From: Haliotis cracherodii | Lineage: Eukaryota | Assembly (NCBI RefSeq): GCF_022045235.1 | Contig: NW_027266270.1 | Span: 9,424,001-9,488,000, forward strand | Length of the DNA stretch: 64,000 nucleotides | Direction of reading: 5' to 3' | Part shown: positions 1 through 64,000 of the stretch, one piece after another | Numbering within the stretch: the stretch's first letter is position 1 | How the letters are laid out: the number at the start of each line of letters is the position of its first letter | Program-made: the position numbers and the translations under genes | The notes under the pieces: model-generated | Databases searched by the model: none | What the model saw: only the letters and a program-made list of their open reading frames with translations | What the model was told of the DNA's origin: nothing

Positions 1-22
1 ACTGTATCTAATCGCTTTCCCA
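1..22 (+). repeat. 3' end of split direct repeat A1 (truncated by window)
   Basis: ACTGTATCTAATCGCTTTCCCA is identical to 5489-5510, and the two diverge immediately after. Confidence 0.85.
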
Positions 23-40
23 TTTTATGTTTCCTTTGTA

Positions 41-180
41 CCCAGTCGCGAACGTTTCGCCGATTACGCTTTGAATACCATCTATTCCAACACTCGCCGT
101 ATCGCATTTACACAATCGCGACCGTTTCGCCGATTACGCTTTGAATACCATCTATTTCAGCACTCGCCGTATCGCATTTA
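41..180 (+). repeat. 70-bp tandem duplication in the element 5' leader
   Basis: 41-110 and 111-180 are near-identical (CGTTTCGCCGATTACGCTTTGAATACCATCTATT...CACTCGCCGTATCGCATTTA). A degenerate third piece lies near 217-236. Confidence 0.9.
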
Positions 181-258
181 TTCCGCTCTACTCCCGAACT
201 TCACCCTCGGGACAATTTACGCTTGTGGAATACCAACTCACCACCCCGACTTTTCGTG

Positions 259-1404
259 ATGCCTCCCAAGAGAAGAGCAACCGTCAACCACAAGCTTGTG
301 AGGGGAGCCAAGCAGGCCAGGACAACCAGAAGACAAACCCCGGGAGTACACATTGTACAGGAGACAACAGCTGATGGTGAGTCTGCCAATTACGGAAATA
401 TCGAAGGTGGCAACAGAATTAACGTACAATCGGCGCAGCTTGTAAATGCCGCGCAGGTTGCCAACTCGGCTACCCAGGTAAACGAGCAACTGGGAAAAAT
501 ACTCCAGTTGCTGGAACATTCAGCGCCCGGCCCGGTTAGCGCAAACCAACAGGTAAGGCTTGGTTTTAGTTCTCCCGCCATTTCGCCCAACATAGGGAGA
601 ATCCCCGATGCGCACAACGAGGCCGACGGTGACGCGGCCCCAGCCAATCACATCGCTGGATACGGGGATTCCCTTTCCTTCCGTGCGGACGGAATAGACG
701 CGCACGTCAAACAACAGGTGAGGGAAAAAATCTGGCGTGGCGAGTATGTTGACCTCGGCACAATACTACCAAACACCGAGGGAAGTCACGAGGACGGTAC
801 GATTACCATGGCGTATGACTCCTCAGGTAAGGTAATTTTTAAACCAATAAAACAGCAAGCAAAGCGCCTGTCCCTGGCAAGCTGGACTTCAGCTTTCCAC
901 ATTTTCATGTGTACTTACGTTAGTAGGCACTCCGAGGTCCGCACAACCCAGGGGTTGCTGTCCTACATGGAAACCATAAGAACGGCGGCACTTCGATTCG
1001 GGGGGGATGCCTGGTCAACCTACGACCAACAATTCCGACACAGAATGTCAAGGGACCCCTCACGACGCTGGGACAACATCGACGGGGAGTTGTGGCTGAA
1101 GTACATGGTAACACAGCCGGTACTACAACCAGAATCAGGCGGACGGGGCGCAATGACACGCGTACAGGGGGACATCGCCAGTCAGGTATGCTGGGATTTC
1201 AATAAATTTGGCTGTAGCAGGGTCAACTGTAAGTACACTCACAAATGCGGTAAGTGTTGCAAACATTCCCATAGCTCTAGGACCTGCTTTCGAGGGAATG
1301 GGGTCCAACCGACCCCATACAAGCCCAATCAGCCCTTTCCTAACAGAAAACCAGCCGGCAAGGCAGGTAAATTCAATGGCCCCTTCCCCCGTGGATCTCA
1401 ATGA
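259..1404 (+). CDS. gag: Gag-like ORF1 with C-terminal CCCH + CCHC zinc fingers
   Basis: First ATG at 259 (MPPKRR). Motifs KIWRGEYVDL, W..YDQQFR, and CWDFNKFGCSRVNCKYTH-KCGKCCKHSHSSRTC typical of Ngaro/DIRS ORF1. Confidence 0.88.
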   Translation: MPPKRRATVNHKLVRGAKQARTTRRQTPGVHIVQETTADGESANYGNIEGGNRINVQSAQLVNAAQVANSATQVNEQLGKILQLLEHSAPGPVSANQQVRLGFSSPAISPNIGRIPDAHNEADGDAAPANHIAGYGDSLSFRADGIDAHVKQQVREKIWRGEYVDLGTILPNTEGSHEDGTITMAYDSSGKVIFKPIKQQAKRLSLASWTSAFHIFMCTYVSRHSEVRTTQGLLSYMETIRTAALRFGGDAWSTYDQQFRHRMSRDPSRRWDNIDGELWLKYMVTQPVLQPESGGRGAMTRVQGDIASQVCWDFNKFGCSRVNCKYTHKCGKCCKHSHSSRTCFRGNGVQPTPYKPNQPFPNRKPAGKAGKFNGPFPRGSQ

Positions 1405-3010
1405 AATGGCACCCTGGTTACGCCAATATGCTAGGGTCAATTACAGAGATGCAAATTATTTATGGGTAGGTTTTAGCTTTGGCTTTAAGCTCGAGTTCCA
1501 GGGAAGCCGCACGGGTCGCCTGGCACGAAACTTGCGATCAGCCACACACCAAGATACGGCAGGCTACGTGAAACAAAAACTACAAAAGGAAGTCGACCTT
1601 GGCAGGATGGCGGGCCCCTTCAAGGACACCCCCCTAGACAACCTCCAAGTATCCCCAATAGGCCTGGTGCCCAAGAAGCAGCCAGGATATGGTCAGCACC
1701 TGGGTAAGCATGCGGAGGAATTCCGTCTAATTCACCATCTATCCTATCCCAGGGGTAAATCTATAAATGACTCCATAGACACAGAGGCCTGCTCCGTTGT
1801 GTACGCCAGATTTGATGAAGCTACCCAGATGGTGCAACAACTGGGAAAGGGAGCATTACTAGCAAAATTCGACATTCAGTCGGCCTTTAGAATTATACCA
1901 GTCCACCCATCCGATTTCGAGCTGCTAGGCATCAGATTCGAAGGTGAGTTCTATTTCGATAAATGCTTACCATTTGGCTGCTCCATATCTTGCGCCATAT
2001 TTGAAACGTTTAGTACCTTCGTGCAATGGTGCATGCAATCGCATCTTCCAACGTGTCCGGTCATGCATTACCTGGATGACTTCCTAACGGGGGGCACAGC
2101 AGGCACCAGCCACTGCTCAGACAACCTCAACGGATGCGTGAATACACTTGAACAGCTTGGGGTTCCTATTGCGCACGACAAGACGGTGGGCCCCACAACC
2201 AAACTGACATTCCTAGGGCTGGAAATCGACACCATTGCAATGCAGATCAGAATCCCAGAGCCCAAGATCAAGGAGGCAACAAGGGAAATCCAAGACATCC
2301 TGTCAACAGGTAACATCAAGGTCACAAAAAGGGCCCTTCAGTCCCTCATAGGCAAGCTTAACTTTATGTGCAGGGCTATACCAATGGCAAGGGCATTCAG
2401 CCGCAGGCTAATCGATCTGCTTAGCAAAGGTAAGCAACCATTTCACCACATTAGGATTACCAGCTGGGTCAAGGAAGACCTACAAATGTGGTTAACATTT
2501 CTTACGAGTTATAACGGCATTTCAGTGTTTCAGGACCAACTATGGGTGGACAGCGATTTCCTCCAGCTGTTTTCAGACGCAGCGGGTGGCGCCGGCTTTG
2601 GGGCCTACATGCAGGGCAAATGGTTTAACGGCGCATGGCCACCCCGGTGGGTGACGGATGGAACTACACGGGACTTGACGCTCCTGGAGCTGTTCCCCAT
2701 CACACTGGCCATCCAAATCTGGGGCAAGCAACTCGCAAACAAAAAGGTCCTCTTTTACTGCGACACCCAAGCCGTCGTAACAATAATCAACAAGCAGTCA
2801 ACCAAGGCCCCCAGAGTGATGAGCCTACTCCGTCGCCTAATCCTGCAGTGTCTCCGATATAATATTATGTTTAAGGCAAAGTATGTATGTTCCACTGCTA
2901 ACACTATTGCCGATGCTCTCTCGAGGTTTCAGCTCAAACGCTTCCGAGAGGCAGCACCAGCCGCGGACCAGAACCCCACACCTATCCCGTGCAACATATG
3001 GCTGATCTGA
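1208..3010 (+). CDS. pol: Reverse transcriptase / RNase H (pol); in-frame ATGs at 1298, 1376, 1406
   Basis: SPIGLVPKK, FRLIHHLS, KFDIQSAFR, LPFG, YLDDF, FLGLEID; RNase H motifs FSDAAG, ELFPI, YCD, NTIADALSR. Overlaps gag in the +1 frame. Confidence 0.95.
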   Translation: MAVAGSTVSTLTNAVSVANIPIALGPAFEGMGSNRPHTSPISPFLTENQPARQVNSMAPSPVDLNEMAPWLRQYARVNYRDANYLWVGFSFGFKLEFQGSRTGRLARNLRSATHQDTAGYVKQKLQKEVDLGRMAGPFKDTPLDNLQVSPIGLVPKKQPGYGQHLGKHAEEFRLIHHLSYPRGKSINDSIDTEACSVVYARFDEATQMVQQLGKGALLAKFDIQSAFRIIPVHPSDFELLGIRFEGEFYFDKCLPFGCSISCAIFETFSTFVQWCMQSHLPTCPVMHYLDDFLTGGTAGTSHCSDNLNGCVNTLEQLGVPIAHDKTVGPTTKLTFLGLEIDTIAMQIRIPEPKIKEATREIQDILSTGNIKVTKRALQSLIGKLNFMCRAIPMARAFSRRLIDLLSKGKQPFHHIRITSWVKEDLQMWLTFLTSYNGISVFQDQLWVDSDFLQLFSDAAGGAGFGAYMQGKWFNGAWPPRWVTDGTTRDLTLLELFPITLAIQIWGKQLANKKVLFYCDTQAVVTIINKQSTKAPRVMSLLRRLILQCLRYNIMFKAKYVCSTANTIADALSRFQLKRFREAAPAADQNPTPIPCNIWLI

Positions 3011-3921
3011 GGCAGGAAGCCGGCAGACTCCTACAACAATCTCTGTCTACTAATACATGGGCCACTTACCAAACAGGCATCAATGCCTTGCACCAGTTCC
3101 GGTCCGCACACCAGCTACAAGAGGTGTGGCCAGTCCCGCTGGATCAGGTCGTAAACTTTATTGCTTATCTGTCAGTCACTCACCACTCCCCTAACACAGT
3201 CAAGACTTACATTGCAGCGCTGTCTTCACACCACAAATTCCACGGGCTCACCGACTGTACAAACCATTTCCTGATAGGCAAGATTGTAACCGCCTTACAC
3301 AAATCAGCGGGCCGACCAGACACCAGAAAACCGATCACTGCAGATCTGCTGCAGGTAGTAACCAACAATCTGCCTCACGTATGCTCATCAGCATATGAAG
3401 CCAGGCTGTTCAAGGCAGTCTACTGCACAGCCTTCTTCGGTTTCTTTAGGGTTAGCGAACTCGTCCAAACTGGACCCTCAAAAACAGGTTGCGCCATCCA
3501 GAATTTAAGCTTCTCGGGCAACCCCCAGCAGCTTTCAATCCATTTACCACACTCAAAGTCTGATCAGTACAGGATGGGGACAACAGTTACAATGTCACCT
3601 ATACCAGGTAATCCGCTATGTCCGGTAGTCGCCATCAAGCACTACCTGGAGGCGCGCCCCTCCGGCCCACAACATGCATTCGTCCACTTTGACCATTCCC
3701 CCGTTACAAGGTACCAATTCCAGGCACTCCTAAAAAAGGCCTTAGCACACAGCAACATAAACACGGCCTGCTATTCTTCGCACTCCTTCCGCATTGGGGC
3801 AGCCACATCAGCAGCCATGAACGGGGTGCCCGAACACCTCATACAACAATACGGCAGGTGGAAATCAGATTGCTACAATGCTTACATACGCCTACCAACA
3901 AATTCAATGTTGCACAATTAA
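2998..3921 (+). CDS. Tyrosine recombinase (integrase)
   Basis: Catalytic set FFRVSEL (R), SKSDQ (K), HSFRIGAAT (HxxR), GRWKS (W), AYIR (Y). ATG at 2998 overlaps the pol end. Confidence 0.95.
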   Translation: MADLRQEAGRLLQQSLSTNTWATYQTGINALHQFRSAHQLQEVWPVPLDQVVNFIAYLSVTHHSPNTVKTYIAALSSHHKFHGLTDCTNHFLIGKIVTALHKSAGRPDTRKPITADLLQVVTNNLPHVCSSAYEARLFKAVYCTAFFGFFRVSELVQTGPSKTGCAIQNLSFSGNPQQLSIHLPHSKSDQYRMGTTVTMSPIPGNPLCPVVAIKHYLEARPSGPQHAFVHFDHSPVTRYQFQALLKKALAHSNINTACYSSHSFRIGAATSAAMNGVPEHLIQQYGRWKSDCYNAYIRLPTNSMLHN

Positions 3922-4513
3922 ATCAAATAGTCTTTCATGGTACTTACTACACTTCTTATTGTTTACAGTTTGGATGGTGGGATCCAGCTACATGGCCAGG
4001 GCACGGCAGTACTTGCTCCTGAAGGGCACCAGCCCGAACCAACCGAGGATGCTATGGCTGGCACGAGGGGGGATGAGGTGGAAGGAGCTGGACACCATTC
4101 TGGATGCACAGGTCAAGGCGACACGGCGCAGCCCCAGAGCCCTCATCATTCACCTGGGCTCCAACGACCTGTGCTCGGTCAAAGGCAGCCAACTCTACCT
4201 TGACATGGTGGCATCAATCCTTCGGATACAACTCCAGCTTCCTGACACCAAGATCATCGTATCCTCAATGCTGCCCAGGCGCTACTGGCACGATGCCAGG
4301 GATCCACGAAAGATCGAGGGGATGCGGAAGAATATCAACCGCCGACTGACCAACCGAATCAAAGAGCTCGGCGGTACAACAGTGCCACATCCCCAGATCC
4401 TGGCATCTGACAAGACATGGTACGCCTGGGAGGGCGTCCACCTCAGTGACAAAGGACTGTGTGTGTTTACGGACAATTTATTGCATGCCCTGGCGCTCGT
4501 TTTGCGCCAGTAA
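3878..4513 (+). CDS. SGNH/GDSL-type hydrolase ORF; domain proper begins about 3968 and is probably reached by splicing
   Basis: Blocks VWMVGSS, RGG, IIHLGSNDL, EGVHLS. An SGNH ORF after YR is known from some Ngaro elements. Confidence 0.85.
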   Translation: MLTYAYQQIQCCTIKSNSLSWYLLHFLLFTVWMVGSSYMARARQYLLLKGTSPNQPRMLWLARGGMRWKELDTILDAQVKATRRSPRALIIHLGSNDLCSVKGSQLYLDMVASILRIQLQLPDTKIIVSSMLPRRYWHDARDPRKIEGMRKNINRRLTNRIKELGGTTVPHPQILASDKTWYAWEGVHLSDKGLCVFTDNLLHALALVLRQ

Positions 4514-4630
4514 GGATATTATCTCCACAGGTTAGTGTTTCCTTTCAGTGCATAAGCAAGCCGGGCAACAATGCTATCTCCGCGTATCGCGTGGCCGTGG
4601 GTGTGGGGTAGCACTCTGGTGCTTTGTGGC

Positions 4631-5279
4631 GGGGTTCTTGTGGGCTACACTGCTAGTAACAAATTAACTTGCTTCCAAATTAATACTCGTGCTTAAGGCT
4701 ACCTGCTTTTCAGCGGGAACCTTTCCGGGGTTACCTGCTTCTCAGTGGGAACCTTGTCTTTCCCGACTTTTCAGCCGGGGAATCGTAGAATAACATACGT
4801 TGGGGCAAACAGTTGCCACGTATATGGGCCCGGCGGCGGAAGTCGTCTTGTCAAGCGGTAGCTGACAGTTGGGTCCGCGGCGGGAGCCGCACAATGGTTT
4901 TGCTAATGGGGCCGGGCAGTGTGATCTGCTTTGGCCGGCTACCTGGGGCCGGGCAGCGGCAGTCTGACTTAGGCCAGCAGCGTGGAGCTGCTTTTGGCAA
5001 CGTGGGAGTTGCCAAGCAATGGTAGCGTTTAAATATGCTACCGTGGGGGCCGGACAGCGGTAGCAGTCTCAGGCCAGCAGCGCTAGCTGCAATCGCCGTC
5101 GGCCACGCGCGTGGCCATGGCAACGGTAGCATTTTTGGTATATACAATTAGCAGCTAAGTAGCCCACTAGTACCTGCACACCCTCGGCCATTTAACCCAA
5201 TCTCATCTTCTGTTTTATTACAGGCACGGGCACCAACGGCTCGGTGGCCCGTGCCTCTCCTTGGCATATCGCAGGATAA
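4631..5279 (+). repeat. Split direct repeat B1 (649 bp)
   Basis: Matches 5808-6456 at offset 1177; only 3 substitutions seen by eye. Confidence 0.95.
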
Positions 5280-5510
5280 TTACATTTAGTACTAACTACT
5301 AAATGACTTTATCGCGCGTATCCAAACCATGGGCTAATTACGTCTGTAACCCAATCACCCCTCGTAACTCAATCACCCCGGGCCACCACTCGGCACCGTG
5401 CCCGGGGAATAATCCCGCGCAAGCATCATCCCGCCCTTTGTTAGTCCGTCATTCGCGAGCAGCCCTTCCCCAAGTACACACGTGTGTCACTGTATCTAAT
5501 CGCTTTCCCA
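5280..5510 (+). repeat. Split direct repeat A2 (about 231 bp), promoter-like
   Basis: Directly follows B1 and its last 22 bp equal window 1-22. Contains CCAATCA (5351), CCCGCCC, TCATTC (Inr-like, about 5449) and the ACACACGTGTGT palindrome (5476-5487). Confidence 0.8.
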
Positions 5511-5634
5511 CCAACCCACCCAGCTTGCCACTCCTTTTTCTTTCCTTTTCAGCCTGACGTGTCCTCTTCACCTGGAATGCTAATCACTTCTTTTCTTCAG
5601 CGTTTATTCTATTACAGGTACCAGCAGAGCGGAT

Positions 5635-5766
5635 TGTATATATGTAAATAAACCTGTACATATGTAAAATAGGTTTTCAGAGCGCTTGTATATATGTACA
5701 TACTTCTAAACGATTCTGATATATGTAATTAAACATGACTTCTTAATAGCTGTATATCTGTACATA
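5635..5766 (+). promoter_or_regulatory. Cluster of six perfect Pumilio response elements (TGTAHATA)
   Basis: Perfect sites at 5635, 5643, 5655, 5687, 5695, 5759; near matches at 5663, 5724, 5751. Confidence 0.7.
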
Positions 5767-5784
5767 TGCAATACCTGTCTCAAC

Positions 5785-5790
5785 AATAAA
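5785..5790 (+). terminator. Candidate polyadenylation signal
   Basis: AATAAA followed about 10-30 nt later by GT-rich GTGTGCGGGGGTTCTTGTGG. Confidence 0.55.
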
Positions 5791-5807
5791 CTATGTCGAG
5801 GTGTGCG

Positions 5808-6456
5808 GGGGTTCTTGTGGGCTACACTGCTAGTAACAAATTAACTTGCTTCCAAATTAATACTCGTGCTTAAGGCTACCTGCTTTTCAGTGGGAACCTT
5901 TCCGGGGTTACCTGCTTCTCAGTGGGAACCTTGTCTTTCCCGACTTTTCAGCCGGGGAATCGTAGAATAACATACGTTGGGGCAAACAGTTGCCACGTAT
6001 ATGGGCCCGGCGGCGGAAGTCGTCTTGTCAAGCGGTAGCTGACAGTTGGGTCCGCGGCGGGAGCCGCACAATGGTTTTGCTAATGGGGCCGGGCAGTGTG
6101 ATCTGCTTTGGCCGGCTACCTGGGGCCGGGCAGCGGCAGTCTGACTTAGGCCAGCAGCGTGGAGCTGATTTTGGCAACGTGGGAGTTGCCAAGCAATGGT
6201 AGCGTTTAAATATGCTACCGTGGGGGCCGGACAGCGGTAGCAGTCTCAGGCCAGCAGCGCTAGCTGCAATCGCCGTCGGCCACGCGCGTGGCCATGGCAA
6301 CGGTAGCATTTTTGGTATATACAATTAGCAGCTAAGTAGCCCACTAGTACCTGCACACCCTCGGCCATTTAACCCAATCTCATCTTCTGTTTTATTACAG
6401 GCACGGGCACCAACGGCTCGGTGGCCCGTGCCTCTCCTTGGCATATCGCGGGATAA
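5808..6456 (+). repeat. Split direct repeat B2, element 3' terminus
   Basis: Copy of B1 ending ...GGATAA; host intron sequence ACACTTATTATTG follows. Confidence 0.95.
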
Positions 6457-6512
6457 ACACTTATTATTGTTCTGACCTTTTTAATGGATTATTGTTTTGT
6501 AGAATATCTTAC

Positions 6513-7037
6513 CTGCTACGTGTAGCCATTATGGCTTTGACTCCATGAACAGGAGCCTTCTCCTTCCCAACGAGAAAGGTGACGTCACACATCTCTGGCA
6601 TGTTTAGGATGAGGGAGAGACTGTCCTGTAAGTCCCCTGTGCTTTTAAGCATCATGACGTCACCCCGACCGGAGGACTGTGAGGGGTGAGAGCTGGATTG
6701 GCTGAAAGATCTTGACTTCGAGGTCGTGCTGACGCCTTCATCAGAGGAGTAGTCGCTTGAGTCATAGCCTGAAGAGGTACCTTCAGCTGGAATAAGAAAA
6801 CAAATCAGTTATGAAATAATATTTCATTTGTTGCAAATGTTAGTAAAGCTGAGTGTTGTTTCATGAACAAAATGTGTCCTTGAAATATACTTTGAAAAAA
6901 CCATCAAGGAATTATTATCCTGATGTGATAAAAGTGAATAATGCAAATGTCTCACCGTCTGCGTCATGACCAGTGTGGTCAATAGTTTCCATGGCCGAAG
7001 AGTCCAGAAGACAAAGTCGGGAATCGTAATGATTCAT
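6513..7037 (-). CDS. BTB/POZ gene copy 1, exons 1-2 only (6956-7037, 6513-6786); intron 2 interrupted by the Ngaro element
   Basis: Same exons as other copies (one synonymous CGT/CGA change); intron 2 runs into B2 at 6456. Confidence 0.8.
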
Positions 7038-7150
7038 GTTACTTGTTGTTAGATCTTATTGATAATGAAAGACAGAACTGATATTTGGTTAAACTCGGCG
7101 AATCTAAAGATCTAAGTATGTATCTCGATGTAATGTTTCCAAGATTGGAA

Positions 7151-7328
7151 TGCCTTCTTCCTCTACCAGACCAGCTTTATACCTTTGCGTATCACAACAC
7201 AAATGACAGAGTCATTACTACAACTACATGTCAGGATTAAGTCAATGTTGACACGAAGGCTTCAGCTTAGCACATTTTGCTAGTGGCACGTGCTGCACTT
7301 GTTAATGAGCTGACATCACGTGACCAAT
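7151..7328 (-). promoter_or_regulatory. Core/proximal promoter of the BTB gene (present in every unit, e.g. 11543-11720)
   Basis: Minus-strand TATAAA (7181-7176) 30 bp before an Inr-like GCATTC (A at 7151). CACGTG E-boxes at 7287 and 7317, CCAAT at 7324. Confidence 0.6.
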
Positions 7329-8360
7329 CTAAGAATAAGTGTTCTACGGTAATGTCGTCTGTTGTCAAAACACCGAGATAATAGAGTTTGGGTGATGATG
7401 TGTTTCGGGTGTTTGATTATTTAAGGATTTACGATATACGTGTTCATTTGTCGGTGATAAATGGTATTGTGTTATTAAGGATCCATTTGGAGTCAAGTTA
7501 TGTTTAATGCGAGTGGAACTTTTAGATGCTAATGATGTAAATGTAGTAACGGTATGTTGATGGAATTATACATTATCTACCTGTATACGTACGTGAATTA
7601 TTTGCACTTGAAATATAAATGTCTAGCGTTATAGATTCCACTCACTGAAAACAGCCATTGTGATTTCCTTATTGAAATAAAATTGAACTAAAATAGTTCT
7701 GTTATTGAACAGTGTATAAATATATAACTGATCTTTTTTGTTTCAATTTTTTCAAGTGCAAGTGTGATATGACAACAAAGTTAGAGTGTCAAATGATTTT
7801 TTATTGTTCATGTGTGCAAATGACACCCTGCTATTTCAATAAAATTTGTGTCAGCCAAAGTCATTTCATCGTGTCATTCGTCAAACAAACAGTTTGCTGA
7901 ACTGAACTTTATTGTACTCCGGATTACTCGTGACACATAACCACATCATTTGGGATTGAGCGGAGGCGCAGCGATTTGTTGAGTTGAGGGCTTGGCTATA
8001 GATGATATGCACAGTGAGGAGTATTGTTTAATCATAAATTGAATGTGTGATTGTACGATTGCTGATAGATGTTGTAGACAAGCTAGTCAAGTGGTACATG
8101 TTTTTTAAACAAATTGATTGGCAATCAAGGCGCTTTGATGAACAATCTTCCAACGTGTCACATATAACTAGAACCTTTGAAAACACAAAGACCACGTGCA
8201 CATTATCAGGAAATGGCACATGAGACTTGTAGTGATGACATTATTGATACACATGGTCCGCTCTGACTTCCGAAAAGCCAGAGACAGTTGCCAGTGACAT
8301 GAAATGGTTCTGAGACAATAATGTCAATACATGTTTCCTTTGTTATTTCCAGCATTTGCT

Positions 8361-8671
8361 ATAATAGATTCTGCCACGCAATGCATTCGCGACTACGATT
8401 AGCTTGTAGTGATCTCAGCTTACACAAAGCTCATAGAATGATTTCAAATAAGTCATCCTGCTCTTGTGGCGCTACTTGCGAAACTACAACTCATTATTTA
8501 TTTGGATGTCAATATTAGTACACACATAGAAATAATATGTTTGTTATCCAATTGGATACGATCTTGTGACCGTAAGATCCTAAGTGGAATATGGAAATGT
8601 TGCAAAAATCGGTAAGTAAAAGGGTAGATTTCATTCAGTCTGTGCATCGTTACATCTGTCACATTAAATGA
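8361..8671 (+). mobile_element. Degenerate 3' fragment of a LINE (CR1/L2-like) ORF2, present in every unit
   Basis: HSRLRLACSDL..H....I....SCSCG...ETTTHYLFGC..Y..RN, then frameshifted EYGN and FIQSVHRYICHIK. This resembles the C-terminal cysteine knuckle and end of CR1/L2 ORF2; stops and frameshifts are present. Confidence 0.7.
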
Positions 8672-9977
8672 AGCAATTAGGGTTCATTGTTCAAACACAT
8701 ACTAGTATCTTATAAGCAAAACCTTCCATTGTTGAGTCGTGTTATTGAATTAACATCTGAATGCCAGGCTATATGTGCTTCCTATGAAATCACAGCTCAT
8801 ACACTGATATCCCGTGCAGAATAGCTTGTAATGGATTGGCATCAACATAAGACATGGGCTTGTTTTCCAATCCAGTTTGATTTCAAGCAATAATTTTATT
8901 TCAACCATTCTCAAATAATCATTTACGTAAAGCCTAAGAAAAGCTTCAACTTTCCACACTTTCTAATTATGGTTACATGCACGCTCAGAAAAAAAAACTC
9001 TTTAGTGTTGTATTGTCTCAGACGTACGTTTGAAATATCAAAGATCATTAAAATTTACATGTGCAACATACGTTACACCTAATTATATACAAATGAGCTA
9101 ATGACATTAACATGCGTGTTCAAGTTCTTTTTACCACGAAAGCTCTTTGCAGATACAGTTGACAACAATGTGTCCTTTATTAATGAGATAAAATATGCAG
9201 TATTTCAGCTAAATATGGAAGGAAAGCCGCAAATGGCGTACAACTTCTAAATCTAGATTCAAACCAACAAACACTGGATTCTGGACGCAACTGTGCATAC
9301 AGAAATGCGGTGGTCGAGGCCACACATGTCAACAATGAAAATGAACGGATATGTATTTGGTATTTTTGTAACATTTTATTTTCTAAAAAAAATCGTAATT
9401 CTGATTAAATCGCAGTTCCTGTAATGCTCAGTTGAAATAATATATGATAATACATGTTCTTGAATGTATTGTATCTGTTCATTGTTACAACATAAACTGT
9501 CACCATGCAAGCAATGTGGAAATGTAAAACTTAAACAGGTTCATATTTTCTGCCAATACTGTGTAATGAACATAGTAATACATAACATGTGTCGCTATTT
9601 TTATACATTCACACTGACACTGGCAAGGAACATAAGTACGATGACACTGTTAAGTACTTGTCGGTATGCTTTGTTCCTTCACATTAACAACAACGTACAA
9701 TGTGCAAGTCAAGAATCATGTTTGACAATGCTATTGTCTTCACACACAGAGTGTCTTGGTGACTTTATCTTCGTCTTCGTCAACCACAGCTTTGTGACGC
9801 TCTAAACGTTATGGGACTGAGCGACAGTGACTGGTGTCTTCTTCTTCATTTCGTCGTCTTCGTCATCTTGAACAACAGGCTTGCTGCTGTTGGTTCATCC
9901 TCTCGTTGGGAACAGAGAATGTAGTGTGGATATTGATCCTACTGTTGGGAACCTTCATGTAAGCTCGGTTGCGGTTT

Positions 9978-11429
9978 TCATCTGGTTACACACGACAGCT
10001 GGAAAAGAGTAAAGTATCCAAAATTAGAACAGCAATAAAGACTATTTGATCATCTAATATTCGAAGTTCTTTGCAGTCTATATTTATCAATCCCTTAAAA
10101 ATCATTCGGTTCCTTGAAATGTTCCTCAACCAAATCAATTACATATACGTTTATCATGCGTGTGGCCCAAGTGTGGTCAATGCCAAGAGCATCTCAAGCT
10201 ACATACCTGGCAGATGAGTTTCTGTGCTGGTCGTTTATGTTGGTAGGTCCAGGCTAAATCCAGAAGGGCTAGACCATGTCCCTGACTTTGACATCTCTGG
10301 ATAAACTGCATACAGGCCGTTCGTAGGTCGGAGAATCCAAATTCCACAGATGCACAGAGTAATCCTGAAAGAACCGAGGACATATTGTAATGTGTTTGAT
10401 AAAATATTATCATGAAGGTGAAGTTCATGTTATGGATAATTGTGTGTGTTTCGCGCATGTGTCATCACGATTAGTGGAATGGCCATACTTTTGTGTTGAA
10501 ATGAATATCCCAGTTAAACAAATGAAGATAGTACTTACCAATCACATTGTTAAAACCGATGTTAGCTTTCCCTGAGTGGACGAATTTGAGAAACGCCTGA
10601 AAGTCTCCAATCTGGTAGTCAGGAATGGTGATGGTGAGTTTCTGTGAAAAGGGTGAGTCTTTGATCTTTTTGGTCTTGGGTCGCTCAACGGAGGACTGTT
10701 TCTGATGTTGAAGCAAAAGCTGATACATGTACCTAGAGAAAAGAAAGAAAAAATTGAAGACGATATTTAAACACAAACAGTCCAAAAATTGTTCCCATGT
10801 TGAGTACATTCACAGGGTATAAGAGCCAAATGTACTCTACTTAAACATACACTTATTATTGTTCTGACCTTTTTAATGGATTATTGTTTTGTAGAATATC
10901 TTACCTGCTTCGTGTAGCCATTATGGCTTTGACTCCATGAACAGGAGCCTTCTCCTTCCCAACGAGAAAGGTGACGTCACACATCTCTGGCATGTTTAGG
11001 ATGAGGGAGAGACTGTCCTGTAAGTCCCCTGTGCTTTTAAGCATCATGACGTCACCCCGACCGGAGGACTGTGAGGGGTGAGAGCTGGATTGGCTGAAAG
11101 ATCTTGACTTCGAGGTCGTGCTGACGCCTTCATCAGAGGAGTAGTCGCTTGAGTCATAGCCTGAAGAGGTACCTTCAGCTGGAATAAGAAAACAAATCAG
11201 TTATGAAATAATATTTCATTTGTTGCAAATGTTAGTAAAGCTGAGTGTTGTTTCATGAACAAAATGTGTCCTTGAAATATACTTTGAAAAAACCATCAAG
11301 GAATTATTATCCTGATGTGATAAAAGTGAATAATGCAAATGTCTCACCGTCTGCGTCATGACCAGTGTGGTCAATAGTTTCCATGGCCGAAGAGTCCAGA
11401 AGACAAAGTCGGGAATCGTAATGATTCAT
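9978..11429 (-). CDS. BTB/POZ protein, serine-enriched protein (gprs)-like, 242 aa, copy 2; exons 11348-11429, 10905-11178, 10539-10732, 10207-10364, 9978-9998
   Basis: All introns GT-AG with pyrimidine tracts and consistent phases (1,2,1,0). Translation MNHYDSRL...SSGYDSSDYSSDEG...LILNMPEMCDVTFLVGKEKAPVHGVKAIMATRSRYMYQLL...ITIPDYQIGDFQAFLKFVHSGKANIGFNNVIGLLCASVEFGFSDLRTACMQFI...LSCVTR* fits the BTB consensus. Confidence 0.9.
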
Positions 11430-14369
11430 GTTACTTGTTGTTAGATCTTATTGATAATGAAAGACAGAACTGATATTTGGTTAAACTCGGCGAATCTAAA
11501 GATCTAAGTATGTATCTCGATGTAATGTTTCCAAGATTGGAATGCCTTCTTCCTCTACCAGACCAGCTTTATACCTTTGCGTATCACAACACAAATGACA
11601 GAGTCATTACTACAACTACATGTCAGGATTAAGTCAATGTTGACACGAAGGCTTCAGCTTAGCACATTTTGCTAGTGGCACGTGCTGCACTTGTTAATGA
11701 GCTGACATCACGTGACCAATCTAAGAATAAGTGTTCTACGGTAATGTCGTCTGTTGTCAAAACACCGAGATAATAGAGTTTGGGTGATGATGTGTTTCGG
11801 GTGTTTGATTATTTAAGGATTTACGATATACGTGTTCATTTGTCGGTGATAAATGGTATTATGTTATTAAGGATCCATTTGGAGTCAAGTTATGTTTAAT
11901 GCGAGTGGAACTTTTAGATGCTAATGATGTAAATGTAGTAACGGTATGTTGATGGAATTATACATTATCTACCTGTATACGTACGTGAATTATTTGCACT
12001 TGAAATATAAATGTCTAGCGTTATAGATTCCACTCACTGAAAACAGCCATTGTGATTTCCTTATTGAAATAAAATTGAACTAAAATAGTTCTGTTATTGA
12101 ACAGTGTATAAATATATAACTGATCTCTTTTGTTTCAATTTTTTCAAGTGCAAGTGTGATATGACAACAAAGTTAGAGTGTCAAATGATTTTTTATTGTT
12201 CATGTGTGCAAATGACACCCTGCTATTTCAATAAAATTTGTGTCAGCCAAAGTCATTTCATCGTGTGATTCGTCAAACAAACAGTTTGCTGAACTGAACT
12301 TTATTGTACTCCGGATTACTCGTGACACATAACCACATCATTTGGGATTGAGCGGAGGCGCAGCGATTTGTTGAGTTGAGGGCTTGGCTATAGATGATAT
12401 GCACAGTGAGGAGTATTGTTTAATCATTAATTGAATGTGTGATTGTACGATTGCTGATAGATGTTGTAGACAAGCTAGTCAAGTGGTACATGTTTTTTAA
12501 ACAAATTGATTGGCAATCAAGGCGCTTTGATGAACAATCTTCCAACGTGTCACATATAACTAGAACCTTTGAAAACACAAAGACCACGTGCACATTATCA
12601 GGAAATGGCACATGAGACTTGTAGTGATGACATTATTGATACACATGGTCCGCTCTGACTTCCGAAAAGCCAGAGACAGTTGCCAGTGACATGAAATGGT
12701 TCTGAGACAATAATGTCAATACATGTTTCCTTTGTTATTTCCAGCATTTGCTATAATAGATTCTGCCACGCAATGCATTCGCGACTACGATTAGCTTGTA
12801 GTGATCTCAGCTTACACAAAGCTCATAGAATGATTTCAAATAAGTCATCCTGCTCTTGTGGCGCTACTTGCGAAACTACAACTCATTATTTATTTGGATG
12901 TCAATATTAGTACACACATAGAAATAATATGTTTGTTATCCAATTGGATACGATCTTGTGACCGTAAGATCCTAAGTGGAATATGGAAATGTTGCAAAAA
13001 TCGGTAAGTAAAAGGGTAGATTTCATTCAGTCTGTGCATCGTTACATCTGTCACATTAAATGACGCAATTAGGGTTCATTGTTCAAACACATACTAGTAT
13101 CTTATAAGCAAAACCTTCCATTGTTGAGTCGTGTTATTGAATTAACATCTGAATGCCAGGCTATATGTGCTTCCTATGAAATCACAGCTCATACACTGAT
13201 ATCCCGTGCAGAATAGCTTGTAATGGATTGGCATCAACATAAGACATGGGCTTGTTTTCCAATCCAGTTTGATTTCAAGCAATAATTTTATTTCAACCAT
13301 TCTCAAATAATCATTTACGTAAAGCCTAAGAAAAGCTTCAACTTTCCACACTTTCTAATTATGGTTACATGCACTCTCAGAAAAAAAAACTCTTTAGTGT
13401 TGTATTGTCTCAGACGTACGTTTGAAATATCAAAGATCATTAAAATTTACATGTGCAACATACGTTACACCTAATTATATACAAATGAGCTAATGACATT
13501 AACATGCGTGTTCAAGTTCTTTTTACCACGAAAGCTCTTTGCAGATACAGTTGACAACAATGTGTCCTTTATTAATGAGATAAAATATGCAGTATTTCAG
13601 CTAAATATGGAAGGAAAGCCGCAAATGGCGTACAACTTCTAAATCTAGATTCAAACCAACAAACACTGGATTCTGGACGCAACTGTGCATACAGAAATGC
13701 GGTGGTCGAGGCCACACATGTCAACAATGAAAATGAACGGATATGTATTTGGTATTTTTGTAACATTTTATTTTCTAAAAAAAATCGTAATTCTGATTAA
13801 ATCGCAGTTCCTGTAATGCTCAGTTGAAATAATATATGATAATACATGTTCTTGAATGTATTGTATCTGTTCATTGTTACAACATAAACTGTCACCATGC
13901 AAGCAATGTGGAAATGTAAAACTTAAACAGGTTCATATTTTCTGCCAATACTGTGTAATGAACATAGTAATACATAACATGTGTCGCTATTTTTATACAT
14001 TCACACTGACACTGGCAAGGAACATAAGTACGATGACACTGTTAAGTACTTGTCGGTATGCTTTGTTCCTTCACATTAACAACAACGTACAATGTGCAAG
14101 TCAAGAATCATGTTTGACAATGCTATTGTCTTCACACACAGAGTGTCTTGGTGACTTTATCTTCGTCTTCGTCAACCACAGCTTTGTGACGCTCTAAACG
14201 TTATGGGACTGAGCGACAGTGACTGGTGTCTTCTTCTTCATTTCGTCGTCTTCGTCATCTTGAACAACAGGCTTGCTGCTGTTGGTTCATCCTCTCGTTG
14301 GGAACAGAGAATGTAGTGTGGATATTGATCCTACTGTTGGGAACCTTCATGTAAGCTCGGTTGCGGTTT

Positions 14370-15821
14370 TCATCTGGTTACACACGACAGCTGGAAAAGA
14401 GTAAAGTATCCAAAATTAGAACAGCAATAAAGACTATTTGATCATCTAATATTCGAAGTTCTTTGCAGTCTATATTTATCAATCCCTTAAAAATCATTCG
14501 GTTCCTTGAAATGTTCCTCAACCAAATCAATTACATATACGTTTATCATGCGTGTGGCCCAAGTGTGGTCAATGCCAAGAGCATCTCAAGCTACATACCT
14601 GGCAGATGAGTTTCTGTGCTGGTCGTTTATGTTGGTAGGTCCAGGCTAAATCCAGAAGGGCTAGACCATGTCCCTGACTTTGACATCTCTGGATAAACTG
14701 CATACAGGCCGTTCGTAGGTCGGAGAATCCAAATTCCACAGATGCACAGAGTAATCCTGAAAGAACCGAGGACATATTGTAATGTGTTTGATAAAATATT
14801 ATCATGAAGGTGAAGTTCATGTTATGGATAATTGTGTGTGTTTCGCGCATGTGTCATCACGATTAGTGGAATGGCCATACTTTTGTGTTGAAATGAATAT
14901 CCCAGTTAAACAAATGAAGATAGTACTTACCAATCACATTGTTAAAACCGATGTTAGCTTTCCCTGAGTGGACGAATTTGAGAAACGCCTGAAAGTCTCC
15001 AATCTGGTAGTCAGGAATGGTGATGGTGAGTTTCTGTGAAAAGGGTGAGTCTTTGATCTTTTTGGTCTTGGGTCGCTCAACGGAGGACTGTTTCTGATGT
15101 TGAAGCAAAAGCTGATACATGTACCTAGAGAAAAGAAAGAAAAAATTGAAGACGATATTTAAACACAAACAGTCCAAAAATTGTTCCCATGTTGAGTACA
15201 TTCACAGGGTATAAGAGCCAAATGTACTCTACTTAAACATACACTTATTATTGTTCTGACCTTTTTAATGGATTATTGTTTTGTAGAATATCTTACCTGC
15301 TTCGTGTAGCCATTATGGCTTTGACTCCATGAACAGGAGCCTTCTCCTTCCCAACGAGAAAGGTGACGTCACACATCTCTGGCATGTTTAGGATGAGGGA
15401 GAGACTGTCCTGTAAGTCCCCTGTGCTTTTAAGCATCATGACGTCACCCCGACCGGAGGACTGTGAGGGGTGAGAGCTGGATTGGCTGAAAGATCTTGAC
15501 TTCGAGGTCGTGCTGACGCCTTCATCAGAGGAGTAGTCGCTTGAGTCATAGCCTGAAGAGGTACCTTCAGCTGGAATAAGAAAACAAATCAGTTATGAAA
15601 TAATATTTCATTTGTTGCAAATGTTAGTAAAGCTGAGTGTTGTTTCATGAACAAAATGTGTCCTTGAAATATACTTTGAAAAAACCATCAAGGAATTATT
15701 ATCCTGATGTGATAAAAGTGAATAATGCAAATGTCTCACCGTCTGCGTCATGACCAGTGTGGTCAATAGTTTCCATGGCCGAAGAGTCCAGAAGACAAAG
15801 TCGGGAATCGTAATGATTCAT
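14370..15821 (-). CDS. BTB/POZ gene copy 3 (5 exons)
   Basis: Copy 2 exon structure at offset +4392; Q159. Confidence 0.88.
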
Positions 15822-18761
15822 GTTACTTGTTGTTAGATCTTATTGATAATGAAAGACAGAACTGATATTTGGTTAAACTCGGCGAATCTAAAGATCTAAG
15901 TATGTATCTCGATGTAATGTTTCCAAGATTGGAATGCCTTCTTCCTCTACCAGACCAGCTTTATACCTTTGCGTATCACAACACAAATGACAGAGTCATT
16001 ACTACAACTACATGTCAGGATTAAGTCAATGTTGACACGAAGGCTTCAGCTTAGCACATTTTGCTAGTGGCACGTGCTGCACTTGTTAATGAGCTGACAT
16101 CACGTGACCAATCTAAGAATAAGTGTTCTACGGTAATGTCGTCTGTTGTCAAAACACCGAGATAATAGAGTTTGGGTGATGATGTGTTTCGGGTGTTTGA
16201 TTATTTAAGGATTTACGATATACGTGTTCATTTGTCGGTGATAAATGGTATTATGTTATTAAGGATCCATTTGGAGTCAAGTTATGTTTAATGCGAGTGG
16301 AACTTTTAGATGCTAATGATGTAAATGTAGTAACGGTATGTTGATGGAATTATACATTATCTACCTGTATACGTACGTGAATTATTTGCACTTGAAATAT
16401 AAATGTCTAGCGTTATAGATTCCACTCACTGAAAACAGCCATTGTGATTTCCTTATTGAAATAAAATTGAACTAAAATAGTTCTGTTATTGAACAGTGTA
16501 TAAATATATAACTGATCTTTTTTGTTTCAATTTTTTCAAGTGCAAGTGTGATATGACAACAAAGTTAGAGTGTCAAATGATTTTTTATTGTTCATGTGTG
16601 CAAATGACACCCTGCTATTTCAATAAAATTTGTGTCAGCCAAAGTCATTTCATCGTGTGATTCGTCAAACAAACAGTTTGCTGAACTGAACTTTATTGTA
16701 CTCCGGATTACTCGTGACACATAACCACATCATTTGGGATTGAGCGGAGGCGCAGCGATTTGTTGAGTTGAGGGCTTGGCTATAGATGATATGCACAGTG
16801 AGGAGTATTGTTTAATCATTAATTGAATGTGTGATTGTACGATTGCTGATAGATGTTGTAGACAAGCTAGTCAAGTGGTACATGTTTTTTAAACAAATTG
16901 ATTGGCAATCAAGGCGCTTTGATGAACAATCTTCCAACGTGTCACATATAACTAGAACCTTTGAAAACACAAAGACCACGTGCACATTATCAGGAAATGG
17001 CACATGAGACTTGTAGTGATGACATTATTGACACACATGGTCCGCTCTGACTTCCGAAAAGCCAGAGACAGTTGCCAGTGACATGAAATGGTTCTGAGAC
17101 AATAATGTCAATACATGTTTCCTTTGTTATTTCCAGCATTTGCTATAATAGATTCTGCCACGCAATGCATTCGCGACTACGATTAGCTTGTAGTGATCTC
17201 AGCTTACACAAAGCTCATAGAATGATTTCAAATAAGTCATCCTGCTCTTGTGGCGCTACTTGCGAAACTACAACTCATTATTTATTTGGATGTCAATATT
17301 AGTACACACATAGAAATAATATGTTTGTTATCCAATTGGATACGATCTTGTGACCGTAAGATCCTAAGTGGAATATGGAAATGTTGCAAAAATCGGTAAG
17401 TAAAAGGGTAGATTTCATTCAGTCTGTGCATCGTTACATCTGTCACATTAAATGACGCAATTAGGGTTCATTGTTCAAACACATACTAGTATCTTATAAG
17501 CAAAACCTTCCATTGTTGAGTCGTGTTATTGAATTAACATCTGAATGCCAGGCTATATGTGCTTCCTATGAAATCACAGCTCATACACTGATATCCCGTG
17601 CAGAATAGCTTGTAATGGATTGGCATCAACATAAGACATGGGCTTGTTTTCCAATCCAGTTTGATTTCAAGCAATAATTTTATTTCAACCATTCTCAAAT
17701 AATCATTTACGTAAAGCCTAAGAAAAGCTTCAACTTTCCACACTTTCTAATTATGGTTACATGCACTCTCAGAAAAAAAAACTCTTTAGTGTTGTATTGT
17801 CTCAGACGTACGTTTGAAATATCAAAGATCATTAAAATTTACATGTGCAACATACGTTACACCTAATTATATACAAATGAGCTAATGACATTAACATGCG
17901 TGTTCAAGTTCTTTTTACCACGAAAGCTCTTTGCAGATACAGTTGACAACAATGTGTCCTTTATTAATGAGATAAAATATGCAGTATTTCAGCTAAATAT
18001 GGAAGGAAAGCCGCAAATGGCGTACAACTTCTAAATCTAGATTCAAACCAACAAACACTGGATTCTGGACGCAACTGTGCATACAGAAATGCGGTGGTCG
18101 AGGCCACACATGTCAACAATGAAAATGAACGGATATGTATTTGGTATTTTTGTAACATTTTATTTTCTAAAAAAAATCGTAATTCTGATTAAATCGCAGT
18201 TCCTGTAATGCTCAGTTGAAATAATATATGATAATACATGTTCTTGAATGTATTGTATCTGTTCATTGTTACAACATAAACTGTCACCATGCAAGCAATG
18301 TGGAAATGTAAAACTTAAACAGGTTCATATTTTCTGCCAATACTGTGTAATGAACATAGTAATACATAACATGTGTCGCTATTTTTATACATTCACACTG
18401 ACACTGGCAAGGAACATAAGTACGATGACACTGTTAAGTACTTGTCGGTATGCTTTGTTCCTTCACATTAACAACAACGTACAATGTGCAAGTCAAGAAT
18501 CATGTTTGACAATGCTATTGTCTTCACACACAGAGTGTCTTGGTGACTTTATCTTCGTCTTCGTCAACCACAGCTTTGTGACGCTCTAAACGTTATGGGA
18601 CTGAGCGACAGTGACTGGTGTCTTCTTCTTCATTTCGTCGTCTTCGTCATCTTGAACAACAGGCTTGCTGCTGTTGGTTCATCATCTCGTTGGGAACAGA
18701 GAATGTAGTGTGGATATTGATCCTACTGTTGGGAACCTTCATGTAAGCTCGGTTGCGGTTT

Positions 18762-20213
18762 TCATCTGGTTACACACGACAGCTGGAAAAGAGTAAAGTA
18801 TCCAAAATTAGAACAGCAATAAAGACTATTTGATCATCTAATATTCGAAGTTCTTTGCAGTCTATATTTATCAATCCCTTAAAAATCATTCGGTTCCTTG
18901 AAATGTTCCTCAACCAAATCAATTACATATACGTTTATCATGCGTGTGGCCCAAGTGTGGTCAATGCCAAGAGCATCTCAAGCTACATACCTGGCAGATG
19001 AGTTTCTGTGCTGGTCGTTTATGTTGGTAGGTCCAGGCTAAATCCAGAAGGGCTAGACCATGTCCCTGACTTTGACATCTCTGGATAAACTGCATACAGG
19101 CCGTTCGTAGGTCGGAGAATCCAAATTCCACAGATGCACAGAGTAATCCTGAAAGAACCGAGGACATATTGTAATGTGTTTGATAAAATATTATCATGAA
19201 GGTGAAGTTCATGTTATGGATAATTGTGTGTGTTTCGCGCATGTGTCATCACGATTAGTGGAATGGCCATACTTTTGTGTTGAAATGAATATCCCAGTTA
19301 AACAAATGAAGATAGTACTTACCAATCACATTGTTAAAACCGATGTTAGCTTTCCCTGAGTGGACGAATTTGAGAAACGCCTGAAAGTCTCCAATCTGGT
19401 AGTCAGGAATGGTGATGGTGAGTTTCTGTGAAAAGGGTGAGTCTTTGATCTTTTTGGTCTTGGGTCGCTCAACGGAGGACTGTTTCTGATGTTGAAGCAA
19501 AAGCTGATACATGTACCTAGAGAAAAGAAAGAAAAAATTGAAGACGATATTTAAACACAAACAGTCCAAAAATTGTTCCCATGTTGAGTACATTCACAGG
19601 GTATAAGAGCCAAATGTACTCTACTTAAACATACACTTATTATTGTTCTGACCTTTTTAATGGATTATTGTTTTGTAGAATATCTTACCTGCTTCGTGTA
19701 GCCATTATGGCTTTGACTCCATGAACAGGAGCCTTCTCCTTCCCAACGAGAAAGGTGACGTCACACATCTCTGGCATGTTTAGGATGAGGGAGAGACTGT
19801 CCTGTAAGTCCCCTGTGCTTTTAAGCATCATGACGTCACCCCGACCGGAGGACTGTGAGGGGTGAGAGCTGGATTGGCTGAAAGATCTTGACTTCGAGGT
19901 CGTGCTGACGCCTTCATCAGAGGAGTAGTCGCTTGAGTCATAGCCTGAAGAGGTACCTTCAGCTGGAATAAGAAAACAAATCAGTTATGAAATAATATTT
20001 CATTTGTTGCAAATGTTAGTAAAGCTGAGTGTTGTTTCATGAACAAAATGTGTCCTTGAAATATACTTTGAAAAAACCATCAAGGAATTATTATCCTGAT
20101 GTGATAAAAGTGAATAATGCAAATGTCTCACCGTCTGCGTCATGACCAGTGTGGTCAATAGTTTCCATGGCCGAAGAGTCCAGAAGACAAAGTCGGGAAT
20201 CGTAATGATTCAT
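18762..20213 (-). CDS. BTB/POZ gene copy 4 (5 exons)
   Basis: Same exon structure; Q159. Confidence 0.88.
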
Positions 20214-23153
20214 GTTACTTGTTGTTAGATCTTATTGATAATGAAAGACAGAACTGATATTTGGTTAAACTCGGCGAATCTAAAGATCTAAGTATGTATC
20301 TCGATGTAATGTTTCCAAGATTGGAATGCCTTCTTCCTCTACCAGACCAGCTTTATACCTTTGCGTATCACAACACAAATGACAGAGTCATTACTACAAC
20401 TACATGTCAGGATTAAGTCAATGTTGACACGAAGGCTTCAGCTTAGCACATTTTGCTAGTGGCACGTGCTGCACTTGTTAATGAGCTGACATCACGTGAC
20501 CAATCTAAGAATAAGTGTTCTACGGTAATGTCGTCTGTTGTCAAAACACCGAGATAATAGAGTTTGGGTGATGATGTGTTTCGGGTGTTTGATTATTTAA
20601 GGATTTACGATATACGTGTTCATTTGTCGGTGATAAATGGTATTATGTTATTAAGGATCCATTTGGAGTCAAGTTATGTTTAATGCGAGTGGAACTTTTA
20701 GATGCTAATGATGTAAATGTAGTAACGGTATGTTGATGGAATTATACATTATCTACCTGTATACGTACGTGAATTATTTGCACTTGAAATATAAATGTCT
20801 AGCGTTATAGATTCCACTCACTGAAAACAGCCATTGTGATTTCCTTATTGAAATAAAATTGAACTAAAATAGTTCTGTTATTGAACAGTGTATAAATATA
20901 TAACTGATCTTTTTTGTTTCAATTTTTTCAAGTGCAAGTGTGATATGACAACAAAGTTAGAGTGTCAAATGATTTTTTATTGTTCATGTGTGCAAATGAC
21001 ACCCTGCTATTTCAATAAAATTTGTGTCAGCCAAAGTCATTTCATCGTGTGATTCGTCAAACAAACAGTTTGCTGAACTGAACTTTATTGTACTCCGGAT
21101 TACTCGTGACACATAACCACATCATTTGGGATTGAGCGGAGGCGCAGCGATTTGTTGAGTTGAGGGCTTGGCTATAGATGATATGCACAGTGAGGAGTAT
21201 TGTTTAATCATTAATTGAATGTGTGATTGTACGATTGCTGATAGATGTTGTAGACAAGCTAGTCAAGTGGTACATGTTTTTTAAACAAATTGATTGGCAA
21301 TCAAGGCGCTTTGATGAACAATCTTCCAACGTGTCACATATAACTAGAACCTTTGAAAACACAAAGACCACGTGCACATTATCAGGAAATGGCACATGAG
21401 ACTTGTAGTGATGACATTATTGACACACATGGTCCGCTCTGACTTCCGAAAAGCCAGAGACAGTTGCCAGTGACATGAAATGGTTCTGAGACAATAATGT
21501 CAATACATGTTTCCTTTGTTATTTCCAGCATTTGCTATAATAGATTCTGCCACGCAATGCATTCGCGACTACGATTAGCTTGTAGTGATCTCAGCTTACA
21601 CAAAGCTCATAGAATGATTTCAAATAAGTCATCCTGCTCTTGTGGCGCTACTTGCGAAACTACAACTCATTATTTATTTGGATGTCAATATTAGTACACA
21701 CATAGAAATAATATGTTTGTTATCCAATTGGATACGATCTTGTGACCGTAAGATCCTAAGTGGAATATGGAAATGTTGCAAAAATCGGTAAGTAAAAGGG
21801 TAGATTTCATTCAGTCTGTGCATCGTTACATCTGTCACATTAAATGACGCAATTAGGGTTCATTGTTCAAACACATACTAGTATCTTATAAGCAAAACCT
21901 TCCATTGTTGAGTCGTGTTATTGAATTAACATCTGAATGCCAGGCTATATGTGCTTCCTATGAAATCACAGCTCATACACTGATATCCCGTGCAGAATAG
22001 CTTGTAATGGATTGGCATCAACATAAGACATGGGCTTGTTTTCCAATCCAGTTTGATTTCAAGCAATAATTTTATTTCAACCATTCTCAAATAATCATTT
22101 ACGTAAAGCCTAAGAAAAGCTTCAACTTTCCACACTTTCTAATTATGGTTACATGCACTCTCAGAAAAAAAAACTCTTTAGTGTTGTATTGTCTCAGACG
22201 TACGTTTGAAATATCAAAGATCATTAAAATTTACATGTGCAACATACGTTACACCTAATTATATACAAATGAGCTAATGACATTAACATGCGTGTTCAAG
22301 TTCTTTTTACCACGAAAGCTCTTTGCAGATACAGTTGACAACAATGTGTCCTTTATTAATGAGATAAAATATGCAGTATTTCAGCTAAATATGGAAGGAA
22401 AGCCGCAAATGGCGTACAACTTCTAAATCTAGATTCAAACCAACAAACACTGGATTCTGGACGCAACTGTGCATACAGAAATGCGGTGGTCGAGGCCACA
22501 CATGTCAACAATGAAAATGAACGGATATGTATTTGGTATTTTTGTAACATTTTATTTTCTAAAAAAAATCGTAATTCTGATTAAATCGCAGTTCCTGTAA
22601 TGCTCAGTTGAAATAATATATGATAATACATGTTCTTGAATGTATTGTATCTGTTCATTGTTACAACATAAACTGTCACCATGCAAGCAATGTGGAAATG
22701 TAAAACTTAAACAGGTTCATATTTTCTGCCAATACTGTGTAATGAACATAGTAATACATAACATGTGTCGCTATTTTTATACATTCACACTGACACTGGC
22801 AAGGAACATAAGTACGATGACACTGTTAAGTACTTGTCGGTATGCTTTGTTCCTTCACATTAACAACAACGTACAATGTGCAAGTCAAGAATCATGTTTG
22901 ACAATGCTATTGTCTTCACACACAGAGTGTCTTGGTGACTTTATCTTCGTCTTCGTCAACCACAGCTTTGTGACGCTCTAAACGTTATGGGACTGAGCGA
23001 CAGTGACTGGTGTCTTCTTCTTCATTTCGTCGTCTTCGTCATCTTGAACAACAGGCTTGCTGCTGTTGGTTCATCCTCTCGTTGGGAACAGAGAATGTAG
23101 TGTGGATATTGATCCTACTGTTGGGAACCTTCATGTAAGCTCGGTTGCGGTTT

Positions 23154-24605
23154 TCATCTGGTTACACACGACAGCTGGAAAAGAGTAAAGTATCCAAAAT
23201 TAGAACAGCAATAAAGACTATTTGATCATCTAATATTCGAAGTTCTTTGCAGTCTATATTTATCAATCCCTTAAAAATCATTCGGTTCCTTGAAATGTTC
23301 CTCAACCAAATCAATTACATATACGTTTATCATGCGTGTGGCCCAAGTGTGGTCAATGCCAAGAGCATCTCAAGCTACATACCTGGCAGATGAGTTTCTG
23401 TGCTGGTCGTTTATGTTGGTAGGTCCAGGCTAAATCCAGAAGGGCTAGACCATGTCCCTGACTTTGACATCTCTGGATAAACTGCATACAGGCCGTTCGT
23501 AGGTCGGAGAATCCAAATTCCACAGATGCACAGAGTAATCCTGAAAGAACCGAGGACATATTGTAATGTGTTTGATAAAATATTATCATGAAGGTGAAGT
23601 TCATGTTATGGATAATTGTGTGTGTTTCGCGCATGTGTCATCACGATTAGTGGAATGGCCATACTTTTGTGTTGAAATGAATATCCCAGTTAAACAAATG
23701 AAGATAGTACTTACCAATCACATTGTTAAAACCGATGTTAGCTTTCCCTGAGTGGACGAATTTGAGAAACGCCTGAAAGTCTCCAATCTGGTAGTCAGGA
23801 ATGGTGATGGTGAGTTTCTGTGAAAAGGGTGAGTCTTTGATCTTTTTGGTCTTGGGTCGCTCAACGGAGGACTGTTTCTGATGTTGAAGCAAAAGCTGAT
23901 ACATGTACCTAGAGAAAAGAAAGAAAAAATTGAAGACGATATTTAAACACAAACAGTCCAAAAATTGTTCCCATGTTGAGTACATTCACAGGGTATAAGA
24001 GCCAAATGTACTCTACTTAAACATACACTTATTATTGTTCTGACCTTTTTAATGGATTATTGTTTTGTAGAATATCTTACCTGCTTCGTGTAGCCATTAT
24101 GGCTTTGACTCCATGAACAGGAGCCTTCTCCTTCCCAACGAGAAAGGTGACGTCACACATCTCTGGCATGTTTAGGATGAGGGAGAGACTGTCCTGTAAG
24201 TCCCCTGTGCTTTTAAGCATCATGACGTCACCCCGACCGGAGGACTGTGAGGGGTGAGAGCTGGATTGGCTGAAAGATCTTGACTTCGAGGTCGTGCTGA
24301 CGCCTTCATCAGAGGAGTAGTCGCTTGAGTCATAGCCTGAAGAGGTACCTTCAGCTGGAATAAGAAAACAAATCAGTTATGAAATAATATTTCATTTGTT
24401 GCAAATGTTAGTAAAGCTGAGTGTTGTTTCATGAACAAAATGTGTCCTTGAAATATACTTTGAAAAAACCATCAAGGAATTATTATCCTGATGTGATAAA
24501 AGTGAATAATGCAAATGTCTCACCGTCTGCGTCATGACCAGTGTGGTCAATAGTTTCCATGGCCGAAAAGTCCAGAAGACAAAGTCGGGAATCGTAATGA
24601 TTCAT
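23154..24605 (-). CDS. BTB/POZ gene copy 5 (5 exons), S13F variant
   Basis: Same structure; G>A at 24568 changes TCT to TTT in exon 1. Confidence 0.88.
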
Positions 24606-27545
24606 GTTACTTGTTGTTAGATCTTATTGATAATGAAAGACAGAACTGATATTTGGTTAAACTCGGCGAATCTAAAGATCTAAGTATGTATCTCGATGTA
24701 ATGTTTCCAAGATTGGAATGCCTTCTTCCTCTACCAGACCAGCTTTATACCTTTGCGTATCACAACACAAATGACAGAGTCATTACTACAACTACATGTC
24801 AGGATTAAGTCAATGTTGACACGAAGGCTTCAGCTTAGCACATTTTGCTAGTGGCACGTGCTGCACTTGTTAATGAGCTGACATCACGTGACCAATCTAA
24901 GAATAAGTGTTCTACGGTAATGTCGTCTGTTGTCAAAACACCGAGATAATAGAGTTTGGGTGATGATGTGTTTCGGGTGTTTGATTATTTAAGGATTTAC
25001 GATATACGTGTTCATTTGTCGGTGATAAATGGTATTATGTTATTAAGGATCCATTTGGAGTCAAGTTATGTTTAATGCGAGTGGAACTTTTAGATGCTAA
25101 TGATGTAAATGTAGTAACGGTATGTTGATGGAATTATACATTATCTACCTGTATACGTACGTGAATTATTTGCACTTGAAATATAAATGTCTAGCGTTAT
25201 AGATTCCACTCACTGAAAACAGCCATTGTGATTTCCTTATTGAAATAAAATTGAACTAAAATAGTTCTGTTATTGAACAGTGTATAAATATATAACTGAT
25301 CTTTTTTGTTTCAATTTTTTCAAGTGCAAGTGTGATATGACAACAAAGTTAGAGTGTCAAATGATTTTTTATTGTTCATGTGTGCAAATGACACCCTGCT
25401 ATTTCAATAAAATTTGTGTCAGCCAAAGTCATTTCATCGTGTGATTCGTCAAACAAACAGTTTGCTGAACTGAACTTTATTGTACTCCGGATTACTCGTG
25501 ACACATAACCACATCATTTGGGATTGAGCGGAGGCGCAGCGATTTGTTGAGTTGAGGGCTTGGCTATAGATGATATGCACAGTGAGGAGTATTGTTTAAT
25601 CATTAATTGAATGTGTGATTGTACGATTGCTGATAGATGTTGTAGACAAGCTAGTCAAGTGGTACATGTTTTTTAAACAAATTGATTGGCAATCAAGGCG
25701 CTTTGATGAACAATCTTCCAACGTGTCACATATAACTAGAACCTTTGAAAACACAAAGACCACGTGCACATTATCAGGAAATGGCACATGAGACTTGTAG
25801 TGATGACATTATTGACACACATGGTCCGCTCTGACTTCCGAAAAGCCAGAGACAGTTGCCAGTGACATGAAATGGTTCTGAGACAATAATGTCAATACAT
25901 GTTTCCTTTGTTATTTCCAGCATTTGCTATAATAGATTCTGCCACGCAATGCATTCGCGACTACGATTAGCTTGTAGTGATCTCAGCTTACACAAAGCTC
26001 ATAGAATGATTTCAAATAAGTCATCCTGCTCTTGTGGCGCTACTTGCGAAACTACAACTCATTATTTATTTGGATGTCAATATTAGTACACACATAGAAA
26101 TAATATGTTTGTTATCCAATTGGATACGATCTTGTGACCGTAAGATCCTAAGTGGAATATGGAAATGTTGCAAAAATCGGTAAGTAAAAGGGTAGATTTC
26201 ATTCAGTCTGTGCATCGTTACATCTGTCACATTAAATGACGCAATTAGGGTTCATTGTTCAAACACATACTAGTATCTTATAAGCAAAACCTTCCATTGT
26301 TGAGTCGTGTTATTGAATTAACATCTGAATGCCAGGCTATATGTGCTTCCTATGAAATCACAGCTCATACACTGATATCCCGTGCAGAATAGCTTGTAAT
26401 GGATTGGCATCAACATAAGACATGGGCTTGTTTTCCAATCCAGTTTGATTTCAAGCAATAATTTTATTTCAACCATTCTCAAATAATCATTTACGTAAAG
26501 CCTAAGAAAAGCTTCAACTTTCCACACTTTCTAATTATGGTTACATGCACTCTCAGAAAAAAAAACTCTTTAGTGTTGTATTGTCTCAGACGTACGTTTG
26601 AAATATCAAAGATCATTAAAATTTACATGTGCAACATACGTTACACCTAATTATATACAAATGAGCTAATGACATTAACATGCGTGTTCAAGTTCTTTTT
26701 ACCACGAAAGCTCTTTGCAGATACAGTTGACAACAATGTGTCCTTTATTAATGAGATAAAATATGCAGTATTTCAGCTAAATATGGAAGGAAAGCCGCAA
26801 ATGGCGTACAACTTCTAAATCTAGATTCAAACCAACAAACACTGGATTCTGGACGCAACTGTGCATACAGAAATGCGGTGGTCGAGGCCACACATGTCAA
26901 CAATGAAAATGAACGGATATGTATTTGGTATTTTTGTAACATTTTATTTTCTAAAAAAAATCGTAATTCTGATTAAATCGCAGTTCCTGTAATGCTCAGT
27001 TGAAATAATATATGATAATACATGTTCTTGAATGTATTGTATCTGTTCATTGTTACAACATAAACTGTCACCATGCAAGCAATGTGGAAATGTAAAACTT
27101 AAACAGGTTCATATTTTCTGCCAATACTGTGTAATGAACATAGTAATACATAACATGTGTCGCTATTTTTATACATTCACACTGACACTGGCAAGGAACA
27201 TAAGTACGATGACACTGTTAAGTACTTGTCGGTATGCTTTGTTCCTTCACATTAACAACAACGTACAATGTGCAAGTCAAGAATCATGTTTGACAATGCT
27301 ATTGTCTTCACACACAGAGTGTCTTGGTGACTTTATCTTCGTCTTCGTCAACCACAGCTTTGTGACGCTCTAAACATTATGGGACTGAGCGACAGTGACT
27401 GGTGTCTTCTTCTTCATTTCGTCGTCTTCGTCATCTTGAACAACAGGCTTGCTGCTGTTGGTTCATCCTCTCGTTGGGAACAGAGAATGTAGTGTGGATA
27501 TTGATCCTACTGTTGGGAACCTTCATGTAAGCTCGGTTGCGGTTT

Positions 27546-28997
27546 TCATCTGGTTACACACGACAGCTGGAAAAGAGTAAAGTATCCAAAATTAGAACAG
27601 CAATAAAGACTATTTGATCATCTAATATTCGAAGTTCTTTGCAGTCTATATTTATCAATCCCTTAAAAATCATTCGGTTCCTTGAAATGTTCCTCAACCA
27701 AATCAATTACATATACGTTTATCATGCGTGTGGCCCAAGTGTGGTCAATGCCAAGAGCATCTCAAGCTACATACCTGGCAGATGAGTTTCTGTGCTGGTC
27801 GTTTATGTTGGTAGGTCCAGGCTAAATCCAGAAGGGCTAGACCATGTCCCTGACTTTGACATCTCTGGATAAACTGCATACAGGCCGTTCGTAGGTCGGA
27901 GAATCCAAATTCCACAGATGCACAGAGTAATCCTGAAAGAACCGAGGACATATTGTAATGTGTTTGATAAAATATTATCATGAAGGTGAAGTTCATGTTA
28001 TGGATAATTGTGTGTGTTTCGCGCATGTGTCATCACGATTAGTGGAATGGCCATACTTTTGTGTTGAAATGAATATCCCAGTTAAACAAATGAAGATAGT
28101 ACTTACCAATCACATTGTTAAAACCGATGTTAGCTTTCCCTGAGTGGACGAATTTGAGAAACGCCTGAAAGTCTCCAATCTGGTAGTCAGGAATGGTGAT
28201 GGTGAGTTTCTGTGAAAAGGGTGAGTCTTTGATCTTTTTGGTCTTGGGTCGCTCAACGGAGGACTGTTTCTGATGTTGAAGCAAAAGCTGATACATGTAC
28301 CTAGAGAAAAGAAAGAAAAAATTGAAGACGATATTTAAACACAAACAGTCCAAAAATTGTTCCCATGTTGAGTACATTCACAGGGTATAAGAGCCAAATG
28401 TACTCTACTTAAACATACACTTATTATTGTTCTGACCTTTTTAATGGATTATTGTTTTGTAGAATATCTTACCTGCTTCGTGTAGCCATTATGGCTTTGA
28501 CTCCATGAACAGGAGCCTTCTCCTTCCCAACGAGAAAGGTGACGTCACACATCTCTGGCATGTTTAGGATGAGGGAGAGACTGTCCTGTAAGTCCCCTGT
28601 GCTTTTAAGCATCATGACGTCACCCCGACCGGAGGACTGTGAGGGGTGAGAGCTGGATTGGCTGAAAGATCTTGACTTCGAGGTCGTGCTGACGCCTTCA
28701 TCAGAGGAGTAGTCGCTTGAGTCATAGCCTGAAGAGGTACCTTCAGCTGGAATAAGAAAACAAATCAGTTATGAAATAATATTTCATTTGTTGCAAATGT
28801 TAGTAAAGCTGAGTGTTGTTTCATGAACAAAATGTGTCCTTGAAATATACTTTGAAAAAACCATCAAGGAATTATTATCCTGATGTGATAAAAGTGAATA
28901 ATGCAAATGTCTCACCGTCTGCGTCATGACCAGTGTGGTCAATAGTTTCCATGGCCGAAGAGTCCAGAAGACAAAGTCGGGAATCGTAATGATTCAT
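27546..28997 (-). CDS. BTB/POZ gene copy 6 (5 exons)
   Basis: Same exon structure; Q159. Confidence 0.88.
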
Positions 28998-31939
28998 GTT
29001 ACTTGTTAGTAGATCTTATTGATAATGAAAGACAGAACTGATATTTGGTTAAACTCGGCGAATCTAAAGATCTAAGTATGTATCTCGATGTAATGTTTCC
29101 AAGATTGGAATGCCTTCTTCCTCTACCAGACCAGCTTTATACCTTTGCGTATCACAACACAAATGACAGAGTCATTACTACAACTACATGTCAGGATTAA
29201 GTCAATGTTGACACGAAGGCTTCAGCTTAGCACATTTTGCTAGTGGCACGTGCTGCACTTGTTAATGAGCTGACATCACGTGACCAATCTAAGAATAAGT
29301 GTTCTACGGTAATGTCGTCTGTTGTCAAAACACCGAGATAATAGAGTTTGGGTGATGATGTGTTTCGGGTGTTTGATTATTTAAGGATTTACGATATACG
29401 TGTTCATTTGTCGGTGATAAATGGTATTATGTTATTAAGGATCCATTTGGAGTCAAGTTATGTTTAATGCGAGTGGAACTTTTAGATGCTAATGATGTAA
29501 ATGTAGTAACGGTATGTTGATGGAATTATACATTATCTACCTGTATACGTACGTGAATTATTTGCACTTGAAATATAAATGTCTAGCGTTATAGATTCCA
29601 CTCACTGAAAACAGCCATTGTGATTTCCTTATTGAAATAAAATTGAACTAAAATAGTTCTGTTATTGAACAGTGTATAAATATATAACTGATCTTTTTTG
29701 TTTCAATTTTTTCAAGTGCAAGTGTGATATGACAACAAAGTTAGAGTGTCAAATGATTTTTTATTGTTCATGTGTGCAAATGACACCCTGCTATTTCAAT
29801 AAAATTTGTGTCAGCCAAAGTCATTTCATCGTGTGATTCGTCAAACAAACAGTTTGCTGAACTGAACTTTATTGTACTCCGGATTACTCGTGACACATAA
29901 CCACATCATTTGGGATTGAGCGGAGGCGCAGCGATTTGTTGAGTTGAGGGCTTGGCTATAGATGATATGCACAGTGAGGAGTATTGTTTAATCATTAATT
30001 GAATGTGTGATTGTACGATTGCTGATAGATGTTGTAGACAAGCTAGTCAAGTGGTACATGTTTTTTAAACAAATTGATTGGCAATCAAGGCGCTTTGATG
30101 AACAATCTTCCAACGTGTCACATATAACTAGAACCTTTGAAAACACAAAGACCACGTGCACATTATCAGGAAATGGCACATGAGACTTGTAGTGATGACA
30201 TTATTGATACACATGGTCCGCTCTGACTTCCGAAAAGCCAGAGACAGTTGCCAGTGACATGAAATGGTTCTGAGACAATAATGTCAATACATGTTTCCTT
30301 TGTTATTTCCAGCATTTGCTACAATAGATTCTGCCACGCAATGCATTCGCGACTACGATTAGCTTGTAGTGATCTCAGCTTACACAGAGCTCATAGAATG
30401 ATTTCAAATAAGTCATCCTGCTCTTGTGGCGCTACTTGCGAAACTACAACTCATTATTTATTTGGATGTCAATATTAGTACACACATAGAAATAATATGT
30501 TTGTTATCCAATTGGATACGATCTTGTGACCGTAAGATCCTAAGTGGAATATGGAAATGTTGCAAAAATCGGTAAGTAAAAGGGTAGATTTCATTCAGTC
30601 TGTGCATCGTTACATCTGTCACATTAAATGAAGCAATTAGGGTTCATTGTTCAAACACATACTAGTATCTTATAAGCAAAACCTTCCATTGTTGAGTCGT
30701 GTTATTGAATTAACATCTGAATGCCAGGCTATATGTGCTTCCTATGAAATCACAGCTCATACACTGATATCCCGTGCAGAATAGCTTGTAATGGATTGGC
30801 ATCAACATAAGACATGGGCTTGTTTTCCAATCCAGTTTGATTTCAAGCAATAATTTTATTTCAACCATTCTCAAATAATCATTTACGTAAAGCCTAAGAA
30901 AAGCTTCAACTTTCCACACTTTCTAATTATGGTTACATGCACTCTCAGAAAAAAACAACTCTTTAGTGTTGTATTGTCTCAGACGTACGTTTGAAATATC
31001 AAAGATCATTAAAATTTACATGTGCAACATACGTTACACCTAATTATATACAAATGAGCTAATGACATTAACATGCGTGTTCAAGTTCTTTTTACCACGA
31101 AAGCTCTTTGCAGATACAGTTGACAACAATGTGTCCTTTATTAATGAGATAAAATATGCAGTATTTCAGCTAAATATGGAAGGAAAGCCGCAAATGGCGT
31201 ACAACTTCTAAATCTAGATTCAAACCAACAAACACTGGATTCTGGACGCAACTGTGCATACAGAAATGCGGTGGTCGAGGCCACACATGTCAACAATGAA
31301 AATGAATGGATATGTATTTGGTATTTTTGTAACATTTTATTTTTTAGAAAAAAATCGTAATTCTGATTAAATCGCAGTTCCTGTAATGCTCAGTTGAAAT
31401 AATATATGATAATACATGTTCTTGAATGTATTGTATCTGTTCATTGTTACAACATAAACTGTCACCATGCAAGCAATGTGGAAATGTAAAACTTAAACAG
31501 GTTCATATTTTCTGCCAATACTGTTTAATGAACATAGTAATACATAACATGTGTCGCTATTTTTATACATTCACACTGACACTGGCAAGGAACATAAGTA
31601 CGATGACACTGTTAAGTACTTGTCGGTATGCTTTGTTCCTTCACATTAACAACAACGTACAATGTGCAAGTCAAGAATCGTGTTTGACAATGCTATTGTC
31701 TTCACACACAGAGTGTCTTGGTGACTTTATCTTCGTCTTCGTCAACCACAGCTTTGTGACGCTCTAAACGTTATGGGACTGAGCGACAGTGACTGGTGTC
31801 TTCTTCTTCATTTCGTCGTCTTCGTCATCTTGAACAACAGGCTTGCTGCTGTTGGTTCATCCTCTCGTTGGGAACAGAGAATGTAGTGTGGATATTGATC
31901 CTACTGTTGGGAACCTTCATGTAAGCTCGGTTGCGGTTT

Positions 31940-33391
31940 TCATCTGGTTACACACGACAGCTGGAAAAGAGTAAAGTATCCAAAATTAGAACAGCAATAA
32001 AGACTATTTGATCATCTAATATTCGAAGTTCTTTGCAGTCTATATTTATCAATCCCTTAAAAATCATTCGGTTCCTTGAAATGTTCCTCAACCAAATCAA
32101 TTACATATACGTTTATCATGCGTGTGGCCCAAGTGTGGTCAATGCCAAGAGCATCTCAAGCTACATACCTGGCAGATGAGTTTCTGTGCTGGTCGTTTAT
32201 GTTGGTAGGTCCAGGCTAAATCCAGAAGGGCTAGACCATGTCCCTGACTTTGACATCTCTGGATAAACTGCATACAGGCCGTTCGTAGGTCGGAGAATCC
32301 AAATTCCACAGATGCACAGAGTAATCCTGAAAGAACCGAGGACATATTGTAATGTGTTTGATAAAATATTATCATGAAGGTGAAGTTCATGTTATGGATA
32401 ATTGTGTGTGTTTCGCGCATGTGTCATCACGATTAGTGGAATGGCCATACTTTTGTGTTGAAATGAATATCCCAGTTAAACAAATGAAGATAGTACTTAC
32501 CAATCACATTGTTAAAACCGATGTTAGCTTTCCCTGAGTGGACGAATTTGAGAAACGCCTGAAAGTCTCCAATGTGGTAGTCAGGAATGGTGATGGTGAG
32601 TTTCTGTGAAAAGGGTGAGTCTTTGATCTTTTTGGTCTTGGGTCGCTCAACGGAGGACTGTTTCTGATGTTGAAGCAAAAGCTGATACATGTACCTAGAG
32701 AAAAGAAAGAAAAAATTGAAGACGATATTTAAACACAAACAGTCCAAAAATTGTTCCCATGTTGAGTACATTCACAGGGTATAAGAGCCAAATGTACTCT
32801 ACTTAAACATACACTTATTATTGTTCTGACCTTTTTAATGGATTATTGTTTTGTAGAATATCTTACCTGCTTCGTGTAGCCATTATGGCTTTGACTCCAT
32901 GAACAGGAGCCTTCTCCTTCCCAACGAGAAAGGTGACGTCACACATCTCTGGCATGTTTAGGATGAGGGAGAGACTGTCCTGTAAGTCCCCTGTGCTTTT
33001 AAGCATCATGACGTCACCCCGACCGGAGGACTGTGAGGGGTGAGAGCTGGATTGGCTGAAAGATCTTGACTTCGAGGTCGTGCTGACGCCTTCATCAGAG
33101 GAGTAGTCGCTTGAGTCATAGCCTGAAGAGGTACCTTCAGCTGGAATAAGAAAACAAATCAGTTATGAAATAATATTTCATTTGTTGCAAATGTTAGTAA
33201 AGCTGAGTGTTGTTTCATGAACAAAATGTGTCCTTGAAATATACTTTGAAAAAACCATCAAGGAATTATTATCCTGATGTGATAAAAGTGAATAATGCAA
33301 ATGTCTCACCGTCTGCGTCATGACCAGTGTGGTCAATAGTTTCCATGGCCGAAGAGTCCAGAAGACAAAGTCGGGAATCGTAATGATTCAT
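31940..33391 (-). CDS. BTB/POZ gene copy 7 (5 exons)
   Basis: Same exon structure; H159. Confidence 0.88.
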
Positions 33392-36331
33392 GTTACTTGT
33401 TGTTAGATCTTATTGATAATGAAAGACAGAACTGATATTTGGTTAAACTCGGCGAATCTAAAGATCTAAGTATGTATCTCGATGTAATGTTTCCAAGATT
33501 GGAATGCCTTCTTCCTCTACCAGACCAGCTTTATACCTTTGCGTATCACAACACAAATGACAGAGTCATTACTACAACTACATGTCAGGATTAAGTCAAT
33601 GTTGACACGAAGGCTTCAGCTTAGCACATTTTGCTAGTGGCACGTGCTGCACTTGTTAATGAGCTGACATCACGTGACCAATCTAAGAATAAGTGTTCTA
33701 CGGTAATGTCGTCTGTTGTCAAAACACCGAGATAATAGAGTTTGGGTGATGATGTGTTTCGGGTGTTTGATTATTTAAGGATTTACGATATACGTGTTCA
33801 TTTGTCGGTGATAAATGGTATTATGTTATTAAGGATCCATTTGGAGTCAAGTTATGTTTAATGCGAGTGGAACTTTTAGATGCTAATGATGTAAATGTAG
33901 TAACGGTATGTTGATGGAATTATACATTATCTACCTGTATACGTACGTGAATTATTTGCACTTGAAATATAAATGTCTAGCGTTATAGATTCCACTCACT
34001 GAAAACAGCCATTGTGATTTCCTTATTGAAATAAAATTGAACTAAAATAGTTCTGTTATTGAACAGTGTATAAATATATAACTGATCTTTTTTGTTTCAA
34101 TTTTTTCAAGTGCAAGTGTGATATGACAACAAAGTTAGAGTGTCAAATGATTTTTTATTGTTCATGTGTGCAAATGACACCCTGCTATTTCAATAAAATT
34201 TGTGTCAGCCAAAGTCATTTCATCGTGTCATTCGTCAAACAAACAGTTTGCTGAACTGAACTTTATTGTACTCCGGATTACTCGTGACACATAACCACAT
34301 CATTTGGGATTGAGCGGAGGCGCAGCGATTTGTTGAGTTGAGGGCTTGGCTATAGATGATATGCACAGTGAGGAGTATTGTTTAATCATAAATTGAATGT
34401 GTGATTGTACGATTGCTGATAGATGTTGTAGACAAGCTAGTCAAGTGGTACATGTTTTTTAAACAAATTGATTGGCAATCAAGGCGCTTTGATGAACAAT
34501 CTTCCAACGTGTCACATATAACTAGAACCTTTGAAAACACAAAGACCACGTGCACATTATCAGGAAATGGCACATGAGACTTGTAGTGATGACATTATTG
34601 ACACACATGGTCCGCTCTGACTTCCGAAAAGCCAGAGACAGTTGCCAGTGACATGAAATGGTTCTGAGACAATAATGTCAATACATGTTTCCTTTGTTAT
34701 TTCCAGCATTTGCTACAATAGATTCTGCCACGCAATGCATTCGCGACTACGATTAGCTTGTAGTGATCTCAGCTTACACAGAGCTCATAGAATGATTTCA
34801 AATAAGTCATCCTGCTCTTGTGGCGCTACTTGCGAAACTACAACTCATTATTTATTTGGATGTCAATATTAGTACACACATAGAAATAATATGTTTGTTA
34901 TCCAATTGGATACGATCTTGTGACCGTAAGATCCTAAGTGGAATATGGAAATGTTGCAAAAATCGGTAAGTAAAAGGGTAGATTTCATTCAGTCTGTGCA
35001 TCGTTACATCTGTCACATTAAATGAAGCAATTAGGGTTCATTGTTCAAACACATACTAGTATCTTATAAGCAAAACCTTCCATTGTTGAGTCGTGTTATT
35101 GAATTAACATCTGAATGCCAGGCTATATGTGCTTCCTATGAAATCACAGCTCATACACTGATATCCCGTGCAGAATAGCTTGTAATGGATTGGCATCAAC
35201 ATAAGACATGGGCTTGTTTTCCAATCCAGTTTGATTTCAAGCAATAATTTTATTTCAACCATTCTCAAATAATCATTTACGTAAAGCCTAAGAAAAGCTT
35301 CAACTTTCCACACTTTCTAATTATGGTTACATGCACTCTCAGAAAAAAAAACTCTTTAGTGTTGTATTGTCTCAGACGTACGTTTGAAATATCAAAGATC
35401 ATTAAAATTTACATGTGCAACATACGTTACACCTAATTATATACAAATGAGCTAATGACATTAACATGCGTGTTCAAGTTCTTTTTACCACGAAAGCTCT
35501 TTGCAGATACAGTTGACAACAATGTGTCCTTTATTAATGAGATAAAATATGCAGTATTTCAGCTAAATATGGAAGGAAAGCCGCAAATGGCGTACAACTT
35601 CTAAATCTAGATTCAAACCAACAAACACTGGATTCTGGACGCAACTGTGCATACAGAAATGCGGTGGTCGAGGCCACACATGTCAACAATGAAAATGAAC
35701 GGATATGTATTTGGTATTTTTGTAACATTTTATTTTCTAAAAAAAATCGTAATTCTGATTAAATCGCAGTTCCTGTAATGCTCAGTTGAAATAATATATG
35801 ATAATACATGTTCTTGAATGTATTGTATCTGTTCATTGTTACAACATAAACTGTCACCATGCAAGCAATGTGGAAATGTAAAACTTAAACAGGTTCATAT
35901 TTTCTGCCAATACTGTTTAATGAACATAGTAATACATAACATGTGTCGCTATTTTTATACATTCACACTGACACTGGCAAAGAACATAAGTACGATGACA
36001 CTGTTAAGTACTTGTCGGTATGCTTTGTTCCTTCACATTAACAACAACGTACAATGTGCAAGTCAAGAATCATTTTTGACAATGCTATTGTCTTCACACA
36101 CAGAGTGTCTTGGTGACTTTATCTTCGTCTTCGTCAACCACAGCTTTGTGACGCTCTAAACGTTATGGGACTGAGCGACAGTGACTGGTGTCTTCTTCTT
36201 CATTTCGTCGTCTTCGTCATCTTGAACAACAGGCTTGCTGCTGTTGGTTCATCCTCTCGTTGGGAACAGAGAATGTAGTGTGGATATTGATCCTACTGTT
36301 GGGAACCTTCATGTAAGCTCGGTTGCGGTTT

Positions 36332-37783
36332 TCATCTGGTTACACACGACAGCTGGAAAAGAGTAAAGTATCCAAAATTAGAACAGCAATAAAGACTATT
36401 TGATCATCTAATATTCGAAGTTCTTTGCAGTCTATATTTATCAATCCCTTAAAAATCATTCGGTTCCTTGAAATGTTCCTCAACCAAATCAATTACATAT
36501 ACGTTTATCATGCGTGTGGCCCAAGTGTGGTCAATGCCAAGAGCATCTCAAGCTACATACCTGGCAGATGAGTTTCTGTGCTGGTCGTTTATGTTGGTAG
36601 GTCCAGGCTAAATCCAGAAGGGCTAGACCATGTCCCTGACTTTGACATCTCTGGATAAACTGCATACAGGCCGTTCGTAGGTCGGAGAATCCAAATTCCA
36701 CAGATGCACAGAGTAATCCTGAAAGAACCGAGGACATATTGTAATGTGTTTGATAAAATATTATCATGAAGGTGAAGTTCATGTTATGGATAATTGTGTG
36801 TGTTTCGCGCATGTGTCATCACGATTAGTGGAATGGCCATACTTTTGTGTTGAAATGAATATCCCAGTTAAACAAATGAAGATAGTACTTACCAATCACA
36901 TTGTTAAAACCGATGTTAGCTTTCCCTGAGTGGACGAATTTGAGAAACGCCTGAAAGTCTCCAATCTGGTAGTCAGGAATGGTGATGGTGAGTTTCTGTG
37001 AAAAGGGTGAGTCTTTGATCTTTTTGGTCTTGGGTCGCTCAACGGAGGACTGTTTCTGATGTTGAAGCAAAAGCTGATACATGTACCTAGAGAAAAGAAA
37101 GAAAAAATTGAAGACGATATTTAAACACAAACAGTCCAAAAATTGTTCCCATGTTGAGTACATTCACAGGGTATAAGAGCCAAATGTACTCTACTTAAAC
37201 ATACACTTATTATTGTTCTGACCTTTTTAATGGATTATTGTTTTGTAGAATATCTTACCTGCTTCGTGTAGCCATTATGGCTTTGACTCCATGAACAGGA
37301 GCCTTCTCCTTCCCAACGAGAAAGGTGACGTCACACATCTCTGGCATGTTTAGGATGAGGGAGAGACTGTCCTGTAAGTCCCCTGTGCTTTTAAGCATCA
37401 TGACGTCACCCCGACCGGAGGACTGTGAGGGGTGAGAGCTGGATTGGCTGAAAGATCTTGACTTCGAGGTCGTGCTGACGCCTTCATCAGAGGAGTAGTC
37501 GCTTGAGTCATAGCCTGAAGAGGTACCTTCAGCTGGAATAAGAAAACAAATCAGTTATGAAATAATATTTCATTTGTTGCAAATGTTAGTAAAGCTGAGT
37601 GTTGTTTCATGAACAAAATGTGTCCTTGAAATATACTTTGAAAAAACCATCAAGGAATTATTATCCTGATGTGATAAAAGTGAATAATGCAAATGTCTCA
37701 CCGTCTGCGTCATGACCAGTGTGGTCAATAGTTTCCATGGCCGAAGAGTCCAGAAGACAAAGTCGGGAATCGTAATGATTCAT
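36332..37783 (-). CDS. BTB/POZ gene copy 8 (5 exons)
   Basis: Same exon structure; Q159. Confidence 0.88.
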
Positions 37784-40725
37784 GTTACTTGTTGTTAGAT
37801 CTTATTGATAATGAAAGACAGAACTGATATTTGGTTAAACTCGGCGAATCTAAAGATCTAAGTATGTATCTCGATGTAATGTTTCCAAGATTGGAATGCC
37901 TTCTTCCTCTACCAGACCAGCTTTATACCTTTGCGTATCACAACACAAATGACAGAGTCATTACTACAACTACATGTCAGGATTAAGTCAATGTTGACAC
38001 GAAGGCTTCAGCTTAGCACATTTTGCTAGTGGCACGTGCTGCACTTGTTAATGAGCTGACATCACGTGACCAATCTAAGAATAAGTGTTCTACGGTAATG
38101 TCGTCTGTTGTCAAAACACCGAGATAATAGAGTTTGGGTGATGATGTGTTTCGGGTGTTTGATTATTTAAGGATTTACGATATACGTGTTCATTTGTCGG
38201 TGATAAATGGTATTGTGTTATTAAGGATCCATTTGGAGTCAAGTTATGTTTAATGCGAGTGGAACTTTTAGATGCTAATGATGTAAATGTAGTAACGGTA
38301 TGTTGATGGAATTATACATTATCTACCTGTATACGTACGTGAATTATTTGCACTTGAAATATAAATGTCTAGCGTTATAGATTCCACTCACTGAAAACAG
38401 CCATTGTGATTTCCTTATTGAAATAAAATTGAACTAAAATAGTTCTGTTATTGAACAGTGTATAAATATATAACTGATCTTTTTTGTTTCAATTTTTTCA
38501 AGTGCAAGTGTGATATGACAACAAAGTTAGAGTGTCAAATGATTTTTTATTGTTCATGTGTGCAAATGACACCCTGCTATTTCAATAAAATTTGTGTCAG
38601 CCAAAGTCATTTCATCGTGTCATTCGTCAAACAAACAGTTTGCTGAACTGAACTTTATTGTACTCCGGATTACTCGTGACACATAACCACATCATTTGGG
38701 ATTGAGCGGAGGCGCAGCGATTTGTTGAGTTGAGGGCTTGGCTATAGATGATATGCACAGTGAGGAGTATTGTTTAATCATAAATTGAATGTGTGATTGT
38801 ACGATTGCTGATAGATGTTGTAGACAAGCTAGTCAAGTGGTACATGTTTTTTAAACAAATTGATTGGCAATCAAGGCGCTTTGATGAACAATCTTCCAAC
38901 GTGTCACATATAACTAGAACCTTTGAAAACACAAAGACCACGTGCACATTATCAGGAAATGGCACATGAGACTTGTAGTGATGACATTATTGACACACAT
39001 GGTCCGCTCTGACTTCCGAAAAGCCAGAGACAGTTGCCAGTGACATGAAATGGTTCTGAGACAATAATGTCAATACATGTTTCCTTTGTTATTTCCAGCA
39101 TTTGCTACAATAGATTCTGCCACGCAATGCATTCGCGACTACGATTAGCTTGTAGTGATCTCAGCTTACACAAAGCTCATAGAATGATTTCAAATAAGTC
39201 ATCCTGCTCTTGTGGCGCTACTTGCGAAACTACAACTCATTATTTATTTGGATGTCAATATTAGTACACACATAGAAATAATATGTTTGTTATCCAATTG
39301 GATACGATCTTGTGACCGTAAGATCCTAAGTGGAATATGGAAATGTTGCAAAAATCGGTAAGTAAAAGGGTAGATTTCATTCAGTCTGTGCATCGTTACA
39401 TCTGTCACATTAAATGAAGCAATTAGGGTTCATTGTTCAAACACATACTAGTATCTTATAAGCAAAACCTTCCATTGTTGAGTCGTGTTATTGAATTAAC
39501 ATCTGAATGCCAGGCTATATGTGCTTCCTATGAAATCACAGCTCATACACTGATATCCCGTGCAGAATAGCTTGTAATGGATTGGCATCAACATAAGACA
39601 TGGGCTTGTTTTCCAATCCAGTTTGATTTCAAGCAATAATTTTATTTCAACCATTCTCAAATAATCATTTACGTAAAGCCTAAGAAAAGCTTCAACTTTC
39701 CACACTTTCTAATTATGGTTACATGCACTCTCAGAAAAAAACAACTCTTTAGTGTTGTATTGTCTCAGACGTACGTTTGAAATATCAAAGATCATTAAAA
39801 TTTACATGTGCAACATACGTTACACCTAATTATATACAAATGAGCTAATGACATTAACATGCGTGTTCAAGTTCTTTTTACCACGAAAGCTCTTTGCAGA
39901 TACAGTTGACAACAATGTGTCCTTTATTAATGAGATAAAATATGCAGTATTTCAGCTAAATATGGAAGGAAAGCCGCAAATGGCGTACAACTTCTAAATC
40001 TAGATTCAAACCAACAAACACTGGATTCTGGACGCAACTGTGCATACAGAAATGCGGTGGTCGAGGCCACACATGTCAACAATGAAAATGAATGGATATG
40101 TATTTGGTATTTTTGTAACATTTTATTTTTTAGAAAAAAATCGTAATTCTGATTAAATCGCAGTTCCTGTAATGCTCAGTTGAAATAATATATGATAATA
40201 CATGTTCTTGAATGTATTGTATCTGTTCATTGTTACAACATAAACTGTCACCATGCAAGCAATGTGGAAATGTAAAACTTAAACAGGTTCATATTTTCTG
40301 CCAATACTGTTTAATGAACATAGTAATACATAACATGTGTCGCTATTTTTATACATTCACACTGACACTGGCAAGGAACATAAGTACGATGACACTGTTA
40401 AGTACTTGTCGGTATGCTTTGTTCCTTCACATTAACAACAACGTACAATGTGCAAGTCAAGAATCATGTTTGACAATGCTATTGTCTTCACACACAGAGT
40501 GTCTTGGTGACTTTATCTTCGTCTTCGTCAACCACAGCTTTGTGACGCTCTAAACGTTATGGGACTGAGCGACAGTGACTGGTGTCTTCTTCTTCATTTC
40601 GTCGTCTTCGTCATCTTGAACAACAGGCTTGCTGCTGTTGGTTCATCCTCTCGTTGGGAACAGAGAATGTAGTGTGGATATTGATCCTACTGTTGGGAAC
40701 CTTCATGTAAGCTCGGTTGCGGTTT

Positions 40726-42177
40726 TCATCTGGTTACACACGACAGCTGGAAAAGAGTAAAGTATCCAAAATTAGAACAGCAATAAAGACTATTTGATCA
40801 TCTAATATTCGAAGTTCTTTGCAGTCTATATTTATCAATCCCTTAAAAATCATTCGGTTCCTTGAAATGTTCCTCAACCAAATCAATTACATATACGTTT
40901 ATCATGCGTGTGGCCCAAGTGTGGTCAATGCCAAGAGCATCTCAAGCTACATACCTGGCAGATGAGTTTCTGTGCTGGTCGTTTATGTTGGTAGGTCCAG
41001 GCTAAATCCAGAAGGGCTAGACCATGTCCCTGACTTTGACATCTCTGGATAAACTGCATACAGGCCGTTCGTAGGTCGGAGAATCCAAATTCCACAGATG
41101 CACAGAGTAATCCTGAAAGAACCGAGGACATATTGTAATGTGTTTGATAAAATATTATCATGAAGGTGAAGTTCATGTTATGGATAATTGTGTGTGTTTC
41201 GCGCATGTGTCATCACGATTAGTGGAATGGCCATACTTTTGTGTTGAAATGAATATCCCAGTTAAACAAATGAAGATAGTACTTACCAATCACATTGTTA
41301 AAACCGATGTTAGCTTTCCCTGAGTGGACGAATTTGAGAAACGCCTGAAAGTCTCCAATGTGGTAGTCAGGAATGGTGATGGTGAGTTTCTGTGAAAAGG
41401 GTGAGTCTTTGATCTTTTTGGTCTTGGGTCGCTCAACGGAGGACTGTTTCTGATGTTGAAGCAAAAGCTGATACATGTACCTAGAGAAAAGAAAGAAAAA
41501 ATTGAAGACGATATTTAAACACAAACAGTCCAAAAATTGTTCCCATGTTGAGTACATTCACAGGGTATAAGAGCCAAATGTACTCTACTTAAACATACAC
41601 TTATTATTGTTCTGACCTTTTTAATGGATTATTGTTTTGTAGAATATCTTACCTGCTTCGTGTAGCCATTATGGCTTTGACTCCATGAACAGGAGCCTTC
41701 TCCTTCCCAACGAGAAAGGTGACGTCACACATCTCTGGCATGTTTAGGATGAGGGAGAGACTGTCCTGTAAGTCCCCTGTGCTTTTAAGCATCATGACGT
41801 CACCCCGACCGGAGGACTGTGAGGGGTGAGAGCTGGATTGGCTGAAAGATCTTGACTTCGAGGTCGTGCTGACGCCTTCATCAGAGGAGTAGTCGCTTGA
41901 GTCATAGCCTGAAGAGGTACCTTCAGCTGGAATAAGAAAACAAATCAGTTATGAAATAATATTTCATTTGTTGCAAATGTTAGTAAAGCTGAGTGTTGTT
42001 TCATGAACAAAATGTGTCCTTGAAATATACTTTGAAAAAACCATCAAGGAATTATTATCCTGATGTGATAAAAGTGAATAATGCAAATGTCTCACCGTCT
42101 GCGTCATGACCAGTGTGGTCAATAGTTTCCATGGCCGAAGAGTCCAGAAGACAAAGTCGGGAATCGTAATGATTCAT
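40726..42177 (-). CDS. BTB/POZ gene copy 9 (5 exons)
   Basis: Same exon structure; H159. Confidence 0.88.
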
Positions 42178-45119
42178 GTTACTTGTTGTTAGATCTTATT
42201 GATAATGAAAGACAGAACTGATATTTGGTTAAACTCGGCGAATCTAAAGATCTAAGTATGTATCTCGATGTAATGTTTCCAAGATTGGAATGCCTTCTTC
42301 CTCTACCAGACCAGCTTTATACCTTTGCGTATCACAACACAAATGACAGAGTCATTACTACAACTACATGTCAGGATTAAGTCAATGTTGACACGAAGGC
42401 TTCAGCTTAGCACATTTTGCTAGTGGCACGTGCTGCACTTGTTAATGAGCTGACATCACGTGACCAATCTAAGAATAAGTGTTCTACGGTAATGTCGTCT
42501 GTTGTCAAAACACCGAGATAATAGAGTTTGGGTGATGATGTGTTTCGGGTGTTTGATTATTTAAGGATTTACGATATACGTGTTCATTTGTCGGTGATAA
42601 ATGGTATTGTGTTATTAAGGATCCATTTGGAGTCAAGTTATGTTTAATGCGAGTGGAACTTTTAGATGCTAATGATGTAAATGTAGTAACGGTATGTTGA
42701 TGGAATTATACATTATCTACCTGTATACGTACGTGAATTATTTGCACTTGAAATATAAATGTCTAGCGTTATAGATTCCACTCACTGAAAACAGCCATTG
42801 TGATTTCCTTATTGAAATAAAATTGAACTAAAATAGTTCTGTTATTGAACAGTGTATAAATATATAACTGATCTTTTTTGTTTCAATTTTTTCAAGTGCA
42901 AGTGTGATATGACAACAAAGTTAGAGTGTCAAATGATTTTTTATTGTTCATGTGTGCAAATGACACCCTGCTATTTCAATAAAATTTGTGTCAGCCAAAG
43001 TCATTTCATCGTGTCATTCGTCAAACAAACAGTTTGCTGAACTGAACTTTATTGTACTCCGGATTACTCGTGACACATAACCACATCATTTGGGATTGAG
43101 CGGAGGCGCAGCGATTTGTTGAGTTGAGGGCTTGGCTATAGATGATATGCACAGTGAGGAGTATTGTTTAATCATAAATTGAATGTGTGATTGTACGATT
43201 GCTGATAGATGTTGTAGACAAGCTAGTCAAGTGGTACATGTTTTTTAAACAAATTGATTGGCAATCAAGGCGCTTTGATGAACAATCTTCCAACGTGTCA
43301 CATATAACTAGAACCTTTGAAAACACAAAGACCACGTGCACATTATCAGGAAATGGCACATGAGACTTGTAGTGATGACATTATTGATACACATGGTCCG
43401 CTCTGACTTCCGAAAAGCCAGAGACAGTTGCCAGTGACATGAAATGGTTCTGAGACAATAATGTCAATACATGTTTCCTTTGTTATTTCCAGCATTTGCT
43501 ACAATAGATTCTGCCACGCAATGCATTCGCGACTACGATTAGCTTGTAGTGATCTCAGCTTACACAAAGCTCATAGAATGATTTCAAATAAGTCATCCTG
43601 CTCTTGTGGCGCTACTTGCGAAACTACAACTCATTATTTATTTGGATGTCAATATTAGTACACACATAGAAATAATATGTTTGTTATCCAATTGGATACG
43701 ATCTTGTGACCGTAAGATCCTAAGTGGAATATGGAAATGTTGCAAAAATCGGTAAGTAAAAGGGTAGATTTCATTCAGTCTGTGCATCGTTACATCTGTC
43801 ACATTAAATGAAGCAATTAGGGTTCATTGTTCAAACACATACTAGTATCTTATAAGCAAAACCTTCCATTGTTGAGTCGTGTTATTGAATTAACATCTGA
43901 ATGCCAGGCTATATGTGCTTCCTATGAAATCACAGCTCATACACTGATATCCCGTGCAGAATAGCTTGTAATGGATTGGCATCAACATAAGACATGGGCT
44001 TGTTTTCCAATCCAGTTTGATTTCAAGCAATAATTTTATTTCAACCATTCTCAAATAATCATTTACGTAAAGCCTAAGAAAAGCTTCAACTTTCCACACT
44101 TTCTAATTATGGTTACATGCACTCTCAGAAAAAAACAACTCTTTAGTGTTGTATTGTCTCAGACGTACGTTTGAAATATCAAAGATCATTAAAATTTACA
44201 TGTGCAACATACGTTACACCTAATTATATACAAATGAGCTAATGACATTAACATGCGTGTTCAAGTTCTTTTTACCACGAAAGCTCTTTGCAGATACAGT
44301 TGACAACAATGTGTCCTTTATTAATGAGATAAAATATGCAGTATTTCAGCTAAATATGGAAGGAAAGCCGCAAATGGCGTACAACTTCTAAATCTAGATT
44401 CAAACCAACAAACACTGGATTCTGGACGCAACTGTGCATACAGAAATGCGGTGGTCGAGGCCACACATGTCAACAATGAAAATGAATGGATATGTATTTG
44501 GTATTTTTGTAACATTTTATTTTTTAGAAAAAAATCGTAATTCTGATTAAATCGCAGTTCCTGTAATGCTCAGTTGAAATAATATATGATAATACATGTT
44601 CTTGAATGTATTGTATCTGTTCATTGTTACAACATAAACTGTCACCATGCAAGCAATGTGGAAATGTAAAACTTAAACAGGTTCATATTTTCTGCCAATA
44701 CTGTTTAATGAACATAGTAATACATAACATGTGTCGCTATTTTTATACATTCACACTGACACTGGCAAGGAACATAAGTACGATGACACTGTTAAGTACT
44801 TGTCGGTATGCTTTGTTCCTTCACATTAACAACAACGTACAATGTGCAAGTCAAGAATCGTGTTTGACAATGCTATTGTCTTCACACACAGAGTGTCTTG
44901 GTGACTTTATCTTCGTCTTCGTCAACCACAGCTTTGTGACGCTCTAAACGTTATGGGACTGAGCGACAGTGACTGGTGTCTTCTTCTTCATTTCGTCGTC
45001 TTCGTCATCTTGAACAACAGGCTTGCTGCTGTTGGTTCATCCTCTCGTTGGGAACAGAGAATGTAGTGTGGATATTGATCCTACTGTTGGGAACCTTCAT
45101 GTAAGCTCGGTTGCGGTTT

Positions 45120-46571
45120 TCATCTGGTTACACACGACAGCTGGAAAAGAGTAAAGTATCCAAAATTAGAACAGCAATAAAGACTATTTGATCATCTAAT
45201 ATTCGAAGTTCTTTGCAGTCTATATTTATCAATCCCTTAAAAATCATTCGGTTCCTTGAAATGTTCCTCAACCAAATCAATTACATATACGTTTATCATG
45301 CGTGTGGCCCAAGTGTGGTCAATGCCAAGAGCATCTCAAGCTACATACCTGGCAGATGAGTTTCTGTGCTGGTCGTTTATGTTGGTAGGTCCAGGCTAAA
45401 TCCAGAAGGGCTAGACCATGTCCCTGACTTTGACATCTCTGGATAAACTGCATACAGGCCGTTCGTAGGTCGGAGAATCCAAATTCCACAGATGCACAGA
45501 GTAATCCTGAAAGAACCGAGGACATATTGTAATGTGTTTGATAAAATATTATCATGAAGGTGAAGTTCATGTTATGGATAATTGTGTGTGTTTCGCGCAT
45601 GTGTCATCACGATTAGTGGAATGGCCATACTTTTGTGTTGAAATGAATATCCCAGTTAAACAAATGAAGATAGTACTTACCAATCACATTGTTAAAACCG
45701 ATGTTAGCTTTCCCTGAGTGGACGAATTTGAGAAACGCCTGAAAGTCTCCAATGTGGTAGTCAGGAATGGTGATGGTGAGTTTCTGTGAAAAGGGTGAGT
45801 CTTTGATCTTTTTGGTCTTGGGTCGCTCAACGGAGGACTGTTTCTGATGTTGAAGCAAAAGCTGATACATGTACCTAGAGAAAAGAAAGAAAAAATTGAA
45901 GACGATATTTAAACACAAACAGTCCAAAAATTGTTCCCATGTTGAGTACATTCACAGGGTATAAGAGCCAAATGTACTCTACTTAAACATACACTTATTA
46001 TTGTTCTGACCTTTTTAATGGATTATTGTTTTGTAGAATATCTTACCTGCTTCGTGTAGCCATTATGGCTTTGACTCCATGAACAGGAGCCTTCTCCTTC
46101 CCAACGAGAAAGGTGACGTCACACATCTCTGGCATGTTTAGGATGAGGGAGAGACTGTCCTGTAAGTCCCCTGTGCTTTTAAGCATCATGACGTCACCCC
46201 GACCGGAGGACTGTGAGGGGTGAGAGCTGGATTGGCTGAAAGATCTTGACTTCGAGGTCGTGCTGACGCCTTCATCAGAGGAGTAGTCGCTTGAGTCATA
46301 GCCTGAAGAGGTACCTTCAGCTGGAATAAGAAAACAAATCAGTTATGAAATAATATTTCATTTGTTGCAAATGTTAGTAAAGCTGAGTGTTGTTTCATGA
46401 ACAAAATGTGTCCTTGAAATATACTTTGAAAAAACCATCAAGGAATTATTATCCTGATGTGATAAAAGTGAATAATGCAAATGTCTCACCGTCTGCGTCA
46501 TGACCAGTGTGGTCAATAGTTTCCATGGCCGAAGAGTCCAGAAGACAAAGTCGGGAATCGTAATGATTCAT
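45120..46571 (-). CDS. BTB/POZ gene copy 10 (5 exons)
   Basis: Same exon structure; H159. Confidence 0.88.
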
Positions 46572-49511
46572 GTTACTTGTTGTTAGATCTTATTGATAAT
46601 GAAAGACAGAACTGATATTTGGTTAAACTCGGCGAATCTAAAGATCTAAGTATGTATCTCGATGTAATGTTTCCAAGATTGGAATGCCTTCTTCCTCTAC
46701 CAGACCAGCTTTATACCTTTGCGTATCACAACACAAATGACAGAGTCATTACTACAACTACATGTCAGGATTAAGTCAATGTTGACACGAAGGCTTCAGC
46801 TTAGCACATTTTGCTAGTGGCACGTGCTGCACTTGTTAATGAGCTGACATCACGTGACCAATCTAAGAATAAGTGTTCTACGGTAATGTCGTCTGTTGTC
46901 AAAACACCGAGATAATAGAGTTTGGGTGATGATGTGTTTCGGGTGTTTGATTATTTAAGGATTTACGATATACGTGTTCATTTGTCGGTGATAAATGGTA
47001 TTGTGTTATTAAGGATCCATTTGGAGTCAAGTTATGTTTAATGCGAGTGGAACTTTTAGATGCTAATGATGTAAATGTAGTAACGGTATGTTGATGGAAT
47101 TATACATTATCTACCTGTATACGTACGTGAATTATTTGCACTTGAAATATAAATGTCTAGCGTTATAGATTCCACTCACTGAAAACAGCCATTGTGATTT
47201 CCTTATTGAAATAAAATTGAACTAAAATAGTTCTGTTATTGAACAGTGTATAAATATATAACTGATCTTTTTTGTTTCAATTTTTTCAAGTGCAAGTGTG
47301 ATATGACAACAAAGTTAGAGTGTCAAATGATTTTTTATTGTTCATGTGTGCAAATGACACCCTGCTATTTCAATAAAATTTGTGTCAGCCAAAGTCATTT
47401 CATCGTGTCATTCGTCAAACAAACAGTTTGCTGAACTGAACTTTATTGTACTCCGGATTACTCGTGACACATAACCACATCATTTGGGATTGAGCGGAGG
47501 CGCAGCGATTTGTTGAGTTGAGGGCTTGGCTATAGATGATATGCACAGTGAGGAGTATTGTTTAATCATAAATTGAATGTGTGATTGTACGATTGCTGAT
47601 AGATGTTGTAGACAAGCTAGTCAAGTGGTACATGTTTTTTAAACAAATTGATTGGCAATCAAGGCGCTTTGATGAACAATCTTCCAACGTGTCACATATA
47701 ACTAGAACCTTTGAAAACACAAAGACCACGTGCACATTATCAGGAAATGGCACATGAGACTTGTAGTGATGACATTATTGACACACATGGTCCGCTCTGA
47801 CTTCCGAAAAGCCAGAGACAGTTGCCAGTGACATGAAATGGTTCTGAGACAATAATGTCAATACATGTTTCCTTTGTTATTTCCAGCATTTGCTACAATA
47901 GATTCTGCCACGCAATGCATTCGCGACTACGATTAGCTTGTAGTGATCTCAGCTTACACAAAGCTCATAGAATGATTTCAAATAAGTCATCCTGCTCTTG
48001 TGGCGCTACTTGCGAAACTACAACTCATTATTTATTTGGATGTCAATATTAGTACACACATAGAAATAATATGTTTGTTATCCAATTGGATACGATCTTG
48101 TGACCGTAAGATCCTAAGTGGAATATGGAAATGTTGCAAAAATCGGTAAGTAAAAGGGTAGATTTCATTCAGTCTGTGCATCGTTACATCTGTCACATTA
48201 AATGAAGCAATTAGGGTTCATTGTTCAAACACATACTAGTATCTTATAAGCAAAACCTTCCATTGTTGAGTCGTGTTATTGAATTAACATCTGAATGCCA
48301 GGCTATATGTGCTTCCTATGAAATCACAGCTCATACACTGATATCCCGTGCAGAATAGCTTGTAATGGATTGGCATCAACATAAGACATGGGCTTGTTTT
48401 CCAATCCAGTTTGATTTCAAGCAATAATTTTATTTCAACCATTCTCAAATAATCATTTACGTAAAGCCTAAGAAAAGCTTCAACTTTCCACACTTTCTAA
48501 TTATGGTTACATGCACTCTCAGAAAAAACAACTCTTTAGTGTTGTATTGTCTCAGACGTACGTTTGAAATATCAAAGATCATTAAAATTTACATGTGCAA
48601 CATACGTTACACCTAATTATATACAAATGAGCTAATGACATTAACATGCCTGTTCAAGTTCTTTTTACCACGAAAGCTCTTTGCAGATACAGTTGACAAC
48701 AATGTGTCCTTTATTAATGAGATAAAATATGCAGTATTTCAGCTAAATATGGAAGGAAAGCCGCAAATGGCGTACAACTTCTAAATCTAGATTCAAACCA
48801 ACAAACACTGGATTCTGGACGCAACTGTGCATACAGAAATGCGGTGGTCGAGGCCACACATGTCAACAATGAAAATGAACGGATATGTATTTGGTATTTT
48901 TGTAACATTTTATTTTCTAAAAAAAATCGTAATTCTGATTAAATCGCAGTTCCTGTAATGCTCAGTTGAAATAATATATGATAATACATGTTCTTGAATG
49001 TATTGTATCTGTTCATTGTTACAACATAAACTGTCACCATGCAAGCAATGTGGAAATGTAAAACTTAAACAGGTTCATATTTTCTGCCAATACTGTTTAA
49101 TGAACATAGTAATACATAACATGTGTCGCTATTTTTATACATTCACACTGACACTGGCAAAGAACATAAGTACGATGACACTGTTAAGTACTTGTCGGTA
49201 TGCTTTGTTCCTTCACATTAACAACAACGTACAATGTGCAAGTCAAGAATCATGTTTGACAATGCTATTGTCTTCACACACAGAGTGTCTTGGTGACTTT
49301 ATCTTCGTCTTCGTCAACCACAGCTTTGTGACGCTCTAAACGTTATGGGACTGAGCGACAGTGACTGGTGTCTTCTTCTTCATTTCGTCGTCTTCGTCAT
49401 CTTGAACAACAGGCTTGCTGCTGTTGGTTCATCCTCTCGTTGGGAACAGAGAATGTAGTGTGGATATTGATCCTACTGTTGGGAACCTTCATGTAAGCTC
49501 GGTTGCGGTTT

Positions 49512-50963
49512 TCATCTGGTTACACACGACAGCTGGAAAAGAGTAAAGTATCCAAAATTAGAACAGCAATAAAGACTATTTGATCATCTAATATTCGAAG
49601 TTCTTTGCAGTCTATATTTATCAATCCCTTAAAAATCATTCGGTTCCTTGAAATGTTCCTCAACCAAATCAATTACATATACGTTTATCATGCGTGTGGC
49701 CCAAGTGTGGTCAATGCCAAGAGCATCTCAAGCTACATACCTGGCAGATGAGTTTCTGTGCTGGTCGTTTATGTTGGTAGGTCCAGGCTAAATCCAGAAG
49801 GGCTAGACCATGTCCCTGACTTTGACATCTCTGGATAAACTGCATACAGGCCGTTCGTAGGTCGGAGAATCCAAATTCCACAGATGCACAGAGTAATCCT
49901 GAAAGAACCGAGGACATATTGTAATGTGTTTGATAAAATATTATCATGAAGGTGAAGTTCATGTTATGGATAATTGTGTGTGTTTCGCGCATGTGTCATC
50001 ACGATTAGTGGAATGGCCATACTTTTGTGTTGAAATGAATATCCCAGTTAAACAAATGAAGATAGTACTTACCAATCACATTGTTAAAACCGATGTTAGC
50101 TTTCCCTGAGTGGACGAATTTGAGAAACGCCTGAAAGTCTCCAATGTGGTAGTCAGGAATGGTGATGGTGAGTTTCTGTGAAAAGGGTGAGTCTTTGATC
50201 TTTTTGGTCTTGGGTCGCTCAACGGAGGACTGTTTCTGATGTTGAAGCAAAAGCTGATACATGTACCTAGAGAAAAGAAAGAAAAAATTGAAGACGATAT
50301 TTAAACACAAACAGTCCAAAAATTGTTCCCATGTTGAGTACATTCACAGGGTATAAGAGCCAAATGTACTCTACTTAAACATACACTTATTATTGTTCTG
50401 ACCTTTTTAATGGATTATTGTTTTGTAGAATATCTTACCTGCTTCGTGTAGCCATTATGGCTTTGACTCCATGAACAGGAGCCTTCTCCTTCCCAACGAG
50501 AAAGGTGACGTCACACATCTCTGGCATGTTTAGGATGAGGGAGAGACTGTCCTGTAAGTCCCCTGTGCTTTTAAGCATCATGACGTCACCCCGACCGGAG
50601 GACTGTGAGGGGTGAGAGCTGGATTGGCTGAAAGATCTTGACTTCGAGGTCGTGCTGACGCCTTCATCAGAGGAGTAGTCGCTTGAGTCATAGCCTGAAG
50701 AGGTACCTTCAGCTGGAATAAGAAAACAAATCAGTTATGAAATAATATTTCATTTGTTGCAAATGTTAGTAAAGCTGAGTGTTGTTTCATGAACAAAATG
50801 TGTCCTTGAAATATACTTTGAAAAAACCATCAAGGAATTATTATCCTGATGTGATAAAAGTGAATAATGCAAATGTCTCACCGTCTGCGTCATGACCAGT
50901 GTGGTCAATAGTTTCCATGGCCGAAGAGTCCAGAAGACAAAGTCGGGAATCGTAATGATTCAT
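49512..50963 (-). CDS. BTB/POZ gene copy 11 (5 exons)
   Basis: Same exon structure; H159. Confidence 0.88.
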
Positions 50964-53905
50964 GTTACTTGTTGTTAGATCTTATTGATAATGAAAGACA
51001 GAACTGATATTTGGTTAAACTCGGCGAATCTAAAGATCTAAGTATGTATCTCGATGTAATGTTTCCAAGATTGGAATGCCTTCTTCCTCTACCAGACCAG
51101 CTTTATACCTTTGCGTATCACAACACAAATGACAGAGTCATTACTACAACTACATGTCAGGATTAAGTCAATGTTGACACGAAGGCTTCAGCTTAGCACA
51201 TTTTGCTAGTGGCACGTGCTGCACTTGTTAATGAGCTGACATCACGTGACCAATCTAAGAATAAGTGTTCTACGGTAATGTCGTCTGTTGTCAAAACACC
51301 GAGATAATAGAGTTTGGGTGATGATGTGTTTCGGGTGTTTGATTATTTAAGGATTTACGATATACGTGTTCATTTGTCGGTGATAAATGGTATTGTGTTA
51401 TTAAGGATCCATTTGGAGTCAAGTTATGTTTAATGCGAGTGGAACTTTTAGATGCTAATGATGTAAATGTAGTAACGGTATGTTGATGGAATTATACATT
51501 ATCTACCTGTATACGTACGTGAATTATTTGCACTTGAAATATAAATGTCTAGCGTTATAGATTCCACTCACTGAAAACAGCCATTGTGATTTCCTTATTG
51601 AAATAAAATTGAACTAAAATAGTTCTGTTATTGAACAGTGTATAAATATATAACTGATCTTTTTTGTTTCAATTTTTTCAAGTGCAAGTGTGATATGACA
51701 ACAAAGTTAGAGTGTCAAATGATTTTTTATTGTTCATGTGTGCAAATGACACCCTGCTATTTCAATAAAATTTGTGTCAGCCAAAGTCATTTCATCGTGT
51801 CATTCGTCAAACAAACAGTTTGCTGAACTGAACTTTATTGTACTCCGGATTACTCGTGACACATAACCACATCATTTGGGATTGAGCGGAGGCGCAGCGA
51901 TTTGTTGAGTTGAGGGCTTGGCTATAGATGATATGCACAGTGAGGAGTATTGTTTAATCATAAATTGAATGTGTGATTGTACGATTGCTGATAGATGTTG
52001 TAGACAAGCTAGTCAAGTGGTACATGTTTTTTAAACAAATTGATTGGCAATCAAGGCGCTTTGATGAACAATCTTCCAACGTGTCACATATAACTAGAAC
52101 CTTTGAAAACACAAAGACCACGTGCACATTATCAGGAAATGGCACATGAGACTTGTAGTGATGACATTATTGATACACATGGTCCGCTCTGACTTCCGAA
52201 AAGCCAGAGACAGTTGCCAGTGACATGAAATGGTTCTGAGACAATAATGTCAATACATGTTTCCTTTGTTATTTCCAGCATTTGCTACAATAGATTCTGC
52301 CACGCAATGCATTCGCGACTACGATTAGCTTGTAGTGATCTCAGCTTACACAAAGCTCATAGAATGATTTCAAATAAGTCATCCTGCTCTTGTGGCGCTA
52401 CTTGCGAAACTACAACTCATTATTTATTTGGATGTCAATATTAGTACACACATAGAAATAATATGTTTGTTATCCAATTGGATACGATCTTGTGACCGTA
52501 AGATCCTAAGTGGAATATGGAAATGTTGCAAAAATCGGTAAGTAAAAGGGTAGATTTCATTCAGTCTGTGCATCGTTACATCTGTCACATTAAATGAAGC
52601 AATTAGGGTTCATTGTTCAAACACATACTAGTATCTTATAAGCAAAACCTTCCATTGTTGAGTCGTGTTATTGAATTAACATCTGAATGCCAGGCTATAT
52701 GTGCTTCCTATGAAATCACAGCTCATACACTGATATCCCGTGCAGAATAGCTTGTAATGGATTGGCATCAACATAAGACATGGGCTTGTTTTCCAATCCA
52801 GTTTGATTTCAAGCAATAATTTTATTTCAACCATTCTCAAATAATCATTTACGTAAAGCCTAAGAAAAGCTTCAACTTTCCACACTTTCTAATTATGGTT
52901 ACATGCACTCTCAGAAAAAAACAACTCTTTAGTGTTGTATTGTCTCAGACGTACGTTTGAAATATCAAAGATCATTAAAATTTACATGTGCAACATACGT
53001 TACACCTAATTATATACAAATGAGCTAATGACATTAACATGCGTGTTCAAGTTCTTTTTACCACGAAAGCTCTTTGCAGATACAGTTGACAACAATGTGT
53101 CCTTTATTAATGAGATAAAATATGCAGTATTTCAGCTAAATATGGAAGGAAAGCCGCAAATGGCGTACAACTTCTAAATCTAGATTCAAACCAACAAACA
53201 CTGGATTCTGGACGCAACTGTGCATACAGAAATGCGGTGGTCGAGGCCACACATGTCAACAATGAAAATGAATGGATATGTATTTGGTATTTTTGTAACA
53301 TTTTATTTTTTAGAAAAAAATCGTAATTCTGATTAAATCGCAGTTCCTGTAATGCTCAGTTGAAATAATATATGATAATACATGTTCTTGAATGTATTGT
53401 ATCTGTTCATTGTTACAACATAAACTGTCACCATGCAAGCAATGTGGAAATGTAAAACTTAAACAGGTTCATATTTTCTGCCAATACTGTTTAATGAACA
53501 TAGTAATACATAACATGTGTCGCTATTTTTATACATTCACACTGACACTGGCAAGGAACATAAGTACGATGACACTGTTAAGTACTTGTCGGTATGCTTT
53601 GTTCCTTCACATTAACAACAACGTACAATGTGCAAGTCAAGAATCGTGTTTGACAATGCTATTGTCTTCACACACAGAGTGTCTTGGTGACTTTATCTTC
53701 GTCTTCGTCAACCACAGCTTTGTGACGCTCTAAACGTTATGGGACTGAGCGACAGTGACTGGTGTCTTCTTCTTCATTTCGTCGTCTTCGTCATCTTGAA
53801 CAACAGGCTTGCTGCTGTTGGTTCATCCTCTCGTTGGGAACAGAGAATGTAGTGTGGATATTGATCCTACTGTTGGGAACCTTCATGTAAGCTCGGTTGC
53901 GGTTT

Positions 53906-55357
53906 TCATCTGGTTACACACGACAGCTGGAAAAGAGTAAAGTATCCAAAATTAGAACAGCAATAAAGACTATTTGATCATCTAATATTCGAAGTTCTTT
54001 GCAGTCTATATTTATCAATCCCTTAAAAATCATTCGGTTCCTTGAAATGTTCCTCAACCAAATCAATTACATATACGTTTATCATGCGTGTGGCCCAAGT
54101 GTGGTCAATGCCAAGAGCATCTCAAGCTACATACCTGGCAGATGAGTTTCTGTGCTGGTCGTTTATGTTGGTAGGTCCAGGCTAAATCCAGAAGGGCTAG
54201 ACCATGTCCCTGACTTTGACATCTCTGGATAAACTGCATACAGGCCGTTCGTAGGTCGGAGAATCCAAATTCCACAGATGCACAGAGTAATCCTGAAAGA
54301 ACCGAGGACATATTGTAATGTGTTTGATAAAATATTATCATGAAGGTGAAGTTCATGTTATGGATAATTGTGTGTGTTTCGCGCATGTGTCATCACGATT
54401 AGTGGAATGGCCATACTTTTGTGTTGAAATGAATATCCCAGTTAAACAAATGAAGATAGTACTTACCAATCACATTGTTAAAACCGATGTTAGCTTTCCC
54501 TGAGTGGACGAATTTGAGAAACGCCTGAAAGTCTCCAATGTGGTAGTCAGGAATGGTGATGGTGAGTTTCTGTGAAAAGGGTGAGTCTTTGATCTTTTTG
54601 GTCTTGGGTCGCTCAACGGAGGACTGTTTCTGATGTTGAAGCAAAAGCTGATACATGTACCTAGAGAAAAGAAAGAAAAAATTGAAGACGATATTTAAAC
54701 ACAAACAGTCCAAAAATTGTTCCCATGTTGAGTACATTCACAGGGTATAAGAGCCAAATGTACTCTACTTAAACATACACTTATTATTGTTCTGACCTTT
54801 TTAATGGATTATTGTTTTGTAGAATATCTTACCTGCTTCGTGTAGCCATTATGGCTTTGACTCCATGAACAGGAGCCTTCTCCTTCCCAACGAGAAAGGT
54901 GACGTCACACATCTCTGGCATGTTTAGGATGAGGGAGAGACTGTCCTGTAAGTCCCCTGTGCTTTTAAGCATCATGACGTCACCCCGACCGGAGGACTGT
55001 GAGGGGTGAGAGCTGGATTGGCTGAAAGATCTTGACTTCGAGGTCGTGCTGACGCCTTCATCAGAGGAGTAGTCGCTTGAGTCATAGCCTGAAGAGGTAC
55101 CTTCAGCTGGAATAAGAAAACAAATCAGTTATGAAATAATATTTCATTTGTTGCAAATGTTAGTAAAGCTGAGTGTTGTTTCATGAACAAAATGTGTCCT
55201 TGAAATATACTTTGAAAAAACCATCAAGGAATTATTATCCTGATGTGATAAAAGTGAATAATGCAAATGTCTCACCGTCTGCGTCATGACCAGTGTGGTC
55301 AATAGTTTCCATGGCCGAAGAGTCCAGAAGACAAAGTCGGGAATCGTAATGATTCAT
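53906..55357 (-). CDS. BTB/POZ gene copy 12 (5 exons)
   Basis: Same exon structure; H159. Confidence 0.88.
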
Positions 55358-58299
55358 GTTACTTGTTGTTAGATCTTATTGATAATGAAAGACAGAACTG
55401 ATATTTGGTTAAACTCGGCGAATCTAAAGATCTAAGTATGTATCTCGATGTAATGTTTCCAAGATTGGAATGCCTTCTTCCTCTACCAGACCAGCTTTAT
55501 ACCTTTGCGTATCACAACACAAATGACAGAGTCATTACTACAACTACATGTCAGGATTAAGTCAATGTTGACACGAAGGCTTCAGCTTAGCACATTTTGC
55601 TAGTGGCACGTGCTGCACTTGTTAATGAGCTGACATCACGTGACCAATCTAAGAATAAGTGTTCTACGGTAATGTCGTCTGTTGTCAAAACACCGAGATA
55701 ATAGAGTTTGGGTGATGATGTGTTTCGGGTGTTTGATTATTTAAGGATTTACGATATACGTGTTCATTTGTCGGTGATAAATGGTATTATGTTATTAAGG
55801 ATCCATTTGGAGTCAAGTTATGTTTAATGCGAGTGGAACTTTTAGATGCTAATGATGTAAATGTAGTAACGGTATGTTGATGGAATTATACATTATCTAC
55901 CTGTATACGTACGTGAATTATTTGCACTTGAAATATAAATGTCTAGCGTTATAGATTCCACTCACTGAAAACAGCCATTGTGATTTCCTTATTGAAATAA
56001 AATTGAACTAAAATAGTTCTGTTATTGAACAGTGTATAAATATATAACTGATCTTTTTTGTTTCAATTTTTTCAAGTGCAAGTGTGATATGACAACAAAG
56101 TTAGAGTGTCAAATGATTTTTTATTGTTCATGTGTGCAAATGACACCCTGCTATTTCAATAAAATTTGTGTCAGCCAAAGTCATTTCATCGTGTGATTCG
56201 TCAAACAAACAGTTTGCTGAACTGAACTTTATTGTACTCCGGATTACTCGTGACACATAACCACATCATTTGGGATTGAGCGGAGGCGCAGCGATTTGTT
56301 GAGTTGAGGGCTTGGCTATAGATGATATGCACAGTGAGGAGTATTGTTTAATCATAAATTGAATGTGTGATTGTACGATTGCTGATAGATGTTGTAGACA
56401 AGCTAGTCAAGTGGTACATGTTTTTTAAACAAATTGATTGGCAATCAAGGCGCTTTGATGAACAATCTTCCAACGTGTCACATATAACTAGAACCTTTGA
56501 AAACACAAAGACCACGTGCACATTATCAGGAAATGGCACATGAGACTTGTAGTGATGACATTATTGACACACTTGGTCCGCTCTGACTTCCGAAAAGCCA
56601 GAGACAGTTGCCAGTGACATGAAATGGTTCTGAGACAATAATGTCAATACATGTTTCCTTTGTTATTTCCAGCATTTGCTACAATAGATTCTGCCACGCA
56701 ATGCATTCGCGACTACGATTAGCTTGTAGTGATCTCAGCTTACACAAAGCTCATAGAATGATTTCAAATAAGTCATCCTGCTCTTGTGGCGCTACTTGCG
56801 AAACTACAACTCATTATTTATTTGGATGTCAATATTAGTACACACATAGAAATAATATGTTTGTTATCCAATTGGATACGATCTTGTGACCGTAAGATCC
56901 TAAGTGGAATATGGAAATGTTGCAAAAATCGGTAAGTAAAAGGGTAGATTTCATTCAGTCTGTGCATCGTTACATCTGTCACATTAAATGAAGCAATTAG
57001 GGTTCATTGTTCAAACACATACTAGTATCTTATAAGCAAAACCTTCCATTGTTGAGTCGTGTTATTGAATTAACATCTGAATGCCAGGCTATATGTGCTT
57101 CCTATGAAATCACAGCTCATACACTGATATCCCGTGCAGAATAGCTTGTAATGGATTGGCATCAACATAAGACATGGGCTTGTTTTCCAATCCAGTTTGA
57201 TTTCAAGCAATAATTTTATTTCAACCATTCTCAAATAATCATTTACGTAAAGCCTAAGAAAAGCTTCAACTTTCCACACTTTCTAATTATGGTTACATGC
57301 ACTCTCAGAAAAAAACAACTCTTTAGTGTTGTATTGTCTCAGACGTACGTTTGAAATATCAAAGATCATTAAAATTTACATGTGCAACATACGTTACACC
57401 TAATTATATACAAATGAGCTAATGACATTAACATGCGTGTTCAAGTTCTTTTTACCACGAAAGCTCTTTGCAGATACAGTTGACAACAATGTGTCCTTTA
57501 TTAATGAGATAAAATATGCAGTATTTCAGCTAAATATGGAAGGAAAGCCGCAAATGGCGTACAACTTCTAAATCTAGATTCAAACCAACAAACACTGGAT
57601 TCTGGACGCAACTGTGCATACAGAAATGCGGTGGTCGAGGCCACACATGTCAACAATGAAAATGAATGGATATGTATTTGGTATTTTTGTAACATTTTAT
57701 TTTTTAGAAAAAAATCGTAATTCTGATTAAATCGCAGTTCCTGTAATGCTCAGTTGAAATAATATATGATAATACATGTTCTTGAATGTATTGTATCTGT
57801 TCATTGTTACAACATAAACTGTCACCATGCAAGCAATGTGGAAATGTAAAACTTAAACAGGTTCATATTTTCTGCCAATACTGTTTAATGAACATAGTAA
57901 TACATAACATGTGTCGCTATTTTTATACATTCACACTGACACTGGCAAGGAACATAAGTACGATGACACTGTTAAGTACTTGTCGGTATGCTTTGTTCCT
58001 TCACATTAACAACAACGTACAATGTGCAAGTCAAGAATCGTGTTTGACAATGCTATTGTCTTCACACACAGAGTGTCTTGGTGACTTTATCTTCGTCTTC
58101 GTCAACCACAGCTTTGTGACGCTCTAAACGTTATGGGACTGAGCGACAGTGACTGGTGTCTTCTTCTTCATTTCGTCGTCTTCGTCATCTTGAACAACAG
58201 GCTTGCTGCTGTTGGTTCATCCTCTCGTTGGGAACAGAGAATGTAGTGTGGATATTGATCCTACTGTTGGGAACCTTCATGTAAGCTCGGTTGCGGTTT

Positions 58300-59751
58300 T
58301 CATCTGGTTACACACGACAGCTGGAAAAGAGTAAAGTATCCAAAATTAGAACAGCAATAAAGACTATTTGATCATCTAATATTCGAAGTTCTTTGCAGTC
58401 TATATTTATCAATCCCTTAAAAATCATTCGGTTCCTTGAAATGTTCCTCAACCAAATCAATTACATATACGTTTATCATGCGTGTGGCCCAAGTGTGGTC
58501 AATGCCAAGAGCATCTCAAGCTACATACCTGGCAGATGAGTTTCTGTGCTGGTCGTTTATGTTGGTAGGTCCAGGCTAAATCCAGAAGGGCTAGACCATG
58601 TCCCTGACTTTGACATCTCTGGATAAACTGCATACAGGCCGTTCGTAGGTCGGAGAATCCAAATTCCACAGATGCACAGAGTAATCCTGAAAGAACCGAG
58701 GACATATTGTAATGTGTTTGATAAAATATTATCATGAAGGTGAAGTTCATGTTATGGATAATTGTGTGTGTTTCGCGCATGTGTCATCACGATTAGTGGA
58801 ATGGCCATACTTTTGTGTTGAAATGAATATCCCAGTTAAACAAATGAAGATAGTACTTACCAATCACATTGTTAAAACCGATGTTAGCTTTCCCTGAGTG
58901 GACGAATTTGAGAAACGCCTGAAAGTCTCCAATGTGGTAGTCAGGAATGGTGATGGTGAGTTTCTGTGAAAAGGGTGAGTCTTTGATCTTTTTGGTCTTG
59001 GGTCGCTCAACGGAGGACTGTTTCTGATGTTGAAGCAAAAGCTGATACATGTACCTAGAGAAAAGAAAGAAAAAATTGAAGACGATATTTAAACACAAAC
59101 AGTCCAAAAATTGTTCCCATGTTGAGTACATTCACAGGGTATAAGAGCCAAATGTACTCTACTTAAACATACACTTATTATTGTTCTGACCTTTTTAATG
59201 GATTATTGTTTTGTAGAATATCTTACCTGCTTCGTGTAGCCATTATGGCTTTGACTCCATGAACAGGAGCCTTCTCCTTCCCAACGAGAAAGGTGACGTC
59301 ACACATCTCTGGCATGTTTAGGATGAGGGAGAGACTGTCCTGTAAGTCCCCTGTGCTTTTAAGCATCATGACGTCACCCCGACCGGAGGACTGTGAGGGG
59401 TGAGAGCTGGATTGGCTGAAAGATCTTGACTTCGAGGTCGTGCTGACGCCTTCATCAGAGGAGTAGTCGCTTGAGTCATAGCCTGAAGAGGTACCTTCAG
59501 CTGGAATAAGAAAACAAATCAGTTATGAAATAATATTTCATTTGTTGCAAATGTTAGTAAAGCTGAGTGTTGTTTCATGAACAAAATGTGTCCTTGAAAT
59601 ATACTTTGAAAAAACCATCAAGGAATTATTATCCTGATGTGATAAAAGTGAATAATGCAAATGTCTCACCGTCTGCGTCATGACCAGTGTGGTCAATAGT
59701 TTCCATGGCCGAAGAGTCCAGAAGACAAAGTCGGGAATCGTAATGATTCAT
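58300..59751 (-). CDS. BTB/POZ gene copy 13 (5 exons)
   Basis: Same exon structure; H159. Confidence 0.88.
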
Positions 59752-62693
59752 GTTACTTGTTGTTAGATCTTATTGATAATGAAAGACAGAACTGATATTT
59801 GGTTAAACTCGGCGAATCTAAAGATCTAAGTATGTATCTCGATGTAATGTTTCCAAGATTGGAATGCCTTCTTCCTCTACCAGACCAGCTTTATACCTTT
59901 GCGTATCACAACACAAATGACAGAGTCATTACTACAACTACATGTCAGGATTAAGTCAATGTTGACACGAAGGCTTCAGCTTAGCACATTTTGCTAGTGG
60001 CACGTGCTGCACTTGTTAATGAGCTGACATCACGTGACCAATCTAAGAATAAGTGTTCTACGGTAATGTCGTCTGTTGTCAAAACACCGAGATAATAGAG
60101 TTTGGGTGATGATGTGTTTCGGGTGTTTGATTATTTAAGGATTTACGATATACGTGTTCATTTGTCGGTGATAAATGGTATTATGTTATTAAGGATCCAT
60201 TTGGAGTCAAGTTATGTTTAATGCGAGTGGAACTTTTAGATGCTAATGATGTAAATGTAGTAACGGTATGTTGATGGAATTATACATTATCTACCTGTAT
60301 ACGTACGTGAATTATTTGCACTTGAAATATAAATGTCTAGCGTTATAGATTCCACTCACTGAAAACAGCCATTGTGATTTCCTTATTGAAATAAAATTGA
60401 ACTAAAATAGTTCTGTTATTGAACAGTGTATAAATATATAACTGATCTTTTTTGTTTCAATTTTTTCAAGTGCAAGTGTGATATGACAACAAAGTTAGAG
60501 TGTCAAATGATTTTTTATTGTTCATGTGTGCAAATGACACCCTGCTATTTCAATAAAATTTGTGTCAGCCAAAGTCATTTCATCGTGTCATTCGTCAAAC
60601 AAACAGTTTGCTGAACTGAACTTTATTGTACTCCGGATTACTCGTGACACATAACCACATCATTTGGGATTGAGCGGAGGCGCAGCGATTTGTTGAGTTG
60701 AGGGCTTGGCTATAGATGATATGCACAGTGAGGAGTATTGTTTAATCATAAATTGAATGTGTGATTGTACGATTGCTGATAGATGTTGTAGACAAGCTAG
60801 TCAAGTGGTACATGTTTTTTAAACAAATTGATTGGCAATCAAGGCGCTTTGATGAACAATCTTCCAACGTGTCACATATAACTAGAACCTTTGAAAACAC
60901 AAAGACCACGTGCACATTATCAGGAAATGGCACATGAGACTTGTAGTGATGACATTATTGACACACATGGTCCGCTCTGACTTCCGAAAAGCCAGAGACA
61001 GTTGCCAGTGACATGAAATGGTTCTGAGACAATAATGTCAATACATGTTTCCTTTGTTATTTCCAGCATTTGCTACAATAGATTCTGCCACGCAATGCAT
61101 TCGCGACTACGATTAGCTTGTAGTGATCTCAGCTTACACAAAGCTCATAGAATGATTTCAAATAAGTCATCCTGCTCTTGTGGCGCTACTTGCGAAACTA
61201 CAACTCATTATTTATTTGGATGTCAATATTAGTACACACATAGAAATAATATGTTTGTTATCCAATTGGATACGATCTTGTGACCGTAAGATCCTAAGTG
61301 GAATATGGAAATGTTGCAAAAATCGGTAAGTAAAAGGGTAGATTTCATTCAGTCTGTGCATCGTTACATCTGTCACATTAAATGAAGCAATTAGGGTTCA
61401 TTGTTCAAACACATACTAGTATCTTATAAGCAAAACCTTCCATTGTTGAGTCGTGTTATTGAATTAACATCTGAATGCCAGGCTATATGTGCTTCCTATG
61501 AAATCACAGCTCATACACTGATATCCCGTGCAGAATAGCTTGTAATGGATTGGCATCAACATAAGACATGGGCTTGTTTTCCAATCCAGTTTGATTTCAA
61601 GCAATAATTTTATTTCAACCATTCTCAAATAATCATTTACGTAAAGCCTAAGAAAAGCTTCAACTTTCCACACTTTCTAATTATGGTTACATGCACTCTC
61701 AGAAAAAAACAACTCTTTAGTGTTGTATTGTCTCAGACGTACGTTTGAAATATCAAAGATCATTAAAATTTACATGTGCAACATACGTTACACCTAATTA
61801 TATACAAATGAGCTAATGACATTAACATGCGTGTTCAAGTTCTTTTTACCACGAAAGCTCTTTGCAGATACAGTTGACAACAATGTGTCCTTTATTAATG
61901 AGATAAAATATGCAGTATTTCAGCTAAATATGGAAGGAAAGCCGCAAATGGCGTACAACTTCTAAATCTAGATTCAAACCAACAAACACTGGATTCTGGA
62001 CGCAACTGTGCATACAGAAATGCGGTGGTCGAGGCCACACATGTCAACAATGAAAATGAATGGATATGTATTTGGTATTTTTGTAACATTTTATTTTTTA
62101 GAAAAAAATCGTAATTCTGATTAAATCGCAGTTCCTGTAATGCTCAGTTGAAATAATATATGATAATACATGTTCTTGAATGTATTGTATCTGTTCATTG
62201 TTACAACATAAACTGTCACCATGCAAGCAATGTGGAAATGTAAAACTTAAACAGGTTCATATTTTCTGCCAATACTGTTTAATGAACATAGTAATACATA
62301 ACATGTGTCGCTATTTTTATACATTCACACTGACACTGGCAAGGAACATAAGTACGATGACACTGTTAAGTACTTGTCGGTATGCTTTGTTCCTTCACAT
62401 TAACAACAACGTACAATGTGCAAGTCAAGAATCGTGTTTGACAATGCTATTGTCTTCACACACAGAGTGTCTTGGTGACTTTATCTTCGTCTTCGTCAAC
62501 CACAGCTTTGTGACGCTCTAAACGTTATGGGACTGAGCGACAGTGACTGGTGTCTTCTTCTTCATTTCGTCGTCTTCGTCATCTTGAACAACAGGCTTGC
62601 TGCTGTTGGTTCATCCTCTCGTTGGGAACAGAGAATGTAGTGTGGATATTGATCCTACTGTTGGGAACCTTCATGTAAGCTCGGTTGCGGTTT

Positions 62694-63894
62694 TCATCTG
62701 GTTACACACGACAGCTGGAAAAGAGTAAAGTATCCAAAATTAGAACAGCAATAAAGACTATTTGATCATCTAATATTCGAAGTTCTTTGCAGTCTATATT
62801 TATCAATCCCTTAAAAATCATTCGGTTCCTTGAAATGTTCCTCAACCAAATCAATTACATATACGTTTATCATGCGTGTGGCCCAAGTGTGGTCAATGCC
62901 AAGAGCATCTCAAGCTACATACCTGGCAGATGAGTTTCTGTGCTGGTCGTTTATGTTGGTAGGTCCAGGCTAAATCCAGAAGGGCTAGACCATGTCCCTG
63001 ACTTTGACATCTCTGGATAAACTGCATACAGGCCGTTCGTAGGTCGGAGAATCCAAATTCCACAGATGCACAGAGTAATCCTGAAAGAACCGAGGACATA
63101 TTGTAATGTGTTTGATAAAATATTATCATGAAGGTGAAGTTCATGTTATGGATAATTGTGTGTGTTTCGCGCATGTGTCATCACGATTAGTGGAATGGCC
63201 ATACTTTTGTGTTGAAATGAATATCCCAGTTAAACAAATGAAGATAGTACTTACCAATCACATTGTTAAAACCGATGTTAGCTTTCCCTGAGTGGACGAA
63301 TTTGAGAAACGCCTGAAAGTCTCCAATGTGGTAGTCAGGAATGGTGATGGTGAGTTTCTGTGAAAAGGGTGAGTCTTTGATCTTTTTGGTCTTGGGTCGC
63401 TCAACGGAGGACTGTTTCTGATGTTGAAGCAAAAGCTGATACATGTACCTAGAGAAAAGAAAGAAAAAATTGAAGACGATATTTAAACACAAACAGTCCA
63501 AAAATTGTTCCCATGTTGAGTACATTCACAGGGTATAAGAGCCAAATGTACTCTACTTAAACATACACTTATTATTGTTCTGACCTTTTTAATGGATTAT
63601 TGTTTTGTAGAATATCTTACCTGCTTCGTGTAGCCATTATGGCTTTGACTCCATGAACAGGAGCCTTCTCCTTCCCAACGAGAAAGGTGACGTCACACAT
63701 CTCTGGCATGTTTAGGATGAGGGAGAGACTGTCCTGTAAGTCCCCTGTGCTTTTAAGCATCATGACGTCACCCCGACCGGAGGACTGTGAGGGGTGAGAG
63801 CTGGATTGGCTGAAAGATCTTGACTTCGAGGTCGTGCTGACGCCTTCATCAGAGGAGTAGTCGCTTGAGTCATAGCCTGAAGAGGTACCTTCAG
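62694..63894 (-). CDS. BTB/POZ gene copy 14, exons 2-5 (exon 1 beyond window end)
   Basis: Same exon structure, truncated by the window edge; H159. Confidence 0.85.
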
Positions 63895-64000
63895 CTGGAA
63901 TAAGAAAACAAATCAGTTATGAAATAATATTTCATTTGTTGCAAATGTTAGTAAAGCTGAGTGTTGTTTCTTGAACAAAATGTGTCCTTGAAATATACTT

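Follow-up and report, generated by a model that had tools for sequence, protein, structure and literature searches.

The window, a 64,000-nucleotide stretch of the Haliotis cracherodii genome, opens within a young Ngaro tyrosine-recombinase retrotransposon that carries an SGNH hydrolase exon, with all features on the forward strand. The 3' end of a split direct repeat A1 (1..22; 231 bp in total, starting 208 bases upstream of the window) is followed by a gag-like ORF of 381 amino acids (259..1404), an RT/RNase H ORF (1157..3010; RVT_1, E 9e-15, with the query taken from the ATG at 1382), a tyrosine recombinase (YR) ORF of 307 amino acids (2998..3921; Phage_integrase, E 4e-8, with a SAM-like domain), and the hydrolase exon (3969..4513; Pfam Lipase_GDSL_2, E 1.3e-7), the gag-like, RT/RNase H and YR ORFs overlapping in Ngaro order. 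Downstream lie B1 (4626..5279), A2 (5280..5510) and B2 (5801..6456), the last of which is the 3' end of the element. The Ngaro repeat plan A1 ... B1 A2 B2 is thus present, with B repeats of about 655 bp that are 99% identical and an A2 that is 100% identical over 231 bp to the A1 copy of L031 (2792-3022), and the plan is common to L032, L033, L040, L042, and L052. Ngaro retrotransposons insert without target-site duplication, and comparison with an empty unit of the tandem array revealed none at this insertion. The pol product matches RT families only, without a methyltransferase domain, and Lipase_GDSL_2 lies in ORF 4, which follows YR, in line with the published Ngaro definition, in which methyltransferase is lacking and some members have a hydrolase ORF downstream of YR (PMC9210276). 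The gag-like ORF matched no Pfam family; a gag profile built from five families retrieves mussel and oyster gag. The window element belongs to family A, with a sister family B and families D, E, F, and G in the same genome, making six in all.

The sequence-only reading had proposed that the hydrolase, like retroviral env, is produced from an RNA in which splicing has bypassed pol and YR, and both splice sites it named are present. The donor ATG/GTGAGT (374..382) has its last exon base at 376, 39 gag codons plus 1 nt from the ATG at 259, and the acceptor region (3943..3968) holds a branch-like CTTAC 26 nt upstream of the hydrolase exon, a pyrimidine tract and a CAG ending at 3968, both sites being in phase 1. 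When 376 and 3969 are joined by coordinates, the proposed coding exon 1 (259..376), a basic leader with 9 Lys or Arg among 39 residues, enters the hydrolase exon (180 codons from Trp to stop) in frame, giving 220 amino acids with Val at the junction. In family A the proposed intron of 3,592 nt (377..3968) would take out RT/RNase H, YR and the bulk of gag. Scored with an approximate weight matrix, in which strong donors have at least 9 bits, the 376 donor ranks sixth in the element (9.8 bits) and is the first strong donor 3' of the gag ATG, and it is intact in 53 of the 61 loci spanning the site. The 3968 acceptor ranks first among 270 AGs of the element by an ad hoc score. The second donor in the proposal, CAG/GTAAGG (824..832, cut after 826), is likewise in phase 1, but no copy, joint or gene model connects it to the hydrolase; one contig from run X9 joins 826 to 924 (GT..AG), and in families E, F, and G it does not rank as a strong donor.

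Junctions into 3969 had been fixed in advance as a check, and 11 genomic copies (nine of family A, two of family B) have lost an intron exactly up to the 3968 acceptor, although the 376/3969 junction itself occurs in none of the 84 mapped family A loci. The acceptor at 3968 is therefore really used. Locus counts here and below refer to part of the genome candidates (for example, 129 matches from 150 scored of 188). The probability of deletions ending at the acceptor is 7e-14 under a uniform null, a value inflated because the loci were partly chosen for odd frame lengths. The family A copies use two donors within YR, namely 3121..3129 (cut after 3123; L069, L071, L072, L085, L098, L137, and L169) and 3145..3153 (cut after 3147; L073 and L138), and counts of shared differences indicate at least three separate origins for the 3123 copies in addition to the 3147 form. 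L166 of family B was spliced from the site homologous to 3147. In L089, also of family B, 3,685 nt were removed exactly from GT to AG, joining the homologous end of exon 1 to the hydrolase in a layout of A1, gag 5' end, hydrolase, and B1; this homologue of the 376/3969 junction is the only gag-leader/hydrolase copy found when 40 of 61 candidates were scored. No spliced copies were seen among 7, 5, 13, and 10 loci of families D, E, F, and G, respectively. Three other GT..AG-compatible family A deletions (in L099, L123, and L137) are attributed to chance on account of their 5-12 nt of microhomology. Where RNA data are lacking, spliced genomic copies such as these offer a route to mapping where such elements are spliced.

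Across all families, inner donors outnumber the gag donor among spliced copies by 10 to 1, which raises the alternative that the working message of family A comes from the 3123 and 3147 donors, with the ATG at 3057 or the Met that follows the Trp as start codon, the gag donor being an ancestral site that now sees little use. All nine spliced family A copies use these donors, and RefSeq isoform pairs from one locus differ by the 24 nt between them; similarly, none of nine family A models in Haliotis rufescens has the gag leader, and all read as 3123 or 3147 joins. Against this, the ATG at 3057 that would open such joins is absent in families B, E, and F and is followed by a stop in D and G, and gag and pol still precede the hydrolase in such an RNA. 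The gag donor, moreover, is unchanged in most loci and intact in 7 of 8 checked copies spliced at 3123 or 3147, and gag and inner donors alike are used in family B (L089 and L166). Since the 3123 and 3147 products retain gag and pol, they could copy themselves and would be over-represented among genomic copies. The use of inner donors for the working message is accordingly judged unlikely. The conserved product is probably the gag leader joined to the hydrolase, with the inner donors as competing sites favoured among copies, and the 376/3969 junction is presumably made in family A as well.

Conservation of the sites and of their phase, which had been set beforehand as a test, holds in six of six families. 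The first donor of at least 9 bits after the gag ATG is in phase 1 in every family and falls within codons 33-50 (codons 39, 42, 36, 36, 33, and 50 in A, B, D, E, F, and G, respectively), whereas the peptide around it is not conserved across families. Under synonymous recoding the chance of this donor position is 0.006-0.12 per family; a product of these values was discarded, given the relatedness of the families, a codon range picked after inspection and the approximate matrix. At the other end, 19 of 20 loci have a CAG exactly 2 nt 5' of the homologous Trp codon, the exception being L045, which is a 5'-truncated copy and not a spliced one, and in family G the CAG lies one codon earlier with its phase unchanged (6/6 loci).

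The same region bears on a second alternative, that the splice sites are incidental and the hydrolase is translated from unspliced RNA, with translation either starting at an ATG 31 codons upstream or resuming beyond the YR stop codon. In the window copy the hydrolase frame is open for 50 codons 5' of the Trp and includes that ATG, most young copies have a 230-codon open frame, and unspliced contigs cross 3968. A Met also lies near the domain start in A and B (one codon after the Trp) and in F (four codons before it), so a leaderless start is feasible in these three families. However, D, E, and G have no in-frame ATG ahead of the catalytic Ser, and the other five families have a stop 4-14 codons upstream of the hydrolase, so that the upstream extension of the ORF, which the sequence-only reading took to look like intron, is not conserved. 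The AG nevertheless keeps its phase in six of six families next to a diverged, non-coding spacer. Together with the 11 copies spliced at this AG, these observations largely refute translation from unspliced RNA already, and it is regarded as very improbable.

Gene models and sequencing contigs add to the evidence from genomic copies. P0004, a RefSeq model with three accessions, is identical to the family B join in 224 of 224 residues. With L089 and the conserved sites, it supports the proposal of a spliced hydrolase RNA that skips pol and YR, but the junction of the window element's own family was seen in no copy. In assembled contigs from four sequencing runs, three of them presumed to be RNA, no 376 joint occurs among the 15 of 57 joints listed, and the main contigs run unspliced across 376 (X2 and X9) and across 3968 (X2 and X6). 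As contigs drop rare forms and the RNA nature of the runs is presumed, the missing joint is no proof of absence. A joint from 3089 to 3967 (X6 and X9) was rejected as fresh splicing of 3123 to 3969, because its flank and filler letters match L169, an old truncated spliced genomic copy; it is ascribed to that copy, as its DNA or its transcript, and is not counted as RNA evidence.

Comparable joins occur in bivalves, where donor positions are deduced from residues and not from DNA. In mussel, the gag proteins P0020, P0021, P0031, P0033, and P0036 and the fusion P0014 (an ORF on a 1,197-nt contig, Logan only) diverge at the same residue, and P0043 reads through the acceptor. Similarly, in oyster the first 70 residues of the gag P0216 (Logan), which matches the gag profile at E 1.7e-50, recur in the fusions P0200, P0202, and P0203, which are contiguous ORFs on Logan contigs of 933-1,308 nt, and P0134 reads through the acceptor. 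Database models of the same hydrolase in frogs and lizards also have long leaders. Many "uncharacterized" mollusc SGNH gene models, and perhaps frog and lizard ones, may be transposon transcripts.

The hydrolase contains blocks I, II, III, and V with Ser, Gly, Asn, and His; at the position of the block V acid, families A and B have Glu, E and F have Asp, and G has Arg (the family D copy is broken). The structural model of P0004 (mean pLDDT 90) has an SGNH fold whose best match is PAF acetylhydrolase (E 3e-9, TM 0.71), and strand 1 begins at the junction Val (residues 43-47). The best sequence match to the hydrolase is PDB 4c1b (E 6.6e-10), which we take to be the structure from the ZfL2-1 ORF1p esterase study. 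These features bear on a third alternative, in which splicing yields by-products or, by removing pol and YR, holds the element in check, and the fusion protein does nothing. The lack of the block V acid in family G, the Glu for Asp in A and B, and the destruction of YR by the 3123 and 3147 joins, which are out of frame for it, fit such a reading; conservation of the Ser, Gly, Asn, and His blocks and of frame and phase across the six families and both bivalve lineages argues against it, and it appears extremely improbable.

Under the preferred reading of a gag-leader/hydrolase product, a single transcript would have two fates. Unspliced, it would serve as the genome and the gag/pol message; alternatively, the host would splice the first strong gag donor to the acceptor after YR, with 3123 and 3147 as competitors of that donor, giving a short message. 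This message would reuse the gag start codon to yield a protein of about 220 amino acids, with a basic, unstructured gag leader and a complete SGNH hydrolase whose first strand starts from the junction codon. The fusion protein is presumably made. By analogy with the esterase of ZfL2-1 ORF1, the leader may tether the enzyme to element RNA, the particle or the nucleus, and lipids or membranes may be the targets of the enzyme.

No published description of gag-leader/hydrolase splicing in Ngaro elements was found. Xenopus DIRS-53_XT and DIRS-54_XT are hydrolase-bearing Ngaro elements described in an account that places the hydrolase ORF in amphibians; they share with the abalone element the order gag, RT/RH, YR, and SGNH ORF and the A1 ... 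B1 A2 B2 plan, while the host here is a mollusc and a 290-bp spacer separates A2 and B2 (PMC9210276). The terms "splic" and "intron" each have 0 occurrences in that paper (PMC9210276), and the function of the Ngaro hydrolase is called unproven or unknown in the literature (PMC9210276; PMC6681497). Murine leukaemia virus produces env mRNA and SD'/P50 spliced RNAs, in which a 5' donor is likewise joined to a 3' acceptor and pol is skipped; SD' lies within gag and links the N-terminal part of Gag to a frame further 3', as proposed here, and its spliced RNA is reverse-transcribed and integrated, comparable to the spliced copies described above (PMC10496198). It differs as a retrovirus with LTRs and integrase, whose spliced RNAs encode a fusion to integrase or else Env, and not an esterase (PMC10496198). 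The proposed likeness to env stands for expression, as L089 and P0004 of family B reflect a spliced RNA that skips pol, but not for the product, which is a single SGNH domain with a basic leader and not the membrane glycoprotein that marks retroviral env. In the non-LTR element ZfL2-1, ORF1p is an active esterase that binds negatively charged membranes and similarly combines an SGNH domain and an arginine-rich, putatively RNA-binding peptide, the SGNH protein there being ORF1 itself, with a coiled coil (PMC3905857). In the abalone element, by contrast, the predicted hydrolase is the last ORF and would obtain its basic peptide from gag by splicing. In plant Ty1/Copia elements, conserved alternative splicing produces a subgenomic gag RNA and sets protein output; that splice yields Gag alone, whereas the abalone splice would fuse a gag leader to a 3' accessory gene (PMC5580714).

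The recombinase may be expressed in a similar way. A candidate acceptor (2919..2932), in phase 1 in the YR frame and 65 nt upstream of YR codon 1, is kept with an open frame in six of six families, sits in a conserved pol motif, and precedes a YR that begins with TTG or CTG in two families; no junction at this site was seen in copies of any family or among the listed joints of the run contigs. For pol, phase-1 AGs occur at no shared position, and a conserved acceptor was rejected. It is conceivable, though somewhat doubtful, that animal Ngaro elements from molluscs to frogs and lizards run a retrovirus-like programme, in which one gag donor serves several phase-matched acceptors, hydrolase and YR are made as gag-leader fusions, and the leader they have in common serves to address them to RNA, particle or nucleus. 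The findings bear on the expression of downstream ORFs in tyrosine-recombinase retrotransposons and on the role of the Ngaro hydrolase, with parallels in retroviral subgenomic RNAs and in the basic-peptide-plus-esterase ORF1p of L2 elements. With the probable real N-terminus of the hydrolase given, the protein can be expressed and assayed, and a silent change at the single donor site should abolish the hydrolase.

Positions 1-6456 of the window hold a single intact retroelement (family A), which contains a gag-like frame at 259-1404, an RT/RNase H frame reaching 3010, a tyrosine recombinase (YR) frame at 2998-3921 and an SGNH hydrolase frame reaching 4513, together with split direct repeats in the arrangement A1 ... 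B1 A2 B2, and which matches the Ngaro plan as laid out in the extract of PMC9210276. The hydrolase domain is covered at ≥89% identity by at least 66 matches (150 scored, from 467 candidates), and from this abundance of close copies the element is considered young. Its nearest named proteins come from Haliotis, and five more families in the genome (B, D, E, F, and G) have hydrolases 43-55% identical to that of family A. The element sits within one unit of a tandem array (window 6457-64000; 14 almost identical copies of 4,392-4,394 bp) and lacks a target duplication. The array carries a minus-strand, BTB-like exon at 6509-6808 with a weak Pfam BTB match (E 0.057). A tandem duplication of 70 bp lies in the 5' leader of the element (39-180), with similar short duplications in other families, and five family G copies spaced ∼10 kb apart (G000:C67:43036000-43081000) suggest tandem amplification. 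The block V acid of the hydrolase is replaced by Arg in family G (L052:5016-5540) and is Glu in families A and B.

An env-like splice joining the gag N-terminus (donor after 376) to the hydrolase (acceptor ending at 3968) had been proposed in a sequence-only reading, and its donor, acceptor, phase, junction Val, and 220 aa product were all reproduced; its expectation that position and phase would be conserved in hydrolase-bearing relatives held in all six families of the genome. Of 20 loci compared, 19 have a CAG 2 nt upstream of the Trp codon that opens the hydrolase domain; in a separate set of family G loci it stands one codon further upstream with unchanged phase (6/6). The spacer upstream of the acceptor is non-coding and divergent between families. 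By an ad hoc score, the acceptor ranks 1/270, 29/285, 5/315, 1/246, 1/300, and 26/254 among all AGs of the element in families A, B, D, E, F, and G, respectively. By weight-matrix score, the first donor of at least 9 bits downstream of the gag ATG is phase 1 at codon 33-50 in 6/6 families, with the full GTRAGT in five; over this codon range, which was picked after inspection, synonymous recoding of the peptide yields an equally good donor in 0.6-12% of trials per family. An ATG in frame, lying after the last stop and ahead of the catalytic Ser, is present in families A, B, and F and absent from D, E, and G. Acceptor-like pyrimidine tracts also occur at 5201-5224 (repeat B) and 5530-5620 (A2-B2 spacer), with no joint into either among the 15 of 57 joints listed from four sequencing runs.

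A retroelement reverse-copies its own spliced RNAs into the genome. Deletions were mapped in 138 loci, each against its own family reference; these were picked partly for odd frame lengths, so that the following counts of spliced copies are not those of a random sample. The 84 family A loci contain 99 deletions of at least 40 nt (64 without filler), ten of which fit GT..AG, and seven of these ten end at 3969. The same junction is found in an eighth copy with a small extra deletion (L098) and in a ninth from a separate search (L169), seven of the nine being joined after 3123 and two after 3147, donors inside the YR gene. L069 is almost identical to the young family and L085 is nearer to the unspliced L083 and L086 than to other spliced copies, and these differing kinships indicate more than one lineage. 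Family B (19 loci, 19 deletions) has two GT..AG deletions, both ending at the acceptor. The donor of L166 is homologous to 3147. L089 starts in repeat A, continues to gag codon 42, passes directly to the hydrolase and then reaches repeat B; its precise loss of 3,685 nt is a gag donor join homologous to 376^3969. These spliced copies are direct evidence that the hydrolase acceptor is in use. Splicing into 3969 is supported by the nine family A copies, and the proposed gag donor junction by its homologue in L089, but 376^3969 itself was absent from all 84 family A loci mapped, with the gag donor intact in seven of the eight spliced copies checked. The gag leader is likewise absent from all nine H. 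rufescens models of family A, which are read as 3123 or 3147 joins.

In four runs of assembled contigs, of guessed RNA status, compared with window 1-5795, contigs cross the donor and acceptor sites unspliced, and no joint from 376 is among the 15 of 57 listed. The sole listed joint into the acceptor, which could be taken for fresh splicing, was assigned to L169 (G000:C13:16926300-16929300), an old, truncated spliced copy; its flank recurs in contigs of runs X6 and X9 from other organisms, so L169 is older than their split, and it may lie within a host transcript. One X9 contig lacks 97 nt between 826, a second proposed donor, and 924; this GT..AG removal falls within gag and would cause a frameshift. 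The feature is real, and its splicing mechanism is documented in sister family B and strongly implied in family A. No description of splicing of Ngaro hydrolases was found in the literature searched, where 'Ngaro' and 'SGNH' occurred together in one work only.

Database proteins present comparable fusions. The RefSeq protein model P0004 (Haliotis cracherodii, three accessions) equals the family B join over 224/224 residues. In mussel, ∼143 residues are common to gag proteins and hydrolase fusions, which diverge where gag reads Gly-Met-Tyr, the residues expected from translation of a consensus donor. Fusion P0014 forms one uninterrupted ORF within a Logan contig of 1,197 nt, and P0043 reads through the acceptor. 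In oyster, gag P0216 and fusions P0200, P0202, and P0203 (Logan contigs of 933-1,308 nt) separate after 70 residues, and P0134 is an acceptor read-through. Both the mussel and oyster junctions are deduced from the proteins to be phase 1, and the Logan contigs of both may be of RNA or DNA source. Among 146 new matches of a profile search, a translated phase-1-acceptor-like motif ends 25/35 short leaders vs 17/55 long ones, 16/55 long leaders have at least eight K/R in their first 40 residues, and named sources of 20 matches looked up include clams, oysters, frogs, lizards, and a fish. Database proteins P0037-P0042 (1,300-3,100 aa) each contain several copies of the hydrolase domain.

Joins from 3123 and 3147 do not maintain the YR frame, and their candidate start codon is not conserved between families, whereas the gag donor is kept in every one. 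Retroelements show a cis preference, by which RNAs encoding their own proteins are favoured for copying. Inner-donor RNAs, retaining Gag and RT coding, would be copied far more often than a short RNA with neither, and their copies would be over-frequent because of this preference. Given the gag donor shared by all six families, the out-of-frame inner joins, and this copying bias, the gag-leader/hydrolase fusion is probably the selected product. In the predicted model of P0004, the junction Val begins strand 1 of the SGNH fold and the leader is of low confidence. Among solved structures, the best sequence match is an ORF1 esterase of a non-LTR element. PMC3905857 ascribes to that protein esterase activity, an affinity for membranes, and an arginine-rich peptide with a proposed role in RNA binding; by analogy, the present fusion may draw this function from its basic gag leader.

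The splicing programme is possibly wider than the hydrolase and may also feed YR. An acceptor-like site at 2932 (2919-2932) is phase 1 in the YR frame and open to YR codon 1 in 6/6 families, and falls within a conserved pol motif; no junction at 2932 was seen in the copies mapped or among the joints listed. The YR start codon is TTG or CTG in families E and F, and the protein models P0017 (mussel) and P0214 (oyster) have a gag leader joined to YR-frame sequence.

What the first reader, a model, noticed from the sequence alone, without database searches (positions are those of the whole stretch)
5635..5790. Retrotransposon-borne cassette of six perfect Pumilio elements (NORAD-like)
Seen: TGTATATA (5635), TGTAAATA (5643), TGTACATA (5655), TGTATATA (5687), TGTACATA (5695) and TGTACATA (5759), plus three near matches, mostly as back-to-back pairs within 132 bp on the sense strand (only one match seen on the other strand), just before AATAAA. 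The variable position is the N of UGUANAUA, which is what selection for PUM binding would produce rather than simple TA slippage. Known: UGUAHAUA is the Pumilio/PUM site, Pumilio-Nanos acts in germline and stem cells, and the lncRNA NORAD sequesters PUM through clustered sites. Inference: the element either places its RNA under Pumilio control or localisation, or encodes a Pumilio decoy. This is the best candidate for an undescribed system in the window.
Basis: partly seen in the sequence, partly recalled or inferred. Interest (0 to 1): 0.85.

Follow-up and report, generated by a model that had tools for sequence, protein, structure and literature searches.

The report
Pumilio-like motif array in abalone retrotransposon
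A young abalone Ngaro retrotransposon carries a real, far-above-chance block of Pumilio-type UGUAHAUA motifs just before its poly(A) signal, but the block is a family-specific tandem repeat absent from every relative examined, so a NORAD-like decoy role has no support.

Summary
All six TGTAHATA octamers, three near matches and AATAAA lie at the stated coordinates on the + strand. Six sites fall in a 291-nt spacer against 0.07 expected (no shuffle of 20,000 exceeded 2).

The host is an abalone, probably Haliotis cracherodii. The element is a 6.67-kb Ngaro: gag-like, RT, tyrosine recombinase and SGNH hydrolase ORFs, with split direct repeats A1...B1-A2-spacer-B2.

The octamers are the conserved 16-nt cores (TGTAYATATGTAMATA) of five degenerate units spaced 20-34 nt apart. 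They occupy the last 170 nt before an AATAAA that lies 12-17 nt upstream of B2. Two units also contain poly(A) hexamers.

The array is present, with 7-9 perfect sites, in older subfamilies and in contigs from three other organisms.

It is absent from:
- two sister families, which lack the whole A2-spacer-B2 module;
- a third sister family, which keeps the spacer and AATAAA;
- 58 distant Ngaro loci, including 15 A2-B2 spacers.

Recent substitutions do not avoid the motifs. Transcription could not be shown.

Best reading: a lineage-specific cis-acting 3'-end module, a UGUA-rich upstream enhancer of polyadenylation. It would also bind host Pumilio. A decoy role is unsupported.

The parts
1..22 (+). 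3' end of repeat A1 (231 nt; it begins 209 nt before the window, L031 3792-4022)
   Evidence: Identical to A2 at 5280-5510.
223..1404 (+). ORF1, gag-like by position (no Pfam match)
1208..3010 (+). ORF2, reverse transcriptase
   Evidence: Pfam RVT_1, E = 1.1e-14.
2989..3921 (+). ORF3, tyrosine recombinase
   Evidence: Pfam Phage_integrase, E = 4.2e-8, plus SAM-like N-domain. 99% identical to an NCBI Haliotis cracherodii 'xerD homolog'.
3878..4513 (+). ORF4, GDSL/SGNH hydrolase
   Evidence: Pfam Lipase_GDSL_2, E = 1e-7. Such an ORF after the recombinase is described for amphibian Ngaro elements (PMC9210276).
4625..5279 (+). Repeat B1 (weaker similarity from 4613); abuts A2
   Evidence: Ungapped identity to 5802-6456.
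5280..5510 (+). Repeat A2
   Evidence: 100% identical to A1.
5511..5801 (+). Unique A2-B2 spacer: C/A-rich CCCACC start, pyrimidine-rich first half, octamer array and poly(A) hexamers in the second half
   Evidence: No ORF. Fold no more stable than shuffles, z = 0.18. No Rfam family.
5635..5766 (+). Five-unit degenerate tandem array (units start at 5635, 5655, 5687, 5717, 5751), each with a 16-nt core of two back-to-back UGUAHAUA-type octamers; 6 perfect, 3 near, and one 7-nt half-site (TGATATA, 5717)
   Evidence: Mean identity 85% between cores and 47% between inter-core segments.
5647..5652 (+). AATAAA hexamer inside unit 1 (TGTAAATAAAC)
5728..5733 (+). ATTAAA hexamer inside unit 4; other subfamilies and species read TGTAAATAAAC there, giving AATAAA
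5785..5790 (+). Terminal AATAAA, 12-17 nt upstream of B2
   Evidence: Sister family F5 has AATAAA 18 nt before its B2.
5800..5825 (+). G/U-rich stretch at the start of B2 (GGTGTGCGGGGGTTCTTGTGGG), a candidate downstream element of the poly(A) site
   Evidence: Read directly. Its role is an inference.
5802..6456 (+). Repeat B2; the element ends at 6456
   Evidence: Most of the 30 copies examined lose similarity at 6456 (+-5 nt); a few are truncated or rearranged within B2.

Best explanation
The octamer cluster is the conserved core of a lineage-specific, five-unit tandem repeat. It forms the last ~170 nt of the unique A2-B2 spacer of one young Haliotis Ngaro family.

Proposed mechanism:
- The element's RNA is expected to run from A1 through the ORFs, B1 and A2 into this spacer.
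- It is expected to be cleaved and polyadenylated just after the AATAAA that lies 12-17 nt before B2. The RNA would then end with only a few bases of B, and B1-A2 could template regeneration of the ends. This is an inference from the accepted split-direct-repeat logic.
- The array most likely works in cis on that RNA as an upstream efficiency module for 3'-end formation. It offers nine UGUA motifs (the CFIm site) and UA-rich cores, two extra poly(A) hexamers inside units 1 and 4, the terminal AAUAAA, and a G/U-rich stretch at the start of B2.
- This signal must sit in the unique spacer. The same B sequence at B1 has no hexamer upstream and must be read through.

Once in the cytoplasm, the same RNA would carry 6-9 perfect UGUAHAUA sites and would almost certainly be bound by the host's conserved Pumilio. 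I treat that as a probable secondary consequence, or a co-opted layer of control, and not as the demonstrated reason for the array.

Shown here: the anatomy, the enrichment, the strand bias, the family restriction, and the conserved AATAAA position in F5. Inferred: transcription, the cleavage site, and CFIm or Pumilio binding.
For: Position and composition:
- The array lies 25-150 nt upstream of the terminal AATAAA on the coding strand.
- TGTA occurs 9 times against 2.4-3.1 expected, P = 1e-4.
- AATAAA (5647) and ATTAAA (5728; AATAAA in other subfamilies) lie inside units 1 and 4.
- Apart from two hexamers inside units of the array itself (5647, 5728), 5785 is the only hexamer between the ORF4 stop and the element end. 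None precedes B1.

Comparative:
- Sister family F5 (recombinase 52-54% identical to the two query proteins P0002 and P0004; its identity to the window's own recombinase was not measured) has the same layout: AATAAA 18 nt before B2, an AT-rich patch with one TGTA in the homologous place, and a homologous CCCACC...CTTGCC spacer start.

Literature:
- UGUA upstream of poly(A) signals acts through CFIm (PMC2874999).

Other:
- The spacer has no coding potential, no Rfam match and no excess secondary structure, which fits a platform for single-strand-binding proteins.
- Cores are kept at 85% identity while inter-core segments are at 47%, which suggests a past constraint on the core.
Against: - No transcript evidence. 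No run is on record as RNA, and the Logan contigs break at repeat borders and show neither ends nor strand.
- CFIm needs only UGUA, so it does not explain why the AUA of each octamer is also kept.
- Hexamers inside the array would cause cleavage before B2, which does not fit the replication logic.
- Active sister families F2 and F3 manage without any such module or AATAAA.
- Distant Ngaro spacers have no hexamer before B2, so the architecture can be generalised only within abalone.
- Recent substitutions show no purifying selection on the motifs.
Confidence: 0.4

Rival explanations
1. Pumilio control of the element's own RNA in cis. The array evolved as, or is maintained as, a dense set of Pumilio response elements in the 3' UTR. 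Host Pumilio, with Nanos and CCR4-NOT, would then repress, store or localise the element's mRNA/genomic RNA, for example restricting expression to particular germline or embryonic stages.
For: - Six perfect UGUAHAUA sites in the window, and 7-9 in other subfamilies and in contigs of three other organisms, all on the sense strand.
- Both halves of the 16-nt core fit the octamer, and variation sits mainly at the N position (5763 C/T; A, C or T among units).
- The host has a classical Pumilio gene at G000:C1:24.22-24.23 Mb. One of its exons aligns almost identically (about 90% by my count) to human PUM1 repeats 5-6.
- PRE number and clustering in 3' UTRs are analysed in relation to Pumilio repression in Drosophila (PMC11182014).
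- Transposon-borne PREs in human PLCXD1 are noted in PMC4947167.
Against: - The cluster is absent from every relative outside the family.
- Motif positions are hit by substitutions as often as expected by chance (8 of 22 against 9.6 expected).
- The most recently amplified subfamily, the window's, has lost 2-3 perfect sites.
- Back-to-back octamers with no spacing may not be occupied at the same time. This is my inference.
- No expression or binding data exist. It is also unclear why a transposon would keep strong repression.
Confidence: 0.3
2. Neutral minisatellite. A short AT-rich, purine-pyrimidine-alternating patch near the poly(A) signal expanded by replication slippage or unequal exchange and hitch-hiked with a successful subfamily. 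On this reading the match to the Pumilio consensus is coincidental.
For: - The cores are built from TG and TA steps: (TGTA)(NATA)(TGTA)(NATA).
- The double octamer is common genome-wide, mostly as TGTATATATGTATATA, and only 1.3 times its reversed control.
- F5 has only a simple AT-rich patch at the homologous place.
- There is no depletion of substitutions in motif positions.
- The neighbouring (CCCA)n tract also varies in copy number among copies, so the spacer is prone to slippage.
Against: - Five cores stay 85% alike while the segments between them are at 47%. Whole-unit duplication followed by neutral drift would not give that pattern.
- There is a strict strand asymmetry.
- Every subfamily and species examined retains 6-9 perfect sites.
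Confidence: 0.2
3. Transposon-encoded Pumilio decoy (NORAD-like). A2 acts as a promoter, and A2-spacer-B2, or the standalone 1.18-kb A-spacer-B mini units, produce a short polyadenylated RNA with 6-9 PREs from about 100 or more loci. That RNA would titrate Pumilio.
For: - Standalone A-spacer-B units and tandem B-A-spacer-B-A-spacer-B arrays exist (L020, L023, L024, L030; L005, L006, L009).
- There are at least 123 candidate copies of the spacer.
- Site density is far above that of NORAD, which has 17 sites across the whole transcript (PMC4947167).
- F5's A2 has a TATA-like box and two TGACGTCA sites by eye.
Against: - No RNA evidence of any kind.
- There is no conservation outside one young family.
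- Standalone units are equally explained as A1/A2 recombination remnants or as resolution products of a heterodimeric circle.
- Sites are being lost in the youngest subfamily.
- The benefit to the element or the host is unclear.
Confidence: 0.05
4. DNA-level site. The AT-rich, partly palindromic cores (TATGTACATA, TACATATGTA) would serve the tyrosine recombinase or second-strand synthesis on the cDNA or circle.
For: - There are 10-bp palindromes in units 2 and 3 (read).
- The region is AT-rich and easily melted, at 29% GC.
Against: - The palindromes are not shared by all units.
- Element ends and junctions (B|A), where recombination is expected, lie elsewhere.
- Relatives with the same recombinase family lack the array.
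Confidence: 0.05

Closest known systems
Ngaro retrotransposons (DIRS order; e.g. zebrafish DrNgaro1, Xenopus DIRS-53_XT)
   Same: RT and tyrosine recombinase are present, with no methyltransferase domain. An SGNH/GDSL hydrolase ORF follows the recombinase. The split direct repeats have A1 at the 5' end and B1-A2...B2 at the 3' end (PMC9210276, PMC4157794).
   Different: The A2-B2 spacer is long (291 nt, against 76-160 nt in distant Ngaro loci) and holds the octamer array. The same genome also has closely related monomeric families without split repeats. The Xenopus study likewise found no split direct repeats in DIRS-54_XT.
NORAD, the mammalian Pumilio-sequestering lncRNA
   Same: Many UGUAHAUA-type sites far above chance, lying in units that arose by tandem duplication (PMC4947167).
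   Different: NORAD is a single-copy host gene with ~300-nt units, extra structured motifs and conservation over 100 million years or more. It is abundant in the cytoplasm, with CLIP-proven binding. Here the units are ~32 nt, the sites abut, the sequence is a multi-copy transposon 3' end restricted to one young family, and neither expression nor binding is shown.
CFIm-dependent upstream sequence elements of poly(A) signals (UGUA), including those of retroviruses and pararetroviruses
   Same: Multiple UGUA motifs within ~150 nt upstream of AAUAAA, followed by a G/U-rich stretch (PMC2874999).
   Different: The regular 16-nt cores and the conservation of the AUA after UGUAN go beyond what CFIm is known to need. 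No cleavage site has been mapped.
Pumilio-regulated 3' UTRs (hunchback NRE, cyclin B, Drosophila PRE clusters)
   Same: Sense-strand PREs close to the 3' end of a predicted mRNA, in a host with a canonical Pumilio (PMC11182014).
   Different: The density (6-9 sites in 132 nt) and the back-to-back arrangement are far outside ordinary targets, and the carrier is a transposon.
PLCXD1 PREs located in transposable elements (human)
   Same: A precedent that transposons can carry many PREs into transcripts (PMC4947167).
   Different: Those are scattered transposon insertions in a host gene, not an array inside an autonomous element's own 3' end.

Membership tests
Ngaro (YR retrotransposon) | Reverse transcriptase and tyrosine recombinase ORFs | tested here: met
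   RVT_1 E = 1.1e-14; Phage_integrase E = 4.2e-8.
Ngaro (YR retrotransposon) | No DIRS-type methyltransferase domain | tested here: met
   No such Pfam match in any of the four ORFs. Weak or divergent domains could be missed.
Ngaro (YR retrotransposon) | Split direct repeats A1 ... B1-A2 ... B2, with the internal repeats downstream of the recombinase | tested here: met
   A1 = A2 (231 nt, 100%). B1 = B2 (655 nt, about 99%). B1 abuts A2.
NORAD-like Pumilio decoy RNA | PRE density far above chance | tested here: met
   6 against 0.07-0.23 expected; no shuffle of 20,000 reached 6.
NORAD-like Pumilio decoy RNA | Abundant, stable transcript carrying the sites | tested here: inconclusive
   No run is on record as RNA. 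The contigs show presence of the sequence only.
NORAD-like Pumilio decoy RNA | Sites conserved in relatives or orthologues | tested here: not met
   The sites are kept within the family in four organisms. They are absent in F2, F3, F5, in the downstream regions of 58 distant Ngaro loci, and in the 15 distant A2-B2 spacers identified. There is no depletion of substitutions in the motifs.
NORAD-like Pumilio decoy RNA | Pumilio binding and an effect on other Pumilio targets | not testable with these tools
   Needs EMSA or CLIP and perturbation experiments.
Pumilio-regulated 3' UTR | UGUAHAUA on the sense strand of the 3' UTR, and a host PUM with a canonical homology domain | tested here: met
   The motifs are on the coding strand downstream of all ORFs. 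The host has six PUF-repeat hits at C1:24.22 Mb, and one exon aligns almost identically (about 90% by my count) to PUM1-HD. Transcript inclusion is inferred.
Metazoan poly(A) signal with CFIm upstream element | AAUAAA hexamer, upstream UGUA enrichment, downstream G/U-rich element | tested here: met
   AATAAA at 5785. TGTA 9 against 2.4-3.1 expected, P = 1e-4. G/U-rich 5800-5825 read.
Metazoan poly(A) signal with CFIm upstream element | Cleavage and polyadenylation actually occur there | tested here: inconclusive
   Unitig contigs end at repeat borders (5810, 5835). No poly(A) loose ends are listed.

The most novel reading that the evidence does not exclude
The 1.18-kb A-spacer-B unit, attached to each full element and also standing alone or in tandem, is a compact Pol II gene. 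A would be the promoter, the ~290-nt body would carry 6-9 back-to-back Pumilio sites, and its own poly(A) signal would end it. Transcribed from about a hundred or more loci, it would act as a transposon-encoded Pumilio sponge, or as a Pumilio-tethered RNA that helps the element in germ cells. That would be an invertebrate, transposon-borne analogue of NORAD.
Probability: 0.05. Interest if true: 0.85.

Novelty: new variant of a known kind. Interest (0 to 1): 0.4.

Why it matters
If the array is functional, it would show how a tyrosine-recombinase retrotransposon builds its 3'-end signal. The biology of these elements is poorly known: their transcripts, ends and host factors are mostly inferred. 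It would also show that such an element can place its RNA under a deeply conserved germline regulator, Pumilio.

The comparative result matters as a caution. A statistically overwhelming motif cluster can be one amplified 16-mer in one young family. It is not a general property of Ngaro elements.

By-products with their own value:
- Monomer (A-int-B), composite and mini (A-spacer-B) forms coexist in one genome, which bears on the circle and resolution model of these elements.
- A CCCACC motif at the spacer start is shared by Ngaro families whose recombinases are only about 30% identical.

Tried and rejected
- Conservation among genomic copies: the 30 copies are 93-100% identical, too close to say much. 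Only subfamily-level differences were usable.
I continued with small pieces.
- RNA evidence: the look-up of sequencing runs found no run on record as RNA. Read laying on four runs gave only Logan unitigs that break at the A and B repeat borders, so they show no ends, strand or poly(A) tails. Depths were not interpretable as copy number or expression.
- RNA structure: the spacer folds no better than shuffles (z = 0.18). There is no Rfam family (one sub-threshold snoRNA hit, E = 0.87).
- Coding potential of A2-spacer: none.
- The idea that the spacer is a deleted copy of the internal region is rejected, because A1 and A2 diverge immediately after position 22/5510.
- Family F4 (L050) showed no repeats or octamers in the 3.5 kb downstream of its recombinase. 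Its structure stays unresolved.
- A test for capture of a host 3' UTR was not possible, because the genome search scores only the best candidates, and these are all copies of the family.
The only consensus line is the one DNA alignment printed automatically for the two B repeats of this one copy; it was not used.

Full report
**1. Observation**

- The pattern search finds TGTAHATA on the + strand at 5635, 5643, 5655, 5687, 5695 and 5759.
- There is one site on the - strand, at 5693-5700.
- The other 15 matches in the window are all on the - strand. Thirteen of them come from an unrelated 4393-bp tandem repeat.
- The near matches are TGTAAAATA (5663), TGTAATTA (5724) and TGTATATC (5751). AATAAA is at 5785-5790.

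In 20,000 dinucleotide-preserving shuffles, the 291-nt spacer yields 0.066 sites on average (maximum 2) and the 161-nt core yields 0.23 (maximum 3). The observed count is 6. TGTA alone occurs 9 times against 2.4-3.1 expected (P = 1e-4). The enrichment and the strand bias are real.

The sites are not independent. They are the two halves of a 16-nt core, TGTAYATATGTAMATA, repeated five times at 5635, 5655, 5687, 5717 and 5751, with spacings of 20, 32, 30 and 34 nt. Cores are 85% alike on average. The segments between them are 47% alike.

**2. What carries it**

The window is G000:C7:9424001-9488000 of a 1.18-Gb assembly. The recombinase ORF is 99% identical to an NCBI protein of Haliotis cracherodii, and the next relatives are other Haliotis species, Littorina and Ostrea. 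The host is therefore an abalone.

The ORFs are as follows:

| Coordinates | Product | Evidence |
|---|---|---|
| 223-1404 | gag-like | position only, no Pfam match |
| 1208-3010 | reverse transcriptase | RVT_1 |
| 2989-3921 | tyrosine recombinase | Phage_integrase plus SAM-like N-domain |
| 3878-4513 | hydrolase | GDSL/SGNH |

Fetching 4 kb upstream of the window showed the repeat layout:
- A1 runs from window -209 to 22 and is identical to A2 (5280-5510).
- B1 (4625-5279, weaker similarity from 4613) equals B2 (5802-6456) and abuts A2.
- Most of the 30 genomic copies examined lose similarity at 6456.

This is the split-direct-repeat layout that defines Ngaro elements, including the SGNH ORF after the recombinase known from amphibian Ngaro elements (PMC4157794; PMC9210276). 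The octamer array lies in the unique 291-nt spacer between A2 and B2.

**3. The family in this genome**

- There are at least 123 candidate copies of the spacer, and the 40 that were scored are 93-100% identical.
- Most loci are the composite A1-int-B1-A2-spacer-B2.
- Four of 30 (L020, L023, L024, L030) are standalone A-spacer-B units of about 1.18 kb.
- Three (L005, L006, L009) are tandem B-A-spacer-B-A-spacer-B arrays.
- Older subfamilies carry more perfect sites: 7 in the 97% and 95% types and 9 in a diverged copy at C2:1509050-1509450 (L054).

**4. Other species**

Logan contigs of four runs from four coded organisms hold the spacer at roughly 96-99% identity. Their kind is only guessed as RNA.
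- In organisms B, C and D, 5729 T>A and 5758 C>A turn two near matches into perfect sites, giving 8.
- 5763 C>T changes only the N position.
- Organism D has 5697 T>G and 5702 A>G, which break one site.

The shared states indicate that the window's subfamily is derived and has lost two perfect sites, or three if L054 is ancestral at 5666-5668.

I counted all subfamily and species differences in 5630-5790. Eight of 22 events fall in the 70 constrained octamer positions of 161, against 9.6 expected (binomial P = 0.33). The recent history therefore shows no purifying selection on the octamers. Some of these events are private, post-insertion changes, which are neutral by definition.

**5.

Sister families F2 and F3:
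- F2 has a recombinase 67% identical to the window's, and eight of its copies are more than 99% alike. The F3 copies examined are 93-97% alike.
- Both end exactly at the end of a single B copy.
- A full F2 copy runs from an A-like start to that B end, about 5.5 kb. It has no internal repeats, no + strand octamer and no AATAAA in its 3' part.
- These families lack the A2-spacer-B2 module altogether.

Sister family F5:
- Its recombinase is 52-54% identical to the query proteins P0002 and P0004.
- It has split repeats (B1 681-1074 and B2 1433-1826 of L051).
- AATAAA lies 18 nt before B2, and the spacer start is homologous (CCCACCCACCC...CTTGCC).
- At the place of the array it has only an AT-rich patch with one TGTA and no octamer.

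Distant relatives:
- A scan of metagenome contigs with a recombinase alignment gave 80 Ngaro-like loci with 28-49% identity.
- In 58 of them with at least 600 nt downstream of the recombinase (136.5 kb in total) there are 21 sense and 14 antisense octamers, and no cluster larger than 2.
- Fifteen loci with recognisable B1/B2 pairs have A2-B2 spacers of 76-160 nt where measurable, with no octamer and no hexamer before B2.

Genome-wide, the double octamer occurs 850 times against 632 for the reversed control. That excess is about what copies of this family would supply. The array is thus specific to one young family. It looks like the expansion of a short AT-rich patch near the poly(A) signal.

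**6. What it most likely does**

The element's RNA has to read through B1 and A2 and stop at the edge of B2.
- Apart from two hexamers inside units of the array itself (5647, 5728), the AATAAA at 5785 is the only hexamer after the last ORF. It lies 12-17 nt before B2 and is followed by a G/U-rich stretch.
- B1, which has the same downstream sequence, has no hexamer in front of it.
- F5 shares this placement.
- The array lies 25-150 nt upstream of that hexamer, is rich in UGUA (the CFIm site; PMC2874999), and contains AATAAA at 5647 and ATTAAA at 5728 (AATAAA in other subfamilies).
- The spacer has no ORF, no Rfam match and no excess structure.

I therefore rank a cis-acting 3'-end formation module first (about 0.4).

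Pumilio regulation of the element's own RNA comes second (about 0.3). The octamer fit goes beyond what CFIm requires. The host also has a canonical Pumilio: one exon aligns almost identically (about 90% by my count) to human PUM1 repeats 5-6. Any sense transcript would therefore very probably be bound. The two readings are compatible, one acting in the nucleus and one in the cytoplasm.

The remaining readings rank as follows:
- A neutral minisatellite: about 0.2.
- A transposon-encoded decoy: about 0.05.
- A DNA-level site: about 0.05.

**7. Comparison with known systems**

The carrier is a new member of Ngaro. The array resembles NORAD only in having many PREs in tandemly derived units. It fails the conservation criterion, and its expression and binding are untested (PMC4947167). 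Transposon-borne PREs have a precedent in human PLCXD1, reported in the same paper. I found no paper describing Pumilio sites in DIRS or Ngaro elements. That is a limited library search, not proof of absence.

**8. Limits**

- The read tools gave contigs only.

**9. Verdict**

The claims of selection for Pumilio binding and of a NORAD-like system are not supported by the comparative data.

Interest is moderate (0.4). This is a real and unusual cis-element array in a poorly understood class of transposon, but it is family-specific and has a mundane leading explanation.

Noticed in passing
window 5507-5523; L051 ~1315-1332; L094, L099, L114, L119, L120, L123 (first bases after A2): The start of the A2-B2 spacer carries a C/A-rich CCCACC(C/A)ACCC motif. 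It is present in this family, in sister family F5 and in five unrelated Ngaro families whose recombinases are only about 30% identical. It is the only spacer feature that looks conserved across Ngaro. In this family the (CCCA)n copy number varies from 1 to 6 among copies.
   Followed up: partly
L020, L023, L024, L030 (standalone); L005, L006, L009 (tandem): A-spacer-B units of about 1.18 kb occur on their own and as tandem B-A-spacer-B-A-spacer-B arrays. They could be mini elements, A1/A2 recombination remnants, or resolution products of a two-junction circle.
   Followed up: partly
L032-L039 with L048/L049 (F2); L040-L047 (F3): Two closely related families with near-identical (F2 >99%, F3 93-97%), apparently recently amplified copies are simple A-int-B monomers of about 5.5 kb. 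They have no split direct repeats and no AATAAA in their 3' part, so in this clade the split-repeat module is dispensable or replaced.
   Followed up: partly
window 2570, 4707, 4739, 4768, 5546, 5674, 5884, 5916, 5945: TTYTCAG occurs nine times on the + strand of the element and never on the - strand: three per B copy and two in the spacer. Several copies follow pyrimidine tracts and look like splice acceptors.
   Followed up: no
window 9084-61799: A 4392-4394-bp tandem repeat of at least 13 units fills the rest of the window, seen as a periodic TGTATATA on the - strand. It has only short ORFs and 33-42% GC.
   Followed up: no
window 39-178: A 70-bp tandem duplication (93% identity) lies in the 5' leader between A1 and ORF1.
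   Followed up: no
G000:C67:43037179-43082324: A more distant Ngaro-like family (recombinase 46-47% identical to the query proteins P0002 and P0004) sits in a head-to-tail array of five copies spaced about 9.8-14.7 kb apart (mostly ~9.8 kb).
   Followed up: no
G000:C1:24217713-24230378 (-): The host Pumilio gene shows six PUF-repeat hits over several exons. The exon at 24221604-24221813 aligns almost identically (about 90% by my count) to human PUM1 homology-domain repeats 5-6.
   Followed up: partly
L052 1111-2391: One F5-type copy has a 62-bp satellite array directly after its B repeat and an AATAAA.
   Followed up: no

Follow-up and report, generated by a model that had tools for sequence, protein, structure and literature searches.

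A tandem array of near-identical five-exon BTB genes in Haliotis cracherodii

Layout of the locus and gene structure

The window analysed here, a 64-kb stretch of Haliotis cracherodii DNA, contains a head-to-tail tandem array of BTB genes bordered by a retrotransposon (Table 1). In a self-comparison of the window from 6457 to 64000, the array consisted of 13 full units with periods of 4,392 or 4,394 bp plus 436 bp, and identity between copies was 99.7-99.9%, as expected from the 4.39-kb repeat described in the initial annotation. Units start at 6457, 10849 and so on up to 63565; the array runs off the window end, and at least 13 copies are carried within the 64 kb. The unit is AT-rich (about 38% GC) and a repeat search gave no notable internal repeat. 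Neither Rfam matches (E ≤ 1, positions 1-11500) nor ARAGORN tRNA matches (spacer and unit) were found. The promoter patterns in Table 1 (TATAAA, CACGTG) were matched without a chance control and carry no evidential weight.

The array holds 12 complete genes on the minus strand, each with five exons and encoding 242 amino acids (729 nt in the first complete copy), and two partial ones. The genes counted previously (at least 14) are near-identical and intron-containing, but two are incomplete, one owing to the window end and the other to the retrotransposon insertion. All four introns are GT-AG in the 12 complete copies, and no internal stop or frameshift was found. The only amino acid variants among them are S13F (one copy) and Q159H (six copies), in agreement with the earlier description; Q159H is also present in the last copy, which lacks exon 1. 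Each unit had further been described as a full transcription unit. The five exons and the AATAAA signal were recovered, but the gene straddles the drawn unit boundary (6457 lies in intron 2) and the promoter is only a candidate.

Three of the four introns were also supported by sequencing data. In X13 contigs (organism C, a related organism; presumed RNA), introns 1, 3 and 4 were spliced at the predicted bases with CT..AC joints, from 6786 to 6956 for intron 1, 10363 to 10538 for intron 3 and 9998 to 10207 for intron 4. No joint for intron 2 was among those listed for X13, and X14 contigs were unspliced. Among the runs listed as containing the unit, none is recorded as RNA. Three presumed-RNA runs of organism A shared next to no words with the unit, which bears neither way. 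A joint from 10848 to 6457 in X18, X14 and X7 resembled a tandem junction but reflects only the continuity of intron 2, and it was rejected as evidence for an array in other organisms.

The N-terminus encoded by exon 1 is similar to H. rubra P0002/P0004, and the short C-terminus encoded by exon 5 is matched by H. asinina P0008/P0010. Two other C-termini were rejected as the main form. The one in H. rufescens P0001 has a frame that a stop would close in the window, and the one in H. cracherodii P0007 joins exon 4 to exon 2 of the next unit. They were set aside because the acceptor used in X13 is that at 9998, and because this ending is shared by H. asinina P0008/P0010.

The retrotransposon is an intact Ngaro-type element that sits in intron 2 of the edge BTB copy and ends at 6456. 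Its frames include RT/RNase H, a tyrosine recombinase (YR) and an SGNH frame after YR, and its direct repeats are split in the order A1-B1-A2-B2. Repeats B1 (4625-5279) and B2 (5802-6456) are 655 bp long and 99.2% alike; positions 1-22 equal 5489-5510 (the A1/A2 end), so that only the last 22 bp of A1 lie in the window. The element resembles the Xenopus Ngaro element DIRS-53_XT, as described in PMC9210276, in its gag-position, RT/RH, YR and SGNH frames and in its split repeats (A1...B1-A2-B2). It differs from DIRS-53_XT in the length of the B repeats, 152 bp in Xenopus, and in having about 290 bp between A2 and B2. The end at 6456 adjoins other flanks in X7 and X13 contigs. The element is a young insertion; it was absent from the initial annotation.

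Table 1 Features of the locus (positions in the window)
Feature	Position	Strand	Remarks
Ngaro-type tyrosine-recombinase retrotransposon	1..6456	+	antisense to BTB gene; 5′ end just outside window
Ngaro frame, gag-like position	145-1404	+	open frame; no Pfam match
Ngaro RT/RNase H frame	1157-3010	+	open frame, Pfam
Ngaro YR frame	2902-3921	+	open frame, Pfam
Ngaro GDSL/SGNH frame, after YR	3821-4513	+	open frame, Pfam
Tandem array	6457..64000		27 variable columns in 13 full units; 12 distinct units
Edge copy: retrotransposon within intron 2, exons 1-2 undamaged	6513..7037	-	window holds exons 1-2 only
Spacer and candidate promoter	7038..9374		TATAAA 7181; CACGTG 7322 and 7292
Candidate 3′ UTR	9375..9977	-	ends at AATAAA 9380-9375; X13 contigs extend to 9466
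Exon 5, coding part	9978..9998	-	6 codons plus stop; acceptor joint in X13
Exon 4: end of BTB, then two 3-box-like helices	10207..10364	-	13 copies; structure model
Exon 3: BTB middle	10539..10732	-	Q159H site at 10612; 13 copies
Exon 2: tail rich in Ser/Asp, then start of BTB	10905..11178	-	14 copies; Pfam BTB
SSGYDS motif, candidate beta-TrCP-type phosphodegron	11150..11167	-	residues 32-37; conservation in short relatives; likeness to SSGYFS
Exon 1, coding part	11348..11429	-	first complete copy; recurs about every 4.39 kb up to 59670-59751
Last copy: exons 2-5	62694..63894	-	exon 1 past window end; gene model

The array protein and its family

The array protein is identical at 147 of 148 positions to P0007, an H. 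cracherodii model labelled 'serine-enriched protein-like', at 201 of 221 to H. rufescens P0001 and at 128 of 153 to an H. asinina protein. The BTB domain (PF00651) scored 54.6 bits in P0007 against a gathering cut-off of 20.5. Only BTB was found by Pfam on proteins of the array family, the remainder being predicted disordered, and a Pfam scan of P0007, P0001 and P0004-6 gave no BACK domain (PF07707).

The fold was examined on the AlphaFold2 model of the H. rufescens orthologue P0001, which stands in for the window's own protein. Its pLDDT reached or exceeded about 90 across the greater part of residues 71-230. Residues 59-237 aligned with the BTB/3-box regions of KEAP1 (Z 13.7, rmsd 4.7, 159 aligned) and SPOP (Z 13.4, rmsd 4.9, 149 aligned), and in this model helices 206-214 and 220-228 align with the 3-box ranges of KEAP1, SPOP and KLHL11. 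A homodimer prediction scored 0.66 against 0.00 for the best control, with at least 90% of contacts agreeing between runs and pLDDT of at least 81; the mark was reached by 21 of 30 solved microbial pairs, 7 of 16 animal pairs and none of 30 eukaryotic single chains. The prediction likely passes through likeness to solved BTB dimers. In these models, a disordered Ser/Asp tail precedes a strand-swapped BTB dimer, which is followed by two helices like those of a 3-box. These predicted features are shared with the Cul3 adaptors SPOP, KEAP1 and KLHL11, as described in PMC3597819. Unlike these adaptors, to which it is 14-22% identical, the array protein has no MATH or Kelch substrate domain; neither a BACK remainder nor any other recognised substrate domain was found in it.

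The array gene is one paralogue within a lineage of short forms, probably confined to molluscs, of the BTB family labelled 'serine-enriched protein', whose Drosophila name is gprs. Among the 120 matches listed, the named short forms without BACK came from gastropods and bivalves, and longer forms, mostly with BACK, from a sponge, hemichordates, arthropods and a chiton. BACK was present in all 15 long forms scanned and absent from all four short forms. Like the long (GPRS-like) forms of sponge, hemichordates and arthropods, the array protein bears this database label, and its BTB is homologous to theirs (profile E 1e-42 to 1e-51). Unlike these, mostly of 370-1,300 amino acids, it stops after the two helices; the frame closes six codons into exon 5, whose acceptor is seen in X13. 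Among the papers listed in literature searches on 'serine-enriched protein' and mollusc BTB expansion, none describing the short BTB/3-box family was found, and neither 'serine-enriched' nor 'BTB' occurs in the main text of PMC9936805, PMC13229213 or PMC12627906.

Judging from sequence clusters, the family duplicates repeatedly in molluscs. The clusters of P0001, P0182, P0174, P0031 and P0029 have 12, 12, 19, 9 and 8 members, respectively, which may be alleles, isoforms or sequences of other species. In Haliotis, the paralogues form orthologous groups that share contigs. The two orthologues from H. rubra group as sisters (100/90), and the array protein has a branch of 0.04, compared with 0.11 in the H. 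rufescens orthologue. An older cluster in Haliotis turns over by birth and death, and the array is its most recent layer.

The disordered tail contains the sequence SSGYDS, in a low-pLDDT region. It is of the DSGxxS type found in beta-TrCP substrates, of which SSGYFS is a variant, and may be a beta-TrCP phosphodegron. Of 102 short relatives, 78 carried the pattern SSGY[DE]S, compared with 0.04 for shuffled sequences, a count inflated by the relatedness of the matches and by a search profile that itself contained the motif; it was absent from the other 24 short forms and present in one of 24 long forms.

Homogenisation and copy number

The mean divergence between units was 0.21% (99.8% identical), while the reported heterozygosity of the H. 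cracherodii reference animal is 1.56%. Two alleles of the species thus differ about seven times as much as two units do, so the amplification or homogenisation is recent. Variable columns among the 13 full units comprised 15 shared and 12 singleton sites, and most variants were shared substitutions, not homopolymer errors. The shared sites formed ten haplotypes; a stretch of 180 bp already holds six distinct ones, and 1 kb holds nine. In the four-gamete test 48 of 105 site pairs failed (Rm 4), and neighbouring units were more similar to each other (Mantel r 0.49, p 0.002). These results bear out the recent amplification or concerted evolution put forward in the initial annotation. The shared, recombining variants also argue for real copies, because a diploid locus of one or two copies yields at most four haplotypes. 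The claim that introns and spacers are as homogeneous as exons stood roughly: of the 28 variable columns, 3 fell in the CDS, where 4.6 were expected (p = 0.61), and 4 in the ATG-to-stop span, where 9.3 were expected (p = 0.04, uncorrected).

Comparable gene arrays have been described in other animals. Mouse Btbd35f/Gmcl1l/Mgclh proteins contain BTB and belong to a different BTB lineage from the array protein. According to PMC7743899, these genes are multicopy, X-linked and spermatid-expressed, co-amplified with Slx/Sly and tied to the Slx/Sly conflict; the abalone array resembles them as a multicopy amplification of a BTB-named gene, whereas X-linkage, spermatid expression and the Slx/Sly tie are features reported for the mouse family. 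Several-kb head-to-tail units with a protein-coding gene in each are also found in the macrosatellites RS447/USP17 (4.7 kb), CT47 (4.8 kb), TAF11-like (3.4 kb) and D4Z4 (3.3 kb), as described in PMC5687341. Human RS447 has 20-103 copies and encodes a ubiquitin-pathway protein (PMC5687341). The abalone array shares with such gene-bearing macrosatellites the unit size and orientation and near-identity with exchange between units; its five-exon BTB gene is unrelated to USP17. Given the mouse genes, RS447 and the multicopy state of its own family in many molluscs, the earlier proposal that the array is unusual for a BTB adaptor is not supported.

We consider it fairly probable that the locus is a recently homogenised array within a birth-and-death BTB family, comparable to RS447/USP17 and encoding a Cul3-binding regulator that is probably short-lived. 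The units exchange sequence, by unequal crossing-over or gene conversion. The protein would bind Cul3 through its BTB/3-box region and, because it has no folded substrate reader, would act stoichiometrically, either titrating Cul3 away or capping the longer BTB-BACK relatives. Its lifetime would be kept short through SSGYDS phosphorylation and SCF(beta-TrCP). Copy number can matter for the output of such a stoichiometric, short-lived regulator, and may equally drift.

It is also conceivable, though unlikely, that selection for dosage of an inducible regulator of stress or immune responses raised the copy number, for example under disease. All 12 complete copies are intact, the family has been amplified repeatedly in molluscs, and a degron-bearing stoichiometric regulator would be a type of gene for which dose is relevant. 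However, CDS variation did not differ from neutral (two non-synonymous changes and one synonymous), and intact copies are expected without selection because there are only 28 variable sites. No HSE or NF-kB-like site was matched by simple patterns in the 463 bp upstream of the gene, and in RS447 the level of USP17 is reported to be independent of copy number (PMC5687341).

It is rather improbable that a smaller real cluster of about three to six copies was over-expanded or misordered by the assembler, or that only the assembled animal carries the large array. The 57-kb array exceeds the HiFi read length (N50 16 kb) of the published H. cracherodii assembly, from which the window may originate; units 9 and 11 have the same sequence, and one to four sites distinguish units 2-5. 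In X18 raw reads (another individual, organism A) the unit depth was 1.26x, or 0.8-2 copies at face value and uncalibrated, since one haploid copy corresponds to 1.64x if all letters are usable abalone DNA and to 0.63x if only about 58 fitted letters per read are counted. This estimate is a floor, though it falls short of confirming 13 or more copies, because the library is short-insert with adapter read-through and may be only partly abalone; 271 of 279 reads fit only partly, and the window has no single-copy control. Stitching together a few templates cannot produce the six haplotypes found in 180 bp or the nine found in 1 kb, and most variants are shared substitutions. The ratio of unit depth to Ngaro B-repeat depth was also about three times higher in X18 (0.10) than in X7 (0.03; organism B), a weak indication that relies on hand arithmetic, similar Ngaro loads and summed contig depth, which is no copy number. 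A selfish or conflict locus, such as a sex-linked ampliconic gene or drive component, was raised in the initial annotation and finds an analogy in the X-linked mouse genes, but it is very improbable given the short branches and the identity to H. asinina without accelerated protein change, the position of S13F and Q159H outside the conserved positions of the family (the Q159 site holds D/E/Q/S/H and others in 53 rows), and the age and wide distribution of the family in molluscs.

Significance

The BTB array is an ordinary kind of structure, yet a clean, testable case in an abalone that is probably an endangered species. Reads from such an array pile up or get filtered in SNP scans, and a copy-number effect may therefore have gone unnoticed; depth in resequencing data that already exist would allow copy number to be typed. 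Of greater use is the protein family met along the way, a BTB/3-box family that is widespread in molluscs, has duplicated repeatedly and has a strongly conserved degron-like motif. A bolder proposal, which we hold only tentatively and think unlikely as a whole, is that these short proteins are undescribed substrate-less Cul3 decoys, switched off by a conserved beta-TrCP phosphodegron that links SCF to CRL3 activity, and that in this abalone their dose depends on a macrosatellite of variable copy number on which selection acts, for example in the response to stress or disease. A regulated Cul3 decoy, if true, would be a new mode of ubiquitin-ligase tuning in molluscs.

Array structure and copy number

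Self-comparison of the window gave a period of 4,392/4,394 bp running from position 6457 to the window end at 99.7-99.9% identity, comprising 13 full units and 436 bp. The unit boundary is straddled by a five-exon minus-strand gene. Twelve ORFs are complete, each of 242 aa and with GT-AG introns, and the only amino-acid variants were S13F (one copy) and Q159H (six complete copies and the last partial copy). The initial annotation had described this array accurately except for its count of at least 14 genes, of which 12 are complete and two partial.

Features at the two ends of the array
Feature	Position	Orientation and context	Content
Ngaro retrotransposon	1-6456	antisense to BTB gene, in intron 2 of edge copy	open frames and repeats
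First gene copy	left border of array	minus strand	exons 1-2 only
Last gene copy	window end	minus strand	exon 1 missing

The Ngaro element has four open frames, with Pfam matches to RT/RNase H, tyrosine recombinase and GDSL/SGNH and no Pfam match for the frame in the gag position. Its B repeats are 99.2% alike, the end of A1 lies at the window start, and its frames and repeats match the Ngaro organisation in the available text of PMC9210276. In contigs of other runs, different flanks follow its 3′ end (6456). Judged from its sequence, the element is young and apparently intact. Since it lies within an intron of the edge copy, the array may continue to the left, past the element. Organisms A and B both carry the Ngaro family in abundance.

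Among the 13 full units, 27 columns vary, 15 of them shared between units and 12 private; the units comprise 12 distinct sequences, and the shared sites alone give 10 haplotypes. Six haplotypes occur within 180 bp of the unit, which exceeds what a diploid locus of one or two copies can yield. The four-gamete test was failed by 48 of 105 site pairs, with a minimum of four recombination events, and neighbouring units were more similar (Mantel r 0.49, p 0.002). Units differed by 0.21% on average, against a heterozygosity of 1.56% for H. cracherodii in extracts from PMC9709981. Counting against the array, unit depth in raw reads of X18, a run from another sample of organism A, was 1.26x, or 0.8-2 haploid copies at face value for a 1.18-Gb genome. 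This figure is a floor, because 271 of 279 reads matched only partly, over ~58 letters apiece, and showed adapter read-through, and because the fraction of the library that is abalone DNA is uncalibrated. Relative to the Ngaro B repeat, unit depth in X18 was ~3x that in organism B, a weak ratio obtained by hand arithmetic. The array is very probably real, and about its assembled size, in the animal sequenced.

Units 7 and 10 (starts 32811 and 45991), three units apart, have a common distinct right-half haplotype, and units 9 and 11 (starts 41597 and 50383) are identical; these are traces of multi-unit duplication. At its left sites unit 1, which adjoins the retrotransposon, is like units 8-11 and unlike neighbouring units 2-5. 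A simple pattern match, uncalibrated against chance, placed two CACGTG, an ATTGG and a CRE-like octamer together at 7292-7328, ~280 bp upstream of the ATG.

Splicing and transcripts

Four of the 21 listed runs were compared with the window. Contigs of X13 (organism C, guessed to be RNA) contained three joints with CT..AC ends at predicted introns 1, 3 and 4, and none at intron 2 among those listed; X14 gave unspliced pieces. The exon structure is thus supported in a close relative rather than in the array's own species. In P0007, the public H. cracherodii model, exon 4 (62923-63080 type) is joined to exon 2 of the next unit (6513-6786 type) in another frame, a joint absent from those listed in X13. 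It may be an annotation artefact caused by the array; alternatively, exons 2-4 may form a back-spliced circle that was mapped as though spliced forward.

At 9466-9901, in the 3′ UTR, X13 and X7 (organism B) each contained two sequence groups, ~3-4% and 8-9% off the window, so that organisms B and C have a second close paralogue. A coding-like stretch rich in charged residues lies at 9800-9930 (minus strand, 3′ UTR) and is read as C-terminus in P0001, the H. rufescens orthologue. This reading was rejected here, as its frame has a stop in every window copy and the X13 acceptor lies upstream.

Family turnover

The array protein was identical to P0007, named 'serine-enriched protein-like', at 147 of 148 positions and to P0001 at 201 of 221. 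Profile searches gave 165 relatives (the best 120 listed), many of them named, and, at E<=0.001, 1,183 representatives, of which 150 were listed. Among the matches listed, short forms lacking BACK, where named, came from gastropods and bivalves, and longer, mostly BACK-bearing forms from a sponge, hemichordates, arthropods and a chiton. A midpoint-rooted tree was built from 35 selected rows, the window's own protein and 34 of the 249 collected. In it, Haliotis paralogues fell into orthologous groups, and the array gene clustered with P0001, H. asinina P0008 and two H. rubra copies, the latter mutual sisters. Several Haliotis paralogues share contigs. By cluster size, Haliotis, Mytilus and Dreissena repeatedly show groups of 8-19 near-identical sequences, which may include alleles, isoforms or sequences from other species. 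On these sequence comparisons, the family history is one of birth-and-death turnover with fresh duplicates, of which the array is an extreme case.

The array had been called unusual for a BTB protein. However, human gene-bearing macrosatellites with 3-5 kb units, including RS447 with USP17 (excerpts of PMC5687341), and a multicopy BTB-named family on the mouse X (part of PMC7743899) are precedents, making it a further example of a known structure. Dosage selection behind the copy number is an unlikely explanation: with only 28 variable sites, three of them in the CDS where 4.6 would be expected (p=0.61), the intactness of the copies can be explained without selection. The suggested conflict locus is very improbable and unsupported, as branches in the gene's tree are short and give no sign of an arms race.

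Structure and tail motif of the protein

In the AlphaFold2 model of P0001, a low-confidence tail (1-60) precedes a confident BTB and two more helices. Residues 59-237 align with the BTB/3-box of KEAP1 (Z 13.7) and SPOP (Z 13.4); NPR1 and the BTBs of transcription factors reached equal Z scores. The 3-box is critical to high-affinity Cul3 binding, according to passages of PMC3597819. Homodimer prediction scored 0.66 (best control 0.00) via the usual swapped N-terminal strand, a score probably owed to likeness with solved BTB dimers. No substrate domain was recognised in the array-type protein.

Of 102 short forms whose tail has 60 aa or more, 78 carry the tail motif [ST]SGY[DES]S, against a shuffled mean of 0.04; one of 24 long forms has it. 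This count left out 123 of 249 proteins, in which no such tail was present or no BTB start could be detected, and it is inflated because the search profile itself contained the motif. Variants recorded for the beta-TrCP degron include SSGYFS (extracts of PMC5909936). DSG-type motifs (e.g. DSGIES) lie near an end of six of 63 long forms (P0053, P0054, P0067, P0076, P0229 and P0236; counted without chance control), a hint that motifs resembling degrons turn up repeatedly in this family. Among 91 short forms, 25 (mostly bivalve where named) end in a C-terminal [ST]x[VLI] tail of the class-I PDZ type, a number that none of 2000 shuffles reached (shuffled mean 3.4); the abalone array protein lacks this tail.

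Within the literature searched (supplements aside), we found no description of the short mollusc BTB/3-box family with its conserved motif, and this family is the undescribed part. The array protein would be a short-lived, stoichiometric Cul3 binder, its binding of Cul3 and beta-TrCP being putative, and may act as a decoy or as a cap for the longer BTB-BACK proteins.
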